This document shows positions 1 through 53,120 of a stretch of 53,120 bases of DNA, piece by piece. The stretch comes from a virus (lineage: Duplodnaviria > Caudoviricetes). Within the stretch, counting starts at the first letter, position 1. Each line of letters begins with the position of its first letter. The stretch spans positions 1 through 53,120 of the IMG/VR virus record IMGVR_UViG_3300035633_000512. One strand, given 5' to 3'. Made by a program: the position numbers and the translations under genes. The notes under the pieces were generated by a model, which saw only the letters and a program-made list of their open reading frames with translations, did not search any database and had not been told where the DNA came from.

Positions 1-410
1 GCGGCCACGGCGACGGTCGAGGCGGCGGCTCCGGCGTCGTCCCGATACTGCTTATCGCCGGTGTATAGCCATCGCTCGACCACACACGGCGCGTCCCACA
101 AATGCAGCACCCGCCGCGCGCACCAGCGCGCCCAGTCTCGGAGGAGGTCCGTCGCGTCCAGGGTGGCGAGGATCGTCCGCTCGCGACAGACGAGCTTGTC
201 GGTGCTTTCGAGGGTCTCGCCCGAGCACTCCACCAGCGTGACGATGGGACCCGGAGCGTAAGACAGCGCATCCAGGATCGGCCGGGAGGCGTGCAGTCCG
301 CTGGTGCATAGGACGAGCGGCCCGGCGTGCCGGAGCGTCTCACCGACAGCCGGCACTGGCCGGCCATCACGCAGGCGCCCGTTGTGCCAGTGCCAGGTTT
401 GCACGCTCAT
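1..410 (-). CDS. Conserved phage hypothetical protein, 3' end beyond the window edge
   Basis: Hand translation (not in ORF track): MSVQTWHWHNGRLRDG...LCTSGLHASRPILDALSYAPG...DKLVCRERTIL. GGAGG precedes ATG 410; an alternative in-frame ATG at 452 overlaps the upstream gene's stop. Confidence 0.7.
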   Translation of the reverse strand, partial: MSVQTWHWHNGRLRDGRPVPAVGETLRHAGPLVLCTSGLHASRPILDALSYAPGPIVTLVECSGETLESTDKLVCRERTILATLDATDLLRDWARWCARRVLHLWDAPCVVERWLYTGDKQYRDDAGAAASTVAVA

Positions 411-448
411 GTCACCCTCCTTCAGACTGTTCAGATACGCCTGCAGGT

Positions 449-751
449 TCATGGGACTGGGTTCCAGTGCTTCCGAACCAGCTCCAGGTGTCGAGGGCTC
501 AGTGCCCGAAACAGTTCGGCGTGCTCAGCCACCTTCTCGCGACTGACATAGTCTGGGAAAAGGTACGTCCAAGGGCCTGAGCCTCCGGTCCAGTTCTCCG
601 CGGTTCCCGTCAAGGTGTAGCCGTCGCCGTAGCTCAGCGCCGAAATGAGCGCCACCATGGCCTGCGCCTCTTCGAGAGTGCAGTCGTCCTCGACGAAGTA
701 GAGGTGGTGGTCGGAGTACATCTCTCCGTTGTCGATCACGAACAGGGTCAT
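449..751 (-). CDS. Hypothetical protein (~100 aa, MTLFVIDNGEMYSDHH...)
   Basis: 3' part of ORF 449..1114; ATG 751 overlaps the TGA of the RecD gene (ATGA coupling). Confidence 0.7.
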   Translation of the reverse strand: MTLFVIDNGEMYSDHHLYFVEDDCTLEEAQAMVALISALSYGDGYTLTGTAENWTGGSGPWTYLFPDYVSREKVAEHAELFRALSPRHLELVRKHWNPVP

Positions 752-2121
752 GAGTTCAAGTCCTTCGCGCAAGGCGCGGCCTGCAGGCAGGGCTGCAAGG
801 TTGTGCGACGCTCGACGCCGCGGGTGTTGTTGGCCGCCTTGCCGAGCATCTTCTGCTCGCCCAGCATGACCAGAAACTTCTCGGCGCGGGTCACCGCCGT
901 ATAGAGCAGCGGGCGGGTCAGCATGAAGCTGTTGCAGCTGTGGACCGGAACCACGACGCACGGGAACTGCGAGCCCTGCGACTTGTGGACGGTCATGGCG
1001 TAGGCCAGCTCCAGGTCCTCGGCCTCGTTCTTGTTGTAGCCGACCTTGCGGTCCCCGAAGTCGACGACCACGACCGGCTTGCCCTTGCCCGAGGTCTGGG
1101 TGCCAGCAGGACACTCGACGCCCTTCCAGTTGGCCTCCAAGACCCTACCGGTCTCGCCGTTGGCCACGCCCTCACCGAGGTTGTAGTTGTTGCGGTTCGC
1201 GTGCAGGACGCGGTCCCCGACGAACAGCCGGTAGCCGCGACCCACTTTGACGCCCGCGTATGGGTTGTCGGAGTAGTTCGGGTTGAGCCGAGCCTGCAGC
1301 AGCGGGTTCAAGGTCTCGTCGCCCACGGCCTTGCCGTGCTGCGGGCAGAGCACCTGGATCTGGTCCGACGGGATGCCGCGCCGGGCGGGGACGTGGCTGG
1401 CCACGGCCTCGACGATGGCGGCCTGCAGCGTCAGCTCATCAGACTGCTCGGCGAACGCGACGTCCGACTCGCCGCCCTTGGCGTTGAGGACCGTGACGTC
1501 GAGGGACTTGCCCTCGTTGATGTCACGAGCCACGTACGGGATGCGAGACTCGCTGGCCTGTCGGAAGATGTGGGTCAGGCGCACGGACGGCACGACGCCC
1601 GACTCGATGAGGTCGAAGAGGACACGGCCGGGTCCGATGGAGGGGAGCTGGTCGACATCGCCTACGATGACGAGCCGCTGGGTCGGCTTCAGCGCCTGCA
1701 GGAGTCCCGAGAACAGCTGCACGTCGACCATGGAGGCCTCGTCCAGGATGACGGCGTCACAGGGCAGCGGGCCGCTGATCTGGTTGCCGTCCATGTCGAA
1801 CTTGGTGGGCGCGTCCGCGTTGAAGGTCCACCCATCGGGCGTCCAGCCGAGGAGACGGTGCAGCGTCATGGCCTGCTGCCCGGTCTGCTCCTTCATCCGC
1901 ATGGCGGCCTTGCCGGTCGGAGCGCACAGCTCGACGTGTAGTCCGTTGGCCTGGAACATCTGCAGGATGGCGTTGACGGTGAAGGTCTTGCCAACGCCCG
2001 GGCCGCCGGTGACGACGAGCACACGGTTGTCCGCCGCGAGCTGAACGGCCGTCGACTGATGCTCGTGCGGCGGACGCTCGGCGTCGAAGAGGTTGGCGGG
2101 GATGGTGAGCTTCGTCGTCAT
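748..2121 (-). CDS. recD2: RecD2/TraA-like SF1B helicase, C-terminal motor half
   Basis: Walker A TGGPGVGKT, CAPTGKAA, ILDEASMVD, VGDVDQLPSIGPG, LTHIFRQ, LAYAMTVHKSQGSQF, LLYTAVTRA. Start inferred at ATG 2121, 7 nt after a -10 box. Confidence 0.93.
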   Translation of the reverse strand: MTTKLTIPANLFDAERPPHEHQSTAVQLAADNRVLVVTGGPGVGKTFTVNAILQMFQANGLHVELCAPTGKAAMRMKEQTGQQAMTLHRLLGWTPDGWTFNADAPTKFDMDGNQISGPLPCDAVILDEASMVDVQLFSGLLQALKPTQRLVIVGDVDQLPSIGPGRVLFDLIESGVVPSVRLTHIFRQASESRIPYVARDINEGKSLDVTVLNAKGGESDVAFAEQSDELTLQAAIVEAVASHVPARRGIPSDQIQVLCPQHGKAVGDETLNPLLQARLNPNYSDNPYAGVKVGRGYRLFVGDRVLHANRNNYNLGEGVANGETGRVLEANWKGVECPAGTQTSGKGKPVVVVDFGDRKVGYNKNEAEDLELAYAMTVHKSQGSQFPCVVVPVHSCNSFMLTRPLLYTAVTRAEKFLVMLGEQKMLGKAANNTRGVERRTTLQPCLQAAPCAKDLNS

Positions 2122-2128
2122 CGGTGAG

Positions 2129-2157
2129 ACCATAAGACAGTTTCCGGCGCTTGTCAA
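2129..2157 (-). promoter_or_regulatory. sigma70-type promoter, probably leaderless transcript
   Basis: Minus strand TTGACA-17 nt-TATGGT-7 nt-ATG. Confidence 0.7.
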
Positions 2158-2227
2158 GAGGAAGGTGTGTCCTCCACGTCGGTGACCTCTTCCACCTCAA
2201 TGTCGCCAGGATGTGGCAACAGATAGA

Positions 2228-2259
2228 GGTGCCGGCACCGTCGGGCGGGTGCCGGCACC
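2228..2259. repeat. Two copies of the 12-bp palindrome GGTGCCGGCACC, 20-bp period
   Basis: Copies at 2228-2239 and 2248-2259; together they can also form one hairpin. Confidence 0.85.
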
Positions 2260-2287
2260 TGTCAACCCTAGCCTCGCAGCTCTTCGA

Positions 2288-2620
2288 TCACGTGACCACC
2301 TCGGTGATCTCAGCCCGGTAGAGCCCCTTGTCCGGATCCGGAGGGAAGATGTGCACGTTGCAGGGCTGCTCAGCGACTCCAGCCTCGTCGAGCAGGGGGG
2401 CCCAGCCCTTGGCCATCCACTTCGGCACGTAGCCGACCTTGGTCGGGGTGTTGTCCTCGTTGACCACGTCGACGCGGATCGCGTTCGGGTCGTAGTTATT
2501 CTGGGGCTCACGTACGAGCAGCGCGGACACTGTGCCCGTGCCGATCTCGACGAAGCGCTCTTGGTACTCTGCGCGGTTTGCGCCGGCCACGTACAGGGCC
2601 GCTTTCAGTTCGATCGTCAT
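2288..2620 (-). CDS. HIRAN domain protein
   Basis: VAGA...LVREPQNNYDPNAIRV...KVGYVPK matches the HIRAN signature. Confidence 0.85.
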   Translation of the reverse strand: MTIELKAALYVAGANRAEYQERFVEIGTGTVSALLVREPQNNYDPNAIRVDVVNEDNTPTKVGYVPKWMAKGWAPLLDEAGVAEQPCNVHIFPPDPDKGLYRAEITEVVT

Positions 2621-3618
2621 CCATCACTTTCCGCCAGCATCCCGCGGATTCGACGGCAGACGGTCTTCTCAGCCTCGTACACCTCCGAGAGGTAGATGCG
2701 GTCTTCCTCGACCACGGCACGCGGCGGAAGCACGACGCCATCGGAGACGGTCACCGGCTGCTGCAGCACGTCCAGTCCTTGACGGAGCAGGGCGTCTGAC
2801 AAGCTGACGGACTGTCGAGCCTTCTCCACCTGATAGTCAACCCCTCCCCCGAAAAGGTGACGCTCGGACGACCAGCAATCCCCACCCCGGCCGGCGGCGC
2901 GCAGAACCAGCATGGCCGCGGCGGCGAGCCGACGAGGGTCGTCCTCGGACATGCCCAGCTTGATGCGGATTGCGTCGCAATCCCTGAAGGACATATCGAT
3001 GCGGGTCATCAGGTAGAAGGGATCCGCGTGGATGATGGACCGGGCTTGCCCGCCGAGCCGGTCGATGATGCGGGCCGCCACCCGACTGGGCAGGTCCAGC
3101 TCGCGACACAGGAGCCAGGCGTCGCGCTCGCCTTCGAGCAGCTTGAAGGCCTCCGCGGCTTCGGACGCCCGCTCGGCGCTGATGCCCTCGATCTCAGCCA
3201 AGCGCTCGGGGGTGTTGTCGAGCAGGTCGAACACCTCGTCGGCCCCGCCGAACTTGGCGATGATGAGGGACGCCCGGTGCGGGCCGACATGGGGGAGCTT
3301 GCGCAGGAAGCTGTACAGCGCCCGCTCGTCACGTCGGGCGCAGAGCATGGCGTGCTTGGCCTCAACCTGCCAGCCGTACCGCTGGTGCCGGGTGGGGACG
3401 CCCTCGATGTCGAGGAGGTCGCCAGCCTGTACGGGCGCGATGTATCCGGTCACGGTGACCTTCTTGGCGTCGGACAGCCACTTCGGGAGGGGCGGCGCAC
3501 CTTCAGGCTGCACCGTGTCGAGCACGGTCTGGACGCACGCCCAGTCGTTCCCTGGCTTGGAGAACGTGACCTTCGTCACTTCGATGGTCATGAGGAGGGT
3601 CTCGGCGTTAGCGCTCAT
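2617..3618 (-). CDS. recD2: RecD2 N-terminal half (OB fold and HhH domains, no motor)
   Basis: VTVTG...HQRYGWQV, LPHVGPHRASLIIAKFG, PERLAEIEGIS, IHADPFYL...MSFRDCDAI...DDPRRLAA, IYLSEVYEAE are typical of the RecD2 N-terminal region. Confidence 0.85.
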   Translation of the reverse strand: MSANAETLLMTIEVTKVTFSKPGNDWACVQTVLDTVQPEGAPPLPKWLSDAKKVTVTGYIAPVQAGDLLDIEGVPTRHQRYGWQVEAKHAMLCARRDERALYSFLRKLPHVGPHRASLIIAKFGGADEVFDLLDNTPERLAEIEGISAERASEAAEAFKLLEGERDAWLLCRELDLPSRVAARIIDRLGGQARSIIHADPFYLMTRIDMSFRDCDAIRIKLGMSEDDPRRLAAAAMLVLRAAGRGGDCWSSERHLFGGGVDYQVEKARQSVSLSDALLRQGLDVLQQPVTVSDGVVLPPRAVVEEDRIYLSEVYEAEKTVCRRIRGMLAESDG

Positions 3619-3624
3619 GAGCCT

Positions 3625-3654
3625 GTTCTACCGACACTGTACGGAGTCTGTCAA
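3625..3654 (-). promoter_or_regulatory. sigma70-type promoter, probably leaderless transcript
   Basis: Minus strand TTGACAgactccg...(18 nt spacer)TAGAAC-6 nt-ATG; shares TTGACAGACTCCG with the promoter at 15221. Confidence 0.65.
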
Positions 3655-3656
3655 GC

Positions 3657-3917
3657 CCGGAATCCCGGAATCCCAAAACCGATTCCGGGGGGATTCCGGC
3701 GAGGCGAATCTTCAATGATTTCATGTCTCTAACTATCATTTCCCGGAATCCCGGAATCTTTTGGACCACAAAGGGTAGGGGTGGAAAACTTCTCTCTTCC
3801 TCCGACGAGAGTTCACCGCCCTAAGGGGTTTATGGGCAAAAGATTCCGGTTCCGGCATTTTGCCCCTAACTACTCGTTAATCTTGGCGATCACGTCACCG
3901 GAATCATCCCCGGAATC
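3657..3917. repeat. Cluster of CCGGAATC octamers in both orientations; candidate replication origin
   Basis: CCGGAATC at 3657, 3665, 3743, 3751, 3898, 3910; reverse complement GATTCCGG at 3681, 3692, 3842; relatively AT-rich spacers. Confidence 0.75.
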
Positions 3918-6632
3918 TTCTGGGTCCGTCTCTACAGGCTGACCAGGTGGGGTGTACGTCAGCATGTATTGCCCTGCATTGGCCGAGCGATCGTGCCCGA
4001 CCGACTCGAAGTGCCACCCGAGCTGGGAGAAAACCGGCTGTCGGACGAGCGCTCGGATTCGCCCCAATAGGGCTTTGCTGGAGCGGGTTTCCTGCCAGCT
4101 GCCTGACCCCTTGGCCAGCCAGCCGACGGTGTCGTGGAGCTGGCTGACGGTGAACGGGCCGATCTCAATGGCGCGCGCCTTGAACCGAACGCGCACAGTG
4201 TGCACGAACACGGAATCCCCTTCATCTCCGCCCGGGCGCCGGGACCGGTCCTCCTTGATGACGATGGCCCGGTTCCTCAGGTTGACCAGCATCGTCATCG
4301 TCGGGTCGTCGTTCACAGCGGACGCCGAGTCCTGCTCGAAGCAGGCGTTCATCCACTCCATGAAGGTGACCCGCGCGTCGAAGTCTTCCTCGTCGACGAG
4401 CAGGTGCCCCACCGCCTCGGTGATGGCCAACATGCGCCCGAGCCAGTCGGAGTAGTCCTTCTTGGAGCCGTACAGGTGTCCACACTTCTCGTCGAGCCAG
4501 ACAATGGCCTCGCGGTACCGCGCCTCGAAGTTCGGCAGGATGTAGACGCTGAACAGCTCCAGGACCGCCGAGAGCATCGCGTCCGCCTTCTCGTCGAGCA
4601 GGTCCTCTCGCGTGGTAAAGTCCGCGCGCCCCTTCGTCGTCCAGAAGGCTGAGTCGAAGCCGAACTCGAACGTTCGCCGCAGCTCCTCGGGACGGTGCAT
4701 GCCTTCGATGGCGGTCAAGGTCAGCGAGCCGTTTGGTAGGAAAACGCGCTCTCCGGCCTCTGTGTAGTACTTGCGGATCTTGGTGGGCTTTCCGGAGGCA
4801 GGGACCAGGTAGACCTGCCCGAACCGGTAGCGGTCCTTGGACTCGGCGTTGTCCTGGATCGTGAACGGGCCGCCAGTCGACATGTCGCTGAGCAGGTTCT
4901 TCTTGTCGTCGTACTCACCGCCGCCCGAGCCCGGGCTCCCGTAGAGCACGGTGGCCCAGTCGAACGCCGCCGCCGTCTTTCCGGAGCCCTGGGTACCGTA
5001 GTGGAATTTCAGCGGGCGGTGGCGGTGCAGCGGCAGCATGCAGCAGAGGTTGAAGACCGTCGACATCAGCCGGTAGTTGGGCTCGGACCCAGTGCCGTCC
5101 GGGAGCGCCTGCCCGTCGTGCACCTCCCGCCGAAAGAGCGTCCAGCCTTCGCTCTGCAGGGCGGTCGGAACCACGTCGACCTGCTTCTTTCTGTGGTGCA
5201 TACCGCGCAAGGTGATGCCACCGGCCCCGTTGTCCTGTGCCTCGACGCGGGGCTTTCGATCGTCTCCGGCCGGCTCGACGCGGATCACCTGGGTGTGCTT
5301 GGGGTCGAAGCAGAGGTAGAGCACCTCGGTCTTCTTGTCGTAGCGTCCCCAGTGTGCCTCCGCCTTGTTCGTCCGCGGCCAGGCCTGAATCTTCGTCCGG
5401 AGCGCCTGGGTCAGCTCTTTGCCCCGAGGGCTCGACGCGGTGAAGATTTCGACGTGCTGCACGAACCAGTTCTGATAGTCGTCCTCGGCCGTGTCGACGA
5501 CGTAGGGGTGCCCGTTCAGCACGAAGACAGTCTCGTTAGAGCCGGCGAAGAAGTAGAAGTCTGCAGCCTGGTCGATGAGGTAGCGCAAGACGACCTCCGC
5601 CTTGTAGCTCACCTCGACGTCGGAGCGCTGCACGTAGCCGCCAGTCGACTCGGAAATGGCGTGGTAGAGCCCGTACAGGTGCTCGCGCAGCGTGTCGGTC
5701 GGTCCGAACTCGGGCACCGGACGTGCTGGAGCACGGGGGCGGTTTTCGCGCTTCTGTCCGACCTCCTCGGTGACATCCTTGACGAAGTCCAGGATCTCCT
5801 TCAGACCCCCTCCGTTGGCTCGAATGGCGCAGTTAGGTCGGTTCCAGAGCGTGTCGACGATCTCGTCCTCGGTGAAGTTCTCCTTGGCGGCGACCATCAG
5901 CTCGACGGTCTTGCGGTCGAAGTTCTCCTCGGTCGCAGGGATGGGGTGGCCCTTCTCATCCACCCCCAGGTCCACGCGGCCCCGCGACTGGAACATCTTC
6001 GTCAGCTTGCTGCCGACGACGCTCAGCTTCTTCTCGACACGCAGCGGAAGTGGGCGATACAGCTGTCGTCGCGTCGGCTGCGAGAGAGCCCTTCCTCTGT
6101 GCTTGACGCAGGTCCCCAGAGACAACGGGATGCCCGCAGCAGGAAGCCAGAGCGCCTCATCGAAGCCCGCCCGACCGAAGGTGGACTGCAGGTTTGCCTT
6201 CAGGACGTTCAGCCCGTTGTCGAGTTCAGCCTGCGCAGGCCACGGGAACGGCTGGACCGCGATCGACACGTAGCCGTAGGCCGTCCCCTGCGGGGCGGGC
6301 ACCATCCACACATAGGTGGTTTGCGCCTCCTTCGCGAGCACCTCGGCCAGCCTTCGGGTGTCGACGGTCGGGTCGAGGTCATCCTCGTAGTGGAACTGGT
6401 ACACGGCGGCACCGAAAAGGTGAGGCTGCACCTTCTTGATCCACGGGCTGGTCTGGTTCGTGACGTGTTCGCTGGCAAAGATGTGCGGGCTCAGCACGGC
6501 GTCGCCGTCGCTCTTCGCGGCTTGGGCTGCGGCTTTCACGTCGTCGAAGTATCCGAGACCATTCGCAGTTCGTAGTTCTAGCACACCCACCTCGGGGAAT
6601 CCGAGGTAGGTCATCAGGTCAAGCACGGTCAT
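3870..6632 (-). CDS. Primase/helicase-like replication protein with a C-terminal P-loop NTPase
   Basis: Walker A YGTQGSGKT, Walker B-like FTIQDN, RKYYT motif; N-terminal ELR...GYFDD segment. Primase catalytic residues are not clearly recognisable. Start inferred at ATG 6632. Confidence 0.6.
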   Translation of the reverse strand: MTVLDLMTYLGFPEVGVLELRTANGLGYFDDVKAAAQAAKSDGDAVLSPHIFASEHVTNQTSPWIKKVQPHLFGAAVYQFHYEDDLDPTVDTRRLAEVLAKEAQTTYVWMVPAPQGTAYGYVSIAVQPFPWPAQAELDNGLNVLKANLQSTFGRAGFDEALWLPAAGIPLSLGTCVKHRGRALSQPTRRQLYRPLPLRVEKKLSVVGSKLTKMFQSRGRVDLGVDEKGHPIPATEENFDRKTVELMVAAKENFTEDEIVDTLWNRPNCAIRANGGGLKEILDFVKDVTEEVGQKRENRPRAPARPVPEFGPTDTLREHLYGLYHAISESTGGYVQRSDVEVSYKAEVVLRYLIDQAADFYFFAGSNETVFVLNGHPYVVDTAEDDYQNWFVQHVEIFTASSPRGKELTQALRTKIQAWPRTNKAEAHWGRYDKKTEVLYLCFDPKHTQVIRVEPAGDDRKPRVEAQDNGAGGITLRGMHHRKKQVDVVPTALQSEGWTLFRREVHDGQALPDGTGSEPNYRLMSTVFNLCCMLPLHRHRPLKFHYGTQGSGKTAAAFDWATVLYGSPGSGGGEYDDKKNLLSDMSTGGPFTIQDNAESKDRYRFGQVYLVPASGKPTKIRKYYTEAGERVFLPNGSLTLTAIEGMHRPEELRRTFEFGFDSAFWTTKGRADFTTREDLLDEKADAMLSAVLELFSVYILPNFEARYREAIVWLDEKCGHLYGSKKDYSDWLGRMLAITEAVGHLLVDEEDFDARVTFMEWMNACFEQDSASAVNDDPTMTMLVNLRNRAIVIKEDRSRRPGGDEGDSVFVHTVRVRFKARAIEIGPFTVSQLHDTVGWLAKGSGSWQETRSSKALLGRIRALVRQPVFSQLGWHFESVGHDRSANAGQYMLTYTPPGQPVETDPEDSGDDSGDVIAKINE

Positions 6633-6648
6633 GCAGAGGGCTCCATTC

Positions 6649-6664
6649 TGCAATCCTGGTGCCG
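6649..6664 (-). promoter_or_regulatory. sigma54-type -24/-12 promoter for the primase/helicase gene
   Basis: Minus strand CGGCACCaggaTTGCA (GG-N10-GC), 17 nt before ATG 6632. Confidence 0.6.
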
Positions 6665-6695
6665 CTCCGAGCTGCCACACGGACAATTCCCGGCA

Positions 6696-6711
6696 TGGCA
6701 CGTCGCATGCA
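6696..6711 (+). promoter_or_regulatory. sigma54-type -24/-12 promoter
   Basis: TGGCACGtcgcATGCA; an in-frame GTG at 6725 lies 14 nt after the GC. Confidence 0.65.
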
Positions 6712-6724
6712 GGAAAACGGGCAC

Positions 6725-9472
6725 GTGCTGACGCCCCGAGGTCAACGTGACGTGCTGGTCCGCTGCACGCCCGGGCAAGCCATGTCCCTCGTGCACGAGG
6801 TCCCGGGCGTGGTCTACGGGCAGAACGGCGTCCTCACCACCTGGGACACCGTTCCGCTCGTCTGCGAGCGGATTGGCAAGGACGTGCCAAGCCTGCCAGA
6901 AGTGCCCTTGGCGGAGCTGCCAGGCGTCGCGCAGTACCAAGAGCTGGTCGCCGGGCTCGAAGAGCCGCCCCGCACTTACCAAGAGGAGGACGCCGCGTGG
7001 CTGGCCAACCGGCCTTACGCCTTCCTCTGTAACCCGATGCGCTGCCTCGATGGCGACACCGAGGTGTTTGTCAACCGTGCAGGTCGAGGCTTCCGGATGA
7101 CCCTGCGCGAGCTGCACCGCAAGTTCCACGGCGGAGAGACTGCCGGGCGCCGTTGGGACCTGACCATCCCGACCCAGGTTGCGTGCTTCGACGAGGAACG
7201 CTCGATCGTCTCGAATCATCTCGTCCAGACGCACCTCGCAGGCGTCAAAGAGGGCTACGAGGTCGTGGTGGGTGACCGCCGCCTGACGGCCTCTGCCGAC
7301 CACAAGTTCCGCACACCTGACGGCTACGTGGCGCTCCGCGACCTGAAGCCGGGCGACCTGGTGCTGATGCGCGAGCGCGCACCTGCCGAGCGCCAAACAG
7401 GACCGCGGAAGAATCCCTATCGTGTCGTCTCGGTCAAGGGACATCCGAACGCTCGCGTGTACGACGTGGAACGGCAAAACCGACCCAATGAGCGCGTCTG
7501 GCACGTGCTGAAGCATCGTCTGGTCTACGAAGCCGAAGTCCTCAACGGGATGTCCGTGAAAGACTTTAGCGCCCGCGTGCGCAGAGGCGCCCATATCGGG
7601 TTGGTCTGGCTCGACCCAGCCCTGCACATCCACCACAAGGACGAAGACCCGACGAACAATGCCGCGTCGAACCTGGAGGCGTTGACGCCAGCCGAACACA
7701 ATCGACAGCACGACTCCTCGCACCACGTACTGTTTGACGCCGTGCCACGGCCCATTGAGTCGATCACGCCGGTTGGCGGAGTCGAGATGTTCGACCTGAC
7801 TCTGGAGTCGCCTTTGAACAACTACGTAGCCAACGGCTTCGTGGTCCACAACTCGGGCAAGACGCTGACCACGCTGCTCGGGGCGATCCTCGCCGGGCAC
7901 AAGCGCATCCTGGTCCTCTGCCCCGCCATCTCCCGCTTCGTTTGGGGCGACGAGGTCTACAAGTGGTTGGGTCAAGAGTCGCTCATCCTCTCAGGACTCT
8001 CATTGTCGCGGGCCCTCCAGTACTGCGGCACGTGCAAGCTCTCCGGTCGGCTGCCCGACGGCTCCCGCTGCCCCAGCTGCAAGCAGCGAAACGGCAGCAC
8101 GTACGGGTACCACATCCACGAAGTTCGCACCACCGAGCCGCCGAAGGTCGTTGACGTCAACGCGGGCGGGATCCTCTGGCGGTGCCGCAAGCACCACGAA
8201 GTCACCTCGCCGTCCAACAAGCCACTGCGCTGCCCGAAGTGCCGCGAGGAGCTGCGCGACATCCTGCAGAACGTCGAGGTCATCGTCGCCAACTACGACA
8301 TCCTCTCGGGCAAGGGCTACGCGAACAAGCGGGGCCGCGTCGAAAAGCGCGATGACCTCCCGGGCTGGGGGCAAGCGTTGTCGCTGCTCGACTTCGACCT
8401 AGCGATCATCGACGAGTCCCACACCCTCCGCGCTTTCGACACGACCGAGAAGAAGCGCGGCAAGATGATGTACGACCGCGTCCGGGACATCGTTGCGCGG
8501 GTGCCAAACGTCTGGATGGTCACCGGAACCCCGATTTTCGGCATGGTCCGCGATCTATACGGGCAGCTCGAAGTCGCCACCCACGGCCTCGTCGGGGACG
8601 GCCGCATGTGGACCGAGCGCTACTGTGCGGGTCACGTCGGCCCCTACGGATGGGAGGCGACCGGGCGCTCGAACGAAGAGGAGCTGCAGGCTCGCCTGAA
8701 GCCCATCCTCGTGTCTCGGCCGCGCTCCGAGATCCTGGAGTACATGCCGCCGAAGCTCCGTCGCGTCGTCTACATCGACAACGACAAGCCGGTGCGCCGC
8801 AAGTCCACCGGTTCGGCCGCGGGCACCGTGGCCAAGCTCATCGACGCCATCGCGCCGCTGAAGCACGACGTCATCATCGACAACGTGCTCTCGGAGATGA
8901 ACGAAGGTCTGAAGACCTACGTCCTGACCTTCCGCCCGAAGCACGCCGAGCGGATCGCGAAGCTGCTGCAGAAGAAGATGAACAGCCGCAACTGGCGGCA
9001 GCAGATGAATAAGAACAAGGCGGAGGTCTTCTTGGGGCAGACTGCCAAAGGCGTCGACCCAAAGCGCCGCCGGGAGCTGGCCAAGGCGTTCTGCGACCAC
9101 AAAGGCGCCGGCGTGTTCATCGCGACGATCCGCTCGATGCCCGGCTCAGTGTCTCTGAAGGGCGTCGCAACCGTCCACATGGCGGACTTCGACACTTCGC
9201 CCTCATCCATGGAGCAGGCCGAGGACCGAGGCTACGAGCCAGGGGTGCCCGGGTACTCCATCACCCACTACGTGGTGAAGAACTCGATCGACGACGACCT
9301 GGCCCAGGTTGTGCTCCCGAAGTTCGAGACCAAAGACCGAATGCTGAAGGACGAGAACGCGCAAAACGTACTCGAAGCCTTCCGCTCAGAAGAGGAGACG
9401 TGCGACGAGGTCATGGCGCGCCACACCGCACACTTGAACACTAGCGCCGACGAAGGCGACGATTGGATGTAA
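6725..9472 (+). CDS. SNF2/SF2 helicase with an intein and Zn-ribbon insertions
   Basis: After intein removal, motif I reads NPMR-SGKT; also ILVLCPA, IIDESH, VTGTP, MEQAEDR. CxxC pairs lie between motifs Ia and II. Start inferred from the promoter. Confidence 0.88.
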   Translation: MLTPRGQRDVLVRCTPGQAMSLVHEVPGVVYGQNGVLTTWDTVPLVCERIGKDVPSLPEVPLAELPGVAQYQELVAGLEEPPRTYQEEDAAWLANRPYAFLCNPMRCLDGDTEVFVNRAGRGFRMTLRELHRKFHGGETAGRRWDLTIPTQVACFDEERSIVSNHLVQTHLAGVKEGYEVVVGDRRLTASADHKFRTPDGYVALRDLKPGDLVLMRERAPAERQTGPRKNPYRVVSVKGHPNARVYDVERQNRPNERVWHVLKHRLVYEAEVLNGMSVKDFSARVRRGAHIGLVWLDPALHIHHKDEDPTNNAASNLEALTPAEHNRQHDSSHHVLFDAVPRPIESITPVGGVEMFDLTLESPLNNYVANGFVVHNSGKTLTTLLGAILAGHKRILVLCPAISRFVWGDEVYKWLGQESLILSGLSLSRALQYCGTCKLSGRLPDGSRCPSCKQRNGSTYGYHIHEVRTTEPPKVVDVNAGGILWRCRKHHEVTSPSNKPLRCPKCREELRDILQNVEVIVANYDILSGKGYANKRGRVEKRDDLPGWGQALSLLDFDLAIIDESHTLRAFDTTEKKRGKMMYDRVRDIVARVPNVWMVTGTPIFGMVRDLYGQLEVATHGLVGDGRMWTERYCAGHVGPYGWEATGRSNEEELQARLKPILVSRPRSEILEYMPPKLRRVVYIDNDKPVRRKSTGSAAGTVAKLIDAIAPLKHDVIIDNVLSEMNEGLKTYVLTFRPKHAERIAKLLQKKMNSRNWRQQMNKNKAEVFLGQTAKGVDPKRRRELAKAFCDHKGAGVFIATIRSMPGSVSLKGVATVHMADFDTSPSSMEQAEDRGYEPGVPGYSITHYVVKNSIDDDLAQVVLPKFETKDRMLKDENAQNVLEAFRSEEETCDEVMARHTAHLNTSADEGDDWM
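7043..7852 (+). mobile_element. Intein (270 aa) with an HNH homing endonuclease, inserted in helicase motif I
   Basis: Begins CLDGDTEV, block B TASADHKF, ends YVANGFVVHN followed by Ser; HNH HIHHKDEDPTNNAASNL...HNRQH. Confidence 0.93.
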
Positions 9473-9476
9473 CATC

Positions 9477-9653
9477 ATGGCCCAAGACCTGAAGAAGTAC
9501 CGAGCCTGGTGCCGTCCGTTCATGCGGTACACCATCATCCGGCGGCCCTTCCTCGTCGTCACCGGGCTGGTCTTTCTCCCCATCTACGTGTTCGTCCTCG
9601 GGTGGTCGGAGGGCCGACGGGAATTTGCTGACCAGTGGCGGGAAGCTTGGTGA
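9477..9653 (+). CDS. Small membrane protein (58 aa)
   Basis: Hand translation MAQDLKKYRAWCRPFMRYTIIRRPFLVVTGLVFLPIYVFVLGW...; fills the intergenic gap; one hydrophobic segment. Confidence 0.6.
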   Translation: MAQDLKKYRAWCRPFMRYTIIRRPFLVVTGLVFLPIYVFVLGWSEGRREFADQWREAW

Positions 9654-9687
9654 TTAGGTCGCCGGTTACCTAATCAACTTGCCAAGT

Positions 9688-9716
9688 TGGACATGGCACG
9701 CTGCGTGCAATAGGCT
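9688..9716 (+). promoter_or_regulatory. Overlapping sigma54-type and sigma70-type promoters
   Basis: TGGCACGctgcGTGCA (9694-9709; ATG 14 nt after the GC) nested inside TGGACA-17 nt-TAGGCT-6 nt-ATG. Confidence 0.65.
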
Positions 9717-9722
9717 CGGACG

Positions 9723-10682
9723 ATGCCTCACCCGGCCTTGAAAGTCCTCACCACTGAAGGCCACGGAGCTTCCAAGCGAGGAAGTCACCAGTTGGCATCC
9801 GTCTTCCAGTGCCCCCGCAAGTGGTACCTCCGGTACCGCAAGGGCGTCCGGGAGAACGAAGACAAGGAGTTCCGGATGGGCGGCACCCTTGGTCATCTCG
9901 CCATCGCCCACCGCTACGCCGAGCGCATCATCGAGCAGGGCATCTGGCCCGAGCCTACGTGGTGGGATGGGCGCTCCATCGACGACGCCTTGGAGACCGT
10001 CGGTGAGGGCTGGCCGCAGCTCATCCCGGTCGCTCGCGAGCTGTATGACGCCTACCCCGCGCACTGGTGGCACGGCTCCATCGCCGAACCCTGGGAGCCC
10101 GTCGCCGTCGAGGAGCAGTTCTACGCTCGCCTTGGCGACTTGGCACCCTTGCCCGACGGAGAGGACGACCCGTGGGCCGACGAGATCGTCACCTGCGGTA
10201 CCGACCTCGTCGTCCGTAACACCATCACCGACATGATCTGGATCCCGGACCACAAGTCGAAGGGCTTCGACCCGTTCGGCCGGTCCTCCACGCCGCGCAT
10301 GGAGCCCTGGCGCCGCGACGGCGAGCAGTACACGATCCATTGGCAGGCGCTCGTCAACCTGCTCATCGTCCGACGCGCCTTCCCTGACAAGGTGGTGGGC
10401 GGCTTCATCATTAATCGCTTCACCCGCAAGAAGCCCTTCATGTTCGACCGCTACACGCTCCACGTTTCTCCGCGCGTGTACGCCGAGGCGCCCGCGCAGA
10501 TCCGCCGCGCTGTCATGGAAGAGGCGCGCATTGATGGCATGGTCGCTGCAGGTGAACGTCCCGAACCCAACTACTGGGCTTGCCATGGCAAGTACGGTTG
10601 CTGTGACTACATCGAATTGTGCAACGCAGACGACGAAGAACAGATGAACCGAATCTTGTCGGCCAAGTTCATGGTTGTGTGA
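9723..10682 (+). CDS. PD-(D/E)XK exonuclease (RecB/Cas4-like, Cys cluster)
   Basis: FQCPRKWYLRY, GTLGH, VAVEEQF, GTDLV, IPDHKS, C-terminal C-x5-CCDY-x3-C. Confidence 0.8.
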   Translation: MPHPALKVLTTEGHGASKRGSHQLASVFQCPRKWYLRYRKGVRENEDKEFRMGGTLGHLAIAHRYAERIIEQGIWPEPTWWDGRSIDDALETVGEGWPQLIPVARELYDAYPAHWWHGSIAEPWEPVAVEEQFYARLGDLAPLPDGEDDPWADEIVTCGTDLVVRNTITDMIWIPDHKSKGFDPFGRSSTPRMEPWRRDGEQYTIHWQALVNLLIVRRAFPDKVVGGFIINRFTRKKPFMFDRYTLHVSPRVYAEAPAQIRRAVMEEARIDGMVAAGERPEPNYWACHGKYGCCDYIELCNADDEEQMNRILSAKFMVV

Positions 10683-10703
10683 CCAAAAGGAGAAAAAAGA
10701 AAA

Positions 10704-11543
10704 TTGGCTGACATCAATTCATTCATTCTGTACGGGCACGCGGGGGTCGGTAAGACGACCATCGCAGCCCGTGTCATGCCGGACGCCCTGTGGGTCGTCA
10801 CCCGGGAATCCAACCTGGGTGGCTACAACACCTGGGTCCGGGGAGAGGGCGCAGCGGAAGCCGCGTCCTTGGGTCTGCGCCAGATCATGTCTCGCAAGGA
10901 GTGCGAGAAGAGAGGCGTCGACCCGAACACCTGCAACACGGCCGTGGTGCAGGTCCCGCGGATGCTTCCGCAGACTGACAACAAGGGCAACGTGTCCATT
11001 CAAAAGACGGACGTCCGCGAGTTCATTCGAACCATCGTGGGCGAGTACGTCGTGAAGGCACAGAAGGGCGAGACCAAAGCCCGCGGCATCGTCTTCGACG
11101 AGTTGTCGATTCTTGCCAAGTGGGTCTACGACATGATCAAGGAGCGTGAGCGAAACGGCTTCGAGGTCATCGCGCAGATCAAGGAGTGGGTCGGAGAAAT
11201 GTGCGAGATCAGCACGATGTCCGGCCTTCCGATGGCCTTCTTGTGTCACTCCAAGGACACCACCTTCTGGGAGGACGGCCCCAAGAAGGGCAAGGTCAAG
11301 TACAAGGGCGGACCAGCTATGCCTGTTGGCACAATGATTGCTGATGTCTGCGCGTTGCCAGACGCGGTCCTCCAAGTGGACCTCGAAGAGACTGGCATGG
11401 ACTCGTCGACACGAGTCATCCGAACCGAAGCGCATCCCCGTTGGGAGCGCAAATGTCGAGTGTGGGGTGTCGAACCCACGATCGAACCTGACCTTCGACC
11501 GTTGCTGACGAAGGCTGGGTGGAACTTCCAAACAGCAGCGTAA
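10704..11543 (+). CDS. Sak4-like AAA ATPase / single-strand annealing protein
   Basis: LYGHAGVGKTT, IVFDELS, FLCHSK; lies between the exonuclease and SSB-like genes; AGGAG RBS and TTG start. Confidence 0.7.
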   Translation: MADINSFILYGHAGVGKTTIAARVMPDALWVVTRESNLGGYNTWVRGEGAAEAASLGLRQIMSRKECEKRGVDPNTCNTAVVQVPRMLPQTDNKGNVSIQKTDVREFIRTIVGEYVVKAQKGETKARGIVFDELSILAKWVYDMIKERERNGFEVIAQIKEWVGEMCEISTMSGLPMAFLCHSKDTTFWEDGPKKGKVKYKGGPAMPVGTMIADVCALPDAVLQVDLEETGMDSSTRVIRTEAHPRWERKCRVWGVEPTIEPDLRPLLTKAGWNFQTAA

Positions 11544-11558
11544 AAAGGAAAAAACACG

Positions 11559-12149
11559 ATGAGTGATTCGCAGAACATCAACTTCGGAGACTTCGGGGGC
11601 TACACCCCGTACGACGGCGACGGCGCCGCAGCGCTTCTTCCCTTCGACGGATACGTGTCCGTCAAGGTGAAGCGATTCAAGACCGTCATGACGAAGGGCG
11701 ACAGCCCCAAGCCGATGGTCAAGCTCACCCTGAAGGTGGCCGACCAGGACCTGCCGCAGCACACGATCTACGCGCAGGCCTTCACGGGCGGCAAGGACCG
11801 AAACGAAGAGAACCTGAACCGGCAGTTCGCCGACGTTCTCGTTTCCTTCGGTCTCTTCACGGCGGAGAGCCTGCAGGCCGAGGCCTCGAAGGGCACCGTC
11901 AAGACCGTCGACGAGCTGGTCAACGAGATCATCACGCGTGACCTCACTGGCTTCGTCGAGATCCAGGCGGACACCTACCAGGGCAAGACGTCCTCGAAGG
12001 TGAACAACTTCGTGACCCGCGCCGTGTTCGAGCGTGAGGTGAACGGTGGAACCCACCGTAAGCCCCACGGCCTGAGCGCGGGCGGTGCCTCGCAGTCGAA
12101 CGGAGCTTCCCAGCAGGCCGCCAGCGGCATGCTCAGCGGGGTCATCTGA
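11559..12149 (+). CDS. Phage ssDNA-binding protein-like (DUF669-type)
   Basis: GY-x-VKV...KPMVKLTLKV...YQGKTSSKVNNF followed by a low-complexity tail; position in the Sak4 module. Confidence 0.6.
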   Translation: MSDSQNINFGDFGGYTPYDGDGAAALLPFDGYVSVKVKRFKTVMTKGDSPKPMVKLTLKVADQDLPQHTIYAQAFTGGKDRNEENLNRQFADVLVSFGLFTAESLQAEASKGTVKTVDELVNEIITRDLTGFVEIQADTYQGKTSSKVNNFVTRAVFEREVNGGTHRKPHGLSAGGASQSNGASQQAASGMLSGVI

Positions 12150-12213
12150 CCCACGCTCCACGACTTCGTGCCTTCGGCACTCGCCGCGGGGCGCGTTGTC
12201 AGTCCGGAGTACC

Positions 12214-12253
12214 GCCCACCGTACTTCCGCGCACGCGCGGAAGTACGGTGGGC
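12214..12253. terminator. Perfect 19-bp inverted repeat; terminator or processing hairpin
   Basis: GCCCACCGTACTTCCGCGC-AC-GCGCGGAAGTACGGTGGGC followed by TCTT. Confidence 0.65.
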
Positions 12254-12257
12254 TCTT

Positions 12258-12345
12258 GCCCGAGCGGGTGGCGTGGGAAGCCACTGAAGTGCCAAGTCAC
12301 GGTGCCATCTTCCCAGACGAGCAGGTTCGAATCCTGCCTCGGGCT
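12258..12345 (+). ncRNA. tRNA-like element (acceptor stem and T arm intact, non-canonical centre)
   Basis: GCCCGAG/CTCGGGC 7-bp acceptor stem; GCAGG-TTCGAAT-CCTGC T arm; no canonical 5-bp/7-nt anticodon arm. Confidence 0.6.
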
Positions 12346-12350
12346 AATCC

Positions 12351-15212
12351 ATGACCAACCTCCACACCTTCCTAGCCGAGCACAAAGCGGCCATGGACCG
12401 TGGGGCGAAGTGCACGGAGTGTCCCCTCTTCAAGAAGCACGTCGAAGACGGCCAGGGCCGCGGCCCCGTCATGGGCGAGGTCACCCGCAACAGCAAGCTG
12501 GTGGTCATCGGCGAGGCGCCCGGCAACCGTGAGGTCGAAACCGGGCGGCCCTTCATGGGCGCCTCGGGTCGCATCCTGAACGGGCAGCTCATCAAGGGCG
12601 GGCTCGACCGAGAGCAAAAGGGCGACGTCTCGGTTACCAACACGATCCTCTGTCAGCCTCCCGACGACTTCGAGGCGTACGAGGACAAGCTCCGGGCCAA
12701 GGCCAAGACCGCGGGCAAGGAAGTGGTACTCCCGACCCTGTGCTGTGCACCTCGCCTCGAACGGGACATCCGTGAAGCCAACGCCCCGGTCGAGTACGCT
12801 GTCGGACGCCAAGCTCTCGCCGCTTTGGCCCGCCATCACGGCGTCCCCTACGGCAAGGAAAAGAAGAAGCGCGAGCGCGGTGACATCTCAATTGCGAACC
12901 TCCGCAAGCAGCACGGCGCCCCTATCCCTGTCCGTCCCATCGGGCATCCCGAAGGGGCCAAGACCCTCATCGCCTCCTACCATCCCGCCTACGCCATGCG
13001 CGGCGCGAAGGCCTGGATGCCGGTCATCAAGACGGTCATCAAGCGAGCCGCCCTCATCGCCGGTCGCGGAGGCGCGATCGACTGGCAAAAGCCGAAGTAC
13101 AACCTGGCGCCGACCATCGACGAAATCGAGGAGTTCGCCCGAGAAGCTTTCGATACCGACCGCGTTGTCATGGTTGACATCGAGACCGGCCCGTCACGTC
13201 CCGGAGCGGACGACGGCGGCTCGATTCAGACCTGCGCGCTTCGCACCGTCGGCTGGGGCTTCCGTCGTGAGACAGGCGAAGAGGTCATCATGGTCGTGCC
13301 CTACCGGGACATGGCCGGCGACCCGCTTTGGTCTGGGGAGCAGTGCGAGCGCGTCGACGCCGCCATCCGGCTGGTGATGGACAAGTGCAAGCTCGCTGGG
13401 CAGAACTTCAGCTTCGACTCCGCGGTGCTCTTGCGTCTCGGGCTGATGACGGACCGCAAGAAGCGATGGGCCGACATCATGTTGGCCCACCACGACACGG
13501 ACTCCAACGACCTTCCTCACGACCTTGGGTTCATTATCTCGGAGCACTTCGAGGCGCCGCACCACAAGGCGGACGTCGACCACAAGTCGGTCAACAACGT
13601 CGACTACGGCATGCTCTGCGAGTACAATGGTGATGACGTCCTGACCCAGCTCCGCTGCCTGGAAGCCGTGCTGACCCGCATCTCGCAGCTGGGGACGGTC
13701 GAGCAGTACAAAACCGACACGAAGATCGCACCTGTCGTCCGCGACATGGGCGACCTGGGACTGGTCATCGACGAGCACGAGCGTCAGCGCCTCGCGGGCG
13801 TCCTGACCGAGCGCATCGACTACTTCCGCTCGAAGTTCCGCTTCGAGGTCGCCATGATGTTCGTGAGCCCTCAGGAGGCCGCGCGTGTCGAGGCTCGCCT
13901 GAAGCAGATGGCAGCGGACTGGCGCAACCGTCCCGACTCGGAGGTGGCCGCAGCCTGGACCCGCGCCTACCAGAACTACGCCTTGGACAAGGGCTACGGT
14001 GAGTTCAACCCGAACTCGGTCTACCAGCTCCGAGACCTCCTCTTCGACAAGCTCAACCTGACGCCGATCCTGAACACGGACGGCTACGAGTTCGACGACG
14101 AGGCGGACGACGACCCGTCCACGGGCCAAGCGGCCATCCTGAAGCTCCTGGAAAAGTACGACCACATCCAGGGCTTCTGCGACGCTCTGCTGGAGTACCG
14201 CGCCTACAGCAAGCTCTACGGCACCTACGTCGCTGACAAGAAGGGCCGCATCAAGGACGTCGACTGGACGAAGTGGGGACTGCCGCCGAACGCCGCGAAG
14301 CGGATCCTCCACACGGTCTACAAGGTCCACGTCATCCCGTCGGGACGTCTGTCGACCCAGCCTGCGATCCAGAACTGGCCGGCTGTCGGCAAGGCCTCGA
14401 TGCGCACCATGGTCGTCGCACCTGACGGGCACTGCATCGTTGGTGCCGACTACGACCAGCTCGAACTCCGCATCTACGCGGTGGTCGCCCAGGACCAGCT
14501 GCTGCTCCAGGCCTTCTCGGAGAAGGACAAGCACGGCGCACCCATCGACCCACACTCCCTGAACGCCGCGGCGCTCCTCGCCGACACCGAGGGCGAAATC
14601 TGGGACCAGTACTACAAGATCAAGTACGACATGACCGACAAGGAGCGGAAGTACTGGAGGACCGTAGCAAAACGCTTCTGCTACCTGGAGACCTACGGCG
14701 GCGAAGAAGACAAGCTGTTCTCGACCATGGCCGCGTCCCGCAACAAGGCGACGGGCAAGCGAGACTTCCCGAATCTGCAGCTGAAGGACGTCGAGACCTG
14801 GCACAAGCGCTGGCACAAGCTCCATCCCGAGACCAAGAAGTGGCAGGACAACTGCAAGTACATCGCCTACAACCGGGGTCACGTCCGCGTCGGGACGCTG
14901 GACTACAGAGCGCGTTTCTGGCCGGGCGGCATCGACAAGAAGAACGCGCCGCCCAACCACACAATCCAGGGCTTCGCGGCGAGCATCGCCAACAAGGCGC
15001 TCATCGACCTGAACGAAGCCATCCCCTACCGAGCGTGGTCGCCGGTCTCGGGCATCAACCTGCAGATCCACGACTATATCGGCGGCTACGTCCCGCGTGA
15101 CCGAGCCTGGGAAGCCAAGGGGATCATCGAGGAGTGCCTGAGCTACGAGTTCAAGGGAATGAAGTTCACATGCACCGCCGAATCGTCGTACCGGTGGAGC
15201 GACCAGGGCTAG
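12351..15212 (+). CDS. polA: Family A DNA polymerase with an N-terminal family-4 uracil-DNA glycosylase domain and a 3'-5' exonuclease
   Basis: UDG: CTECPL, IGEAPG, GRPFMGASG, VTNTILCQPP, YHPAY. Exo: VDIET, QNFSFD, YNGDD. Pol: SGRLS, ADYDQLELR, RTVAKRFCYLETYG, QIHD. Confidence 0.93.
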   Translation: MTNLHTFLAEHKAAMDRGAKCTECPLFKKHVEDGQGRGPVMGEVTRNSKLVVIGEAPGNREVETGRPFMGASGRILNGQLIKGGLDREQKGDVSVTNTILCQPPDDFEAYEDKLRAKAKTAGKEVVLPTLCCAPRLERDIREANAPVEYAVGRQALAALARHHGVPYGKEKKKRERGDISIANLRKQHGAPIPVRPIGHPEGAKTLIASYHPAYAMRGAKAWMPVIKTVIKRAALIAGRGGAIDWQKPKYNLAPTIDEIEEFAREAFDTDRVVMVDIETGPSRPGADDGGSIQTCALRTVGWGFRRETGEEVIMVVPYRDMAGDPLWSGEQCERVDAAIRLVMDKCKLAGQNFSFDSAVLLRLGLMTDRKKRWADIMLAHHDTDSNDLPHDLGFIISEHFEAPHHKADVDHKSVNNVDYGMLCEYNGDDVLTQLRCLEAVLTRISQLGTVEQYKTDTKIAPVVRDMGDLGLVIDEHERQRLAGVLTERIDYFRSKFRFEVAMMFVSPQEAARVEARLKQMAADWRNRPDSEVAAAWTRAYQNYALDKGYGEFNPNSVYQLRDLLFDKLNLTPILNTDGYEFDDEADDDPSTGQAAILKLLEKYDHIQGFCDALLEYRAYSKLYGTYVADKKGRIKDVDWTKWGLPPNAAKRILHTVYKVHVIPSGRLSTQPAIQNWPAVGKASMRTMVVAPDGHCIVGADYDQLELRIYAVVAQDQLLLQAFSEKDKHGAPIDPHSLNAAALLADTEGEIWDQYYKIKYDMTDKERKYWRTVAKRFCYLETYGGEEDKLFSTMAASRNKATGKRDFPNLQLKDVETWHKRWHKLHPETKKWQDNCKYIAYNRGHVRVGTLDYRARFWPGGIDKKNAPPNHTIQGFAASIANKALIDLNEAIPYRAWSPVSGINLQIHDYIGGYVPRDRAWEAKGIIEECLSYEFKGMKFTCTAESSYRWSDQG

Positions 15213-15220
15213 CTCTGGGG

Positions 15221-15250
15221 TTGACAGACTCCGGAAACGGCTTTTAGGGT
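15221..15250 (+). promoter_or_regulatory. sigma70-type promoter, probably leaderless transcript
   Basis: TTGACAgactccggaaac...(18 nt spacer)TAGGGT-7 nt-GTG 15258. Confidence 0.65.
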
Positions 15251-15257
15251 GCCTGCC

Positions 15258-15689
15258 GTGGCGAAGTTCCTGAACGAGAACCTCCACAACGCGTTCCATG
15301 CGTGGTTTCACCTGGCGGAGGTGCCGGGCATCACGGAGTTCCTTCAGGCGCGCCTGGACGACCCTGGACTGTCTGAGTTCGACCGACACGGGGTCACCTG
15401 CCTACTCGGCCGGTTGAGAAACCTCGACCGACAGGTGACCGAGTTCCAGTCGCTCTACGACCCTGCAGAGGACTTCGACCCGCCGCAGGACGTCATGGAC
15501 CAATTCGAGAAGATGAACCCCGGCAAGCCGGTCTTCGAGACCGTCGACGGGAAGAAACGCCTCAGCTACCCCCTGGCCCGGGCGCTCTTGCTGGTGCACG
15601 TCAGCGTTGACATCGAGCAGCTCCACGCCTTTCAAGACCGGCTCGCCTATGGCGTTCCCAGCAACGTCAAGCCAGAGGACCTCAACTGA
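15258..15689 (+). CDS. Hypothetical protein
   Basis: ORF 15249..15689 with start refined from the promoter; TGATG coupling to the next gene. Confidence 0.75.
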   Translation: MAKFLNENLHNAFHAWFHLAEVPGITEFLQARLDDPGLSEFDRHGVTCLLGRLRNLDRQVTEFQSLYDPAEDFDPPQDVMDQFEKMNPGKPVFETVDGKKRLSYPLARALLLVHVSVDIEQLHAFQDRLAYGVPSNVKPEDLN

Positions 15690-16207
15690 TGGAGTGGCTT
15701 GCTCTGCTCGTGGTCATCCCGGCCGCGTGGCTGCAGCTGCTCCTCCACGAGGGAGCACACGCCGTGGCCGCACGGATCCTCGGCTGCACGGTCACGGCGT
15801 TCGTGCCATGGCCGCACGTCCTCGGACGCGACTTCTACTTCGGACGGGTGTCTTGGCGCTACCCGACCGACCCTCCGCTGACCGACGACCAGCGCGCACA
15901 CAAGCGCCACGTCATCGCGCTCGCGCCAACCTTCGTGTCGCTCGTGCTGCTCATCGCGCTGGTTCTGACGTCGCTCGCGCTGCGCCTTGCCGAGATCCAG
16001 TCCATTGCCGCACACGCGGTGCTCTGGTCCTTCGGACTGTGCGCCTCTGTGGACCTGGGCCGGAATCTGCTCTACCGCTGGTTTGGTGGCGCGCGACGCG
16101 ACATCAACAAGACCCGACTGCCTGACGCCTTCGTGGCGCTCTTGCTGGCACACGTCGTGCTGTCATTCCTCATCATGACACTCGGACTGATCTGGAGACC
16201 TGTATGA
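15689..16207 (+). CDS. Membrane metalloprotease, M50-like
   Basis: LLHEGAH inside a hydrophobic segment, IALAP, further TM segments, and downstream Asp residues. Confidence 0.7.
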   Translation: MEWLALLVVIPAAWLQLLLHEGAHAVAARILGCTVTAFVPWPHVLGRDFYFGRVSWRYPTDPPLTDDQRAHKRHVIALAPTFVSLVLLIALVLTSLALRLAEIQSIAAHAVLWSFGLCASVDLGRNLLYRWFGGARRDINKTRLPDAFVALLLAHVVLSFLIMTLGLIWRPV

Positions 16208-16455
16208 CCCCGACACCAATGATCCGCTACACCCTCGCCAAAACCAAGGTCCGCAACACCCAGAACGGAGCGACGGTCCTGGGCGTCTGCACCGTGCTGC
16301 TGGTCCTGCTGGGCTACTGGCCTGTGGCTCTGGTCGCCGCGGCGGGTGCAGGCTTTATGTTGTGGCGCCGCAACGCCTACGAGTACGAGGCGCGTCTGCA
16401 CCACCGAGAGTATCTGGCGCAGGCTTCAGGTCGTCTGCGACGCGTGCACCGATGA
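16204..16455 (+). CDS. Small membrane protein
   Basis: 83 aa with a hydrophobic hairpin; ATGA overlaps on both sides. Confidence 0.7.
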   Translation: MTPTPMIRYTLAKTKVRNTQNGATVLGVCTVLLVLLGYWPVALVAAAGAGFMLWRRNAYEYEARLHHREYLAQASGRLRRVHR

Positions 16456-16769
16456 TCTCGACCGCCGTCGCACTCCTGCTCTGCTACTTCGTGGTGGAGT
16501 TCGTCATGTTCTCGCCGGCTCGCACGTTCCAGGGCATCGTGGTGCGCTCGAACGTCCACGCGGCCTGCATCTTCATCGTACTCTTCCTGGAGGCCGGCGC
16601 CGCGCTCTGGCACGCGATCCCGGCCACCTTGCTGGTCGGGGTGCTCTACGTCTTCGTCGAGCATGATGTCATGCTCTTTGCAGCGTCCCGCGAAGTGAAC
16701 CGAGGACTCATTGGCATGACGCAGTTTTGCCACGTCCTTCCCCTTGCCATTCTCTCGCATCTCGTGTGA
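16452..16769 (+). CDS. Multi-pass membrane protein
   Basis: MISTAVALLLCYFVVEF...; several hydrophobic segments; ATGA coupling. Confidence 0.7.
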   Translation: MISTAVALLLCYFVVEFVMFSPARTFQGIVVRSNVHAACIFIVLFLEAGAALWHAIPATLLVGVLYVFVEHDVMLFAASREVNRGLIGMTQFCHVLPLAILSHLV

Positions 16770-16780
16770 GGTCCAACGCC

Positions 16781-18667
16781 ATGACAAAGTCCCCTACCGC
16801 CGTTCGCTTGATCACAGAGCCCACCATCACCGTCCTCGCCGAGATGTCGCTCAACCGCGACGGCATGAAGGACTTGATGGCCTGGACCGCGGACTACGTC
16901 CCCGACGCCCTGCCTGAGAACACCCAAGTGTCGCCCTATGTGCTCTTCCCTCACGGCGGCCTCTCGGAAGGGCACGCGCGCGACTACACCGGCAACGAGC
17001 TGCTCGTCGAGTTGGCCGGACGCAAGTGCCTTGACGGCGCTACCGAAGTGCTCACGAAGGCAGGCTGGGTCAGCTTCCCCAACCTGCAGCAGGGTGTCGA
17101 AGTGGCGACGTACAATACCACGTCCGGGCTCATCGAGTTCCAGACACCTACAGACTACATCAAGAAGGTGCACCACGGCACAGTCTACACAATCGAGTCT
17201 AGGGCACTCTCGCTGCGCGCGACGGGTGACCACGAACTGTGGAGGGAGAAAGGTGGTGTGTGGGCTTTTCAGGAAGCGCAGGAGCTGCTTGGGAAGCGGT
17301 ACAGGGTGCAAAGAGCAGCTCTGTATGCGGGCCAGCCGGATGCGCCTGTTTCGGAGCTGTGGAGTGTTCCGCAGGGCGCAGCGAACGCGTGGGCGACCTT
17401 CTTGGGCTTCTATTTGTCAGAGGGGACACTCGTGGACGGCAAGCGATACGGAACTGGGAGTCGAGTGACTCTCTATCAGCGCCCCGAGACTGCAGGCCCC
17501 ATCCTGTCGGCGGTCGCAGCGTTGGGATTCGAGCCTTACATTAAAACGGACCCGCGAAACGGTGTCTTGCACATCACCGTCAACAATACAGCTCTTGCTG
17601 AAGCTCTCTCGCCGCTGGGTCACGGCGCCGCTGAAAAAGCGCTGCCCATGGAGGTTTTCGACTGGCCGATGGGCCGGCGCGCAATGCTCCTTGACGCTCT
17701 GATGGCCGGGGATGGCACTTTGCAGGGCAAGCAGCGAGTCTACTCGACAGTGTCCCCGAAACTCGCCGAGGGTGTACAGCGCCTCATCTTGCTCTCGGGA
17801 AGACCCAGCTCGATCTCAACGGTTTTTCCCAAGGATCGTCCAGCCTCGTTTCGCTCGAATTTGCCTGTTCATCGCGTGCGAGAAGGTACACAGACCTTCG
17901 TGACTGTGAACAACAAGACGCGGCACGACGCGACAGAGGAAGCAGCGGGGGAGGCCTTCTGGTGCGTAACGGTGCCGAATCGAACTCTGCTTGTCCGGCG
18001 GAGAGGAAAGACAATGATCGTCTCCAACTGCTACAATTCCTTCGGGAAGAAGGCCGGCCGCAAGACGAACGGGTCCTACATCGCGAACCTGCTCGGCGGC
18101 CCTGGCAAGATCCCTCACGCTTCGGTGCTCTATCACGCCAAGATGACCTTCTTCTTCGGCGGCCTGTCGCGGCGTGTGAGCCACGAACTCATCCGACACT
18201 ACGTCGGTGCGGACCGGACCGAGGAAGGCTGCCCGAGCCAGGAGTCGACGCGCTATACCCACCACCCGGGGCACTTCACGGTGCACCCACGCCTCCTCGA
18301 CAACGACACGGACATGCCGCTGGCGGCTGTCGAGTACTTTCGGGAGGCCATGCAGTCGGCCTACGACTCCTACCTGAACTTCATCAACGACGAGACCGAG
18401 GCACACTATCAAGAACACGGCGAAGCCCCGAAGGGCATGGACCGCAAGCGCATCTACGAGTGCGCGGCGCAATTTCTCCCAGGCGCAGCCGCGACGTCGT
18501 TCATCTGGACGACCAATCCGATGGCCCTCCAGAAGATGTTCGACGAGCGATGCGACAACGCCTCCGACCTAGAGATCCAGCGCTTCGCCAAGAAGCTCCG
18601 TTCCCTCTGCTACGACCGCTGGCCCAACCTCTTCCGCGCGTCCAACCCGGAGGTGCCCCTTGTCTGA
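16781..18667 (+). CDS. thyX: Flavin-dependent thymidylate synthase ThyX with an intein
   Basis: ELAGRK|CYNSF, HASVLYHA, GLSRRVSHELIRH, SQESTRY, LPGAAAT, RCDNASDLEIQ; GAGG RBS before ATG 16781. Confidence 0.9.
   Translation: MTKSPTAVRLITEPTITVLAEMSLNRDGMKDLMAWTADYVPDALPENTQVSPYVLFPHGGLSEGHARDYTGNELLVELAGRKCLDGATEVLTKAGWVSFPNLQQGVEVATYNTTSGLIEFQTPTDYIKKVHHGTVYTIESRALSLRATGDHELWREKGGVWAFQEAQELLGKRYRVQRAALYAGQPDAPVSELWSVPQGAANAWATFLGFYLSEGTLVDGKRYGTGSRVTLYQRPETAGPILSAVAALGFEPYIKTDPRNGVLHITVNNTALAEALSPLGHGAAEKALPMEVFDWPMGRRAMLLDALMAGDGTLQGKQRVYSTVSPKLAEGVQRLILLSGRPSSISTVFPKDRPASFRSNLPVHRVREGTQTFVTVNNKTRHDATEEAAGEAFWCVTVPNRTLLVRRRGKTMIVSNCYNSFGKKAGRKTNGSYIANLLGGPGKIPHASVLYHAKMTFFFGGLSRRVSHELIRHYVGADRTEEGCPSQESTRYTHHPGHFTVHPRLLDNDTDMPLAAVEYFREAMQSAYDSYLNFINDETEAHYQEHGEAPKGMDRKRIYECAAQFLPGAAATSFIWTTNPMALQKMFDERCDNASDLEIQRFAKKLRSLCYDRWPNLFRASNPEVPLV
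17027..18028 (+). mobile_element. Intein (334 aa) with a LAGLIDADG homing endonuclease
   Basis: Begins CLDGATEV, block B ATGDH, motifs FLGFYLSEG and LDALMAGDG, ends IVSN followed by Cys; more A/T-ending codons than the flanks. Confidence 0.92.
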
Positions 18668-18731
18668 CCGCGTGCGGCGCGGCGCAGCGGCGTGGCTCGA
18701 CCCGCTTTTCGTCAGCTGGCTACTCACATGA
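18660..18731 (+). CDS. Possible 23-aa peptide coupling thyX to the AAA gene
   Basis: GGAGG then TTG 18660; its TGA overlaps ATG 18728. Confidence 0.35.
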   Translation: MSDRVRRGAAAWLDPLFVSWLLT

Positions 18732-19966
18732 AACGCAAGCCCAAGCTCCCCAACTTCCAAGAACTGATGTCGTTCCTGAACGACTTTTCCGACCTGGCCG
18801 ACATCGTCTCGCGAATCAACGGAAAGCCCAAGACCAAAGATTGGCTCGCTATCGCGATGAAGTCCGGCACAGTCGGTCAGCGCGTCTACGACCGTGCCCG
18901 CAATCTCTGGGTCATCCAAGAACAGAAGAAGATTATCGGCTGGAAGTCCAAGACCGCCTGGAACCGTCCGCTGCAGAACATGCGTAGCGTTGGCCGTCTT
19001 GTCCGGAAGGAGTCTGAGGCCGAGAAAGAGTCTGTACTCGCTGTCCGCCTCGTGCTCGACCGCAAGCACCCGATCATCTTGAACAAGATGACGGAGCCGG
19101 GCGAGCTTTACTACCGCCCAGAGGATGAAGACACAATCAGGCAGGTGATTCAAGACTTCATCTGGGAGAGCGGCTTTGTTGTAACAACTCTCCGTCCACA
19201 GGACACATACAAAGTTGACCCTGGCATTGAGCGTGAATGCGAGCGCGAGCTGGCTTCGCGGATTCAGAAGTATCGAGACGCCGGCGAGACCCGTGTCTTC
19301 ATGCTCAAAGGCCTACCAGGCACAGGCAAAACTGAATCCTGCGCACGTGTCTGCAGCAACATGAAGCTGCGCACGTTCACGGCTCCGGCTGGCGCCCTAC
19401 AAACTTACGCTTTCAGTACGGCGGTGAACTGTGGTGCGGAAGCCGTCATCGTGGACGACCTCGACTGGGCCAATAAGGACGACATGGCTGACACGTTGGA
19501 CCGGCTCTCGTCTCTACGCCGCATCTGTCCGCTCGTTCTCGTCACGGCGAACACGGTCAAGGGATTACCGGACCCCATGCTTCGACCCGGACGCATCGAC
19601 GAAATCATCGAGTGGCCAGGCTGCACCCCGGCGGAGCTGGAAGCCCTGGGCGCTCCAGCCGAGTGCGAAGGCTGGCCTATCGCGTCGGTGCAGGAAGCCG
19701 TGAAGCGCATCCGCATCGAGGGGCGCGTCGACCTCAAAGAGATCGAGACCCGCATCGGTGAAGATGAGCCGGTCAGCCGCCGCGGCGCGCGCAAGTCAGG
19801 ACGCCCGGGCGGCTACGTGTCGGGCGGCCCGCAGAACGGACTCATCGAGGACGACGACCCCGCGGTCCAGAAGATCGGACAGCTGCTATCCAACACGCGG
19901 CCCGAAGACGGGCAGAAGGACCCGCACTTCACCCAACCCATAGCCAACGGGAGCTACAAGCCATGA
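18728..19966 (+). CDS. AAA+ ATPase
   Basis: GLPGTGKT, VIVDDLD, VTAN, MLRPGRID. Confidence 0.85.
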   Translation: MKRKPKLPNFQELMSFLNDFSDLADIVSRINGKPKTKDWLAIAMKSGTVGQRVYDRARNLWVIQEQKKIIGWKSKTAWNRPLQNMRSVGRLVRKESEAEKESVLAVRLVLDRKHPIILNKMTEPGELYYRPEDEDTIRQVIQDFIWESGFVVTTLRPQDTYKVDPGIERECERELASRIQKYRDAGETRVFMLKGLPGTGKTESCARVCSNMKLRTFTAPAGALQTYAFSTAVNCGAEAVIVDDLDWANKDDMADTLDRLSSLRRICPLVLVTANTVKGLPDPMLRPGRIDEIIEWPGCTPAELEALGAPAECEGWPIASVQEAVKRIRIEGRVDLKEIETRIGEDEPVSRRGARKSGRPGGYVSGGPQNGLIEDDDPAVQKIGQLLSNTRPEDGQKDPHFTQPIANGSYKP

Positions 19967-20148
19967 GCATCAGCTACAAGCGACGAAAGAAGAACCGATA
20001 CCAGGAGCGCCGGCGCATTGAGCGGGACCGCCTCGCCGACCAGCTGGGGCCCTTCTTCGAGCGCTGGGGGCCTGATGCTCCTTCGCCGCGACTCGGTCGA
20101 AAGGCGCGCGAGCCCTTGACCGGGAAGACCGCAGTCATCGACGCCTGA
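19963..20148 (+). CDS. Small basic hypothetical protein
   Basis: 61-aa ORF, ATGA overlap, GGAG upstream. Confidence 0.55.
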   Translation: MSISYKRRKKNRYQERRRIERDRLADQLGPFFERWGPDAPSPRLGRKAREPLTGKTAVIDA

Positions 20149-20150
20149 CC

Positions 20151-20166
20151 CGGCCTGCTTCTTGCA
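20151..20166 (+). promoter_or_regulatory. sigma54-type -24/-12 promoter
   Basis: CGGCCTGcttcTTGCA; ATG 20180 lies 14 nt after the GC. Confidence 0.55.
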
Positions 20167-20179
20167 CGCCAGGTGACAC

Positions 20180-20551
20180 ATGACAACCTCGCCTGAAGAA
20201 CTCCTGGTCGGGGCCGCGGACGCCCTCGGCGACCCCGACCGGGACCTCTGCAAGGGCTACATGGCCCTCGGCTACAGGAAGGAGCCCGACGACCCCGCAA
20301 AGCCGGGCAAGGTGGGCGAGGTCTACCCCTGGGGCAAGAACTGGAAGGTGACCGCGTTGACCCCGCTCGGGGCCATCTGCTTTGCAGCCCAAAAGCCTCC
20401 GTCGGACTCGGCGGTCCAAGAGGCCTACCGAATCCTGCATCGCATCCTGCGTGAGACTGACCCGCGGTACCCGCCTGAGACGTGGGCGGACCAAGAGCAC
20501 GTCACCAAGCAGGAGGTTGTTGACATCCTCCGGAAAGCTGCAGGATGGTGA
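20180..20551 (+). CDS. Phage hypothetical protein
   Basis: 123-aa ORF; ...LGAI...WAD...TKQEVVDILRKAA pattern common in small phage proteins. Confidence 0.75.
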   Translation: MTTSPEELLVGAADALGDPDRDLCKGYMALGYRKEPDDPAKPGKVGEVYPWGKNWKVTALTPLGAICFAAQKPPSDSAVQEAYRILHRILRETDPRYPPETWADQEHVTKQEVVDILRKAAGW

Positions 20552-20772
20552 CGCCCATGCCTGACCTGGGGTCCATGACCATCGACGAGTTCGAGGAGCG
20601 CGCCAAGCGTGACTTGGAGGCGTTCTGCAAGCACGCCCGCGAGGAGATCGCTTCCAACAAGGAAGGCTACGACACGGACGCTGACGGGCACTTCCGGATG
20701 AGCTACGGCGCCTACCACGAGTGGTGGGTCACCTCCCCCCTCCTCGATGAGGAGGGTGACCATGCCGACTGA
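20545..20772 (+). CDS. Hypothetical acidic protein
   Basis: ORF in a tightly packed operon; start may be 20557. Confidence 0.65.
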   Translation: MVTPMPDLGSMTIDEFEERAKRDLEAFCKHAREEIASNKEGYDTDADGHFRMSYGAYHEWWVTSPLLDEEGDHAD

Positions 20773-21055
20773 GCCGCCCCCGCTCCCCCAGCGTCAGCTC
20801 TGGTCAGTCGCAGTCCCCTTGCGCAGCGTGCTTCCGGGGTTTGCGTGTCGGCTGGCGAAGCGCATCGACGAGCGCTGCACGTACATCGAGGACCAACAGG
20901 TCCTCGTCGATGACGCATGGCGAATGCAAGTGGTCGACGTGGCCATGACCGCACGTGACATCGAACGCTTCGCCCACGCGCTCCGTGAGCATGCTCGGCA
21001 GGAGGCCGTCGTGTACTGGCTGAAATCACCAACCTTCAACGTGGCGGTGCGCTGA
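20762..21055 (+). CDS. Hypothetical protein
   Basis: GGAGG then ATG 20762; ends ...ARQEAVVYW. Confidence 0.65.
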   Translation: MPTEPPPLPQRQLWSVAVPLRSVLPGFACRLAKRIDERCTYIEDQQVLVDDAWRMQVVDVAMTARDIERFAHALREHARQEAVVYWLKSPTFNVAVR

Positions 21056-21056
21056 C

Positions 21057-21179
21057 ATGAATTACTACAGCGTGCGCATCAACGGCGCGTCCGGAACTTT
21101 CCAACCTTACGACGACATTCGCGAAGCCTGGCTAGCACGTGAGCCGGACGCACAGATTGAAGGAAATGGCGGCGCGTAG
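21057..21179 (+). CDS. Small hypothetical protein (40 aa)
   Basis: Hand translation MNYYSVRINGASGTFQPYDDIREAWLAREPDAQIEGNGGA; its stop overlaps the next GTG. Confidence 0.45.
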   Translation: MNYYSVRINGASGTFQPYDDIREAWLAREPDAQIEGNGGA

Positions 21180-22672
21180 TGGAGTGGAGTGAGCAGCAGA
21201 AGGCCATCTTCAAGGCCACTTCGAACCGTGACCGAAACCTGGTCGTGCGGGCGCGCGCAGGTACAGGCAAGACGACCACCGCTATCGCAGCGCTGGAGCA
21301 CGCTCCGCCGGGCGGCAAGGTCATCACCGCCTTCAACCGGCATATCGCCGCCGAGCTGAAGCGGCGCGTCTACAACCCCGACGGCGACATCGACGTGAAG
21401 ACGCTGCACGGTCTCGGGCTCGCGACCATCGGGCGGACCTTCGGCCGAGGCATCGAAGTGGACCCCGACAAAGGCATTCAGATCGCCCGCAAGGTGGCCG
21501 CCACCGTCCCGGAACCCAAGGACGACGAAGCGCGCCAGGTGTACAAGGAGCTGCCTCGTGCCCTGAAGCACCTCGCAGGTCTGTTCAAGAACGCGCAGCC
21601 TGCAGACCTGAAGGAGGCGCGTCGTATGGTCTACGCCTTCGACTGCTACAACCAGCACTTCCCCGCGTCGCAGATGGCCGAGCTGGCAGCACGTTGTCTG
21701 CAGCTCGCAGCGCAGGAGCGCTATCGCATCGACTACGACGACATGATCTACTTCCCGAGGAAATTCAACCTCGTCCCTGCGCCGCACTCCCTGGTCGTCA
21801 TCGACGAGCTGCAGGACATGAACCGCGGACAGCTGCACCTTGTCCTCGGAGCCGGGCGCCGGATCATCGCCATCGGCGACGAAAAGCAGGCCATCTATCG
21901 CTGGCGCGGGGCTGACTCAAAAGCCATGAAGAGGGTCATCGAAGCGCTCGACGCCGAAGTCTTGCCGCTCTCGACGACCTACCGATGCGACCGTGCCATC
22001 GTCGAGTACGTGAAGACCACGCTCTTCGGACTCGGGGACTTCCAAGCCAGAGACGACGCAGGCGACGGTAAGGTCTACGAGGTCGAGCATGACGAGCTAG
22101 ACCCGAGGCCGGGCGATTACGTCCTGTCGCGCTGGAACGCGCCCCTCGTACGCCACGCGCTCGATGCGGCCAATGAGGGCCACAAGGTCTGCGTGGTGGG
22201 CTCCGACATCGCCAAGCGTCTGAGTGGTATGCTCCGGGACTCGAAGCTTCAGGACCCTGGGCAGGTCCCGGCGTGGGCCACCGAGCAGGCGAACGGTGAG
22301 GCGGAGACCATGCGGGAGGAGGCTCGGGACGACCAGATCCCGGCGATGCTCGACCGCTACTCGGTGCTCATGTCGATGTCCGAGCACGCGACCTCGATGT
22401 CACATCTGCGGACCATCATCAGGACGCTCTTCACCGACACCCCTTCAGGCCGCGCGGTCACCTTCTCAACCGTTCACAAGGCCAAAGGCCACGAGCGCGA
22501 CCGCGTCTGGCTCTTGATGGAGGGCATCAAGGAGCCTGGCAAGAACGAGGAGGAGGACAACATTCACTACGTCGCGGCGACCCGAGCCAAGCACGAGCTG
22601 GTTCTGGTGCAGCCTCGCCCCAAGGTCCCGGGCCGTGACTGGTCCTTGTTCCACGACCCTGAGGAGTTCTGA
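21179..22672 (+). CDS. uvrD: UvrD/Rep-family SF1 helicase
   Basis: SEQQ, ARAGTGKTT, AFN, TLHGLG, IDELQD, GDEKQAIYRWRGAD, LSTTYRC, STVHKAKGHE, YVAATRAK. Confidence 0.92.
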   Translation: MEWSEQQKAIFKATSNRDRNLVVRARAGTGKTTTAIAALEHAPPGGKVITAFNRHIAAELKRRVYNPDGDIDVKTLHGLGLATIGRTFGRGIEVDPDKGIQIARKVAATVPEPKDDEARQVYKELPRALKHLAGLFKNAQPADLKEARRMVYAFDCYNQHFPASQMAELAARCLQLAAQERYRIDYDDMIYFPRKFNLVPAPHSLVVIDELQDMNRGQLHLVLGAGRRIIAIGDEKQAIYRWRGADSKAMKRVIEALDAEVLPLSTTYRCDRAIVEYVKTTLFGLGDFQARDDAGDGKVYEVEHDELDPRPGDYVLSRWNAPLVRHALDAANEGHKVCVVGSDIAKRLSGMLRDSKLQDPGQVPAWATEQANGEAETMREEARDDQIPAMLDRYSVLMSMSEHATSMSHLRTIIRTLFTDTPSGRAVTFSTVHKAKGHERDRVWLLMEGIKEPGKNEEEDNIHYVAATRAKHELVLVQPRPKVPGRDWSLFHDPEEF

Positions 22673-22675
22673 CTC

Positions 22676-23200
22676 ATGTTTCGCATCCGCGCCCGCCACT
22701 GGAAGCAGGTGGCCAAGAAGTACCGAACCCACGCCCGAGACCTTGGCATCCTCCTGTCGCGTATCGACCCGAAGGTCGCCATTCAGGAGATGCAGTTCAC
22801 GGCCAAGACGGGACTGTCGATGGACATGCGAGGCAGGTGGCTGGCAGGCTTCGTCTTCATGTTCGAGGACCTGTTCGAAAACCAGCCTGATGAGGTCAAC
22901 TACTTGGAGATGGAGATGGGCGACCGAAAGCGTGGCATGTACCGTCTCGGGCTCACGCGCCCTGGCAAGCCGTCAGCGCACCAACGTCTTACTGCTCTCC
23001 TTGATGAACTCCGCGAACTCCGCGACCCCAACTACGGCTGGCTGGAGGACGACGTGCAGGCGCTCATCGAGCGGTACTCGCCACCGAAGGACGCGAAGTC
23101 CTGGACCGCGCAGGACGTCGCCCGCGAGCGTGCGCAAAAGAGCATCGCCGCCGGCGGACCTGGCACGCCCAAAGACGGCCTCGGAGCCCACCGTGACTGA
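22676..23200 (+). CDS. Hypothetical protein
   Basis: 174-aa ORF with GAGGAG upstream. Confidence 0.7.
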   Translation: MFRIRARHWKQVAKKYRTHARDLGILLSRIDPKVAIQEMQFTAKTGLSMDMRGRWLAGFVFMFEDLFENQPDEVNYLEMEMGDRKRGMYRLGLTRPGKPSAHQRLTALLDELRELRDPNYGWLEDDVQALIERYSPPKDAKSWTAQDVARERAQKSIAAGGPGTPKDGLGAHRD

Positions 23201-23432
23201 GGTGCTCTACCCCGACACCCGAGACGCAGCCTTCCGCGAGGCGCTCGAAGCGCTGACGGGCGTGAAGGTTCCCAAGCATATCCGCTACGCGCCCCGAGAC
23301 GAGGCGCAGTACGAAGAGCTGATGGAGCTGATCGGCGAGCCGCCGAAGGTGCCATGGGCCACGACGACGGGCGTCATCTGTGCCGCGGAGAGCGTCGTCG
23401 AAACCGCCGTCGAAAACGGAAACATCAAGTAG
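23193..23432 (+). CDS. Hypothetical protein (~79 aa)
   Basis: GGAG then GTG 23193; 3' part of ORF 22635..23432. Confidence 0.65.
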   Translation: MTEVLYPDTRDAAFREALEALTGVKVPKHIRYAPRDEAQYEELMELIGEPPKVPWATTTGVICAAESVVETAVENGNIK

Positions 23433-23526
23433 CCCGTTCGTCCGCTGACGGGTCTGTGCTTCACGGACGATAAAGGCGGAGGAAGACCCTGAAACGCCGC
23501 CACCGAGCTGCGTCTACTGTGCACAC

Positions 23527-23793
23527 TCAGTTCAAAGATGCCAACTGTGAGCTGGCCCATAGTTCTTGGGCCACGTCTTGGAGCACGCGGGGCTCGCCCA
23601 GCTCGTAGCCGAACCACCGCTTCCACACCCCCACCACGATGCAGTGCACGTCGTCGAAGCACTCCGGTGGCGTGTTCAGCAGCAAGAGTGCGATCTCGTT
23701 CACTTCGGGGTCGTATTCGTCCATCGGTGCGCCTAGCGCCAAGAGTCGCTCAGGGTCATGCTCGTTGATGACACGTCGGACAAGGGATCGCAT
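23527..23793 (-). CDS. DUF1871/YugE-like helical protein
   Basis: VINEHDPERLL...APMDEYDPEV...VWKRWFG resembles the WDP...DEY..E family. Confidence 0.6.
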   Translation of the reverse strand: MRSLVRRVINEHDPERLLALGAPMDEYDPEVNEIALLLLNTPPECFDDVHCIVVGVWKRWFGYELGEPRVLQDVAQELWASSQLASLN

Positions 23794-23808
23794 GGCAGGA
23801 GTCTTGCA
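23793..23808 (+). promoter_or_regulatory. sigma54-type -24/-12 promoter
   Basis: TGGCAGGagtcTTGCA; ATG 23822 lies 14 nt after the GC. Confidence 0.65.
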
Positions 23809-23821
23809 TCGTCGTCTCGCC

Positions 23822-25483
23822 ATGCCAACAGCCTTTGAGTCTCTTCGCTCGAACGTGAAGGGGCCGCTCGACATCAAGCTCGGTCCCTACACCTGCATCA
23901 CGGGCGGTAACCGTCTCGGGAAGTCCTCCATCCTGGACACGATTCGACTCGCCGTCACCGGGAAGCATCCGGTGGGCGCGCATCCCTCGGACCTTCTGGA
24001 GTTGGCACCTGAAGGCGCCGACCAGCTCTTCGCGGAGCTTGCGGGGCCGAGTGGCCGGCTCGTGTGGCGGATGGACATCCACCAAGGCAAGGCGCGGCGC
24101 TCGAAGGGCGTGATGGGCGAAGGTGAGTTCGGAACGCTCACGGCGGACCAGCGAGCGGGCATGTTGGTCCTCGACCACAACGCCATCTCGGAGTTCGGGG
24201 CTGAGCGCATGCGCCGCGCCGTCATGACACGCTTCGGGACTCTGGACGCTATCAAAGAGCCTGCCGGCCTGAACGAGGCGCAGCGGACGCTCTGGGACGA
24301 AGCTGTCCAGGCCAACCAAAAGGGTGACGCCGCCGAGCGACTGGGCGCCATGCAGAAGTGGTTCAAGTCCACTGCGAAGTCGAAGGGTGACGAGGCCAAG
24401 AAGAAGGAGCACACCGTCGACACGCTCCGTCAGCACACGGCGGACGTCGGAGGGGCTGACGTCCTCGCGGCGTTGGAAAGTCAGCTTGCAAAGGCGAAGG
24501 CGTACGAAGACGCTCAGGAAGCGCGCACCCGACGTGAGGAAAAGCGCTCCGAGTTGGAGGATGTCAACGCGCGCATCCGCGACCTGGAAGCTGTTGACGT
24601 CGACGGAATCCGCGCCGAACTCGCCCAAGCGAAGCAAGAACTCGAAGAGGCAAATGCGGCCTTGACGCGAGGTCGTGCGCTTGCCACGTTGCTCGAACGC
24701 GCTGAGGATTCCTGCCCCGTCTGTGGAACCGAAGGTGTTGACCTGAACATGATCCAAGCAGCCCTTCAAGACGGCATCACGCTGCGCCAGACCCAGGTCG
24801 AAGCGTCCGCCACAAAGCAGCGCACGCTCACACAGCGCCTGCCGGACGCTGAGCTTTCGAAGGTTCGGCAGGAGCGCTCGAACATCGAAGCCGAGCTGCG
24901 TCGCCTCGACGGCGAAATGCCCGAGTACTCCGGCCCTACGTCCCAGGAGCTTCAGTCCAAGGTCGACCTGATCCGCGACGCGCAGAACAACAAGCAGCGC
25001 CTCGACATCGAGACGGAGGCGATGCACCGATTGCTCGACGAGCAAGCGGTGGCCAAGCTGTTGGAACGCCAGGTCACCACGATGCTCAGCTCGTACCTAC
25101 AGGAAGTCCGGACGTCGGCTGAGGCGGCCGTGAACCGCTACATGCCGCAAGGCTTCCAGACCGAACTCCGCGTGACCGACACGGTCTGCGAGTGGCGCAT
25201 GGTCGGCTCGGACGACCGTTCACACAAATCCGGAGCCTATTCGGGCTCTGAGGGCGGAAGCCTGGCCTTGGCCCGCGCGCAGGCGTGGGGTGAAGGTGCC
25301 GCGTTCAAGCTCGTCCTTCAGGACGACACGGACCTCGGCGTCTTCGACAAGCCCCGGCTTCAGTCTGTCTTCGACAAATTCAAAGCATCCGTCGAGGAAG
25401 GCCTGCTCGACCAGGTCATCCTCGTTTGGAACCGTCCCGACGAAGTCCCATCGGACTGGACCGTCGTTCATCTTGGAGAATAA
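23822..25483 (+). CDS. Rad50/SbcC-like ABC ATPase
   Basis: Walker A GGNRLGKS, coiled coils, zinc hook CPVCG, signature YSGSE, Walker B LVLQDD. Confidence 0.85.
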   Translation: MPTAFESLRSNVKGPLDIKLGPYTCITGGNRLGKSSILDTIRLAVTGKHPVGAHPSDLLELAPEGADQLFAELAGPSGRLVWRMDIHQGKARRSKGVMGEGEFGTLTADQRAGMLVLDHNAISEFGAERMRRAVMTRFGTLDAIKEPAGLNEAQRTLWDEAVQANQKGDAAERLGAMQKWFKSTAKSKGDEAKKKEHTVDTLRQHTADVGGADVLAALESQLAKAKAYEDAQEARTRREEKRSELEDVNARIRDLEAVDVDGIRAELAQAKQELEEANAALTRGRALATLLERAEDSCPVCGTEGVDLNMIQAALQDGITLRQTQVEASATKQRTLTQRLPDAELSKVRQERSNIEAELRRLDGEMPEYSGPTSQELQSKVDLIRDAQNNKQRLDIETEAMHRLLDEQAVAKLLERQVTTMLSSYLQEVRTSAEAAVNRYMPQGFQTELRVTDTVCEWRMVGSDDRSHKSGAYSGSEGGSLALARAQAWGEGAAFKLVLQDDTDLGVFDKPRLQSVFDKFKASVEEGLLDQVILVWNRPDEVPSDWTVVHLGE

Positions 25484-25523
25484 CTTGGTAGCAGTTGCAG
25501 CACACGCCGCCCCCGCGCGGCCG

Positions 25524-27560
25524 ATGGGGCTCTTTGCCCTCAACCTTCATACGCAGGAGTTCCAGCTGGACCCTGGATTCCTGGCCGACTACGCCAGTCG
25601 TCCGGTCAACTGGGGGCCCGTCGGCTACGTGGTCTACAAGCGCACGTATGCGCGGTTCCAGGACCCGAAGCGTCCAGGAGGCGCGTTCCGTCTCACGCCA
25701 GTCGGCGACTCCGAGGAGTGGTGGCAGACCGTCGCGCGTGTCGTCGAAGGGACCTATCAGATCCAGCAGCGTCACTGTGACATGAGTCGGGTCAACTGGG
25801 ACCCGGACAAGGCGCAGGCCAGCGCACAGCGGATGTACCAGCTGATCTTCGACTTCAAGTTCACCCCTCCTGGTCGCGGCTTGTGGATGATGGGCACACC
25901 GTACATCCGCGAGCACGGCTCCGCCGCCCTGAACAACTGCGCCTTCGTTTCCACTGAGAATATTGACCAGGACTTCAGCGAGCCTTTCATCTTCTTGATG
26001 GACATGTCGATGCTCGGTGTGGGCGTTGGCTCCGACACCCGCGGAGCTGGGCTCGTCACGATCCAGCGTCCGGTCGTGACGAGTGAGACGCACTCCATTC
26101 CGGACAGCCGTGAAGGTTGGATCGATGCTACGCGTCGTGTGCTCGAAGCCTACGTCGGAGGCGCGAACCTCCCCAAAGCCTGGAGCTACTCCGAGGTCCG
26201 TCCTGCCGGTGAGCCCATCCGCGGATTCGGAGGGACAGCCGCTGGTCCTGAGCCCCTGCGACGTCTCCTCGAAGAGGAGCTGCCCGTCATCCTGGAGCCA
26301 ATGATCGGAAAGACGATCGACGCATCGACCATCGTCGACATCCACAACGTGATCGGCAAGTGCGTCGTCAGCGGCAACGTTCGGCGCTCGGCGGAGATCA
26401 TGTTCGGCGAGCCGGACGATATGGACTTCCTTCGGCTGAAGGACCCCGAGGTCGCGGGCGAGCGCATGGCGGGCGAGAACTCGTGGCGATGGGCGTCAAA
26501 CAACTCCATCTTCGCGACGGTCGGCATGGACTACGACCTGGCCGCGGGCTTCACGGCAAAGGCCGGTGAGCCAGGCTACCTCTGGCTGGAGAACTGCCGC
26601 GACTTCGGACGCATGGTCGACCCGCCCAGCTACGTCGACCAGCGTGCCATGGGCGCCAACCCCTGCGTCGAGCAGACCTTGGAGTCCTATGAGCTGTGCT
26701 GTTTGGTCGAGACGTATCCCGCACATCACGAGACCGTCGAGGAGTTCGAGGAGACCATCAAGTACGCCTACCTGTACGCCAAGACCGTTACGCTGCTTCC
26801 GACCCACAACGAGCGCACCAACCGGGTCATGACTCGGAATCGCCGCATTGGTCTGTCGCAGTCGGGCATCGTGCAGAACGTCGCGAAGCACGGGTGGCGC
26901 AAGCACTTCGAGTGGTGCGACCGCGCCTATGGCGTCGTGCAGTCCTGGGACCGCATCTACGCCGAGTGGCTGGGTGTCCGTCCGTCGATCAAGACCACAT
27001 CGGTGAAGCCTTCAGGGACGGTGTCCAAGCTCTGCGGAGCCACGGCCGGTATCCACTACCCGATCGCGGAGCACTACATCCTGCGCATCCGGTTCTCGAA
27101 GACGAGTCCGATGGTCGAGCAGCTGCGCGCCGCGGGCTATCCGGTCGAGCAGGACGTGTACAACCCGGCGACCACCATGGTGGCCGAGTTCCCGGTGAAG
27201 GAGCCTTACTATTACAAGGCCGAGGCCGAGGTCTCGATGTGGGAGCAGCTGTCGGCTGCCTACCAGATGCAGAAGTGGTGGTCCGACAACCAGGTGTCCT
27301 GCACCATCAAGTTCGACCCGGCGACAGAGGGGCCCAGCATCGCGTCTGCGCTCTCCCTGTTTGACGACGGTCTGAAGGGCATCAGCTTCTTGCCGCACGA
27401 CCACGGCTACGCTCAGGCGCCTCAGGAGGCCATCACGGCCGAGGAGTACGAGCGCCGCGTGGCGCAGCTGGCGTCGGTCACGTTCCAGGGCGAGACCGCC
27501 GAAGCGGTTGACAAGTTCTGCGACGGCGGCGCCTGCACCGTCGACTTCTCGCAGTCCTAG
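25524..27560 (+). CDS. nrdJ: Class II (adenosylcobalamin-dependent) ribonucleotide reductase, monomeric RTPR type
   Basis: YKRTYAR, PPGRGLW, LNNCAF, GVGVG, VVSGNVRRSA, ANPCVEQ, CCLVE, VKPSGT, C-terminal FCDGGAC. Start uncertain. Confidence 0.93.
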   Translation: MGLFALNLHTQEFQLDPGFLADYASRPVNWGPVGYVVYKRTYARFQDPKRPGGAFRLTPVGDSEEWWQTVARVVEGTYQIQQRHCDMSRVNWDPDKAQASAQRMYQLIFDFKFTPPGRGLWMMGTPYIREHGSAALNNCAFVSTENIDQDFSEPFIFLMDMSMLGVGVGSDTRGAGLVTIQRPVVTSETHSIPDSREGWIDATRRVLEAYVGGANLPKAWSYSEVRPAGEPIRGFGGTAAGPEPLRRLLEEELPVILEPMIGKTIDASTIVDIHNVIGKCVVSGNVRRSAEIMFGEPDDMDFLRLKDPEVAGERMAGENSWRWASNNSIFATVGMDYDLAAGFTAKAGEPGYLWLENCRDFGRMVDPPSYVDQRAMGANPCVEQTLESYELCCLVETYPAHHETVEEFEETIKYAYLYAKTVTLLPTHNERTNRVMTRNRRIGLSQSGIVQNVAKHGWRKHFEWCDRAYGVVQSWDRIYAEWLGVRPSIKTTSVKPSGTVSKLCGATAGIHYPIAEHYILRIRFSKTSPMVEQLRAAGYPVEQDVYNPATTMVAEFPVKEPYYYKAEAEVSMWEQLSAAYQMQKWWSDNQVSCTIKFDPATEGPSIASALSLFDDGLKGISFLPHDHGYAQAPQEAITAEEYERRVAQLASVTFQGETAEAVDKFCDGGACTVDFSQS

Positions 27561-27568
27561 CCCACCTG

Positions 27569-27615
27569 ACGCGCGAGGAGGTACCCGATCAAGTCGCGGG
27601 CCTCCTCGCGTGTTA
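27569..27615. terminator. Hairpin after nrdJ
   Basis: GACGCGCGAGGAGG...CCTCCTCGCGTGTT inverted repeat. Confidence 0.6.
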
Positions 27616-27712
27616 GCCCCGACCGAGCCCGGCTACGTCAGGACCCTCGGGCCACCCAACGGGCCATGATGGCCCGATAGCCTTGGCGGCTGGTCCGCGA
27701 GGTTACCCTCAG

Positions 27713-27743
27713 TCGGCCCCGGAGATGCCGGTCACCGTACTAT
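27713..27743 (+). promoter_or_regulatory. Putative late promoter TCGGCCCCGGA-N10-ACCGTACTAT, copy 1
   Basis: Same bipartite motif and spacing recur at 47070-47100; both copies head structural gene runs. Confidence 0.75.
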
Positions 27744-27753
27744 TCCGGTGACC

Positions 27754-28110
27754 ATGGCGACCCCAAAGCAGGCAGCCGACAAGAAGACCGAGGACTACTG
27801 GACGAACTACTTCGGCGAGTATGGCCGGATGTTCGTTCGGGAAATCCCGCGTGTCATCAAGGCAGCGGTTCTCCCCGACTTCCGCCGCACCGCGAACGGT
27901 GAGCAGCGCCGAATCGAGGTCAAGGCGTCTCAGGTGGTGCCGCTTGGCTACACCGTCACCGCGGAGAACGGGCTGCACCTCGACGGTGTCGTCCGAATGA
28001 CCGTCGCGGAGAAGGGCGAGCTGCGCACCGCACAGCGTCTCTTCCACGCCGAGTTCAACGCGGACGGCGACCTCGCGGTTCTGAACACGCGAAAGGCGCC
28101 GGTGGCCTAA
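27754..28110 (+). CDS. Putative head-associated protein
   Basis: First gene after the late promoter; shares an ADKKT...Y..Y.G.YG...IPR module with 31799..34132; has KQA, RTA and RTAQ motifs. Confidence 0.75.
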   Translation: MATPKQAADKKTEDYWTNYFGEYGRMFVREIPRVIKAAVLPDFRRTANGEQRRIEVKASQVVPLGYTVTAENGLHLDGVVRMTVAEKGELRTAQRLFHAEFNADGDLAVLNTRKAPVA

Positions 28111-31100
28111 GTGAAGACGCTCGAAACGCTGCGCCGCCTCGGCGGCAAGTCCCCTCGTTCGCCCTTGGCCGACGTGGCGTCCGAGCTGGTCGCCCGCGTG
28201 AACGCTGCCGAGGAGCAGCGCATGCACGAAGCCCACGCCCGCCAGGCCTCCCTGGGGGGTGGCGCCGGCCCCATCCTCTCCGTCCTGAAGAAGCGCCTCG
28301 CAGAGGCCAACGCCGCCAGCCTGGTCAACAACGCGGCACCGGCCATCACCCGCGCAGACTTCCACCAGCTGCTGCGTGAGGCGTCCTCGAAGGAGCCCAA
28401 AGACCGCGGGCTCGGTCGAGCCGCAACCCACGCATACCGTCTCTGGTCCAAGGAGGCGACAGGCGCCCTCACTGTCGGTGACGTCGCCCGCTTCCGCGCC
28501 CACTACCACGAGGAGTACCCGCGCTCCAAGGTCGCCTCGGTCATCGACACTGAGGTCCCGAAGCTCGGCTTCAACGTCCTCCCGGCCGCCAAGCTGGCCC
28601 GCATTGCCGCGCAGATTCAGCGCGCAGGCGGCGACCAGGCCGCGTACAACGAGGCCATGGTCCAGTACGGGCTCGACCAGCAGACGGCGCACGCTTTCCG
28701 CTGCCGCGCCTTCGTGCGCGCTCTGGTCGCAGCGTCCGACGAGCACGAGGCCGAGGACGAGGGCCATGGTGAAGAGCGCATGGCGCGTCGCCTGAAGGCA
28801 CGCCTCGCCACCGACGAAGACCCCATTCTGCGCCGCTTCGCCCAGTTCGAAGAGGACGACGGCATGCTGGAAGAGGCCGACGAGCTGCACTTCGATGAGG
28901 AAGGCAACGTGGGCTCCGAGCAGACCGTCGACTCGCCGATCACCGGCGAGCCGCTCCACATCGAGCTGGAAGAGGGCAGCTCCGAAGACGTGCCCGAAGA
29001 AGACATGACCGCGGGCGGTCCTCTGCCCCAGGGCATGGAAGTCATGGGCCAGCTCGAAGACTTCGCCCCCGAGTCCGTCACGGTCATGGAGGACCCGACC
29101 GACCCCGACGGCGGCGAACTCGAAGTCACCGTCCGCCCGCTCGACGACGCGGGTCCGATGCCCGAGCCCGACGACGCTCCGGTCGAGCTGTCCGACGAGG
29201 ACATGACCATCATCGGTCGTCGCATCGCCCGCGGCATGTGCGGCAAGTGCGGCGGAGACCACGGCATGCACGAGGCATGCGCCTCCCGCACTGCCGACGA
29301 TGAGCGCGAGTTCACTGACGATGACATCGAAGCGTGGGAAAAGTCGGTCGAGCACTACGCCGGCGCCCAGCAGTACGCCGTTTACGCCTCGGTCAACGGT
29401 GAGATGGGCAAGAAGCCCATCGACAGCTTCCCTGCCGTCAGCATGTCCGCCGCTCTGAAGCGCATCGCGCGCCACGGCGTGCGTGGTCAGCTCCTCGGCA
29501 ACCCGGACCGTCTCGGCACCGAGTGCTACGTCGAGCTGCAGGACGGCAACCATCTTCTGATCCGCGCTGCGGAACAGCAGCCCGAGCTGAAGGGCAAGGA
29601 CGAGGCGTTCGAGCCGGACGTCCATGACCAGCAGCCGGACTCGCTCTCGGTCACCGACGACATCCTGCTCGGCGACAAGACCATGGGCAAGCAGCACCAC
29701 CCGTTCGCCGCTCTGGCCGACTCCGTCCTCGACGGACGTACGGCGAAGCGCGCCGGCTGGGAGCTGCAGGTCAACGGCGACGCCGACGTCGTCCTGACCT
29801 ACCAGGGCAAGCAGAAGCGCAAGGCCTCCCTCGGCGAGCTGGACGAAGTCGTTCGCGAGTTCGTGGACGCGTCGGCGCCACCCGCGCCCCGGCAGCTCCA
29901 CTACGCCGCCCACAAGCACACCGCCTCCGGTGAGTACTTGGTGGTCACGGACGTCCCCGGAGACACCGAGGACCAGCGACACAACGCCAAGCGCATCCTC
30001 CACGCGATCCAGAAGGTCATCCCTTCAGCGCGCGGTGTCCTCCGCAAGGACGCCAAGCTGCAGTTGAAGTTCGCCGCCGGCGAGCCTGAGCTGGGCCGTG
30101 TGCGTCGCATCCTGGAGGACCAATACCGAGCCAAGGAGTACCGCATCGCGCAGGTCGACATGCCCCCGAGCCCCGGCTCGACCGCCAATGAGGGCACCGC
30201 TCAGCTGACCCCGGCCGACCCGAACCAGCTGGTGCAGAACCCTCCGGTTCCTGCCGGCACGGTGCAGCAGCCTGCCGCCCCCGCGGCCCCCGCCCAGCAG
30301 CCGGCCCAGCCGGCTCCGGGTGGCTACGTCGGGCCGCCCCAGGCTGCCCCGGCCGCACAGCCTCAGGCCGCCAAGACCACCAACCGCGCGGTCGAGGGCA
30401 GCTGGCTGATCACCTTCAAGGACCCCTCGGGCAACACGGCCGAAGCGCCCGTTCAGGCACGCACCGCAGGTGTGGCCAAGGACCTCTTCGAGCGCTTCAA
30501 CGACGACTGCGAAGTCGTCAAGGTTGCGCAGTTCATGGAGGTCGCGCCCGGTGAGCCCATCGGCGGAGGCGAGGACGTCCCGCTGCCGGTCGCCGACATG
30601 CTCGACGCCGAGTCGGTACCTCCCGATTCAGGTGCACCAGCACCAGCACCCATGGGCATGGATATGGGGGGCTCGTCACTCTCTCCTGAGGAGAACGACG
30701 CCCTGCGTGCAGCCCTGACCCACTACCGCAACCAGGGACTGGGCCCGATGTCTGCGCTCGACCAGATCGCGTCGCAGTACCAGGACCTCCTGTCGCACCA
30801 CGGCGATAAGACCGACACGCAGCGCCACGACATCGAGGCCGCCATCATGGCGATGGTCCCCGAAATCTGGGCGCAGCCGGCCCTGCTCGACAAGGCCGCG
30901 CAGATGCAGCAGGTCATTCCGCAGGTGCCCGAGCAGATCATCGAGGGCAAGCCGCTCGGCTTCGCGGACATGAACGAGCCGCAGAAGTCCTCGGTCACGC
31001 TCGTTTATCTGGACAACCCGGTGCAGGATGACATGCAGGCCAAGAAGAAGTTCATGGCCAACATGCACCGCGTGATGACCATGACGTCGCGTCTTCTCGG

Positions 31101-31812
31101 CGCGGACCTCCACGTCGAAGGCAACGTCAACTCGCTGGTCTGGGAGCTGCAGGGTGCCGACGCTGACAAGGTCAAGGAAGAGCTGCAGCCCTACACCTCG
31201 CAGGGCATCCGGTTCCAGGTGAAGAAGCGAGCCCAGCTGACCGGCAACGAGCCTGCCGTGAACACGCAGCAGCCGGACTACGTCCAGGTGCCTGCGGACC
31301 TCGGTCCGGACTCGGAGACCGACGACGCGGCGTCCAACGCTGTCGAGGCGCCCAAGGTGAACCAGCAGGTTCCCGCGCAGTCGCAGCCGGGCACCTCGGA
31401 CTCGGTCGAGGCGGGCGCTCCGCTCGGCTCGGACTCCGAGACCAAGGACCCCGGAAGCTTTGGCGCACCGAAGCCGAAGGCGCAGCCCGACCAGCAGCCT
31501 CAGCAGGGCGAGTCGCACGCGTCGACCGAAGGACCGGCCGCCGGTCTGGGAGCCGACTCCGAGACCGACCCGAAGATCCACAAGCACATGGACGATGTCG
31601 CGGCCCGTGCAAGCGGGGCCACGCGCAGCGCAAACGCGCGCCTCGACCAGCTCTATGAGCTAGGAGAGCGCGTGACCAAGTCGGCTGGCCTGAAGTCGTC
31701 TGAGGAGCTGTACGCGAACGCGGAGGTTCAAAAGTTCATCCGCGACCACGGAATCGACAAGAACGCGGCCCTGGACGTGGTGCGCGAGGTTCTGCCGAAT
31801 GACGCTGACTGA
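28111..31812 (+). CDS. Large acidic putative internal head protein (1233 aa)
   Basis: Long ORF with strong codon bias, acidic and Pro-rich linkers, many K/R-x-A-Q motifs and LGxDSET repeats. Confidence 0.8.
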   Translation: MKTLETLRRLGGKSPRSPLADVASELVARVNAAEEQRMHEAHARQASLGGGAGPILSVLKKRLAEANAASLVNNAAPAITRADFHQLLREASSKEPKDRGLGRAATHAYRLWSKEATGALTVGDVARFRAHYHEEYPRSKVASVIDTEVPKLGFNVLPAAKLARIAAQIQRAGGDQAAYNEAMVQYGLDQQTAHAFRCRAFVRALVAASDEHEAEDEGHGEERMARRLKARLATDEDPILRRFAQFEEDDGMLEEADELHFDEEGNVGSEQTVDSPITGEPLHIELEEGSSEDVPEEDMTAGGPLPQGMEVMGQLEDFAPESVTVMEDPTDPDGGELEVTVRPLDDAGPMPEPDDAPVELSDEDMTIIGRRIARGMCGKCGGDHGMHEACASRTADDEREFTDDDIEAWEKSVEHYAGAQQYAVYASVNGEMGKKPIDSFPAVSMSAALKRIARHGVRGQLLGNPDRLGTECYVELQDGNHLLIRAAEQQPELKGKDEAFEPDVHDQQPDSLSVTDDILLGDKTMGKQHHPFAALADSVLDGRTAKRAGWELQVNGDADVVLTYQGKQKRKASLGELDEVVREFVDASAPPAPRQLHYAAHKHTASGEYLVVTDVPGDTEDQRHNAKRILHAIQKVIPSARGVLRKDAKLQLKFAAGEPELGRVRRILEDQYRAKEYRIAQVDMPPSPGSTANEGTAQLTPADPNQLVQNPPVPAGTVQQPAAPAAPAQQPAQPAPGGYVGPPQAAPAAQPQAAKTTNRAVEGSWLITFKDPSGNTAEAPVQARTAGVAKDLFERFNDDCEVVKVAQFMEVAPGEPIGGGEDVPLPVADMLDAESVPPDSGAPAPAPMGMDMGGSSLSPEENDALRAALTHYRNQGLGPMSALDQIASQYQDLLSHHGDKTDTQRHDIEAAIMAMVPEIWAQPALLDKAAQMQQVIPQVPEQIIEGKPLGFADMNEPQKSSVTLVYLDNPVQDDMQAKKKFMANMHRVMTMTSRLLGADLHVEGNVNSLVWELQGADADKVKEELQPYTSQGIRFQVKKRAQLTGNEPAVNTQQPDYVQVPADLGPDSETDDAASNAVEAPKVNQQVPAQSQPGTSDSVEAGAPLGSDSETKDPGSFGAPKPKAQPDQQPQQGESHASTEGPAAGLGADSETDPKIHKHMDDVAARASGATRSANARLDQLYELGERVTKSAGLKSSEELYANAEVQKFIRDHGIDKNAALDVVREVLPNDAD
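31300..31566 (+). repeat. Three LGxDSET peptide repeats
   Basis: LGPDSET (31300), LGSDSET (31423), LGADSET (31546). Confidence 0.8.
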
Positions 31813-34132
31813 CGAGAACTTCCTCTTCCCGGCTGAACGGGAAGAGGCGCCCCGCTTCGACTTCCGGACTGCGCTCCGCGGGGTCGGCGACCCCATGCGC
31901 CGTGCCGGCCACGACTTCTTCAGCGACTTCGACGGGACGCCCGTCCCTGACTCGGGGGAGCCCTTCCGCGTCGGAGACACGGTCGAGTACGTAACGCCCG
32001 ACGAAGTCCGTCGGGTGGGCACCCTTCTGCGTCCGCACGACGAGCAGAACTGGCTCGTCCAGGTTGACGAAGGGTTGCAGCACATCGTTCCGCACAGCGA
32101 ACTGCAGCCGTCCATGCGGACCCCTCGTCACGCTCAGCGGGCACGCGCTCAGGCCGCACTGCAGCGGACGTCAGACTGGAAGATGCGTCGTCAGCCCGAG
32201 GCGCGCGAGGACGGCACCACGCTCCTCACCATCGACGTGGGGCACGGCCGCGTTGCTGAGGCTGAAGTCGAGGCCTACGTGCGCAATGCAGGCTACGAGC
32301 CGCGCGACGCCAGCCGCTCGGGCAACCTCCTGCGCGTCATCGCCCAGGACTTGCCTCAGCCCAGCCCCTCAGAGCCTGACCGCGGCGCTGAGCCCGGGCT
32401 GCACCGCGAGGAGATCGAAGGCACCGGCATGCCGGAAGGCAAGCAGGTCTGGTCTGCGCTCGAAGCTGCAGGCTTTCAGCTCGGCGCCATGATCGATGAC
32501 GGCGCGGTCATCACCCGCTCGTTCACCGTTCCGCACAAGTACCTGACGCCGGCCGGCCGCGTCACTGCGAGCCTTTCGGTTGACTGCTCGCCCATCAGTG
32601 GGCACTTCGAGTACTCGCCGTCGGACGACACACTGCGCCGCTTCGTCTACACCGCAGAGGGTACCGTCGAGATGCCGTACTCTAGCGGCACCGGTCCGCA
32701 GTCGACCCGCGAGGACTACTCGGGCGGCTTCGCGGACGGCGACTACGTCGTGAAGGCGGAGTCGGAGGCTGAGCATCAGATGGACGCCGCCGAGTCTCGG
32801 GGCGACATGACCACCGAGGCCGCCGACAAGAAGACCAAGAAGTACTACAAGAAGTACTATGGCCCGTACGGTGAGAAACTCACCCGCGACATTCCCCGTC
32901 GCGTGAAGAAGGACTCGGAGCTGGCGGAGGCGTTCCGCTCCACTGCAAACCGCGCCCCGACGCCCGAAGAGATGACGGCCATTCGCGCCATCTGCACGGC
33001 CGGTGTCGTGTCGTGGCTGTCCCCGCGTCACGCCCAGAAGGTCGAAGCGCGTGACCTGGTCAAGACGCTCTTGAACGCCGCAGGCCAGAACCTCGCTATC
33101 AAGAAGCAGCTCGACCGCATCGTGCTGAAGCAGATCGGCACGGACCCGCAGGCGTTCCTGGGCCGCGTCGACCCGACCATCTACCCCCGCATCCTCTACA
33201 GTGAGGTCACCGGCGGTGAGTCGCAGCGTCAGCTGATGAAGCTCTACCGGCAAAACCAGGACCAGCGTCCCGCAGACTTCGGCTCGCCCGAGGACTTCCA
33301 GGAGGGTGGCAGCCCCGCCGCGCCGGGACGTCAGGTCGACCCGTCGCAGGGCCCCAGTTTCGGCGAGCGGGTGCGCGACACGGCACGCGGCATCGGCGAC
33401 GCCGTGAAGTCGCGGATCCCGGGAACCCAGCAGCACCAGGACCGCCTGGTGCAGCAGGTCGAGGAAGACGACTACCAGGACGAGCTGGCCCGCTCGCAGG
33501 TGGAGCCCTCTCCGCAGCGTGCACCGGCCGCTCCAGCCCGTCAGCCCGCCCCCCGCTCGGACACGGTCCGCGACTCTGGGCCACCCGCTGCGGCTGCGCA
33601 GGGCTCCGGCACTTCGCGTGCGGAGGCGGAAGCGCTCCTGGCCCAGACCGACATCGGCGAGAGCCTCGCCCCGGCGGCTAAGGAGCAGGCCATCCAGCAG
33701 ATCATGAAGCAGGGCCCGGACGCCTTCAAGTCGAAGACCGGCGTCCTCGCACGTGCGGCAGCTGCAGGCGACAAGGCACCGGCCCCCGCCGGCGCTCACA
33801 ACCGCCAGAAGCCGCTCGGACACCAGGTCCGCCCGAAGCTGGACCGCATCACGGCGCAGGGTCAGTACCTCTGCATCGACCTGGTCTGGGACCCCGAGGA
33901 GTGCCGCGGCATGTCCTCAGGCAACATCCGGCACAACGTGGTCACCTGGATGAAGGGTCTGGCCACGCTAAAGGAAGACCACCCGGACCTCGGCACCATC
34001 GGCAAGCCGAAGTTCAAGCTCTTCGACCCCGAAGCCGGTTTGGCTCGACTCCTCGTCCGCTCCTCGGAGGGCCGCTCGTTCCCGCAGGAGCTGTTCGAGG
34101 TGGAAGGACGAGACAATGACACCCGAGCCTAA
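31799..34132 (+). CDS. Modular putative head protein (777 aa)
   Basis: SH3-like FRVGDTVEY segment, two PRHAQ motifs, ADKKT module. Confidence 0.78.
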   Translation: MTLTDENFLFPAEREEAPRFDFRTALRGVGDPMRRAGHDFFSDFDGTPVPDSGEPFRVGDTVEYVTPDEVRRVGTLLRPHDEQNWLVQVDEGLQHIVPHSELQPSMRTPRHAQRARAQAALQRTSDWKMRRQPEAREDGTTLLTIDVGHGRVAEAEVEAYVRNAGYEPRDASRSGNLLRVIAQDLPQPSPSEPDRGAEPGLHREEIEGTGMPEGKQVWSALEAAGFQLGAMIDDGAVITRSFTVPHKYLTPAGRVTASLSVDCSPISGHFEYSPSDDTLRRFVYTAEGTVEMPYSSGTGPQSTREDYSGGFADGDYVVKAESEAEHQMDAAESRGDMTTEAADKKTKKYYKKYYGPYGEKLTRDIPRRVKKDSELAEAFRSTANRAPTPEEMTAIRAICTAGVVSWLSPRHAQKVEARDLVKTLLNAAGQNLAIKKQLDRIVLKQIGTDPQAFLGRVDPTIYPRILYSEVTGGESQRQLMKLYRQNQDQRPADFGSPEDFQEGGSPAAPGRQVDPSQGPSFGERVRDTARGIGDAVKSRIPGTQQHQDRLVQQVEEDDYQDELARSQVEPSPQRAPAAPARQPAPRSDTVRDSGPPAAAAQGSGTSRAEAEALLAQTDIGESLAPAAKEQAIQQIMKQGPDAFKSKTGVLARAAAAGDKAPAPAGAHNRQKPLGHQVRPKLDRITAQGQYLCIDLVWDPEECRGMSSGNIRHNVVTWMKGLATLKEDHPDLGTIGKPKFKLFDPEAGLARLLVRSSEGRSFPQELFEVEGRDNDTRA

Positions 34133-34376
34133 GACCAAGCTCGTCAGCCGGTCGCGTACGGCCTTGTCCATCGAGCTGAACTCGTTGGTGCCCAAGTCGT
34201 CGCCCCGCATGCGTCGCGCTTCGCCCTACGCCATGGTGCCACTCAGCCTGAAGCCGATGGCCTCCGTCGACCTGAAAGACGTCCTGAACTGCGACGCGAC
34301 AGAAGCTGCTCGCGTCATCGAGCGCACGCCTCAGGTGCAGATGCTGCTCCGACGGGGGCTGCTGGAGGTTATCTGA
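34116..34376 (+). CDS. Small hypothetical protein
   Basis: 86 aa; TGATG coupling to the next gene. Confidence 0.7.
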   Translation: MTPEPKTKLVSRSRTALSIELNSLVPKSSPRMRRASPYAMVPLSLKPMASVDLKDVLNCDATEAARVIERTPQVQMLLRRGLLEVI

Positions 34377-35161
34377 TGGTTGCCGGCTTCCCCGAGATCG
34401 TTCAGCGGCAGCCGAAGTGCAAGCTCTGCCAGCTGACTGAGACCAACCGTGGCCTGTTGAAGCTGGTCCACCGGTTCCGCTACGAGGAGCAGCTCGGCAA
34501 TGACGCTCTACGAACCAAGGTGCGTGGCGTCTTCGAGCGTCAGGGCATTGCGTGCCCGAGTCCTCGGTCCTTCGGACGTCACTTCGACGACCACGTCGAC
34601 TTCAGCCGCCTTCCGGACGACGACGCTCTGGCCATGCCCGAGACGTTGGAGGTCACGCTCAACCGGCTGGAGACAGACGCAGGTGAGCTGCGCCTCGCGG
34701 ACCCTGAAGACCTCGCGCTCGGGCGAAACAACTCTGACTACCATCAGCTGACGGCCCTCTTCATGCGACTGCAGCGACGCATCGAGGCCTTGGACCAAGA
34801 CCCCACCGCGTTTCAAAACGCGGACGGCTCGCACTCCTTCAACAAGCTCGGCACCTGGGCGTCGCTCATCGACGGCGCGCGCAAGATCGTCGAAGGCTTG
34901 AACAAGATGCGAAACGGCGACCGGATGACCGTCTCCATCTTGGAGCAGCACACGAAGCGTTTCGCCACGGCCATCAGCCGCCCTGTCGCCCAAGAGCTGC
35001 GCGTCATTCAGGGCATGCTCGAAACCTCCGCAGACCCCCAAGCCCGACAGGCAGCTGAGGCGATTTCCCAGTTGCTGAATGTGGGGGTCTCCACCATCAT
35101 GACCGACGCGGCCGTCCAGTCGCTGCGCGATTCCAAGGAAGCGTACAAGCTACTGAACTGA
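34376..35161 (+). CDS. Putative terminase small subunit or DNA-binding protein
   Basis: N-terminal CKLC...RHFDDH with an HTH-like segment, helical C-terminus, upstream of terL. Function is inferred. Confidence 0.45.
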   Translation: MVAGFPEIVQRQPKCKLCQLTETNRGLLKLVHRFRYEEQLGNDALRTKVRGVFERQGIACPSPRSFGRHFDDHVDFSRLPDDDALAMPETLEVTLNRLETDAGELRLADPEDLALGRNNSDYHQLTALFMRLQRRIEALDQDPTAFQNADGSHSFNKLGTWASLIDGARKIVEGLNKMRNGDRMTVSILEQHTKRFATAISRPVAQELRVIQGMLETSADPQARQAAEAISQLLNVGVSTIMTDAAVQSLRDSKEAYKLLN

Positions 35162-35295
35162 GTCATGCGCTTCCTAAGTATCAGACCGCTTGAAGACCGA
35201 GCGAGCGCCGCTTCGGCGAGACCCCTTCCAGCCACGTCAGGTGACGCGACGCGCCTGAGCAGTGTACAGTAGAGCACGTCGCAGGAGACCAAGAC

Positions 35296-35865
35296 ATGAG
35301 CTTCCCCAACGCATTCACCCTCACCAACCTCGCGTCGCGCGCCCTCGCGCTCGACGCCAAGTTCTCCGAGGACCGAGCCCTCCGCCGGAGCCTTCCGGTC
35401 GGCGGCTCGATCACCTTGGCCCCGAGTGACCTCGACGGTGCAACCCTCGACGAACTCGACCGCAACCCCCAGATCGCGCAGCTGATTGCTGACGGCGACC
35501 TGTCGATCACCATGACGCAGGGGCCGATGGTCAGCTTCCAGCTGGAAGTCGCAGCCGACGCGGGCACCGACGCTGCGGGCGTCCTGCTGCTCGGCCCCGT
35601 GCCGTTCGACATCCGCCTGACCCAGGTCACCGTCGACGTCCCGACCGGCGTCACATCCTCGACCCTGACCCTGGCGGACGCAGCCAGCTCGGGCAACGCC
35701 TACACCGGCGCCATCGACACCGACGGCACCCCGGCGTTCATCGCAGCTGCGGCGCTCACCGAGAACCGAGTCATCGCCAAGGGCAGCTCGCTCTTCGGAC
35801 AGCAGTCGGCCACCGCGAAGCCCGCCGTGACCATCACGCTTCAGGGGATGCGCGTCAGCATCTAA
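35296..35865 (+). CDS. Putative virion structural or decoration protein
   Basis: AGGAG RBS; Ala/Thr/Gly-rich beta-type C-terminal domain. Confidence 0.65.
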   Translation: MSFPNAFTLTNLASRALALDAKFSEDRALRRSLPVGGSITLAPSDLDGATLDELDRNPQIAQLIADGDLSITMTQGPMVSFQLEVAADAGTDAAGVLLLGPVPFDIRLTQVTVDVPTGVTSSTLTLADAASSGNAYTGAIDTDGTPAFIAAAALTENRVIAKGSSLFGQQSATAKPAVTITLQGMRVSI

Positions 35866-36950
35866 TGTCGTTCGCGGTCACCCAGACCGCCGACTTCTTC
35901 AAGCCCGGTGACAAGGTCACCCTCGGCAACGGAGAAGAGGGCGTGGTCAAGCAGCACGTCGTGTCGCCGACGGGCTTCCATTCGTACCGAGTGGACGTCA
36001 CGTCGGGGTCGCGTGCGGGCGGCACTGTAGGCGCAACAGCGCCTGCAATGCGGCGTCGTGGTCTGCGCACTGCGCAGCGTATCGAACCTGTGACCGTGGG
36101 AGACCGAACCTTCAACTGCCGTGTGGCAGCCTCGCCCCTGGAGCACCAGGTGGGGTTGCAGGGCACGGCAAGTCTCGACCCCAACGAGGGGATGCTCTTC
36201 GTCTTTGACCACCCGCGTCACGCGACCTTTCACATGGGCAGCGTCGGTTTTCCGATCGACATCATGTTCGTGGAGAACGGACGCGTGGCGCGTGTGGTCC
36301 GCTCTGCCAGCCCCGGAACCCGGGAGCGCTGGGGCCATCCTCGGACCGCTGCGGTCATCGAGGTGGCGGCCGGCCTTGCACCTCGCGTAGGTGCGCGTGT
36401 GGCAGCGCCGAGCCTTGGACGAGACCCTGAGCGCTACGAGATCAGCTTTCCTGAGAACGTCCACGACAACGGTGCGCGCACGAACCGCTGGAAGGAGCGG
36501 GGCACGCCCGACGACGCGGACCCGAACGCAGACCAGATGTCGCCTCGGGAGTTCGTGGACCGAGCGCCCTACAACCCGTTGGGCGACAGCCCGGCCACCG
36601 CGCCATTCCGTCCCTCCGCCCAGGCAATCAGCGACCCGGTCGACCTGTTCGTGGGCTTCATCGACTCCATGTCGAAAGAGGCACGCCCGCTAGACTGGCA
36701 CCGAAACGCCTTGTCCCCGAAGCTGGCGCACGCCATCATCACGCAGAAGGACATCGCAAGCTGGGTGTCGAACTTCGGCCTGACCGGTGGAGAGGCAACA
36801 GATGTTCTCTCGGCCGCGACCTCATCCGAAGGGATGCAGGTACTGGGAGACGGATTTGTCCTGAGCGGTCTCGCTCGTATCGCCAACGTCGCGTCCACCG
36901 ACGAAGGAGAGGTGCTCATCTTGTGGACGGAGTACGAAGATGTCGCGTAA
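35865..36950 (+). CDS. Modular protein with a DUF192 domain
   Basis: VAAS...GLQG...LDPNEGMLFVF...FHMGSVGFPIDIMFV...VIEVAAG matches DUF192; it follows RTAQ and an SH3-like FKPGDKV segment. Confidence 0.8.
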   Translation: MSFAVTQTADFFKPGDKVTLGNGEEGVVKQHVVSPTGFHSYRVDVTSGSRAGGTVGATAPAMRRRGLRTAQRIEPVTVGDRTFNCRVAASPLEHQVGLQGTASLDPNEGMLFVFDHPRHATFHMGSVGFPIDIMFVENGRVARVVRSASPGTRERWGHPRTAAVIEVAAGLAPRVGARVAAPSLGRDPERYEISFPENVHDNGARTNRWKERGTPDDADPNADQMSPREFVDRAPYNPLGDSPATAPFRPSAQAISDPVDLFVGFIDSMSKEARPLDWHRNALSPKLAHAIITQKDIASWVSNFGLTGGEATDVLSAATSSEGMQVLGDGFVLSGLARIANVASTDEGEVLILWTEYEDVA

Positions 36951-37734
36951 GGACAAGCTGACCCGCCTCATTCAGAAGGCCATGAACACCAAGCAGGCCG
37001 AGACTGCCTGGGACCTCGGGGACATCGACCTCGAACGGCGCCCGCTCGACCAGCGTGAGCACCCTGGCGCGGCAGCCATCCTCCTCGTGCGCGAGGCCAT
37101 GGCGCAGTTCGAGATCCCGTCCGAGGTGAGCCTCACCTACAAGGGCATGCGTCGCGCGTCGGGTCACGGGCAGCATCACCTGACCGACGGGCTCATTGAG
37201 GTCAACGCCGACTTCCGCTCCATCTCGGGCACCAAGCACCACGTCAACGTGCCGGTCATCGTGCACGGGGGCTACATGGTCTTCCCAGAAGTCTTTCAGC
37301 ACGAGGGTCAGACGCACGTCATGGCGCAGTCGGCCTTCGACGAAATCCTGAAGCGCGGCAACGTCTACCAGAAGATGCAGGACCGCAAGAATATGTACTC
37401 GCCGCACTTGGAGGAGCGCTCTTCGCCCGCGCCCGTCCCGGCGGTGGGCAACGGCCTGTTCGGCGTTCACGCGAGCAGCAAGCAGGCCGACCACACGCCT
37501 CACGGGCTCGACCCCGCCGAGCGTGACCACTCGCGGCAGCATCAGCCTGGTGACAAGGTCAAGCTCTCCAACGAAATCCAGGCACGCCTTCGTGGCGGTT
37601 CCCGCATCGTGTACACCGCAGGTACCGAGGTGACCGTCATTCGGGACATGGCCGGCGACGGGTACACGTACTACTGCGAGTTCCCTGACCGTCGCAGGGC
37701 GCCAGTCCACTATGCTGACCTCGCAGACGCCTGA
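36940..37734 (+). CDS. Hypothetical head-module protein with a C-terminal SH3-like domain
   Basis: Two KQA motifs; QPGDKVKL...GTEVTVI...YYCEF. Confidence 0.72.
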   Translation: MSRKDKLTRLIQKAMNTKQAETAWDLGDIDLERRPLDQREHPGAAAILLVREAMAQFEIPSEVSLTYKGMRRASGHGQHHLTDGLIEVNADFRSISGTKHHVNVPVIVHGGYMVFPEVFQHEGQTHVMAQSAFDEILKRGNVYQKMQDRKNMYSPHLEERSSPAPVPAVGNGLFGVHASSKQADHTPHGLDPAERDHSRQHQPGDKVKLSNEIQARLRGGSRIVYTAGTEVTVIRDMAGDGYTYYCEFPDRRRAPVHYADLADA

Positions 37735-39784
37735 GCCTGCACTCGACGGCTTCCTCGACGACTTCCAGGCTGCGGTCCAGGAAGCGGTCGACGACCGTCC
37801 AGAGACCTCGGGTCGCCTGGACGAAGAGCGTCAGTACCTCGTTACGCCCGCGCCCAACGCCATCCGATGGTGCGTCGAACCGCAGTTCGGCAACATGCCG
37901 TCGCTGTACGAGTACACGCGCTCGTACCAAGTCGTGCGGGACGTGTTCCAGCTGCGCTGCCCGATCTGCAACCCCCGCGGCGACACCGACTGCTGGGGCA
38001 GGACGCGCACTCAGCTCGACGCCGAGTGGCTGCTCGAATGGTCGCCCAAGCACGAAGAGGACGTGTGCCCGAAGTGCGGGACCACGCGCTCCGAGTTCGA
38101 GGAAGACGGCCTCCTGAAGCGCATCAACGCGCTCCACCTCGTCTGTGGACAGCGTTCAGGCAAGTCAGTCGTCGCGGCCATGATCGGCACCTACGTCGAG
38201 CACCGCATCCTGACCATTGCGCACTCGACCCCAGGTGGGTTCAACGCGCATCTCGGTCTGACCATCAAGGACCCTTCCGAGATCACCTTCCTCGCCTCGA
38301 ACGAGATTCAGGGACAGGACACCATCTGGGCGAAGTACCGCGCCATGCGCGCAGACGCGCCCTGGTTCAAGCGCTACGTCTCGTGGGTCAAGGACCAGGA
38401 GGCGAAGCAGAACACGCCGCCGGGCATGGAGCGTTGGGTCTACTCCGAGGCCAACCGGAAGATCATCAACGAGCATCCGGACTGCAAGTTCATCATCAAC
38501 TCGCTGAACTCGAACTCGGCGGGTCTCCGTGGTCGAACCCGCATCTTCGGAGGCCTCGACGAGGTGTCGCACATGCAGGGCGGCGAGTCGCGATTTTCAG
38601 GGGATGAGATCTTCCGCTCGATCGACAACTCCCTGCAGACGGTCCGCTCGCGTACGAAGCTCGTGGGCTCGCTTCCGTGGCTGGGACTGCTCGCATCGGT
38701 CACCAGTCCGCTGTCCAAGGACGACAAGGGCATGCGCCTTCTGAAGGACCCGCCGGACAGCATGCTCACGTACCATCTGCCGACGTGGCAGTTCAACCCG
38801 TTCGAGCCACGGGAGAACTTCGACGCCCTCTACCAGAAGGACCCCGTCGGCACCGAGCGAGACTTTGGCGCGAACCCGCCGCTGGCTGCGCACCCTCTCA
38901 TCCACGACGTGGGCCGCTTCCATGACCTGGTGACTGACGCGACGCTGGAACCCGCCTGTCAGTTCGAGACGCCGATGTTCATGGAGTCCGGCCACAGCTA
39001 CATCGGGATCAAGGTCAAGGACCTGCGCCCTCGGTACAAGCGCTCGCACTTCATTGCGCTCGACGCTGGCAAGAACTTCGACGCCTTCTCGGGCGCGTGC
39101 GCGCACGGTGAGGTGTACGTGGACCCGGACTCGGGCGTTCAGCGCACGAAGACCGTCCTCGACTGGGTCTTTCGGATCCTGCCGCAGCTCGGCACTGAGG
39201 TGTACTACGACGACATCTACGGGGTCATCAAAGGGCTCATGCAGTCCATGCCGATTCAGCGCGTCGAGTTCGACCGCTGGAACTCGACTCAGCTCATTCA
39301 GCAGATCCGCCGCGCTGGCATCGAGGCGGAGCAGAAGTCTCTGAAGAACGAGGACTGGATCCGCTTCCGACAGGACGCCTACGCCGGCACCATCGCCATG
39401 TTCCCGCCCGCAGCCGGCGAATGGGACAAGCCCTCGGGTGAGTACATCGTCGACCCTCCGGACATGCACCCGCACACCTGCGCCCTGTACGAGTTGGAGG
39501 GTTTGGAAGAAGACCCTGAGACCCAGAAGGTGTACAACCCTCGTAAGGGCCTCGAACGCGGCTTCAACTCGAACGACACGGCCCAGGTCGTGGTGCACGT
39601 GCACAAGATGGTTCAGGACGTTGGCTACACCGAGCGCATGAACGACCGCTCCCGCGACGCGCGACGCAAGCGTGCGCAGGCGGGCGGACAGGACTTCATG
39701 CGCCAGGGGATGGGCGGTGTCTACAACATGTCTCGACTGGGCGGCGGAGGTCCGCGCAATTGGGGCTCCGGACGAGGCTGGTAA
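37712..39784 (+). CDS. terL: Terminase large subunit
   Basis: Walker A CGQRSGKS, LRGRT, Walker B GLDEVSH, VTSP, PTWQFNP, RDFGA; nuclease ALDAGKNFDAF, FDRWNS, NDTAQ. Confidence 0.88.
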   Translation: MLTSQTPEPALDGFLDDFQAAVQEAVDDRPETSGRLDEERQYLVTPAPNAIRWCVEPQFGNMPSLYEYTRSYQVVRDVFQLRCPICNPRGDTDCWGRTRTQLDAEWLLEWSPKHEEDVCPKCGTTRSEFEEDGLLKRINALHLVCGQRSGKSVVAAMIGTYVEHRILTIAHSTPGGFNAHLGLTIKDPSEITFLASNEIQGQDTIWAKYRAMRADAPWFKRYVSWVKDQEAKQNTPPGMERWVYSEANRKIINEHPDCKFIINSLNSNSAGLRGRTRIFGGLDEVSHMQGGESRFSGDEIFRSIDNSLQTVRSRTKLVGSLPWLGLLASVTSPLSKDDKGMRLLKDPPDSMLTYHLPTWQFNPFEPRENFDALYQKDPVGTERDFGANPPLAAHPLIHDVGRFHDLVTDATLEPACQFETPMFMESGHSYIGIKVKDLRPRYKRSHFIALDAGKNFDAFSGACAHGEVYVDPDSGVQRTKTVLDWVFRILPQLGTEVYYDDIYGVIKGLMQSMPIQRVEFDRWNSTQLIQQIRRAGIEAEQKSLKNEDWIRFRQDAYAGTIAMFPPAAGEWDKPSGEYIVDPPDMHPHTCALYELEGLEEDPETQKVYNPRKGLERGFNSNDTAQVVVHVHKMVQDVGYTERMNDRSRDARRKRAQAGGQDFMRQGMGGVYNMSRLGGGGPRNWGSGRGW

Positions 39785-39785
39785 C

Positions 39786-42700
39786 ATGCAGGTTCTCTAC
39801 AAGGGACAGGTCGTCGGCAAGGTTGACGAGAACGAGGTGGGCTTTTGGTGGACGCCTCTGCACGAGGACGTCTTGCCCACGACAGGTCTGAAGGAGACGC
39901 TCGAAGAGGCCGTCGCCGAGATCGCCTACCGCTGTGAACTCCCCGCCGACCAACTCCAGGTGACCGCTGCCGTCAACGTGGTCGACGAGGCGCCCGAGTC
40001 TCATGACGACGCCTTCTGGGACACGAAGCAGCCCGGGCAGCTCGACACGCAGGACACCAACTTCCCCGCAGGCGAGATCAATCAGGACCTGTCCGGCGCC
40101 GACCCCTGGGCCAACCGACGTCAGCGTCAGGGCCAACTGCATCGGGCAGGCGCGCATCCCAGCTCGCATCCGCGGTTCAACCGGGAGGGCGATGAGCAGG
40201 GCAGCAGCGGCTCGCATCCGCACGCGGACGCGGCTCCGGTTTGGGACCCGAACGCTCAGGTCACGTGGAAGACCGACCAGGACTACCAGAACATCGCGCA
40301 GCAGTATGGACAGGTGACGCCCGGCGAGCACTCGAACCTGAAGTTCTACGACTACACACCCCACACTCAGTCGATTGATGACCTGGCCAAGGCGAAGGGC
40401 TACGACGTCTACCTCGCCGGTGGGAAGTACGAAAAGCCTGACCTGGAGCACCGCAACTACAACACAGGCCACCTGATGGTCTATGACCCTACGCCCGGCT
40501 CCGGGGGGACCTTCGACGACGAGCAGTACACGAAGGCCTGGCGGACCATTCACGAGCTGGCGCACGCTCAGGTCTACGAAGGTCTGAACGAGATGTACGG
40601 CGAGGGCCGCCGCATCGGCAAGCTCGGCTGGCAGCGTTCGCCCCGCGAAGCGAAGCGTGCCGTGCACTGGGAGTGGCTCGCCGCCCACCGTCAGCGTGAG
40701 CTGGCCGAAGAGTACCTCGACTACCACGTGCCGGACGAAGTGTTCAACATGGAACTCAACACCGTCATGCATGACGCCGTGCACCGTGCCATCACAGGCA
40801 AGTTCACGAACCCCGACCTCGAAGGCTTCGTGCCGTCCAAGGAGAAGGTCCCGTTGGAGGTCGCTCTTGGCATGATCGACGAGGCCGCGCGCAAGCTCGG
40901 GCTGCCTGACGATGAGTCGGTGCTCACACCTGAGCAGAAGAAGGAGCTGCGCCAGCGCAAGGCAGCAGGCGCGGACGACGAAACCTGGGCGCGCATTCAA
41001 CAGCTCGAAGAGCAGGCACTGGCCGCCTACGAGCGCGGCGACTTCCAGACCGCCGAGAACCTCGACGCCGAGTACGCAGACTTGGTCGAGTCGCTTGGGC
41101 AGGCCGACGCGGAGGACGAGTCGGTCTATGACCTCGACCCGTTCCACCAGGCTCTGTGGGAGATGGCCGAAGCCTACGAAGCGTTCCAGACGCGTGAACT
41201 CTACAACGGCACGGTCTTGACCAAGGATGCCCTGATTGAGCGTTTGGGTGGGATCGTCTTCGAACTCACGGGCAACCGCTTCCCGGCAGCGCAGCTGCTT
41301 GACGCCGCGCAGGACGCAGCCGCTCGCATGTCGGAGCTGCGCGGGCGTGGACGCAAGTCGGCCACGCAGCGCTGGTACCACGGCAGTGATGCGCCTCTGG
41401 ACGGCTTTGATGCGCCGCGACCGAAGTTCTCGGGAGCTGTGTTCTTGTCGCCCACACCCTCATTCGCTGCACTGCACGGCCCGCATGTCTACGAGGCGTT
41501 CCCTCGTGTCTCGACGATCTTTGAAGGGGCTGACCTGGTGCGCCCGGACGCCAGGTATTGGCCGCCTGATGAGTCTGAGCTGACTCCACTGGGGCGCGCT
41601 CTTCTTGAACTGGTGGACGGCGACCGCGAGGTGGTCGCGTGGGCGGTGCGAGAGGGGTACGACATCATCGAAGACGCGCGGGTCGTCGACCTACTGAAGC
41701 GTTGGGGCTACGACGCTGCGTATGTTCAGGGCGACGGGCCGCGCAACTTGATGGTTTTCGACCCACACCACGTTGAACTGAGTCAGCGCAAGTCGGCCAC
41801 ACCGTCAGGGCATGAGCTAGGTGACCTCACAGAAGACCCAGAGCTGGACAACCACACGCGTCAGCCGACACCGCGCAAGCTCGATGACGCGTTCCGCTGG
41901 AACGAGTCCTACTCGTCCGAGAACCAGTTCGAGGACCCGAACCTGAAGCTCGGTCAGCGTGCGGACGAGGACGACTACTCCTGGCTGGATGACGACGAAG
42001 ACGAGGGCTTCGACTGGGAGAACGTCTTCCCAGAGCCCGAAGAGGGCCAGGGACTGGCGGACGTCCTGGAACCGCTCCCTGACCCGGAGCCCGAGTCGCC
42101 AGACCTTCTCGACAGGGTACGCTTCGAGTTCGAAGGGCCGCGCGAGTGGCCTGAGAAGATCAACCCGCGTGACCCGCCTGAGGTGGAGATCCGACCGATG
42201 GTCGACAACCGAAGCCTCGGCTATCTGGTCCTCATGCTCTTGCGAGACGCTGAAGGGCGTCCCTTCGCACGGGTCACCGGTGCGAACATCGCACATGGAC
42301 TCCGCGGCTATGGCCTCGGCAAGCAGATGTATCGCGTCGCTCTCGACTGGGTGCGTGACCAGAACGCATGGATGGAGTCGGACACGGCCGTTTCGGAAGC
42401 GGCTCGTCGCGTCTGGCGCTCGTTGATGCAAGACGCTTTGGTCTCAAAGCGCTTCGCCCCAGGTCGTAACGTCGTCATCCACGAAGACCAAAGCGGCGAA
42501 GATTTCCCCTGGAGCTACGGACGCGACTGGGCACCTGAGCTGCACCAGCAGTACCGAAGCGCTCAGCGAGACCGCATGCCGGTGGCGTGTGTCGACCTCG
42601 ACGGCACCATTCTCGAAGACCCCGACTACGACATCACCGAGCCGTCGGGTCAGCCTGGGCTCGGCGAACCCAAGCGTGGCGCAGCTAGCGCTCTGCAGTC

Positions 42701-44834
42701 GCTCAAAGGGCTCGGCTGGACGCTCATCATCCACACTGCCCGCTTCTCGAAAGCACGCACGCCTGCGCAAGCCGAGCAGATGCGCGACGAGATCGAGGAC
42801 CACCTGCAGCGCGCGAATGTTCCCTTCGACGACGTAGCGACGGGCCCGAAGCCCATCGCGGACTACTACATCGACGATAAGGCCGTCGCCTTCAACGGCG
42901 ATTGGTGGGCAACGACCAAGCGCCTCACCGTCCAAGGACAGACGTCTGGGTACGCCTACCACACGACGCCTCATCAGAACCTCGACGACATCGCCCGAGA
43001 GGGATTGATGCCTTACGCACCTGATTACGGGACCGACCAAGAGGCTTGGCCTGACGGCGGCGAGGAAGACCGTATCTACTTCAGCCCAACAGAGCAGGGC
43101 ACTGAGCCCTTTCAACACTCGTCAGGACAACCAATCCTCCGCGTCCCGATGAGTGCCATCTCGGGACGGGAACGCTATACGGGAGACATGTACGCGCGTC
43201 ATGCCATCCCGCCGTCGGTCATCGAGGTGAGGACCGAAGACGGCTACGTGCCCATCCAGTCGTTTGTCCGTCAGGCCTACCTGAAGCCGGACAAGGAGCC
43301 GGGCGCCTCGCTCGTCGTAGTCGTGCCTGTGCCTATGGACTGGCCTGAGGTCAAGGACAACGGCCCCGCGCACCTGACCCTCGCTTACATGAAGGGGCCG
43401 CACAGCGAAGACGACATCGACCTCGCGCACTCGCTGGTACGTGAGGTTGCAGACAACCATGCGCCCTTCGACCTGGAGTTCGAGCCGGGTGTGGCGTGGT
43501 TCGAAAACGACAAGGGCGAGTCGATCGCACACAAGCGGCCTGAGGCTGGGCTTGACCAACTCACCGCGATGGCCAACGAACTGGTCGCTCTTTTGGTCGA
43601 GCACGGGTTCGAGGTCGGTCACGCTGACGAGCCGTTCAAAGCGCATGCGACCCTGAAGTACTGCGACGGGCGTAACTATGACGGCCCGGTTCCTGAGGGT
43701 GGCTTCCGCGTGGACCACATCAACCTCTGGGGTGCGAACGAGGAAGGCTACGAGCTGCCCCTCCGCAGAGGACGTACCGCCGCCGCGCTGCAGTCGCCAC
43801 CTCGCATGGTCGAGGATGTGCTCGAAGGCATTCGCGAAGCCGACGAGCCGGGGACCTTCATCGTGCCGTTCAACCCAGAGGACTGGCGCTACGCCGACGT
43901 GGCTCAGGCGCGCTTTCCGCTGGTCGTCGAAGTCTTCCATCCCAAGGACTTCAAGGCCGGAGACGCGGCGTACGCGCCGCACGACCGCACACTGAAGCTC
44001 CCCATCGACGCGTCCTATCAAACCGTCATCCACGAGATGACGCACTACACGCAGCACCTGCTGTCGGGCCGCGCGTCGGACATTCTGCAGCCTGACACAC
44101 GCGGCTACCCGTCGCCCCGGATTCAGACCGGCAACCCGTTCTACGAGATGGCCGAAGAGCTGAAGGCCGGAGGCGAGCACGCGCTCAGCGACGTCGAGTT
44201 CTGGCCCCGCGTCATGGAGTACGTCAGCATGGTCAAGCACATGGTGTCGCCGGGCGTCTTCGCTCGCGACGTCGGTCTGCGTGGCGTTCCGCGACAGGGC
44301 TTCTTCAAGACGTTGAAGGAGCGCGCACCGGCCAAGTGGCGCCAAGCAGTGAAGTACGCCTACCAGAACCTCTTCGCACAGGAAGAGCTGACGCCCTCCG
44401 AGTGGGCGATGTTCGGCCCGGACCCGAAGCTCCCTGAGCGCGACGCAGCAGGCACCGAGCTGGACCTGACTGGCAACCCGAACGATTGGGGTGACGAGTC
44501 TGGGGCCGGGACCCGCACCGACCTGAGCGTGAATCCGTACGGCGGACGCGACCAGCTCCTGAACCGTGCGGGCTCTGCGAACTGGGACAAGACCGTCCAG
44601 GCCGAGGCGAACCGCATGCTCGGACTGATGCTCGACCGAGGCCAGATGCGCTTCCGCTTCAGTCGAATCTCGAACCAAGGCAAGCGACAGCGCGACGCCG
44701 CCAACTTCCTCGTTCAGCGCGGGCTCGCCCACATCGTGGCGAAGCGCCAGATGAACGCGGACATGATTGTGACCATGGCACCTGGCGCGGGAGTTGCAGC
44801 GCAACCCGCTGAGGCGTACCCTACGGAGGGCTGA
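39786..44834 (+). CDS. Multi-enzyme (polyvalent) protein, ~1682 aa: zincin, ART-like, GNAT, HAD, second ART-like, 2H phosphoesterase, second zincin
   Basis: HELAH (40551); WYHGS...VFLS...GYDA (41370-41780); RGYGLGKQMY (42303); DLDGT...KP...YIDDK (42594-42885); YHTT...IYFS...IPP (42950-43230); HLTL and HATL (43371, 43644); HEMTH (44031). Confidence 0.85.
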   Translation: MQVLYKGQVVGKVDENEVGFWWTPLHEDVLPTTGLKETLEEAVAEIAYRCELPADQLQVTAAVNVVDEAPESHDDAFWDTKQPGQLDTQDTNFPAGEINQDLSGADPWANRRQRQGQLHRAGAHPSSHPRFNREGDEQGSSGSHPHADAAPVWDPNAQVTWKTDQDYQNIAQQYGQVTPGEHSNLKFYDYTPHTQSIDDLAKAKGYDVYLAGGKYEKPDLEHRNYNTGHLMVYDPTPGSGGTFDDEQYTKAWRTIHELAHAQVYEGLNEMYGEGRRIGKLGWQRSPREAKRAVHWEWLAAHRQRELAEEYLDYHVPDEVFNMELNTVMHDAVHRAITGKFTNPDLEGFVPSKEKVPLEVALGMIDEAARKLGLPDDESVLTPEQKKELRQRKAAGADDETWARIQQLEEQALAAYERGDFQTAENLDAEYADLVESLGQADAEDESVYDLDPFHQALWEMAEAYEAFQTRELYNGTVLTKDALIERLGGIVFELTGNRFPAAQLLDAAQDAAARMSELRGRGRKSATQRWYHGSDAPLDGFDAPRPKFSGAVFLSPTPSFAALHGPHVYEAFPRVSTIFEGADLVRPDARYWPPDESELTPLGRALLELVDGDREVVAWAVREGYDIIEDARVVDLLKRWGYDAAYVQGDGPRNLMVFDPHHVELSQRKSATPSGHELGDLTEDPELDNHTRQPTPRKLDDAFRWNESYSSENQFEDPNLKLGQRADEDDYSWLDDDEDEGFDWENVFPEPEEGQGLADVLEPLPDPEPESPDLLDRVRFEFEGPREWPEKINPRDPPEVEIRPMVDNRSLGYLVLMLLRDAEGRPFARVTGANIAHGLRGYGLGKQMYRVALDWVRDQNAWMESDTAVSEAARRVWRSLMQDALVSKRFAPGRNVVIHEDQSGEDFPWSYGRDWAPELHQQYRSAQRDRMPVACVDLDGTILEDPDYDITEPSGQPGLGEPKRGAASALQSLKGLGWTLIIHTARFSKARTPAQAEQMRDEIEDHLQRANVPFDDVATGPKPIADYYIDDKAVAFNGDWWATTKRLTVQGQTSGYAYHTTPHQNLDDIAREGLMPYAPDYGTDQEAWPDGGEEDRIYFSPTEQGTEPFQHSSGQPILRVPMSAISGRERYTGDMYARHAIPPSVIEVRTEDGYVPIQSFVRQAYLKPDKEPGASLVVVVPVPMDWPEVKDNGPAHLTLAYMKGPHSEDDIDLAHSLVREVADNHAPFDLEFEPGVAWFENDKGESIAHKRPEAGLDQLTAMANELVALLVEHGFEVGHADEPFKAHATLKYCDGRNYDGPVPEGGFRVDHINLWGANEEGYELPLRRGRTAAALQSPPRMVEDVLEGIREADEPGTFIVPFNPEDWRYADVAQARFPLVVEVFHPKDFKAGDAAYAPHDRTLKLPIDASYQTVIHEMTHYTQHLLSGRASDILQPDTRGYPSPRIQTGNPFYEMAEELKAGGEHALSDVEFWPRVMEYVSMVKHMVSPGVFARDVGLRGVPRQGFFKTLKERAPAKWRQAVKYAYQNLFAQEELTPSEWAMFGPDPKLPERDAAGTELDLTGNPNDWGDESGAGTRTDLSVNPYGGRDQLLNRAGSANWDKTVQAEANRMLGLMLDRGQMRFRFSRISNQGKRQRDAANFLVQRGLAHIVAKRQMNADMIVTMAPGAGVAAQPAEAYPTEG
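41352..41800 (+). repeat. 14-bp direct repeat CGCAAGTCGGCCAC flanking the ART-like domain
   Basis: Exact copies at 41352-41365 and 41787-41800, both in frame and encoding R-K-S-A-T. Confidence 0.85.
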
Positions 44835-44840
44835 ACCAGC

Positions 44841-47069
44841 ATGAGTGAGATCGAAGTCTTCAGCCCCTACGGCGACCCCCGCAAGCAGGCCAGCCGCCGG
44901 GCGCCTCTGATGTCACCGCGAGGTCCCGACACGCCGCACGGGCTCACAGGACGTCAGGTGGAGCGTATGGCGAGCCGCATGGAGGAGTTTCTCCCCAAGC
45001 TCGGCTCGAAGTACGGCAGCGTCAACGACGTCCTCGGTGACATCCTCCCGGACGGGGCGACGCTGTCACCAGGCGCTGGGGCCGGCTATAGGGAAGCCCT
45101 GCGCCGGCACGCGAACATTCCCGCCGGGGCGGGCGGGTTTGGAGGCTCGGGCGTCGGTGGGCAGGGCGTCTTCCAGACGACGCAGCGTCCGTACCAGCCC
45201 GAGTTCGAGTCGCCCGACCGTCAGCAGTACCCGGTCCATCGGATCCTGGCGAACCGCTACTGGCGCCTGTTCTACAAGCTCGACCACGTCATCGGCAACG
45301 GCATCGACATGTACGGTGACCTGCCCTGGGGCAACTGCGAGTTCAGCGGCGACGGTGTCGACGGCGAGGTGAAGGACATGATGGAGCTGGCCTGGGACGA
45401 GTGTCAGATGCGCTCCATCTTGCCGGCCGCTACCCGTGAGTTCTTCGTCGTGGGCGAAGCGGCGCCACACCTGTTTTGGGACGACACCAAGGGGATCTGG
45501 ACCTACTGCGCACTCCACAACCCGGACCAGCTGGAGGTGGTCGACGCGCCCTTCATCAAGATGGACCCGGTGGTCGAGTTCATCCCGGACCAACGCCTGC
45601 AACAGGTGCTGACCTCGAACCATCAGATGCTCCGGCACGTGCGCGACTCGATGCCGACTGAGCTTCTGACGCGCCTGATGGCCCGACAGAACATCCCCCT
45701 GTCGCCGGTCAACTTCACGTTCCTTCCGCGCAAGCTCCACCCCTACGACACGCGCGGCACCTCGATCTGCAGTCGCATGTGGCGAATCCTCATGTACGAG
45801 GATGCTATCTACAACGCGTCCATCGCGACCGCCCGCCGGCACGCTGGCCCCATCAAGGTGGCCAAGCTCGGTAACCCACAGAACGACTGGATTCCGGGTC
45901 CTGAGCACGAGCGCAAGCTCCTGGAGCTGCTGGCTCAGGCCGAGCTGGACCCGAACGCCTGGCTTGTCTACCACTACGGCATCAACTTCGAGCTGGTCGG
46001 CACGACCGAGCGCGTGATGACCATCGACAAGCACAACGAGACCATCGAGCGCGTGAAGCTGATCGCTTTGGGCATCAGCAAGGCCTTCCTCCACGGGGAA
46101 GTTACATATGCATCGGCCGCTTCTGGGCTCACTGTGTTCCTGTCGCGCCTGAAGGCGCTGCGCCAGTACTTCGAAGCGAAGTGGCTTCTGCCCAAGTTCT
46201 TCTTCCAGATGGCGAAGATCAACAAGTGGGTGAAGCCGACGCAGGCCGAGCTGTCTTCGCGTGTGCGCATCCGCCGTTCGCATCGCGAGCTGTCCGAGGA
46301 CGCTCGCTACATCGTGCCGAAGCTGGAGTGGGACCGCACGCTCGACGCGTCCGTCGACAGCGAGATGCTCGGCGCGCTGGAGGCACTTCAGAACCTCGGC
46401 GTGCAGGTCAGCAAGTCCACGATCATGTCCCTGGTCGGACGCGATTTTGAAGACGAGACAAAGCAGCGCAAGAAGGACTACGAGTTCGAGAAGGAGAACC
46501 TGCCTCCTGAGATGCTCGTGCAGCCGGACGCCGAGGGTGGAGGCGGCGGTCCGTCCATGCTTCCGGGCATGGACCCGGGCGCCTTCGGAGACGTTGCCCC
46601 CGACCTGGAGGGCGGCGAAGGTCCGCCTCCGGACGCCGCCGGCCCTGCCCCCGAGGGCGCAGGCTACAACGCCGACGACGGCTCTACGGGCGCACCGGCC
46701 CCCGACCCCTTCGAAAAGGGCGACCGGGTCAACATCTGGACCAAGTTCGACATCCGCGACCTGATGGACCTCCTCGACGGCGAGGAGCCCGAGGACGAGC
46801 CCTGGCTGGGTGCCTTCAAGGACCCCGACGTCCGCTACGCCCTGAAGGGCGAAAACCGCCAGGAAATCTTCGAGGCGGTGAAGGAGTACCTGGAGCGCGA
46901 GGAGTTCCCGCCAAGCTCGGTCCGGGCGCTTGTTGACATCCTCAAAGAGATGAACGTCATCAAGCGAGGCAGCGCAGCCCGCGCTCCCAGCGAACGTGCG
47001 CGTGAGGCGCAACTCCTTGATATGATTGATGGTTATGGCGGAAATGACCTCTTGACAGGTAGAGGGTAA
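44841..47069 (+). CDS. Portal protein
   Basis: Lies between terL and the protease; RLFYKLD..IGNGID, EFFVVGE, RGTSI, PIKVAKLG, LGISKAFLHGEVTYASA; acidic C-terminal extension. Confidence 0.8.
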   Translation: MSEIEVFSPYGDPRKQASRRAPLMSPRGPDTPHGLTGRQVERMASRMEEFLPKLGSKYGSVNDVLGDILPDGATLSPGAGAGYREALRRHANIPAGAGGFGGSGVGGQGVFQTTQRPYQPEFESPDRQQYPVHRILANRYWRLFYKLDHVIGNGIDMYGDLPWGNCEFSGDGVDGEVKDMMELAWDECQMRSILPAATREFFVVGEAAPHLFWDDTKGIWTYCALHNPDQLEVVDAPFIKMDPVVEFIPDQRLQQVLTSNHQMLRHVRDSMPTELLTRLMARQNIPLSPVNFTFLPRKLHPYDTRGTSICSRMWRILMYEDAIYNASIATARRHAGPIKVAKLGNPQNDWIPGPEHERKLLELLAQAELDPNAWLVYHYGINFELVGTTERVMTIDKHNETIERVKLIALGISKAFLHGEVTYASAASGLTVFLSRLKALRQYFEAKWLLPKFFFQMAKINKWVKPTQAELSSRVRIRRSHRELSEDARYIVPKLEWDRTLDASVDSEMLGALEALQNLGVQVSKSTIMSLVGRDFEDETKQRKKDYEFEKENLPPEMLVQPDAEGGGGGPSMLPGMDPGAFGDVAPDLEGGEGPPPDAAGPAPEGAGYNADDGSTGAPAPDPFEKGDRVNIWTKFDIRDLMDLLDGEEPEDEPWLGAFKDPDVRYALKGENRQEIFEAVKEYLEREEFPPSSVRALVDILKEMNVIKRGSAARAPSERAREAQLLDMIDGYGGNDLLTGRG

Positions 47070-47100
47070 TCGGCCCCGGAAGTCTTCCAAACCGTACTAT
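47070..47100 (+). promoter_or_regulatory. Putative late promoter TCGGCCCCGGA-N10-ACCGTACTAT, copy 2
   Basis: Matches 27713-27743; ATG 47109 follows after 8 nt. Confidence 0.75.
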
Positions 47101-47108
47101 GGGGGTGC

Positions 47109-47228
47109 ATGGAGCAGTCCGGTTTCAAGAAGCGGGGCACGCAGGAGGGTGAATCCCTCGGCACTGTGCCGTCGCCTGCACCCGCGCCGAAGCCCGACGA
47201 AGACAAGGACAAGGGCAAGGGTAAGTGA
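47109..47228 (+). CDS. 39-aa leader ORF coupled to the protease gene
   Basis: Hand translation MEQSGFKKRGTQEGESLGTVPSPAPAPKPDEDKDKGKGK; GTGA overlap with 47225. Confidence 0.55.
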   Translation: MEQSGFKKRGTQEGESLGTVPSPAPAPKPDEDKDKGKGK

Positions 47229-50080
47229 CGACCGGCTTCCGTAAGACGGCCAAGGTCGAGCACGTTGCCACGCTCGCCTTCGATGCCGACAACGGCGGGC
47301 TCCGCAAGACGGCGCAGCTCGACTCCGCGTCTGACGCCGCCCAGCGCTCCTACTACCTGGACGGCTCGGCCAAGGTCGACGTCCGCGGCATTCTGGAGCG
47401 CCAGGCGCAGAAGTTCGCGATCAGCGCGGACCCCTCAGACTACCTCTTCGAGGTCATTCGCGCCAACACGACCTCCGTCTTCAACGACAACCATGACGGC
47501 TTCGCCCGGGAAGAGCTGCTGCGCTTCGACCCGCGCCTGAAGACCGCGGTCTTTCTCACCTACCGCGAGAAGCCGCACCACGTGAACCACCGCACCGACA
47601 ACCCCAAGCGTGCGCGTGGCGTCATCCTCGACAGTCACTACAACGCCGAGGCCACGCCCCTGGAGAACTGCCCTGGCTGCAACCTTCGCACGGCCGAGCG
47701 CAAGAACCGCGACAAGTCCGGCATTTACTGCCGCCGCTGCGCCACCGTCGTCAACGACGAGTTCGTCGAGATCCTGGTGGCGGTCGACAAGAAGAAGGAC
47801 CCCGCATTCGCCCGCGCCGTCGAGACCGGGCAGCTTCGCTTCGGCTCGATGGGCTGCACCTGCGCCGAGACCGTCTGCAACGTCTGCGGCAACGTCGCCC
47901 GCACCCAGCGCGAGTTCTGCAAGCACATCGCTTCGCACAAGGGCAGCTACTGGGCCAAGAAGGCCGACGAAGACGACTGGTCCAAGATCAACCCCCGCAC
48001 CGCCGAGGCCGAGATGAAGCGCCGCAAGCGCGCCTTCCATCAGCGTGACTTCGTCGCTCTGAAGGCCGAAGACGGCTACGAAGTCCGCAAGGCCGCCGAG
48101 TGGTGCCAGGGCGTCGAGTACGACGAGTACTCGCGCGTCCACATGCCGGCCGACCCGAAGGCCGAGCGCATCGAACTGCTCAACAAGGCAGCTGGCGCAG
48201 GCGACCCGACCCCCGAAGACCTGCGTTCCGAGACCGCCCACCTGGTCGCGGCAGCACGCACAGCAACGCGCGGCCGTCGTCAGAAGGCCGCGGGACAGGA
48301 GAGAGCAGCGATGAAGTTCTACGTTGTGCGCGTCGATGGAGACCCGCTCGACACCTACGCGGCCGAGTCACTCGACATGGCCCTCGAAATGGCCGGACCT
48401 GAAGAGGGCGCCCAAATCGAGGTGGCCGAGGTCGAGGCGGATGACGCCGGCGCCGCTCGTCTGATGCCGAGCGACGAAGACTACCAGCCCCACATGGGTG
48501 CGGACGCCAACCACGAGATGGAAGGCGACGTGACCATCAACATCACCGAGGACCCGGCCACCGGTGAAGAGTCGGTCGAAACGGTCGACGACCCCGCGCC
48601 GGACCCCACGAGCATCGAGGACTTCACGGATGAGGTCCTCAATCCAGAACCAGAAACCCCCGGAAGAGACGAGTTCTCGCCGGAGGAGCTTGGCGTCATG
48701 CCTGCAGGCGCCAGCAAGGAGGCAACAGCAGTGCAGCACACGAGCTACGCCGACTGGTCGGTGCAGGTGACGCCTCAGGGAGTCGCCCAGGTCATCGCTC
48801 CCAGCGGCCCCGCCCTCTTGGTCACCCCCAAGAAGGCACTGAAGGACGACCAGGCCAAGATGGCCTTCGGTCAAGAGATCATGGACCACCTCTGCGACCA
48901 CGGACTGCTCCGTACCGCGGAGAAGTACGAGGCCAACTTCCATGCGAAGTTCGCATCCGTCGTCGACGGCGCGATCGACGACATGAAGGAGTACTCGGAC
49001 AAGGACAGCAAGCCGGACGTCGCCTCCGGAGGCGAGTCGGACATGGCTGGCGAGCACGGTGGCGATCAGCGCGGCATGCACGCAGACGACGTTCGCGACG
49101 AGAACCACACCGACATGGAGCCTGGTTCCCGCGAGCCCAAGGTCGAGATGACCGACCAGAACCGCGCCAGCGACCACGAGCTGGGCAACACCGACGACCG
49201 ACCCGACTCCTCGTCGGAGAACGAAGGCTCGGACATGCGCGAGAAGCGCCCCGAGTTCTCGGTCTCGCAGGACGACGCTCTGCAGAACGCGGTCTTCGAC
49301 CACGCTGAGCGCGTTGCGATGGTCGGCAAGTGGGTCGAAGGGCCCGAAGGCAAGACCGCCAAGGTCGCTTCCTACGCCAAGGAGGCGCAGACCTTCACCC
49401 TCGTCGACAACAAGCTGTCGCCGAGCGAGGTGCAGGCCGGTGACCTCATCAAGCAATGGAAGCAGCTCGACCAGGCGCCCTCCTCGTACGAGGACAACCT
49501 GAAGCGCTGGGCCAAGACGGAGATCGAGAAGGCGCGCAAGGCGGCCGTCTCGGATGTCTTCCGCGTCATCCGCATCGCAGCGCAGCGTTCACACAAAGGC
49601 CTGGAGCGCTCGCCTCTGAAGGAGGCGGTCGCGACCCAGCTGGCGAACCAGAAGGTCGTCGGACACGACGGCGTGTCTCGGGCTCCCCTGGAGTACCAGG
49701 GCATGAGCGACGAGCTGGCCATCCACCTGGTGGAAGCGGCATTCGCCGACGCCGGCGAGCGCGACATCGACACTCTGCTTTCGCGAGCTGCCAAGCTCAT
49801 GAAGCACGACACCAACTTCCTGAAGTCGGCAGAGACCGACCTCAGCAAGACCGCCCACCGCGTGCCGGTGGTCACCGCGGCATCCATGGTCGACGACCTG
49901 GACCGCGAGGCAGAGGTGCTGCGCCGCAGCGCCTCCGCAGGAAATCTCGAACTTGCACCGCAGCCGTCCGAAGACGAGCGCTCCACGCGAGTCGCCGCTC
50001 AGACGAACGGCAACGCGGGCAAGATTCGTTCCGCATTGGGAGGAACGCGGGCAGCAGCCCGCATCCAGCTCCGACAGTAA
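47225..50080 (+). CDS. Prohead maturation protease with Zn ribbons, fused to a long scaffold-like region
   Basis: NDNHDGF...KPHHVNH...RGVILD...VEILVAVD...GSMGC...CNVCG...CKH (His/Ser arrangement like HK97-type proteases); lies upstream of the capsid genes. Confidence 0.75.
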   Translation: MTTGFRKTAKVEHVATLAFDADNGGLRKTAQLDSASDAAQRSYYLDGSAKVDVRGILERQAQKFAISADPSDYLFEVIRANTTSVFNDNHDGFAREELLRFDPRLKTAVFLTYREKPHHVNHRTDNPKRARGVILDSHYNAEATPLENCPGCNLRTAERKNRDKSGIYCRRCATVVNDEFVEILVAVDKKKDPAFARAVETGQLRFGSMGCTCAETVCNVCGNVARTQREFCKHIASHKGSYWAKKADEDDWSKINPRTAEAEMKRRKRAFHQRDFVALKAEDGYEVRKAAEWCQGVEYDEYSRVHMPADPKAERIELLNKAAGAGDPTPEDLRSETAHLVAAARTATRGRRQKAAGQERAAMKFYVVRVDGDPLDTYAAESLDMALEMAGPEEGAQIEVAEVEADDAGAARLMPSDEDYQPHMGADANHEMEGDVTINITEDPATGEESVETVDDPAPDPTSIEDFTDEVLNPEPETPGRDEFSPEELGVMPAGASKEATAVQHTSYADWSVQVTPQGVAQVIAPSGPALLVTPKKALKDDQAKMAFGQEIMDHLCDHGLLRTAEKYEANFHAKFASVVDGAIDDMKEYSDKDSKPDVASGGESDMAGEHGGDQRGMHADDVRDENHTDMEPGSREPKVEMTDQNRASDHELGNTDDRPDSSSENEGSDMREKRPEFSVSQDDALQNAVFDHAERVAMVGKWVEGPEGKTAKVASYAKEAQTFTLVDNKLSPSEVQAGDLIKQWKQLDQAPSSYEDNLKRWAKTEIEKARKAAVSDVFRVIRIAAQRSHKGLERSPLKEAVATQLANQKVVGHDGVSRAPLEYQGMSDELAIHLVEAAFADAGERDIDTLLSRAAKLMKHDTNFLKSAETDLSKTAHRVPVVTAASMVDDLDREAEVLRRSASAGNLELAPQPSEDERSTRVAAQTNGNAGKIRSALGGTRAAARIQLRQ

Positions 50081-50105
50081 GTCGGACGGCTAAAGGAGCA
50101 AGCAC

Positions 50106-50867
50106 ATGGGATCGATTGGTAACACTGGTCGCATCGCAGCCTTCCAGTCCGATGTTTTTGCGTCGGGACTGGACCTCGGTCGCTCGGAGATCATCCGCGA
50201 CCTGGGCGTCTACCGAGCTGCAGATGCAGCGACCATTCTTCAGGGCCAGATGGTGTCTTTGGACGCCAATGGCGAACTCGCTCTCGCGAACCTCGTCGAC
50301 ATCGTCGGCGTCGCGAAGTGGAACAAGGCAGCGGCCGGCACCTCGGTGCAGGTCGACGAGGCTGTCACCGTCGTCTACGGCGGCGTGACTCAGCTGTCCC
50401 GCGGCAACGTCTCGAACCTCGCGGTTCGTGCAGCAGCGGGTGGTGGCACGCTCATTCCGGAGACGGACAACTACACCCTGTCGGCGGCGAACGGCACCCT
50501 CACTTGGGACAACCCGCCCACTGGCACGGCTGCCCCGGCGAACGGCGCCACCGTCTTCGTCACCTACACGTTCGACCTCACGGCAACGGACTACCGTTTC
50601 CAGGGTCTGAACTTCTTCAACCGCCTGGATGACGTGGGTGGTCTCTCGGAGGGTCGTCTGACGATCGTCCAGGGTCCCGCCACCCTCTTCACCACGCAGT
50701 TCGTCACCTCTGAGGTCTACGCGGTCGGTGCCCCGCTGTTCTGCACCGCGGCAGGCCTCTTCACCGTCACCAACTCCAGCTCGGAACTGGTCGGACATGT
50801 GGTTCAGCCGCCCACGGCGGACGACCCCTTCCTCGGCCTGAACTTCCAGGCAGGACGCGCGGCGTAA
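50106..50867 (+). CDS. Capsid decoration/cement protein with an inserted beta domain
   Basis: Directly before the MCP; ILQGQMVSLDANG...YAVGAPLFCTAAGLFT...VGHVVQPP; insert NYTLSAANGTL...GATVFVTYTF. Confidence 0.7.
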   Translation: MGSIGNTGRIAAFQSDVFASGLDLGRSEIIRDLGVYRAADAATILQGQMVSLDANGELALANLVDIVGVAKWNKAAAGTSVQVDEAVTVVYGGVTQLSRGNVSNLAVRAAAGGGTLIPETDNYTLSAANGTLTWDNPPTGTAAPANGATVFVTYTFDLTATDYRFQGLNFFNRLDDVGGLSEGRLTIVQGPATLFTTQFVTSEVYAVGAPLFCTAAGLFTVTNSSSELVGHVVQPPTADDPFLGLNFQAGRAA

Positions 50868-50881
50868 GGAGCAACTGAACC

Positions 50882-52075
50882 ATGCCAAAGCGTAACCCCT
50901 ACGAGCAGGTCATGGGCGGAGGCAACAAGCCGTCGTCCGCCCAGGGCATCCAGACCCCGACGAACACGCGACTCGCGTCGCGTGCTCAGGAGGGCATCCA
51001 CGACGAGAGCGGCGCCTACAACCCCCGAGCATTCGGTGGTTGGGACTCGCTCGGACAGGCCGTCCCCTCGGCCCACAACCGTCTCTTCAACAAGGCGGGC
51101 GAGCTGAACGCTTCTTCGAAGGAAGACGCGCTTGTGCAGATCGCTCACTTGCTGCAGAACGTCTCGGGCTCGCCCGTCAGCAAGCAGGCTTTCAGCAAGC
51201 AGGCTGGCCAGAGCGACATGGACCCCAACGAGCGCCGTGAGGTGCTGGCTGCGGCCATGAAGGACCCCGAGGGCTTCACCATCCTGGGTCAGGAGCTTCT
51301 GCTTCCGATCAAGGACCTGGTCGACTACGAGGGCTGGGCCCGCAAGGTCTACCGCGTGCGTCCGCTCGCCCAGGGTGAGCTGTTCCGTATCGCGAAGGAC
51401 GTTCGTTCCACTGCCTGGATCGTCGGTCAGGACGGTCAGGCTCTGGAGAGCCGTCTGTTCGGCAAGTACGTCCAGCCCTCCGAGTTCAAGATCAGCGCGT
51501 ACCCCACGGTCGACATCGAGGACATCTACCAGATGAACTACGACGTCCTGGACCGTGCTCAGGACACCGCGCGCCAGGAGATCGAACTCGAAGAGGACAA
51601 GCGAGCCCAGGCTCTGCTCGACGTCGCGGCCCGCACGGTGAACACCGTGACGACCTTCGCGACGCTCGGCGTCGGTGCCTTCGAGGACGTCCGCTTCCAG
51701 GTGGAGCGGAATCGTCTCGTCGTCTCCAAGTTCCTGATCAACCGTCAGGAGCTGTCGGACATCATCAAGACGATGTCGACCCAGGTCGACCCCGTCACCG
51801 AGCGAGAGCTGATTCTCGCTGGCTACATCGGCTCGTTCCTCAACGCGCAGATCGTCACTGCGGCCGGAACCGGCGTGCAGGAAGTCGTGCCCGCAGGCAC
51901 CTTCTACGCCGTCACCGACCCCGAGTACATGGGCGAGATGGGCGTTCGAGTCGAGCTGTTCTCGGAGCCCTTCAACATGTTCGCGCTGCGTCGCAGCGTG
52001 AAGGGTTGGGCCTTCACCGAGATCATCGGCTTCGCGGTGGTGAACCCCCGCGCAGTCGCCGTCGGCCAGAAGTAA
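50882..52075 (+). CDS. Major capsid protein (HK97 fold inferred)
   Basis: 397 aa, AAGGAG RBS, strongly biased codons, followed by a terminator; DYEGWARK...P.EF.I...EEDKR...GWAFTEIIGFAVVNPRAVA. Confidence 0.85.
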   Translation: MPKRNPYEQVMGGGNKPSSAQGIQTPTNTRLASRAQEGIHDESGAYNPRAFGGWDSLGQAVPSAHNRLFNKAGELNASSKEDALVQIAHLLQNVSGSPVSKQAFSKQAGQSDMDPNERREVLAAAMKDPEGFTILGQELLLPIKDLVDYEGWARKVYRVRPLAQGELFRIAKDVRSTAWIVGQDGQALESRLFGKYVQPSEFKISAYPTVDIEDIYQMNYDVLDRAQDTARQEIELEEDKRAQALLDVAARTVNTVTTFATLGVGAFEDVRFQVERNRLVVSKFLINRQELSDIIKTMSTQVDPVTERELILAGYIGSFLNAQIVTAAGTGVQEVVPAGTFYAVTDPEYMGEMGVRVELFSEPFNMFALRRSVKGWAFTEIIGFAVVNPRAVAVGQK

Positions 52076-52080
52076 GCCAC

Positions 52081-52122
52081 GACGGGCGGGCTCCCACGGT
52101 GTGGGGAGCCCGCCCGTCTTTT
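52081..52122 (+). terminator. Rho-independent terminator after the MCP gene
   Basis: GACGGGCGGGCTCCC / GGGAGCCCGCCCGTC 15-bp stem followed by TTTT. Confidence 0.9.
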
Positions 52123-52175
52123 CTCAACCACACACCGGCGCACCGGGCGCTCACCCGAGACTGAAAGCCCAGCGA

Positions 52176-53084
52176 ATGGGTCAGGGCTCAGACGTTCTCG
52201 TTCTCGACGCAAACGGACATTTTACGGAATACGTAAAACCGGCCGTTGCGCGTCGAGCGATGAAGGAGGGAGTGGTCAACGTCGACTCGGTCAACCCGTT
52301 GATCCTCCGAATGCCAGAAGGCATGCGTCGAGTGCCCCGACTCTTCAAAGGACGAGGAGTTAACAAAATGCAGTCACTCGACAAGTTCGGCGACCTCTTC
52401 AAGGAAGAGCAGCCCCTGTGGGTCAAGACGCTGGTCCCCGGCCAGGTCTCCCTCGAAATCCCGATCGCACCGGGCATGACCGTGCCCATCCGTGTCCCCG
52501 CCAACGGTGACCCTGTCTGCCTCACAGACGTGGCCGACTTCCAGTCTCTGAAGCGGTGCGCGGACCTCCGCAAGCTCGCGTCGCCCCGCAAGGTAGGCGA
52601 GCGCGGACTGAAGCCGCCGGCCATCGCCATCCTCACCGAGGAAGAGATGCGCAAGCACCTCGAAAAGAAGGCCGTCCGCCGCGGCTGGATGACCGAGGAC
52701 GGCAAGCCCGACGTCGAGCGCGCCATGCAGCCCACATACACCGAAGAGGCGTACACGCAGCCGGCCGCGCAGATCAACCTGCCCGACTCGAAGACCAAGG
52801 AACTCATCGACGAGCACGGTGGGGACGCGAACCTCGGCAAGGACGGTCAGGTCCTCATCGCCGACATCGTGCACCCGCGCGTCCTGTCCATCTGCAACGA
52901 GGTCTCAGACAAGGACCTCGCCGAGAACCAGCGCCTGCCGGCCGACGCCGTCTTGGACGAACTGGAGTCGCTGGGCACGCTCAACGAAGAGACGCTCAAC
53001 CACGTTCTCAGCTTCGGCTATTACAAGTCGGTCAAGAACTGGGCTATGGAGCAGCTCAAAGAGCGCGCGCCGGGTGAGGAGTGA
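52176..53084 (+). CDS. Hypothetical protein with an N-terminal PLMP/RRXRR-like segment; possible second start at 52368
   Basis: VLVLDANG...PAVARRAMKEG...PLILRM; AGGAG at 52355 precedes in-frame ATG 52368. Confidence 0.7.
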   Translation: MGQGSDVLVLDANGHFTEYVKPAVARRAMKEGVVNVDSVNPLILRMPEGMRRVPRLFKGRGVNKMQSLDKFGDLFKEEQPLWVKTLVPGQVSLEIPIAPGMTVPIRVPANGDPVCLTDVADFQSLKRCADLRKLASPRKVGERGLKPPAIAILTEEEMRKHLEKKAVRRGWMTEDGKPDVERAMQPTYTEEAYTQPAAQINLPDSKTKELIDEHGGDANLGKDGQVLIADIVHPRVLSICNEVSDKDLAENQRLPADAVLDELESLGTLNEETLNHVLSFGYYKSVKNWAMEQLKERAPGEE

Positions 53085-53120
53085 GCCCAATGAGCATCAG
53101 TCAGCCGCGTGAGCGGATCC

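Follow-up and report, generated by a model that had tools for sequence, protein, structure and literature searches.

When a structure shaped like a tRNA stands a few nucleotides ahead of the start codon of a phage DNA polymerase gene, is it a tRNA, the remains of one, or a signal that serves the gene beside it? The locus that raises this question lies in the window analysed here, which is the whole IMG/VR virus record IMGVR_UViG_3300035633_000512, a phage contig of 53,120 nt with 64% G+C and a CheckV completeness of 32%. The contig encodes a replication module that includes parts of a RecD2-like helicase, an intein-bearing SNF2-type helicase, a PD-(D/E)XK exonuclease, a Sak4-like annealing protein, a 196-aa ORF, a fusion of UDG and PolA, an intein-bearing ThyX, a UvrD-like helicase and a class II ribonucleotide reductase. 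It also carries the beginning of a head module (terminase, portal, protease and major head protein), and no integrase was found among the 20 window proteins scanned. The 201-nt gap between the 196-aa ORF (11559-12149) and polA (12351-15212) holds the element, which is solitary and outside any tRNA cluster. The locus is made up of the following features.

11559-12149, + strand: upstream ORF of 196 aa with high GC3, following the Sak4-like gene at 10704-11543.
12214-12253, + strand: perfect 18-bp hairpin with loop CACG, found as a self-complementary match (12214-12231 pairs with 12236-12253).
12258-12264, + strand: 5' strand of the acceptor stem, GCCCGAG, with 7/7 Watson-Crick pairs to 12338-12344.
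12267-12285, + strand: D arm with the 6-bp stem GGTGGC/GCCACT and the loop GTGGGAA, which contains GG (from the sequence and a suboptimal fold).
12289-12305, + strand: anticodon-like hairpin with the stem GTGCC/GGTGC and the 7-nt loop AAGTCAC (from a constrained suboptimal fold).
12306-12320, + strand: variable-arm-like stretch of 15 nt, in which a short imperfect stem is possible around the loop TCCC.
12321-12337, + strand: T arm, GCAGG / TTCGAAT / CCTGC (from the sequence, ARAGORN and a motif scan).
12338-12345, + strand: 3' strand of the acceptor stem, CTCGGGC, and discriminator T at 12345 (from the sequence).
12346-12350, + strand: 5-nt spacer AATCC, separating the element from the start codon (from the sequence).
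12351-15212, + strand: polA, 953 aa, a family-4 UDG-like domain fused to a family A DNA polymerase.

The element covers 88 nt (12258-12345, + strand) and reads as a five-arm, type-II-like cloverleaf. An earlier note, made from the letters of this DNA, had described it as a non-canonical tRNA-like RNA abutting the polA start, and most of that description stands: the structure can be read directly from the sequence, and ARAGORN and Rfam reject it as a tRNA; the acceptor stem 12258-64/12338-44 is perfect, the T arm is the textbook arm reported, and the element ends 5 nt before the polA ATG. The absence of a Shine-Dalgarno (SD) sequence was borne out as well, no GGAG/GAGG/AGGA-type motif being found in the 30 nt upstream of the ATG. 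Two details have to be amended. The note had seen no standard anticodon arm, whereas a hairpin of 5 bp with a 7-nt loop does sit in its place, formed by GTGCC at 12289-12293 and GGTGC at 12301-12305 with two G-U pairs among the five; what is non-standard is its loop AAGUCAC, with A32 and A33 and no U33, and the 3-nt linker GAA that separates it from the D arm. The perfect hairpin that precedes the element has 18 pairs rather than the 19 counted earlier, of which the last would close a 2-nt loop. No CCA is encoded, AAT standing after the discriminator T 12345, and tRNA positions 8 and 9 are occupied by C8 and G9, so that position 8 is C rather than U.

We enumerated suboptimal folds of the middle of the element with the acceptor and T stems fixed. 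The cloverleaf folds at -35.0 kcal/mol, 0.7 above the minimum free energy (MFE) of -35.7. The two mutually exclusive stems that had been proposed for the middle were both located, one being the D stem itself (GGTGGC 12267-12272 / GCCACT 12280-12285) and the other a longer stem (TGGGAAG 12274-12280 / CTTCCCA 12309-12315), whose folds reach -33.7 kcal/mol.

Standard detectors do not score this structure as an ordinary tRNA. Default ARAGORN called 0 tRNA and 0 tmRNA genes in the whole 53-kb window, and Rfam at its gathering thresholds gave 0 matches for the element. A permissive Rfam search of 12100-12420 returned as its best match tRNA-Sec (RF01852) at 12258-12344, which scored 21.3 bits where the cut-off is 47 (E = 0.062), and no other family at E <= 10. 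The element resembles tRNA-Sec in its T arm, its long variable region and its D stem of 6 bp, and in the alignment 12306-12320 fell on the variable arm of that model. Identity with tRNA-Sec was rejected on the score below the cut-off, the acceptor of 7 rather than 8 bp (the eighth pair would be C-C) and the lack of an in-register UCA anticodon. Seen against a tRNA in general, the element has the 7-bp acceptor stem on a 5-bp T stem and the D arm with GG 2 nt after the acceptor; it departs from one where an anticodon arm with a U33 loop should follow 1 nt after the D stem, the distance here being 3 nt and the nucleotide A33. It is because of these 3 nt between the D and anticodon stems, C8 and the AAGUCAC loop without U33 that the element fails the standard detectors. 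It is clearly tRNA-derived. All its helices are intact while its decoding features are not, a pattern that suggests selection on the fold and not on the anticodon.

The arrangement is also rare. The combination of T-loop motif, 5-bp stem and an acceptor with at least 6/7 pairs occurs at this sole site on both strands of the 53,120-nt window, and ARAGORN with introns allowed at the default threshold calls this site only in the whole window. An in-register core, defined as a D arm of at least 4 bp whose loop contains GG together with a 5-bp/7-nt hairpin, arose 35 times when the 56-nt core was dinucleotide-shuffled 20,000 times, and was found in 160 of the 106,128 natural 56-mers of the window. 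The arrangement of the cloverleaf core is not a by-product of G+C content. The folding energy of the 88 nt is unremarkable (z = -1.22, with 24 of 200 shuffles at least as stable). The bare T-loop motif GGTTCRANYCC has 2 copies in the window for an expected 0.68, and at least 2 copies arose in 15 of 100 shuffles; the copy of the element is at 12324-12334. The second motif of this kind, at 24360-24370, is inside a 614-aa ORF and without an acceptor stem, and was set aside as chance. An alternative 74-nt register, with the acceptor 5' strand at 12271 and 6/7 pairs including 2 G-U, was rejected as it has no D arm.

On the upstream side, the 196-aa ORF has no Pfam, PHROG or PDB sequence match. Its look-alikes in the ESM Atlas are phage clusters, some of them DUF669 (features 0.93-0.95, structure TM 0.50-0.54), and its product is a possible single-strand DNA-binding protein (SSB), this likeness being a lead only. 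The 18-bp hairpin that comes after the ORF is present in the MFE fold of 12150-12400, a 251-nt region that folds far more stably than its shuffled versions (z = -4.32, none of 200 reaching its stability), mostly owing to the hairpin. It is followed by TCTT only, with no T run, and is therefore not called a terminator; its end at 12253 and the start of the element at 12258 have 4 nt between them. No sigma-70-like promoter was found in 11400-12700. On the downstream side, the polA product matches Pfam UDG (9.8e-19) and DNA_pol_A (9.4e-36) and the PHROG DNA polymerase. An in-frame TAA at 12345-12347 lies ahead of the ATG at 12351 and makes an earlier start impossible, and since the N-terminal peptide that follows this ATG is conserved in relatives, 12351 is the polA start. 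Of 32 crude, uncurated ORF starts in the window, 17 are preceded by an SD-like 4-mer between -20 and -8, and 10, polA among them, show no SD-like motif, so that a missing SD is not peculiar to polA.

Relatives of this phage are few and mostly distant. No match was obtained by blastn among GenBank phages, and a locus search with the PolA protein alone found no relative in IMG/VR or in the JGI metagenomes. Searching IMG/VR with an alignment (A1) gave 80 loci, with best PolA identities of 38% and 36%, and searching the JGI metagenomes with an N-terminal alignment (A2) gave 71 loci, none of them close, of 30-48% identity plus a 31-residue fragment at 61%. PolA proteins 62-85% identical (P0002-P0011) are known only from Logan/ENA assemblies. 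One DNA sequencing run with a word share of 0.06 yielded contig pieces of 34-226 nt, most less than 90% alike and none spanning the element, and the search for runs containing the region listed no RNA run.

Three relatives were compared at the DNA level, namely KX853510 (Virus Rctr197k; PolA 38.6% identical), L005 (38%) and L055 (36%), and under three ARAGORN settings none has a tRNA-like element before polA. In L003 and L005 a positional homologue of the 196-aa ORF precedes polA and is followed by a hairpin with a T run, polA beginning 12-35 nt further on; neither polA has an obvious SD, and L055 perhaps differs in this. Because these relatives are without the element, and polA of L003 and L005 has no obvious SD either, the wider group can express polA without such an element. 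This comparison points to the 18-bp hairpin as the positional counterpart of a terminator whose T run was lost in the window, and to the tRNA-like element as an addition in the lineage of the window. Among the distant UDG-PolA loci, 1 of 151 has any tRNA, and that one is not polA-adjacent.

A trace of the element appears to survive in one closer relative. Gene calls extend upstream of the conserved start in two of 55 PolA hits (P0012 and P0013), and a regex scan of the N-termini of the 55 for T-loop translations in three frames picked out these two only. The extension of P0012, which has 59% PolA identity, contains TSRFESC, the frame-2 translation of window 12317-12337. This match to the T arm and its 5' flank is 7/7, with E = 0.004 as a single comparison, and ends 7 codons before the Met aligned with the other PolA starts. 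Going by this one gene call, the T arm at least would have been kept beside polA across the divergence. The flanks GPF and TAP, about 85 nt apart in P0012, could when back-translated by hand form a 7-bp acceptor stem unlike that of the window, a fit that we estimate chance would give with a probability of about 0.1-0.3. In the same hand back-translation position 8 would be T, and an in-frame Val codon, were it the real start, would leave a spacer of about 4 nt. Outside the T arm, the degenerate back-translation of P0012 gave no credible alignment to the window, and the hand back-translation of its element offers no place for the GTCAC loop motif. Residues 1-52 of P0012 used as a protein query returned P0012 itself only, and a search for shorter PolA fragments returned one protein, without an upstream extension. 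P0013 (54%) contains SEFESR and gave no BLASTP alignment; this stretch may be true coding sequence, and is a hint only.

Among the functions that the earlier note had put forward, a signal for processing by RNase P and RNase Z fits these data best. Our main reading, to which we give a probability of roughly 35%, is that the element is a tRNA-derived, structurally intact but non-decoding processing signal that acts in cis, like a 't-element', and gives rise to a near-leaderless polA mRNA. The upstream gene, the 18-bp hairpin, the element and polA would be transcribed together, which we infer because there is no room for a promoter, none having been found, and because the hairpin lacks a T run. 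Host RNase P would cut at the predicted site 12257/12258, whereby the upstream message would end in a protective hairpin, and host RNase Z or an equivalent would cut after the discriminator, at the predicted site 12345/12346. The polA message would be released with a 5-nt leader and would be translated as a leaderless or near-leaderless mRNA, which would account for a polA without an SD. Both cleavages and the mode of translation are inferred, as is the co-transcription.

RNase P and RNase Z recognise the minihelix of acceptor and T arm together with the elbow, not the anticodon, and RNase Z or an equivalent acts on precursors without an encoded CCA. That the departures from a tRNA (A32 A33, the 3-nt linker and C8) are found only in features needed for decoding suggests such a signal, and the setting fits it, with a hairpin 4 nt before, an SD-less ATG 5 nt after and no CCA. 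The comparison with P0012 would fit too, in that the minihelix appears conserved while the middle does not. The reading is weakened by the full anticodon-like hairpin and the variable arm, which have been kept and would be unneeded by a pure signal, and a 5-nt leader is not strictly leaderless. It is weakened too by a conservation argument that has P0012 as its single comparative point, by L003 and L005 with neither the element nor an obvious SD, by the SD-less starts elsewhere in the window, and by the near absence of tRNAs at the distant UDG-PolA loci.

A more specific form of this reading, which we hold more tentatively than the processing signal as such, makes the element a dedicated transcript punctuation in a lineage of large high-GC phages. 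RNase P and RNase Z would excise it from the replication-module transcript, leaving a hairpin-capped upstream message, probably that of an SSB, and a near-leaderless polymerase mRNA, and bacterial viruses would thus have their own equivalent of t-elements and of the tRNA punctuation of mitochondria. Once excised, the RNA could in addition serve as a tRNA mimic. If the element is such a processing signal, the relative output of two replication genes would be set via the tRNA-maturation enzymes of the host, by a signal that is tRNA-shaped and non-decoding. There would be an additional post-transcriptional route to leaderless mRNAs, and annotators would have reason to keep 'failed' tRNA calls beside start codons. 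A mere remnant would make the finding an ordinary one.

That the element is an inert remnant, a former phage tRNA gene without a role whose adjacency to polA reflects genome compaction only, is unlikely in our view, and is the alternative that survives best. Pseudo-tRNAs are common in phage genomes, and a remnant agrees with the rejection by standard detectors, with the unexceptional folding energy, and with more distant relatives that lack the element and a 53-kb window that has no other tRNA. It agrees poorly with helices that are all intact (7/7, 6/6, 5/5 and 5/5 pairs) and with an in-register core that so rarely arises in shuffled sequence. The T arm that recurs before polA at 59% PolA identity in P0012 disfavours it further, because intergenic DNA under no constraint would be expected to lose its likeness over such divergence. 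With five helices intact and this recurrence, the element does not look like the decaying, unconserved remnant that the earlier note had named as a refutation.

Exact-pattern scans bear on where the parts came from. The 24-mer that joins the T arm and the acceptor strand was found in 11 stretches of representative genomes from mixed phyla, and called tRNAs overlie 10 of these, L095 being the exception. Six of the ten are tRNA-Arg(CCT), from five Acidimicrobiia and a Nanoarchaeota MAG; two are tRNA-Leu(TAA), and tRNA-Arg(TCG) and tRNA-Asn account for one each. Viral contigs hold the 24-mer once, in an unrelated tRNA array (L004). The 25-mer that adds the discriminator T has 0 occurrences in the representative genomes of 185,579 species, and the middle 56 nt of the element are unlike those of the tRNAs matched by the 24-mer. 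Together these two results speak against recent copying from a host tRNA and perhaps also against an attP-type fragment, as far as such exact matches can tell. Both acceptor strands are present in the element, which is not fragment-like. No viral contig contains the D-arm 18-mer, and the 21-mer in common with the P0012 translation occurs in 9, none of them related to this phage.

Less probable than a remnant is a trans-acting tRNA mimic, that is, an excised decoy, sponge or ligand, for instance for a host anticodon nuclease, with its position before polA incidental. The fold is complete for such a role, down to an anticodon-like hairpin with a 7-nt loop, and the loop positions 34-38 (GUCAC) match what we take to be the loop of bacterial tRNA-Asp. 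Unrelated phage contigs (e.g. L168/L169) also carry non-canonical tRNA-like elements that ARAGORN misses. Against it, the hand back-translation of P0012 offers no place for the anticodon-like loop motif, and the middles do not align; no defence or counter-defence gene was identified beside the element with Pfam and PHROG, and the tight spacing to the ATG is left unexplained. The decoy that the earlier note had suggested has found no specific support, and the suggested likeness to tmRNA or Y RNA was looked for and not found: Rfam has no match to Y RNA/YrlA, tmRNA or other families at E <= 10 in 12100-12420 besides the weak tRNA-Sec, and ARAGORN -m at a lowered threshold finds no tmRNA in an element of only 88 nt. 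The ends of bacterial Y RNA and YrlA are at a stem opposite the tRNA-like domain, whereas the free ends of the element are at its acceptor stem.

More doubtful again is a working, if unusual, tRNA, which would either decode with GUC in the type-II-like reading despite A33 or be a tRNA-Gly(GCC) with a 12-nt loop insertion that is removed or tolerated. When its threshold is lowered, ARAGORN calls an 88-nt 'tRNA-Gly(gcc)' whose long variable region is unpaired. If introns are permitted (-i) it gives, at the default threshold and as its sole call in the window, a 76-nt tRNA-Gly(GCC) with a 12-nt 'intron' at 12291-12302, the removal of which leaves the loop UUGCCAU. The discriminator U73 and the pairs G1-C72 and C2-G71 fit what we take to be bacterial glycine identity, and the five-arm fold is no more than 0.7 kcal/mol above the MFE. 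The intron model, however, is weak: it demands a 3-nt connector after the acceptor (positions 8-9), a poor anticodon stem of 4 bp or with a mismatch, and a variable loop of 7-8 nt, and a 4-bp stem arises easily by chance when boundaries are free; we read the 12-nt intron call as an artefact of freely chosen boundaries. We know of no bacterial machinery that removes 12-nt tRNA introns. Archaeal-type splicing was rejected too, no bulge-helix-bulge being seen on reading the sequence and the terminators of the relatives being of bacterial type. The cloverleaf without an intron has no U33 and 3 nt in the place of nucleotide 26, and its Rfam score is far under both tRNA cut-offs.

Least probable of all is a switch or translational operator, in which alternative core folds or a bound protein would gate the polA start: the D arm and the 7-bp TGGGAAG/CTTCCCA stem do exclude each other, MFE, cloverleaf and long-stem folds (-35.7, -35.0 and -33.7) lie within 2 kcal/mol, and the ATG is 5 nt from a stable helix, but near-isoenergetic alternatives are expected of any RNA with 65% G+C, no ligand-binding family was matched in Rfam, comparative support is absent, and the acceptor stem, which is the helix beside the ATG, is the same in all alternative folds. 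The switch idea rests only on these near-isoenergetic folds, which are common in G+C-rich RNA, and we saw no evidence of a designed switch.

The processing signal that we favour has counterparts in several known systems. Animal mitochondria punctuate their transcripts with tRNAs, mascRNA is formed at the 3' end of MALAT1, and RNase P acts on the precursor of the C4 RNA of phages P1 and P7. In all of these, tRNA-processing enzymes define the ends of transcripts that are not tRNAs, as we propose here; to our knowledge, none of them places a tRNA-like element directly before the start of a phage DNA polymerase gene. Ordinary phage tRNAs and pseudo-tRNAs match the element in their acceptor, T and D arms. 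In contrast to ordinary phage tRNAs, the element has no U33, has a 3-nt linker between D and anticodon stems, fails the detectors and stands alone.

The closest likeness is to the t-elements of plant mitochondria. Forner et al. (2007; PMC1920247) describe these as having a conserved GGTTCRANYCC arm and marking the 5' and 3' termini that RNase Z and RNase P give to mRNAs, and place one end of the rps4 mRNA at +2, so that this mRNA is essentially leaderless. The t-elements share with the phage element a non-canonical cloverleaf, the GGTTCRANYCC T arm and a position beside protein genes. Like them, the phage element would lie within a longer transcript, to judge by the region's lack of a promoter hit. 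They differ from it in being organellar and in having ends mapped by experiment, whereas the phage element is known from its sequence, belongs to a tailed phage of a bacterial host and has kept more of the cloverleaf, namely five arms. The tRNA-like elements of Haloferax offer a second parallel: they are cut by RNase P and tRNase Z (PMC4946936), and in both cases tRNA-processing enzymes could cut at both borders and free the flanking RNA. The Haloferax elements are archaeal and form an engineered release cassette, whereas the relatives of this phage have bacterial-type terminators consisting of a hairpin and a T run. A limited search of the open-access literature found no report of tRNA-like punctuation in a bacteriophage. 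Processing signals that resemble tRNAs, and odd or pseudo tRNAs in phages, are already known; what would be new is a phage element that sets up a near-leaderless mRNA for a polymerase.

Inteins are present in two replication genes of the window:
6659-9472, + strand, SNF2-type helicase gene, with intein splicing and HNH domains
16727-18667, + strand, ThyX gene, with a LAGLIDADG domain

Intein-type domains also occur in several relatives of the polA product (for example P0013, P0014, P0025, P0026 and P0029), at insertion sites that differ among these proteins, and a further relative, P0004, carries a long insertion without an intein-type Pfam call. Separately, the domains of a RecD2-like helicase are distributed over two window ORFs (748-3618, - strand), which may represent either a split gene or a gene with an insertion:
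2617-3618, - strand, OB/HHH part
2288-2620, 110-aa ORF lying between the two parts
748-2157, - strand, helicase core

In the head module, a further gene lies between those for the terminase and the portal:
39672-44834, + strand, gene of a 1720-aa protein

This protein contains a 2'-5' RNA ligase/2H-phosphoesterase-type domain (PF13563, residues 1230-1333) as well as a phosphoheptose-isomerase-like stretch, and is a putative virion-carried enzyme.

Two further hairpins were found in the window:
12168-12180, + strand, small hairpin GUGC-(C)UUCG-GCAC, just 3' of the stop codon of the 196-aa ORF that precedes the tRNA-like element
24355-24375, + strand, T-arm-like AGTGG/TTCAAGT/CCACT, inside a 614-aa ORF (23639-25483)

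The former matched the Rfam family Acido-Lenti-1 weakly and below threshold (15.4 bits, cut-off 37). The latter, the window's second T-arm-like motif, lacks an acceptor stem and was judged to be a chance occurrence.

Beyond the window, two IMG/VR contigs, L170 (around 12530-12640) and L174 (around 280-390), have in common a near-identical stretch whose 3' end is the same T arm as that of the window element. ARAGORN called no tRNA in this common stretch, which may constitute a further tRNA-like or tmRNA-like 3' domain.

L168, an IMG/VR phage contig of 32% G+C unrelated to the window, contains another tRNA-like element, roughly 66 nt long, and L169 has the identical sequence there:
L168 5384-5449, 8-bp acceptor stem, D arm and T arm

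ARAGORN made no call at these positions. An 84-aa ORF starts at 5478, about 30 nt downstream, and annotation may undercount non-decoding tRNA-like elements located 5' of phage genes. The anticodon arm of the L168 element is replaced by a mere mini-hairpin (4 bp, 3-nt loop), and its 21-nt T-arm stretch is the same as that of the window element.

What the first reader, a model, noticed from the sequence alone, without database searches (positions are those of the whole stretch)
27754..52075. A shared putative maturation-cleavage code [K/R]-x-[A/G]-[Q/S/A] across the head module
Seen: the motif punctuates most late proteins. 27754 has KQAA, RTAN, RTAQ. 28111 has RQAS, RFAQ, RTAD, RKAS, RIAQ, KVAQ, KAAQ, KRAQ, RSAN. 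31799 has RHAQ twice, and 35865 has RTAQ. 36940 has KQAE and KQAD. Portal has KQAS, RMAS, KYGS, RHAN near its N-terminus. The protease has KTAK, KTAQ, KAAG, KFAS, KVAS, RSAS, and the MCP has RLAS, KQAF, KQAG before the capsid core. By eye it is less conspicuous in replication proteins. Inference: these are recognition sites of the prohead protease, analogous to the xxE sites of T4 and phiKZ but with basic P3 and small P1 residues.
Basis: partly seen in the sequence, partly recalled or inferred. Interest (0 to 1): 0.8.

Follow-up and report, generated by a model that had tools for sequence, protein, structure and literature searches.

The report
Lys/Arg-x-Ala head-protease cutting motif
The head-assembly proteins of this uncultured giant phage and its relatives are unusually rich in a short Lys/Arg-x-Ala signal, which probably marks where the phage's capsid-maturation protease cuts them, although no cut has been measured.

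Summary
All 29 listed tetrapeptides are present. [KR]-x-Ala is over-represented in the 15 late proteins (155 vs 104.6 expected from 20-residue block shuffles, z 5.4) and not in 21 replication proteins (84 vs 95.5).

The signal replicates. In a complete 41%-GC relative, K-x-A ranks 2nd of 1547 patterns in the late-gene orthologs and 640th in the other proteins. It is also enriched in cultured Mycobacterium phage Myrna. In the scaffold-like parts of 116 protease-fusion proteins, K-x-A and R-x-A rank 1st and 2nd of 1600 patterns.

Several sites are fixed in place. All 48 distinct capsid-protein homologs carry one at the end of a ~108-residue N-terminal extension that phage G's capsid protein lacks.

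The 951-aa gene fuses a T4 gp21/assemblin-fold protease (Z 7.5) to a scaffold-like region.

Portal, capsid protein and terminase are not enriched overall. About two thirds of the instances are the number expected by chance.

Cleavage itself and the cut bond remain untested. The scan noted this motif before on at least six other genomes.

The parts
47225..50080 (+). 951-aa protease-scaffold fusion, the protein richest in [KR]xA
   Evidence: phrog_18299 head maturation protease, E 4.3e-23, and phrog_2774. [KR]xA 39 vs 16.7, z 6.3. All 19 of 19 aligned family members have z >= 2.0, summed 527 vs 272.
47342..48124 (+). Protease domain (about residues 40-300) with a zinc-ribbon insert
   Evidence: AlphaFold2 model, pLDDT 77.2. 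Best solved match is T4 gp21 5jbl_A: Z 7.5, rmsd 3.4, 138 of 165 residues; next unrelated row Z 4.4; VZV protease Z 4.0. Invariant H118, H119, H122, S208, H234; nearly invariant C149, C152, C169, C172.
47243..47254 (+). Conserved site KTA|K at residues 7-10 of the protease
   Evidence: [KR]xA is present in this region in 15 of 17 distinct homologs, 2.2 expected. Consensus F-x-K-x-A. Kept in the split protease gene of relative G004 as FKKTAA.
47306..47317 (+). Conserved site KTA|Q at residues 28-31 of the protease
   Evidence: 16 of 17 distinct homologs, 1.9 expected. Flanking identity is only 0.11.
48947..48958 (+). Conserved site KFA|S at residues 575-578 of the scaffold-like region
   Evidence: 16 of 18 distinct homologs, 2.4 expected. 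Consensus P-[KR]-[LFVI]-A-[QSN].
50027..50059 (+). Conserved C-terminal sites RSA|L and RAA|A (residues 935-945), 7-17 residues from the end of the fusion protein
   Evidence: 17 of 18 distinct homologs, 3.8 expected. Consensus K-R-x-x-I-R-x-A-[VL]-G-x-T-K-V-A.
50882..52075 (+). Major capsid protein, 397 aa
   Evidence: phrog_2522 major head protein, E 5.6e-65, matching from residue 72. 71% identical to Virus Rctr197k. Residues 114-393 align to residues 5-277 of phage G gp27, 6wkk_A, E 7.1e-37.
50882..51205 (+). N-terminal extension of the capsid protein (residues 1-108), the candidate propeptide
   Evidence: Phage G gp27 is only 282 aa and starts at the position of window residue ~110. The extension is variable and partly low-complexity in 56 homologs.
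51182..51208 (+). Double site KQA|F-S-KQA|G (residues 101-109) at the extension/core junction
   Evidence: 48 of 48 distinct homologs carry [KR]xA in the region aligned to residues 95-110, 7.5 expected. Typical forms are TKKA|SPGTFYREA|S and TKTA|GAREFFKTA|E.
50969..50980 (+). Site RLA|S (residues 30-33) inside the capsid-protein extension
   Evidence: [KRH]x[AGT][SN] occurs at this place in 27 of 44 distinct homologs, 0.6 expected. The strict form [KR]xA[SN] occurs in 14 of 44, 0.3 expected.
44841..47069 (+). Portal protein, 742 aa; not enriched overall
   Evidence: phrog_16240, E 1.8e-73. [KR]xA 9 vs 7.0. Family sum 159 vs 142.
44883..44894 (+). Portal site KQA|S (residues 15-18)
   Evidence: 8 of 13 distinct homologs with aligned residues, 1.0 expected. 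Consensus G-D-x-R-K-Q-A-[SA].
45105..45116 (+). Portal site RHA|N (residues 89-92)
   Evidence: 14 of 17 distinct homologs, 1.8 expected.
28111..31812 (+). p1233, an unannotated 1233-aa protein and candidate processed internal head protein
   Evidence: [KR]xA 29 vs 16.4. No PHROG or Pfam family. Its ortholog in G001 ranks 3rd of 111 proteins, z 3.6. Several sites align among three genomes.
35865..36950 (+). p361, a 361-aa protein with a DUF192 domain, motif-rich
   Evidence: PF02643, E 7.2e-20. [KR]xA 11 vs 4.0. Its G001 ortholog ranks 2nd of 111, z 4.3. Most sites are not in aligned positions, which suggests site turnover.
27748..28110 (+). p120, small late protein with KQA|A at residues 7-10
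   Evidence: [KR]xA 5 vs 2.2. Synteny p120-p1233-p777-p261-p361-p264-TerL-p1720-portal is kept in G001.
36940..37734 (+). p264, late protein with KQA|E at residues 18-21
   Evidence: Window 5 vs 3.1. The G004 ortholog has z 4.1 and the G001 ortholog z 2.0.
50106..50867 (+). p253, the gene between the protease fusion and the capsid protein (a place held by a decoration or minor capsid gene in phage G and Myrna)
   Evidence: Weak Ig-like match phrog_807, E 2.2e-5. [KR]xA 4-5 vs 1.5-1.7, but family sum 79 vs 68. No sequence similarity to phage G gp26 or Myrna gp98.
37712..39784 (+). Large terminase; a late protein that acts as an internal negative control
   Evidence: phrog_17415, E 6e-57. [KR]xA 3 vs 5.3.

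Best explanation
The window is the replication and head module of an uncultured giant phage related to Virus Rctr197k. Gene 47225-50080 encodes a prohead serine protease of the T4 gp21 / herpesvirus assemblin fold, fused to a roughly 650-residue scaffold-like region.

Inferred mechanism. During procapsid maturation this protease recognises (hydrophobic)-x-[K/R]-[T/F/I/Q/x]-Ala followed by Gln, Ser or Ala, and most likely cuts after the Ala (P3 basic, P1 Ala). It would:
- trim its own N-terminus (sites at residues 7-10 and 28-31);
- free itself from the scaffold part (cluster of sites at residues 245-360);
- chop the scaffold part into pieces;
- release the conserved extreme C-terminus (sites at residues 935-945);
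- remove the ~108-residue N-terminal extension of the capsid protein at KQA|F-S-KQA|G;
- trim the portal N-terminus;
- process a set of large unannotated head-module proteins (p1233, p361, p120, p264).

Shown: the enrichment, its restriction to these proteins, its conservation across genomes, and the fold.

Inferred: that the motif is cut at all, which bond is cut, and that p1233, p361 and p264 are packaged in the head.
For: 1. Enrichment with controls. [KR]xA is 155 vs 104.6 in late proteins and 84 vs 95.5 in early ones; reversed, shifted and chemically altered control patterns are flat. Ala is essential: L-x-[KR] without Ala is 68 vs 64.9, whereas L-x-[KR]-x-A is 27 vs 8.0 and [KR]xA[QS] is 31 vs 10.3.

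2. It is not a DNA motif. The 155 instances use 133 distinct 9-mers with ordinary codon usage. K replaces R as GC falls from 64% to 41%.

3. The same orthologs are enriched elsewhere. Among the 111 proteins of at least 150 aa in relative G001, the three highest z belong to the orthologs of the window's three highest: protease fusion, p361, p1233.

4. Pre-specified ortholog sets:
- G001: KxA ranks 2 of 1547 patterns (94 vs 55.9), against rank 640 in the other 97 proteins.
- G004: KxA ranks 2 and RxA ranks 7 of 1478, against ranks 118 and 435 in the rest.

5. Cultured phage Myrna. Of 106 proteins, the top three are gp97 (protease fusion, z 4.1), gp87 (z 4.0) and gp96 (z 2.8), all beside portal and capsid genes.

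6. Family-wide test. In the parts after residue 300 of 116 representatives (the 116 of the 150 best HMM hits that are at least 600 aa), [KR]xA is 2321 vs 1300. z > 2 in 89 of 116. KxA and RxA rank 1 and 2 of 1600 patterns, and the dipeptide AS ranks 3.

7. Positional conservation in variable sequence. Capsid-protein junction 48 of 48 (7.5 expected). Protease N-terminal sites 15 of 17 and 16 of 17. C-terminal site 17 of 18. Portal 8 of 13 and 14 of 17.

8. The junction site coincides with the natural N-terminus of phage G's extension-less capsid protein.

9. Protease identity. PHROG head maturation protease. Fold match to T4 gp21 at Z 7.5, well above the next row. Atlas look-alikes include Peptidase_S77 clusters (a lead only). 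The gene lies between portal and capsid protein.

10. Pro is most depleted at the residue after Ala (0.31x), and Gln and Ser are most enriched there (2.5x, 1.9x), as expected around a scissile bond.

11. Precedent. T4 gp21 cuts scaffold and core proteins into short fragments and removes N-terminal propeptides (PMC5694885, passages). Herpesvirus pUL26 is a protease-scaffold fusion cut after Ala at a release site and at a site near the scaffold C-terminus (PMC4498786, passages).
Against: - No proteomic or N-terminal sequence data exist for this phage or, in the papers I could search, for any relative. Cleavage is wholly inferred.
- Most instances are not conserved in place. Only 10 of 49 [KR]xA in variable context are kept in at least half of the homologs, a fraction (0.20) within the range of control patterns (0.00-0.34).
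- About 105 of the 155 instances are the chance expectation.
- In the window alone the top z (4.9) barely exceeds the top z of the control set (4.5).
- A site within the first 50 residues is not clearly more common in late (11 of 15) than in early proteins (10 of 21).
- Many sites in the scaffold-like region fall in predicted helices, not in the long disordered stretches.
- Relatives with homologous capsid proteins but separate small proteases (PaBG, Lu11, pEa_SNUABM_17) show no enrichment in the 634-676-aa proteins annotated 'ATPase' that lie upstream of their capsid genes: 2 vs 6.3, 5 vs 9.1, 2 vs 4.8.
- The protease matches no Pfam protease family and no solved structure by sequence. Foldseek found nothing, and Z 7.5 is below the tool's own caution line of 8.
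- The catalytic residues were not mapped residue by residue.
Confidence: 0.6

Rival explanations
1. The motif is the protease's recognition signal, but the cut falls after the basic residue. Leu two residues upstream would then be P3, as in T4's Leu/Ile-x-Glu rule, and Ala would be P2'.
For: - Leu is enriched four residues before the Ala: 27 vs 11.8 in the window. LxR and LxxxA are among the top 6 of 1478 patterns.
- T4-type proteases read a hydrophobic residue at P3 and cut after the residue two places on (recalled; passages state only that they cut after Glu at A-X-E-type motifs).
- The alignment with the phage G start cannot separate a mature end at residue 107 from one at 109.
Against: - L-x-[KR] without Ala is not enriched at all (68 vs 64.9), so Ala, not Leu, is the obligatory partner.
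- Family-wide the hydrophobic preference is spread over two positions and is weak (I 1.7x, L 1.5x), whereas the residue after Ala shows the strongest preferences (Q 2.5x, S 1.9x) and the deepest Pro depletion (0.31x).
- AS is the third most enriched of 1600 patterns.
Confidence: 0.12
2. The motif is a non-proteolytic docking or targeting signal. It could be the contact by which scaffold, capsid-protein extension, portal and internal proteins bind one another or the protease, so that they are co-assembled into the procapsid without being cut there.
For: - The same distribution (head proteins only) and positional conservation are what a shared assembly signal would give.
- Many sites lie in predicted helices.
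- T4 internal proteins carry a capsid-targeting sequence (PMC5694885, passage).
Against: - A docking signal would not need 25-40 copies per protein with rapid turnover of positions.
- That pattern matches T4 gp22-type fragmentation.
- The capsid-protein site sits exactly at the boundary of an extension that a related phage lacks.
- Pro depletion and the Gln/Ser preference just after Ala fit a scissile bond.
Confidence: 0.15
3. The motif is a by-product of composition or secondary structure in Ala- and Lys/Arg-rich helical proteins, or a chance pattern picked by eye, with no specific function.
For: - The proteins are Ala/Arg-rich at 64% GC.
- The motif was chosen post hoc.
- The control set reaches z 4.5 for an unrelated pattern.
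- [KR]xxA is also mildly raised (z 2.5).
Against: - 20-residue block shuffles keep the excess.
- Reverse, i+1 and i+4 spacings are flat.
- The excess recurs in a 41%-GC genome with K in place of R, only in the orthologous proteins.
- It ranks first among 1600 patterns across 116 proteins that come from separate 50%-identity clusters.
Confidence: 0.05

Closest known systems
Phage T4 prohead protease gp21 and its relatives phiKZ gp175 and SPN3US gp245 (MEROPS S77/S80)
   Same: - Fold: best solved match 5jbl_A, Z 7.5.
- Late-gene context.
- The logic of a short P3-x-P1 motif repeated many times in scaffold and internal proteins and present at N-terminal propeptides of capsid protein and other head proteins, plus self-processing of the protease (PMC5694885 and PMC10052503, passages).
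   Different: - Those enzymes cut after Glu (A-X-E in SPN3US; T4, phiKZ and 201phi2-1 also after Glu). Here no x-E pattern is among the top 12 of 1478 in late proteins, and the motif ends in Ala with a basic residue two places before.
- No Pfam S77 match.
- The protease is fused to its scaffold-like partner.
- It carries a zinc-ribbon insert.
Herpesvirus assemblin pUL26 (MEROPS S21) with its release and maturation sites
   Same: - N-terminal protease fused to a C-terminal scaffold.
- Cuts after Ala, often before Ser. Pseudorabies virus sites are given as YLQA-T and VQA-S. One site frees the protease; one near the scaffold C-terminus frees it from the capsid protein (PMC4498786, passages).
- Here there is a cluster of sites after the protease domain and a conserved site 7-17 residues from the C-terminus. 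AS is the 3rd most enriched pattern.
   Different: - Only weak fold scores to VZV (Z 4.0) and HCMV (Z 3.1) proteases.
- The position two before Ala is basic here, not hydrophobic as in the assemblin consensus (recalled).
- There are dozens of sites per protein, not two or three.
- The host is bacterial and the virion tailed.
HK97-type capsid proteins with a cleaved N-terminal delta domain
   Same: A ~108-residue N-terminal extension precedes the HK97-fold core and is absent from a related capsid protein (phage G gp27, 282 aa). A conserved candidate cut site lies at its end.
   Different: A separate scaffold-like region also exists, the C-terminal part of the protease fusion. Removal of the extension has not been shown. 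HK97's own cleavage details are recalled, not checked here.

Membership tests
T4 gp21-type prohead serine protease (MEROPS S77/S80; assemblin-like fold) | Three-dimensional fold of gp21/assemblin | tested here: met
   AlphaFold2 model, pLDDT 77.2. VIA-align against 48,161 chains: 5jbl_A Z 7.5, rmsd 3.4, 138 of 165 residues aligned, next row Z 4.4. Caveats: Z is under the tool's caution line of 8, and Foldseek found no match.
T4 gp21-type prohead serine protease (MEROPS S77/S80; assemblin-like fold) | Sequence membership in Pfam Peptidase_S77 (PF03420) or related models | tested here: not met
   No protease family at E <= 10 for residues 1-300. A profile of 16 sequences finds no solved protease. 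Only phrog_18299 'head maturation protease' matches, E 4.3e-23. Atlas look-alikes include S77 clusters at 0.91 (a lead only).
T4 gp21-type prohead serine protease (MEROPS S77/S80; assemblin-like fold) | Conserved catalytic His and Ser, plus a third residue | tested here: inconclusive
   H118, H119, H122, S208 and H234 are invariant in 16 sequences. No residue-level superposition on gp21 was available, so they are not assigned to catalytic positions. H234 may instead be a zinc ligand together with C218, C221 and C232.
T4 gp21-type prohead serine protease (MEROPS S77/S80; assemblin-like fold) | Gene placed in the head module between portal and capsid protein | tested here: met
   Gene order: portal 44841-47069, protease fusion 47225-50080, p253, capsid protein 50882-52075.
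T4 gp21-type prohead serine protease (MEROPS S77/S80; assemblin-like fold) | Substrate motif ending in Glu (L/I-x-E, S/A/G-x-E, A-x-E) | tested here: not met
   No x-E pattern is among the 12 most enriched of 1478 in late proteins; the top pattern is RxA. This is a test of motif enrichment only. Actual cleavage is not testable with these tools.
Herpesvirus assemblin (MEROPS S21) | Assemblin fold | tested here: inconclusive
   VZV protease 1vzv_A Z 4.0 (94 residues aligned) and HCMV protease 8j3s_A Z 3.1.
Herpesvirus assemblin (MEROPS S21) | Protease fused N-terminally to the scaffold protein, with a release site and a C-terminal maturation site | tested here: inconclusive
   The fusion architecture is present: a 300-aa protease domain plus a 651-aa region of helices, small beta modules and disorder, pLDDT 59.7. 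Candidate sites lie after the domain and 7-17 residues from the C-terminus. A scaffold function is not shown.
Herpesvirus assemblin (MEROPS S21) | Cleavage between Ala and Ser | not testable with these tools
   The sequence pattern is compatible: [KR]xA[QS] 31 vs 10.3, AS 3rd of 1600 patterns. No cleavage data exist.
HK97-fold capsid protein with cleaved N-terminal propeptide | HK97-fold core preceded by a dispensable N-terminal extension | tested here: met
   Residues 114-393 align to residues 5-277 of the 280-residue phage G gp27 chain 6wkk_A, E 7.1e-37. The gp27 gene encodes 282 aa.
HK97-fold capsid protein with cleaved N-terminal propeptide | Removal of the extension in the mature virion | not testable with these tools
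   The only evidence is the conserved [KR]xA at the junction in 48 of 48 homologs.

The most novel reading that the evidence does not exclude
A large, mostly uncultured lineage of big myoviruses uses a gp21/assemblin-fold protease that is fused to its scaffold and cuts after Ala, as herpesviruses do, and not after Glu like T4 and phiKZ. The lineage has 2466 protease clusters at 50% identity and includes Virus Rctr197k relatives and the cluster C mycobacteriophages. The same code would mark a conserved set of very large unannotated head-module proteins (p1233, p361, p264 here; gp87 and gp96 in Myrna) as cargo that is packed into the capsid and cut into many pieces. If so, the motif could be used to predict virion-internal and possibly injected proteins from sequence alone.
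Probability: 0.4. Interest if true: 0.72.

Novelty: new variant of a known kind. Interest (0 to 1): 0.62.

Why it matters
Proteolytic maturation rules are known by experiment for only a few tailed phages, and those in T4, phiKZ and SPN3US all cut after Glu.

A second rule, basic-x-Ala, would matter in four ways:
- It would apply to a protease family with 2466 cluster representatives, including 209 Mycobacterium phage records.
- It would let annotators predict mature capsid, portal and scaffold ends, and flag internal head proteins in thousands of uncultured giant phages.
- It would give a phage counterpart to the Ala-Ser specificity and protease-scaffold fusion of herpesviruses, which bears on the shared ancestry of the two groups.
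- It is directly testable in cultured phage Myrna, where gp97, gp87 and gp96 carry the signature.

My four literature searches found no report of such a rule. The library lacks most subscription journals, so this is not proof of absence.

Tried and rejected
- Foldseek of the protease model against the PDB found no match at E <= 0.001.
- Pfam on the protease domain gave only weak zinc-ribbon hits.
- Sequence and profile searches of solved structures with the fusion protein found nothing relevant.
- Myrna's capsid protein matches only phage G gp27 among solved structures, so there is no mature-end information.
- p253 has no similarity to phage G decoration protein gp26 or to Myrna gp98.
- The test 'site within the first 50 residues' did not separate late (11 of 15) from early (10 of 21) proteins.
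- The test of per-site positional conservation against control patterns did not separate them.
- A DNA-level motif is rejected by codon and 9-mer diversity.
- Helix periodicity is rejected by the flat i+1, i+4 and reversed controls.
- Gly as an alternative to Ala is rejected for the window, although [KR]xG[QSA] is mildly raised in the 18 fusion homologs (47 vs 29.8).
- PaBG, Lu11 and pEa_SNUABM_17 show no enrichment in the proteins annotated 'ATPase' upstream of their capsid genes.
- Papers on PaBG, phage G and Myrna (passages only) give no cleavage sites. Their supplementary proteomic tables, which I did not open, might hold peptide coverage that bears on mature ends.
- The search of earlier findings by place returned nothing for this genome.
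- Complex prediction (protease domain with capsid-protein residues 60-135) was never accepted because its queue was full, so there is no result either way.

Full report
WHAT THE WINDOW IS

The window has 64% GC. It carries a replication block followed by a head module.

- Replication block: helicases, exonucleases, DNA polymerase, thymidylate synthase and ribonucleotide reductase (PHROGs).
- Head module on the + strand: large terminase 37712-39784; a 1720-aa multi-enzyme protein; portal 44841-47069; a 951-aa protein whose N-terminus matches phrog_18299 'head maturation protease'; a 253-aa protein; the major capsid protein 50882-52075.
- Upstream of terminase lie eight unannotated genes (27748-37734).
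- The nearest named relative is Virus Rctr197k (capsid protein 71% identical).
- More distant matches are phage G, PaBG, Lu11, Erwinia jumbo phages and 209 Mycobacterium phage records.

CHECK OF THE OBSERVATION

In 21 early ORFs it occurs 26 times against 32.0.

Shuffling inside 20-residue blocks controls for local composition. Under that control [KR]xA is 155 vs 104.6 (z 5.4) in late proteins and 84 vs 95.5 in early ones.

- Reversed, adjacent, i+4, acidic and Leu/Val/Ser/Thr variants are flat or depleted.
- [KR]xxA is mildly raised (z 2.5).
- Gly does not substitute for Ala in the window ([KR]xG 60 vs 68.7; [KR]xG[QSA] 13 vs 15.0).

The excess is carried by the 951-aa protein (39 vs 16.7), p1233 (29 vs 16.4), p361 (11 vs 4.0) and p120. 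Terminase, p777, portal and capsid protein are not enriched as whole proteins.

It is not a nucleotide motif. The instances use 133 distinct 9-mers out of 155, with ordinary codon usage.

A caution applies. In an unbiased scan of 1478 gapped dipeptides RxA is the top pattern of the late set (z 4.9), with LxxxA, LxR and KxA also in the top eight. The early control set reaches z 4.5 for an unrelated pattern. One window alone would therefore not settle it.

REPLICATION IN OTHER GENOMES

I fetched 55 IMG/VR loci with capsid proteins 53-78% identical.

Protease fusion family. Of 51 ORFs matching the 951-aa protein, 18 covered at least 60% of it. All 19 sequences, window included, have z >= 2.0, with a summed 527 vs 272. 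Controls are near 1. These sequences are related, so the z values are not independent.

Proteome-wide scans of two complete relatives:
- G001 has 178 kb and 41% GC. Among its 111 proteins of at least 150 aa, the three highest z are the orthologs of the protease fusion (4.7), p361 (4.3) and p1233 (3.6). These are the window's own top three (6.2, 3.9, 3.5).
- G004 has 192 kb and 59% GC. Its top entries are an unknown 238-aa protein, the p264 ortholog (4.1) and the two halves of a split protease fusion (3.6, 3.1).

Sets defined by BLAST only, not by motif:
- G001: KxA ranks 2nd of 1547 patterns in the 15 late-gene orthologs (94 vs 55.9; only CxxC is higher). It ranks 640th in the other 97 proteins.
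- G004: KxA and RxA rank 2nd and 7th of 1478, against 118th and 435th in the rest.
- Lys takes over from Arg as GC falls, which points to a protein-level constraint.

Cultured phage Myrna (106 proteins of at least 150 aa). The top three are gp97 (z 4.1), gp87 (z 4.0) and gp96 (z 2.8). gp97 is a 1211-aa protease fusion annotated 'tape measure'. All three lie beside the portal and capsid genes.

Whole-family test. A profile of the protease domain found 2466 cluster representatives at E <= 0.001. Of the 150 best, 116 are at least 600 aa long. In their parts after residue 300:
- [KR]xA is 2321 vs 1300.
- z > 2 in 89 of 116 and z > 0 in 114 of 116.
- KxA and RxA rank 1st and 2nd of 1600 patterns (z 23.9 and 22.0).
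- AS ranks 3rd, and KxxQ is in the top ten.

Not every relative shows it. PaBG, Lu11 and pEa_SNUABM_17 have small separate proteases. The proteins annotated 'ATPase' upstream of their capsid genes show no excess.

FIXED SITES

Capsid protein. The N-terminal ~110 residues are variable, but three motif positions are kept.
- [KR]xA occurs in the region aligned to residues 95-110 in 48 of 48 distinct homologs (7.5 expected).
- The RLA|S position is kept as [KRH]x[AGT][SN] in 27 of 44 (0.6 expected).
- Phage G's capsid protein gp27 is only 282 aa. Residues 5-277 of its solved chain align to window residues 114-393.
- The window protein therefore carries a ~108-residue extension that ends exactly at SKQAFSKQAG.

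Protease fusion. Sites are kept at residues 7-10 (15 of 17), 28-31 (16 of 17), 575-578 (16 of 18) and 935-945 (17 of 18).

Portal. Sites are kept at residues 15-18 (8 of 13) and 89-92 (14 of 17).

Against this, most instances are not fixed. Only 10 of 49 in variable context are kept in at least half of the homologs, no better than several control patterns. In p361 and p1233 most sites differ in position between genomes. I read that as turnover of redundant sites, but it equally means that many listed instances are chance.

THE MOTIF ITSELF

In the window:
- Leu is favoured four residues before Ala (27 vs 11.8).
- Thr is favoured before Ala (19 vs 7.9).
- Gln and Ser are favoured after it (16 vs 7.3; 15 vs 8.1).
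- L-x-[KR] without Ala is not enriched (68 vs 64.9), so Ala is obligatory.

Over 2294 family-wide instances:
- The residue before Ala favours Phe, Thr and Ile and avoids Asp, Gly and Pro.
- The residue after Ala favours Gln (2.5x), Ser (1.9x), Phe and Ala, and avoids Pro (0.31x, the strongest depletion).

THE ENZYME

An AlphaFold2 model of residues 1-300 (pLDDT 77.2) finds nothing with Foldseek.

An exhaustive structural scan gives T4 gp21 (5jbl_A) as the single outlier: Z 7.5, 138 of 165 residues, next row Z 4.4. VZV and HCMV proteases follow at Z 4.0 and 3.1.

There is no Pfam protease match. Atlas look-alikes include Peptidase_S77 clusters (a lead only).

His118, His119, His122, Ser208 and His234 are invariant. 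A zinc-ribbon insert (Cys149, 152, 169, 172) is present in most members.

The remaining 651 residues model as helices, small beta modules and long disordered stretches (pLDDT 59.7). That is compatible with a scaffold but does not demonstrate one.

INTERPRETATION

The best reading is that [K/R]-x-Ala is the substrate code of this prohead protease, as detailed under Best explanation.

The logic matches T4. There gp21 fragments scaffold and core proteins and removes N-terminal propeptides (PMC5694885, passages).

The architecture and the Ala matches herpesvirus pUL26. That protein is a protease-scaffold fusion cut after Ala at a release site and near the scaffold C-terminus (PMC4498786, passages).

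I give this reading 0.6. The remainder is split as follows:
- cutting after the basic residue (0.12);
- a non-proteolytic assembly signal (0.15);
- a structural by-product (0.05);
- the rest is unassigned.

NOVELTY

Four literature searches found no report of a basic-x-Ala rule for phage proteases. The papers read in passages describe only Glu-directed rules.

The scan's own notes show the same idea raised on at least six other genomes. Those are unverified AI notes. Here I tested two of their refinements myself: the hydrophobic residue upstream, and Ser/Gln after Ala.

I class the finding as a new variant of a known kind.

Noticed in passing
window 39672-44834 (+): A 1720-aa protein lies between terminase and portal. 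It has a phosphatase/polynucleotide-kinase-like segment (residues 960-1076; phrog_1238 and phrog_415) and a 2'-5' RNA ligase-superfamily segment (residues 1230-1333; PF13563). It looks like a multi-enzyme 'polyvalent' protein. It is not enriched in [KR]xA here (22 vs 18-19), but one G001 ortholog has z 2.9.
   Followed up: partly
window 47669-47743 and 47855-47929 (protease residues 149-172 and 211-234): The protease domain carries a four-Cys zinc-ribbon insert (C149, C152, C169, C172), which is missing in locus L053. A second Cys/His cluster lies around the putative catalytic Ser208 (C211, C213, C218, C221, C232, H234). I do not know of metal sites in prohead proteases (recalled, not checked).
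   Followed up: partly
L061 6878-10513 (Mycobacterium phage Myrna gp97): gp97 is annotated 'tape measure' in the record. Its N-terminus is homologous to this window's protease domain, and it sits two genes upstream of the capsid protein, so the annotation is probably wrong.
   Followed up: partly
window early genes 748-27560: I-x-E is the most over-represented gapped dipeptide in the replication proteins (41 vs 22.7, z 4.5). I have no explanation for it, and it may be chance among 1576 patterns.
   Followed up: no
G001 (L068-L076), proteins outside the head module: GxT, TxxT, GxxG and TG patterns are about twofold over-represented (z 16-20). This points to one or more long Gly/Thr-rich repeat proteins in this 41%-GC relative.
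   Followed up: no
L001 (Virus Rctr197k, KX853510.1 30000-63000): Terminase, the giant protein, the protease fusion and several neighbours are annotated only as misc_feature 'similar to ...' and not as CDS. This suggests frameshifts or sequencing errors in that record.
   Followed up: no
G004 52742-53458 (-), near its head module: An unannotated 238-aa protein has the highest [KR]xA z in that genome (9 vs 3.0, z 4.2). It has no BLAST ortholog among the window's late proteins.
   Followed up: no
window 50859-50867 (last three codons of p253); L060 7025-7804: p253 ends in ...GRAA, and the separate protease of Erwinia phage pEa_SNUABM_17 ends in ...LLRMA.
   Followed up: no
window 35865-36950 (+): p361 contains a DUF192 domain (PF02643, residues 84-178). 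That family has no known role in phage heads, yet p361 and its G001 ortholog are among the most motif-rich proteins.
   Followed up: partly

Follow-up and report, generated by a model that had tools for sequence, protein, structure and literature searches.

Polyvalent proteins are extensively mosaic, and it is predicted that they are packaged, are delivered along with the DNA and undergo processing by peptidases (Iyer, Burroughs, Anand, de Souza, Aravind 2017, PMC5512222). They are very large polypeptides in which unrelated modules (ART, GNAT, phosphoesterases, zincin-like peptidases) are joined and whose genes lie among virion genes, an architecture shared, with the zincin-like peptidases as candidates, by the gene described here, located in a stretch of 53,120 nucleotides of viral DNA that is referred to as the window. 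The part of that account drawn on here (Iyer et al. 2017) names neither a junction motif nor a recombination joint, whereas both are put forward for this locus; in the literature covered, no junction motif and no recombination at motif codons was found for polyvalent proteins. One module of the class, ART-PolyVal, is described in the same part of the account with an active site formed by a histidine in strand 1, a tyrosine in strand 2 and an aspartate in strand 5 (Iyer et al. 2017, PMC5512222). AcrIF11 (PDB 6KYF) is presented, in the portion of the preprint used, as an anti-CRISPR ADP-ribosyltransferase (bioRxiv 10.1101/2024.08.26.609590). The module at the centre of this analysis shares its fold and the strand-1 histidine with ART-PolyVal and AcrIF11 but diverges from them in sequence.

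Polymorphic toxins swap their tips at motif-coding DNA (VENN in CdiA, PxxxxDPxGL in Rhs). Here as there, a variable module is set off by a short conserved peptide motif whose coding DNA would give the homology for an in-frame swap. In the toxins, however, only the C-terminal end is replaced, through homology in a long conserved upstream region, whereas the present case concerns an internal module and two 14-bp copies. De Paepe and colleagues are said to have described, in 2014, mosaicism of phages that arises when sequences with short or diverged homology recombine. According to the part of the work consulted, phage annealing proteins promote mosaicism at such homologies (Martinsohn et al. 2008, PMC2327257). 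Short-homology recombination driven by an exonuclease and annealing pair is a plausible enzymology, and the window encodes such a pair at 9723-11543, with E 1.2e-17 for the exonuclease and E 2e-8 for the Sak4-like annealing protein; these studies deal with the exchange of genes or gene blocks, whereas here a domain inside one reading frame is concerned. Integron cassettes are likewise units added singly at a defined short site, but they follow the logic of promoterless genes, in contrast to a protein domain in a continuous frame. The new detail is a recombination joint, with one event, in a known class of proteins.

A likely polyvalent-protein gene in a head-assembly block

The window originates from an uncultured large phage, and its contig is a metagenome assembly that represents ~32% of the genome. 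Contigs of relatives reach up to ~160-200 kb. The gene sits between the terminase and portal genes (Table 1), and the order TerL, polyvalent gene, portal, protease, major head protein is the same in a related viral contig (L002) and in Virus Rctr197k. Its product comprises 1682 aa from the ATG at 39786, which is also the length of the recorded product P0002, and the open frame starts at a GTG at 39672 (ORF 39672-44834).

Table 1. Positions of the genes, modules and repeat copies discussed in the text.
Feature	Position in window	Strand	Basis
Terminase large subunit, upstream neighbour	37712..39784	+	phrog_17415, E 6e-57
Likely polyvalent-protein gene	39786..44834	+	ORF and translation; Pfam and PHROG domains
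Conserved core with invariant HELxH, candidate zincin peptidase	40209..40916	+	common to 20 of 20 non-self matches
Repeat copy 1, CGCAAGTCGGCCAC	41352..41365	+	encodes RKSA(T), residues 561-565
ART-fold domain, probably inserted, residues 566-705	41367..41786	+	phmmer, Pfam, AF2, Foldseek
Repeat copy 2, identical 14 bp	41787..41800	+	encodes RKSA(T), residues 706-710
Conserved 'P.G.ELGD...SENQFEDPNLKLG' module	41802..41954	+	alignment, six sequences compared
GNAT acetyltransferase-like module	42201..42419	+	Pfam E 0.013 in query, weak
HAD-like phosphatase module	42549..42899	+	phrog_1238, E 2.6e-15
Second query-only unit (YAYHTT...YFSPT)	42936..43238	+	phrog_3147; module map
2H phosphoesterase (2'-5' RNA ligase superfamily) module	43359..43670	+	Pfam PF13563, E 2.9e-8, above cut-off
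HEMTH metallopeptidase-like module	43779..44441	+	sequence motif
Portal protein, downstream neighbour	44841..47069	+	phrog_16240, E 1.8e-73
951-aa protein with head-maturation-protease region	47225..50080	+	phrog_18299, E 4.3e-23
Major head protein	50882..52075	+	phrog_2522, E 5.6e-65

The product combines ART, 2H, HAD-like and GNAT modules with two HExxH modules, where at least two unrelated enzymatic domains are expected of a polyvalent protein, and the gene order places it, phage-encoded, among virion genes. In the conserved core, H115, E116 and H119 are invariant across the alignment and the AF2 model has a pLDDT of 89.4. A structure search gave ArdC (6SNA) as its best VIA-align row, with a weak match (Z 4.8, rmsd 6.4, 126 residues aligned) on account of which the fold is left unnamed, and Foldseek returned no match at E <= 0.001. 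The GNAT module is clear in relatives, with Pfam E-values of 5.9e-10 (P0005) and 1.6e-8 (L002). The C-terminal HEMTH module matches SprT-like at E 0.077 only, and the homologous module of P0008 matches DUF6782 and SprT-like weakly. With many unrelated enzyme modules in one polypeptide and a location in the head-assembly block, the product is likely a phage polyvalent protein, one that is probably carried in the capsid and delivered along with the DNA.

The ART-fold module and its flanking repeat

The sequence-only reading had described a repeat of 14 bp, coding for RKSAT, on both sides of an ART-like domain, and had remarked that removal of one unit keeps the frame; both observations hold. The string CGCAAGTCGGCCAC occurs exactly twice in the window, both times on the + strand and in the frame of the ORF, at a spacing of 435 bp or 145 codons. 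The 15th base differs between the copies (ACG vs ACA, Thr in either case), and no relationship is seen between the outer flanks. By itself, neither the 14-bp repeat nor the repeated pentapeptide is remarkable against chance: the window holds 38 direct-repeat pairs of at least 14 bp, and at least one repeated pentapeptide is present in 74.8% of the protein shuffles, with one spaced 100-250 aa apart in 403 of 2000. What goes beyond chance is the placement of the two copies, which enclose precisely the segment missing from five of five relatives.

The enclosed module has an ADP-ribosyltransferase fold according to AF2 and Foldseek, in agreement with the label it had been given. Its AF2 model (pLDDT 91.8) is confident except at both ends, and the best Foldseek match is AcrIF11 (6KYF; E 1.6e-6, TM 0.60/0.64, 17% identity), followed by a cyanophage pre-ejectosome chain, PARPs, ParT and MbcT. 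The catalytic domains of PARP, ParT, MbcT and diphtheria toxin match at E-values of 0.025-0.1. Pfam PF18760 matches the cassette at profile positions 9-129 of 140 with 16.6 bits (E 0.014), and since this lies under the cut-off of 31.2 it is filed as a divergent relative of ART-PolyVal rather than a member. When the same profile was applied to 11 phmmer homologues of the cassette, six passed, four fell below the cut-off and one had no match; the profile of the ART alignment found nothing below E 0.27 among PDB sequences. In cassette numbering, the strand-1 'YHG[ST]' histidine is present as His10 (WYHGS, strand 8-12), Tyr47 lies in strand 45-51, and Asp137 (VFDP) and the invariant Glu107 are candidate catalytic acids. 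As AcrIF11 is nearest in fold, the module is a candidate anti-defence enzyme, and its activity is predicted to be directed against a host target.

The edges of the ART domain are the edges of the cassette, with phmmer homologues covering positions ~4-146 of 149. The best homologue elsewhere is 44% identical (phmmer), and no paralogue of the cassette is present in the five relatives, both of which point to a foreign origin. Canonical ART-PolyVal domains (P0088, P0077) end in K-SATGN.G.F, within the last positions of the PF18760 profile, and KSAT- or K.A[AS]-like strings are found before or after many homologous ART domains. The motif is one that goes with modules of this type.

Empty sites in relatives and the origin of the unit

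An alignment of relatives was used to look for alleles without exactly the 435-bp unit, a check proposed together with the cassette idea. Such alleles were found in all flank-sharing relatives: none of the five sequences with the downstream 'P.G.ELGD' module (P0003, P0004, P0005, P0093 and the L002 product) contains the ART unit, and the borders of their gaps fall inside the repeat. In every relative this module is preceded by one copy of the motif [RK]x(S)A[TS], which at the joint reads RRQAT in P0003, RRSAS in P0004, SRVAT in P0005, NKQAT in P0093 and RRAT in L002; with one motif copy per joint, the gap can be placed at either copy of the repeat. The nearest relative is P0003, which is 81% identical across residues 153-577 and reaches 90% in the downstream module (70-73% in the others), and its empty site differs from RKSAT. 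At the nucleotide level, the comparison of empty sites covered alleles of ~57% protein identity at the closest. Deposited phages gave no megablast match to the gene, and the sole tblastn match was the 2H domain in Virus Rctr197k. No related loci were found by a whole-protein search of viral contigs, by a search of metagenome and genome contigs with the alignment of the N-terminal module, or by a search of viral contigs with the cassette alone; one related viral contig was found (L002/L003/L007).

The unit also departs from its surroundings in codon composition. The excess of T-ending codons noted from the sequence was confirmed, with a share of 0.186 in the unit vs 0.090 upstream of it, 0.083 downstream of it and 0.110 across the remaining gene, and only 2.8% of the gene's 145-codon windows reach the share of the unit. 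Against counts expected analytically from the amino acids and the codon usage of the window, 27 T-ending codons were seen vs 15.2 expected (z 3.28, p ~8e-4). GC3, followed along the gene as had been suggested, is low in the unit (105 vs 120.4 expected, z -3.5) and likewise in two further regions, the linker plus GNAT (z -3.6) and the unit at 42936-43238 (residues 1089-1189, z -3.8).

Missing from five relatives that share its flanks, deviant in codon usage and without a paralogue in the family, the unit behaves as the in-frame cassette that had been proposed. The gain of a cassette is well supported, since all five relatives lack exactly this unit and each carries a single joint motif. Because P0003 is nearest to the query, one gain on the query branch is also cheaper than at least two precise losses. 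The reading favoured here is that an ART cassette was probably gained in frame, at motif codons, after the split from the closest known relative; both the direction and the use of the 14 bp as recombination homology are what we infer from these comparisons.

The origin of the repeat itself can be read differently. The module might have been inserted into a linker independently of homology, with selection for the frame and for a motif on both sides, so that codon bias would account for the identical DNA. Two independent RKSA peptides would share identical codons with p ~0.03, or ~0.10 given that codon preference favours each of the four fully repeated codons, and the DNA identity could therefore come from selection on the peptide alone; in the same direction, other module borders are without repeats, and at other joints the motif is kept as a peptide while its codons vary. 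Such an insertion is nevertheless unlikely, since 14 consecutive identical bases at the exact edges of the indel would be a 3-10% outcome, and the KSAT-type tails of the inserted family would supply ready homology. It is also conceivable that the ART module was ancestral at this joint and that, in the lineages from which the five relatives descend, recombination between the motif copies deleted it precisely. Direct repeats favour exact deletion, and KSATPSGHELGD, with which the downstream module begins, looks like the KSATGN.G.F tail of canonical ART-PolyVal domains, as if left over. With P0003 as sister to the query, however, at least two independent exact losses would be needed, and the deviant codon usage of the unit relative to its flanks and the lack of a paralogous ART in family members also speak against an ancestral module, which is very unlikely.

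A chimeric contig, in which the assembler joined the unit at a shared 14-mer, would be compatible with the origin of the contig in a metagenome assembly. Such an artefact is highly improbable: assemblers usually work with k-mers longer than 14 bp, no stop interrupts the frame of 1682 codons, and the inserted segment is a whole domain that folds well and has edges coinciding with the repeat. A direct repeat around an insert also looks like a target-site duplication, here of 14 bp, as left by a small mobile element such as a transposon, an intein or a homing cassette. This is scarcely credible, given that the folds at the four border strands are no stronger than those of shuffles (z -0.67 to +0.71) and that the whole insert is one ART-fold domain without transposase, endonuclease or intein blocks. 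The 'integron-like' route of the sequence-only reading survives as an analogy only: no attC-like hairpin was detected at these four strands, no terminal inverted repeats are present, and no integrase was found among 25 ORFs scanned against PHROGs, which are part of the ORFs of the window on a contig that represents ~32% of the genome. Transposon, intein and integron readings were rejected on the lack of inverted repeats, hairpins or enzyme domains.

Junction motifs at other borders and their possible roles

Many other module joints of the family also have a related short motif, [RK]-x-A-[ASTQ]. Across six relatives, [RK].A[ASTQ] lies at most 12 residues from 27 of 103 BLAST breakpoint clusters, compared with 11.2 +/- 3.2 at random and with 0 of 2000 shuffles reaching 27, a statistic for which the motif was defined after the fact and homologous joints enter repeatedly. 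The syntenic gene of Virus Rctr197k contains RTAA three times as well as RKAAA, RRVAT and KTAQ at apparent module starts. At the DNA level, a search for motif-coding microhomologies at variable module borders had been suggested, and the bases shared at the borders compared extend over 3-7 nt only. The unit at 42936-43238, missing at the corresponding joint in P0003, P0004 and P0005, shares just 3-4 nt at its borders and has no flanking DNA repeat; an insert specific to L002 shows a border identity of 7 nt, which is the chance level. Copies of the motif in the L002 and Rctr197k genes have no extended DNA identity and vary in their codons, and no repeat of the kind seen around the ART unit was present at any other module border for which DNA was compared. 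As a general route, the proposed entry or loss of modules by recombination at motif codons would rest on one event, with borders in the repeat; no second case was found at the DNA level.

The position of the motif at joints makes a protease site plausible, though putative, and RKSAT itself is tentatively regarded as a putative processing site, which it might be or, somewhat more probably, might not. If the junction motif is processed, the protein encoded at 47225..50080 is a candidate for the enzyme. Under the favoured gain, the motif [RK]-x-(S)-A-[TS] would have marked the module border before the ART domain arrived. The joint of the insertion would lie inside the motif codons, so the frame would be kept and the new module would be bracketed by two copies of the junction motif, one on each side. 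The likely process is recombination at short homology, or template switching, between relatives, co-infecting or resident, whose modules are parted by similar motif codons. The exonuclease and the Sak4-like annealing protein of the phage may assist, and precise loss could proceed through the same 14-bp repeat.

In its widest and quite unlikely form, the idea would extend to the whole clade of large phages, with every polyvalent module bounded by [RK]-x-A-[AST] serving both as a peptide cut site and as a DNA joint for in-frame insertion, loss and permutation. If true, a head-maturation or built-in peptidase would cut the polyprotein at the motif into separate effectors, and the short-homology system of the phage would shuffle modules that each carry their own release site, resulting in cassette arrays at the level of domains.

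Polyvalent proteins are regarded as the earliest weapons that a phage or plasmid delivers into the cell. Their domain make-up changes fast, and each module swap must spare a reading frame of 5 kb. The locus provides a before/after pair for such a change, with a module that occurs in a single lineage and whose borders fall within a duplicated junction motif. Should this motif be both processing site and recombination joint, this would explain how these proteins diversify and would provide a rule for parsing them into the effectors that are released.

The repeat-bracketed unit and its empty site

The 53,120-bp window comes from an uncultured virus; as a contig it represents an estimated 32% of the genome and carries a polyvalent-protein gene that is built as a chain of modules unrelated to one another. 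Module architecture and genomic setting match the 'polyvalent proteins' of Iyer et al. (2017; PMC5512222), and the encoded protein belongs to this known class. The ART-like unit is bracketed by CGCAAGTCGGCCAC, which is found exactly twice in the window and represents the longest direct repeat of the gene. As described in the sequence-only reading, both exact 14-bp copies are in frame, encode RKSAT and lie 435 bp apart; beyond 14 bp their flanks are unrelated, the 15th base differing synonymously.

Features of the window and of one related locus
Feature	Position	Strand	Remarks
17-nt direct repeat CCCGGAATCCCGGAATC	3656-3672; 3742-3758		copies 86 bp apart; internal tandem of CCCGGAAT
Helicase-like ORF	6659-9472	+	937 aa; HNH endonuclease matches at residues ~312-355, ahead of helicase match 399-710
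Exonuclease	9723-10682	+	phrog_1218, E 1.2e-17
Sak4-like single-strand annealing protein	10704-11543	+	phrog_124, E 2e-8; adjoins exonuclease
Terminase large subunit	37712-39784		upstream neighbour of polyvalent gene
Polyvalent gene	39786-44834	+	open frame from 39672; product on record (P0002) from ATG 39786, 1682 residues
Family-wide core, invariant HELxH	40209-40916	+	first module listed
14-bp repeat copies around ART-like unit	41352-41365; 41787-41800	+	ART-like unit
Conserved 'P.G.ELGD...SENQFEDPNLKLG' segment			listed after ART-like unit
GNAT-like module			listed next
HAD-like module			listed next
Second small unit, family unknown	42936-43238	+	phrog_3147; listed next
2H phosphoesterase			Pfam PF13563, above its cut-off; listed next
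HEMTH metallopeptidase-like module			last in list
Segment '(T)GNPNDW...DLSVNPYGGR.QLL'	44451-44561	+	short, conserved
Portal	44841-47069		downstream neighbour of polyvalent gene
951-aa protein with head-maturation-protease region	47225-50080		after portal
Major head protein	50882-52075		after protease-region protein
Rctr197k_045	14055-20582 of locus L004		GenBank KX853510.1

Among 5.8 billion proteins searched there were 20 non-self relatives, a search with residues 470-800 added two, and at the DNA level one related viral contig, with a gene order identical to that of the window, provided locus L002. The module downstream of the repeat is common to five relatives, all five of which lack the ART unit and present one motif copy at the joint: ...LRGRRQAT-PRGFELGDL (P0003), ...LRDRRSAS-PQGWELGDL (P0004), ...ASRVAT-PRGFELGDL (P0005), ...TNKQAT-PIGHELGDM (P0093) and ...LRNRRAT-PSGFELGDL (L002 product). 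The alignment gap covers one repeat unit exactly, and placing it at the first or at the second copy is equally valid. The proposal of an in-frame cassette is therefore matched by relatives without exactly this 435-bp unit; the domain is not always retained, and the indel borders coincide with the repeat. P0003 is clearly the closest relative (81% identity over residues 153-577; 90% in the downstream module versus 70-73% in the others). Since P0003 nevertheless lacks the unit, a single gain on the branch of the window's protein is, from these alignments, more parsimonious than at least two exact losses.

Elsewhere in the protein, the HELxH core is common to all 20 relatives and has a confident fold (pLDDT 89.4), with no clear match among solved structures (best row: antirestriction protein ArdC, Z 4.8). 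The '(T)GNPNDW...' segment, a possible targeting or docking signal, lies inside the last 50 residues of P0004, P0005, P0093 and the L002 product. It precedes the HEMTH module in P0003 and follows it in the window's protein, so that module order is permuted. In Virus Rctr197k, Rctr197k_045 is annotated only as misc_feature 'similar to hypothetical protein'; its unbroken frame of 2175 codons between terminase and portal, its GNAT- and HAD-like ends and its repeated RTAA joints identify it as the counterpart of the polyvalent gene.

Fold, composition and source of the unit

The AlphaFold2 model of the cassette (25 sequences) reaches pLDDT 91.8 and pTM 0.86, and its best solved match is 6KYF, the anti-CRISPR ADP-ribosyltransferase AcrIF11 (E 1.6e-6, TM 0.60/0.64, 17% identity), followed by a cyanophage pre-ejectosome chain, PARPs, ParT and MbcT. 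The WYHGS histidine and the strand-2 tyrosine are present. Against Pfam ART-PolyVal the cassette scores 16.6 bits, below the cut-off of 31.2, which 6 of 11 scanned homologues exceed. The label 'ART-like' is thereby borne out, and as modelled the cassette is an ART-fold domain, a divergent ART distantly related to ART-PolyVal. The putative ART unit is probably an enzyme that is delivered into the host and modifies a host protein.

Homologues occur as stand-alone proteins of ~165-200 aa and within proteins of up to 4167 aa; they align to positions ~4-146 of the 149 cassette residues, so that domain edges equal cassette edges. As none of the five relatives contains a paralogue and the closest of the homologues found in 1.84 billion representatives reaches 44% identity, the unit came from outside the family; no recent donor was found among the same representatives. 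T-ending codons, which the initial reading held to be enriched here, make up 18.6% of the unit versus 11.0% of the remaining gene (27 observed versus 15.2 expected, z 3.28, conditioned on amino acids and window codon usage). A profile of GC3 along the gene sets the unit apart only in part: under the same conditioning its GC3 is low (z -3.5), but GC3 is also low in two other central regions (linker plus GNAT, z -3.6; residues 1089-1189, z -3.8). The excess of T-ending codons is strongest in the ART unit.

A recurring junction motif

Canonical ART-PolyVal domains terminate in ...K-SATGN.G.F, a stretch covered by the end of the Pfam profile (homologues P0088 and P0077), and strings of the type K.A[AS] directly precede or follow the ART domain in many homologues. 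Similar strings occur at many other joints of the family, regardless of the modules joined: ahead of the HAD module (YRSAQRDR, VKRAQTKQ, RRTAQRDR), of the 2H module, where upstream modules differ (VRQA|YLKPDK in the window's protein, TKQA|YIKPDK in P0004), of the 'NPNDW' segment (ERDAAG, VRSAAG, SREAAG) and of the HEMTH module (GRTAAAL). At what look like module starts, the counterpart gene of Virus Rctr197k carries RTAA three times, along with RKAAA, RRVAT and KTAQ. An exploratory count of 103 clusters of BLAST breakpoints found 27 with [RK].A[ASTQ] no more than 12 residues away, versus 11.2 +/- 3.2 at random positions (27 was reached in 0 of 2000 shuffles), the pattern having been picked after the joints were viewed, homologous joints being counted repeatedly and linkers being perhaps rich in such residues.

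Repeated short joints are the pattern expected of a processed polyprotein, and Iyer et al. (2017; PMC5512222) predicted that built-in zincin peptidases process polyvalent proteins. That the junction motif is a processing site is a tentative reading of these strings, somewhat short of an even chance. Between the modules of the distant family member P0007 stand eight [ASN]S[ILV][RH][VIL] strings (e.g. KSASIRV), as in a polyprotein with repeated processing sites. Motif-like strings also occur in head proteins, as weak leads to shared sites: TRLAS ~13 residues ahead of a conserved block near the N-terminus of the major head protein in the window and in the L007 relative, TRFAN in Rctr197k and, close to the C-termini of the window's portal and protease, KRGSAA and RRSAS respectively.

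Possible routes of module gain

The 14-bp repeat by itself is not beyond chance, and its weight lies in its position at the indel borders. The window contains 38 direct-repeat pairs of at least 14 bp; protein shuffles yield a repeated pentapeptide in 74.8% of cases, and one spaced 100-250 residues in 403 of 2000. Two RKSA peptides selected independently would have identical codons with p ~0.03, a value that rises to ~0.10 because all four codons are the genome's preferred ones. Given insertion at the joint, the last 14 bases of the insert would duplicate the 14 bases ahead of the insertion point, the signature of a joint within shared sequence, formed by template switching or by recombination at short homology; alternatively, the donor module would have had a motif copy at each end. 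We moderately favour a gain through recombination inside the motif codons. Its main rival, random insertion with selection for the motif on each side, appears unlikely.

Motif-encoding microhomologies, expected at other variable borders if recombination at the motif were general, did not appear there. The second small unit (YAYHTT...YFSPT, unknown function), which P0003, P0004 and P0005 lack at the corresponding joint and whose GC3 is below that of every other part of the gene (z -3.8), has no flanking DNA repeat and only 3-4 nt in common at its borders; the L002-specific insert shares 7 nt, the chance level; motif copies within L002 and Rctr197k have no long DNA identity, the longest repeats (12-13 nt) lying elsewhere; and the empty site of P0003 reads RRQAT, not RKSAT. 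Old joints would lose identity by synonymous drift, so these negatives do not refute the recombination model, which as a general route rests on one event. The exonuclease and Sak4-like pair forms a phage recombination module that may be able to act on short homologies; phage systems of this type are known to recombine short or diverged homologies (PMC2327257). In the nearby helicase-like ORF, the HNH matches may reflect a fusion or an insertion. The cassette showed no DNA signal of an integron-like or transposon-like kind, which leaves the earlier term 'integron-like' as an analogy.

In polymorphic toxin systems, toxin tips are swapped under motif guidance. This mode and the short-homology mosaicism of phages are the closest known to the gain described here. 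New are an in-frame gain of one module, documented here with precise borders that lie within a duplicated junction motif, and, in one family of polyvalent proteins from large phages, the recurrence of that motif; no description of such a motif joint in polyvalent proteins was found among the articles searched. With a single event as its basis and processing only putative, the locus provides a testable handle on the diversification of polyvalent proteins.
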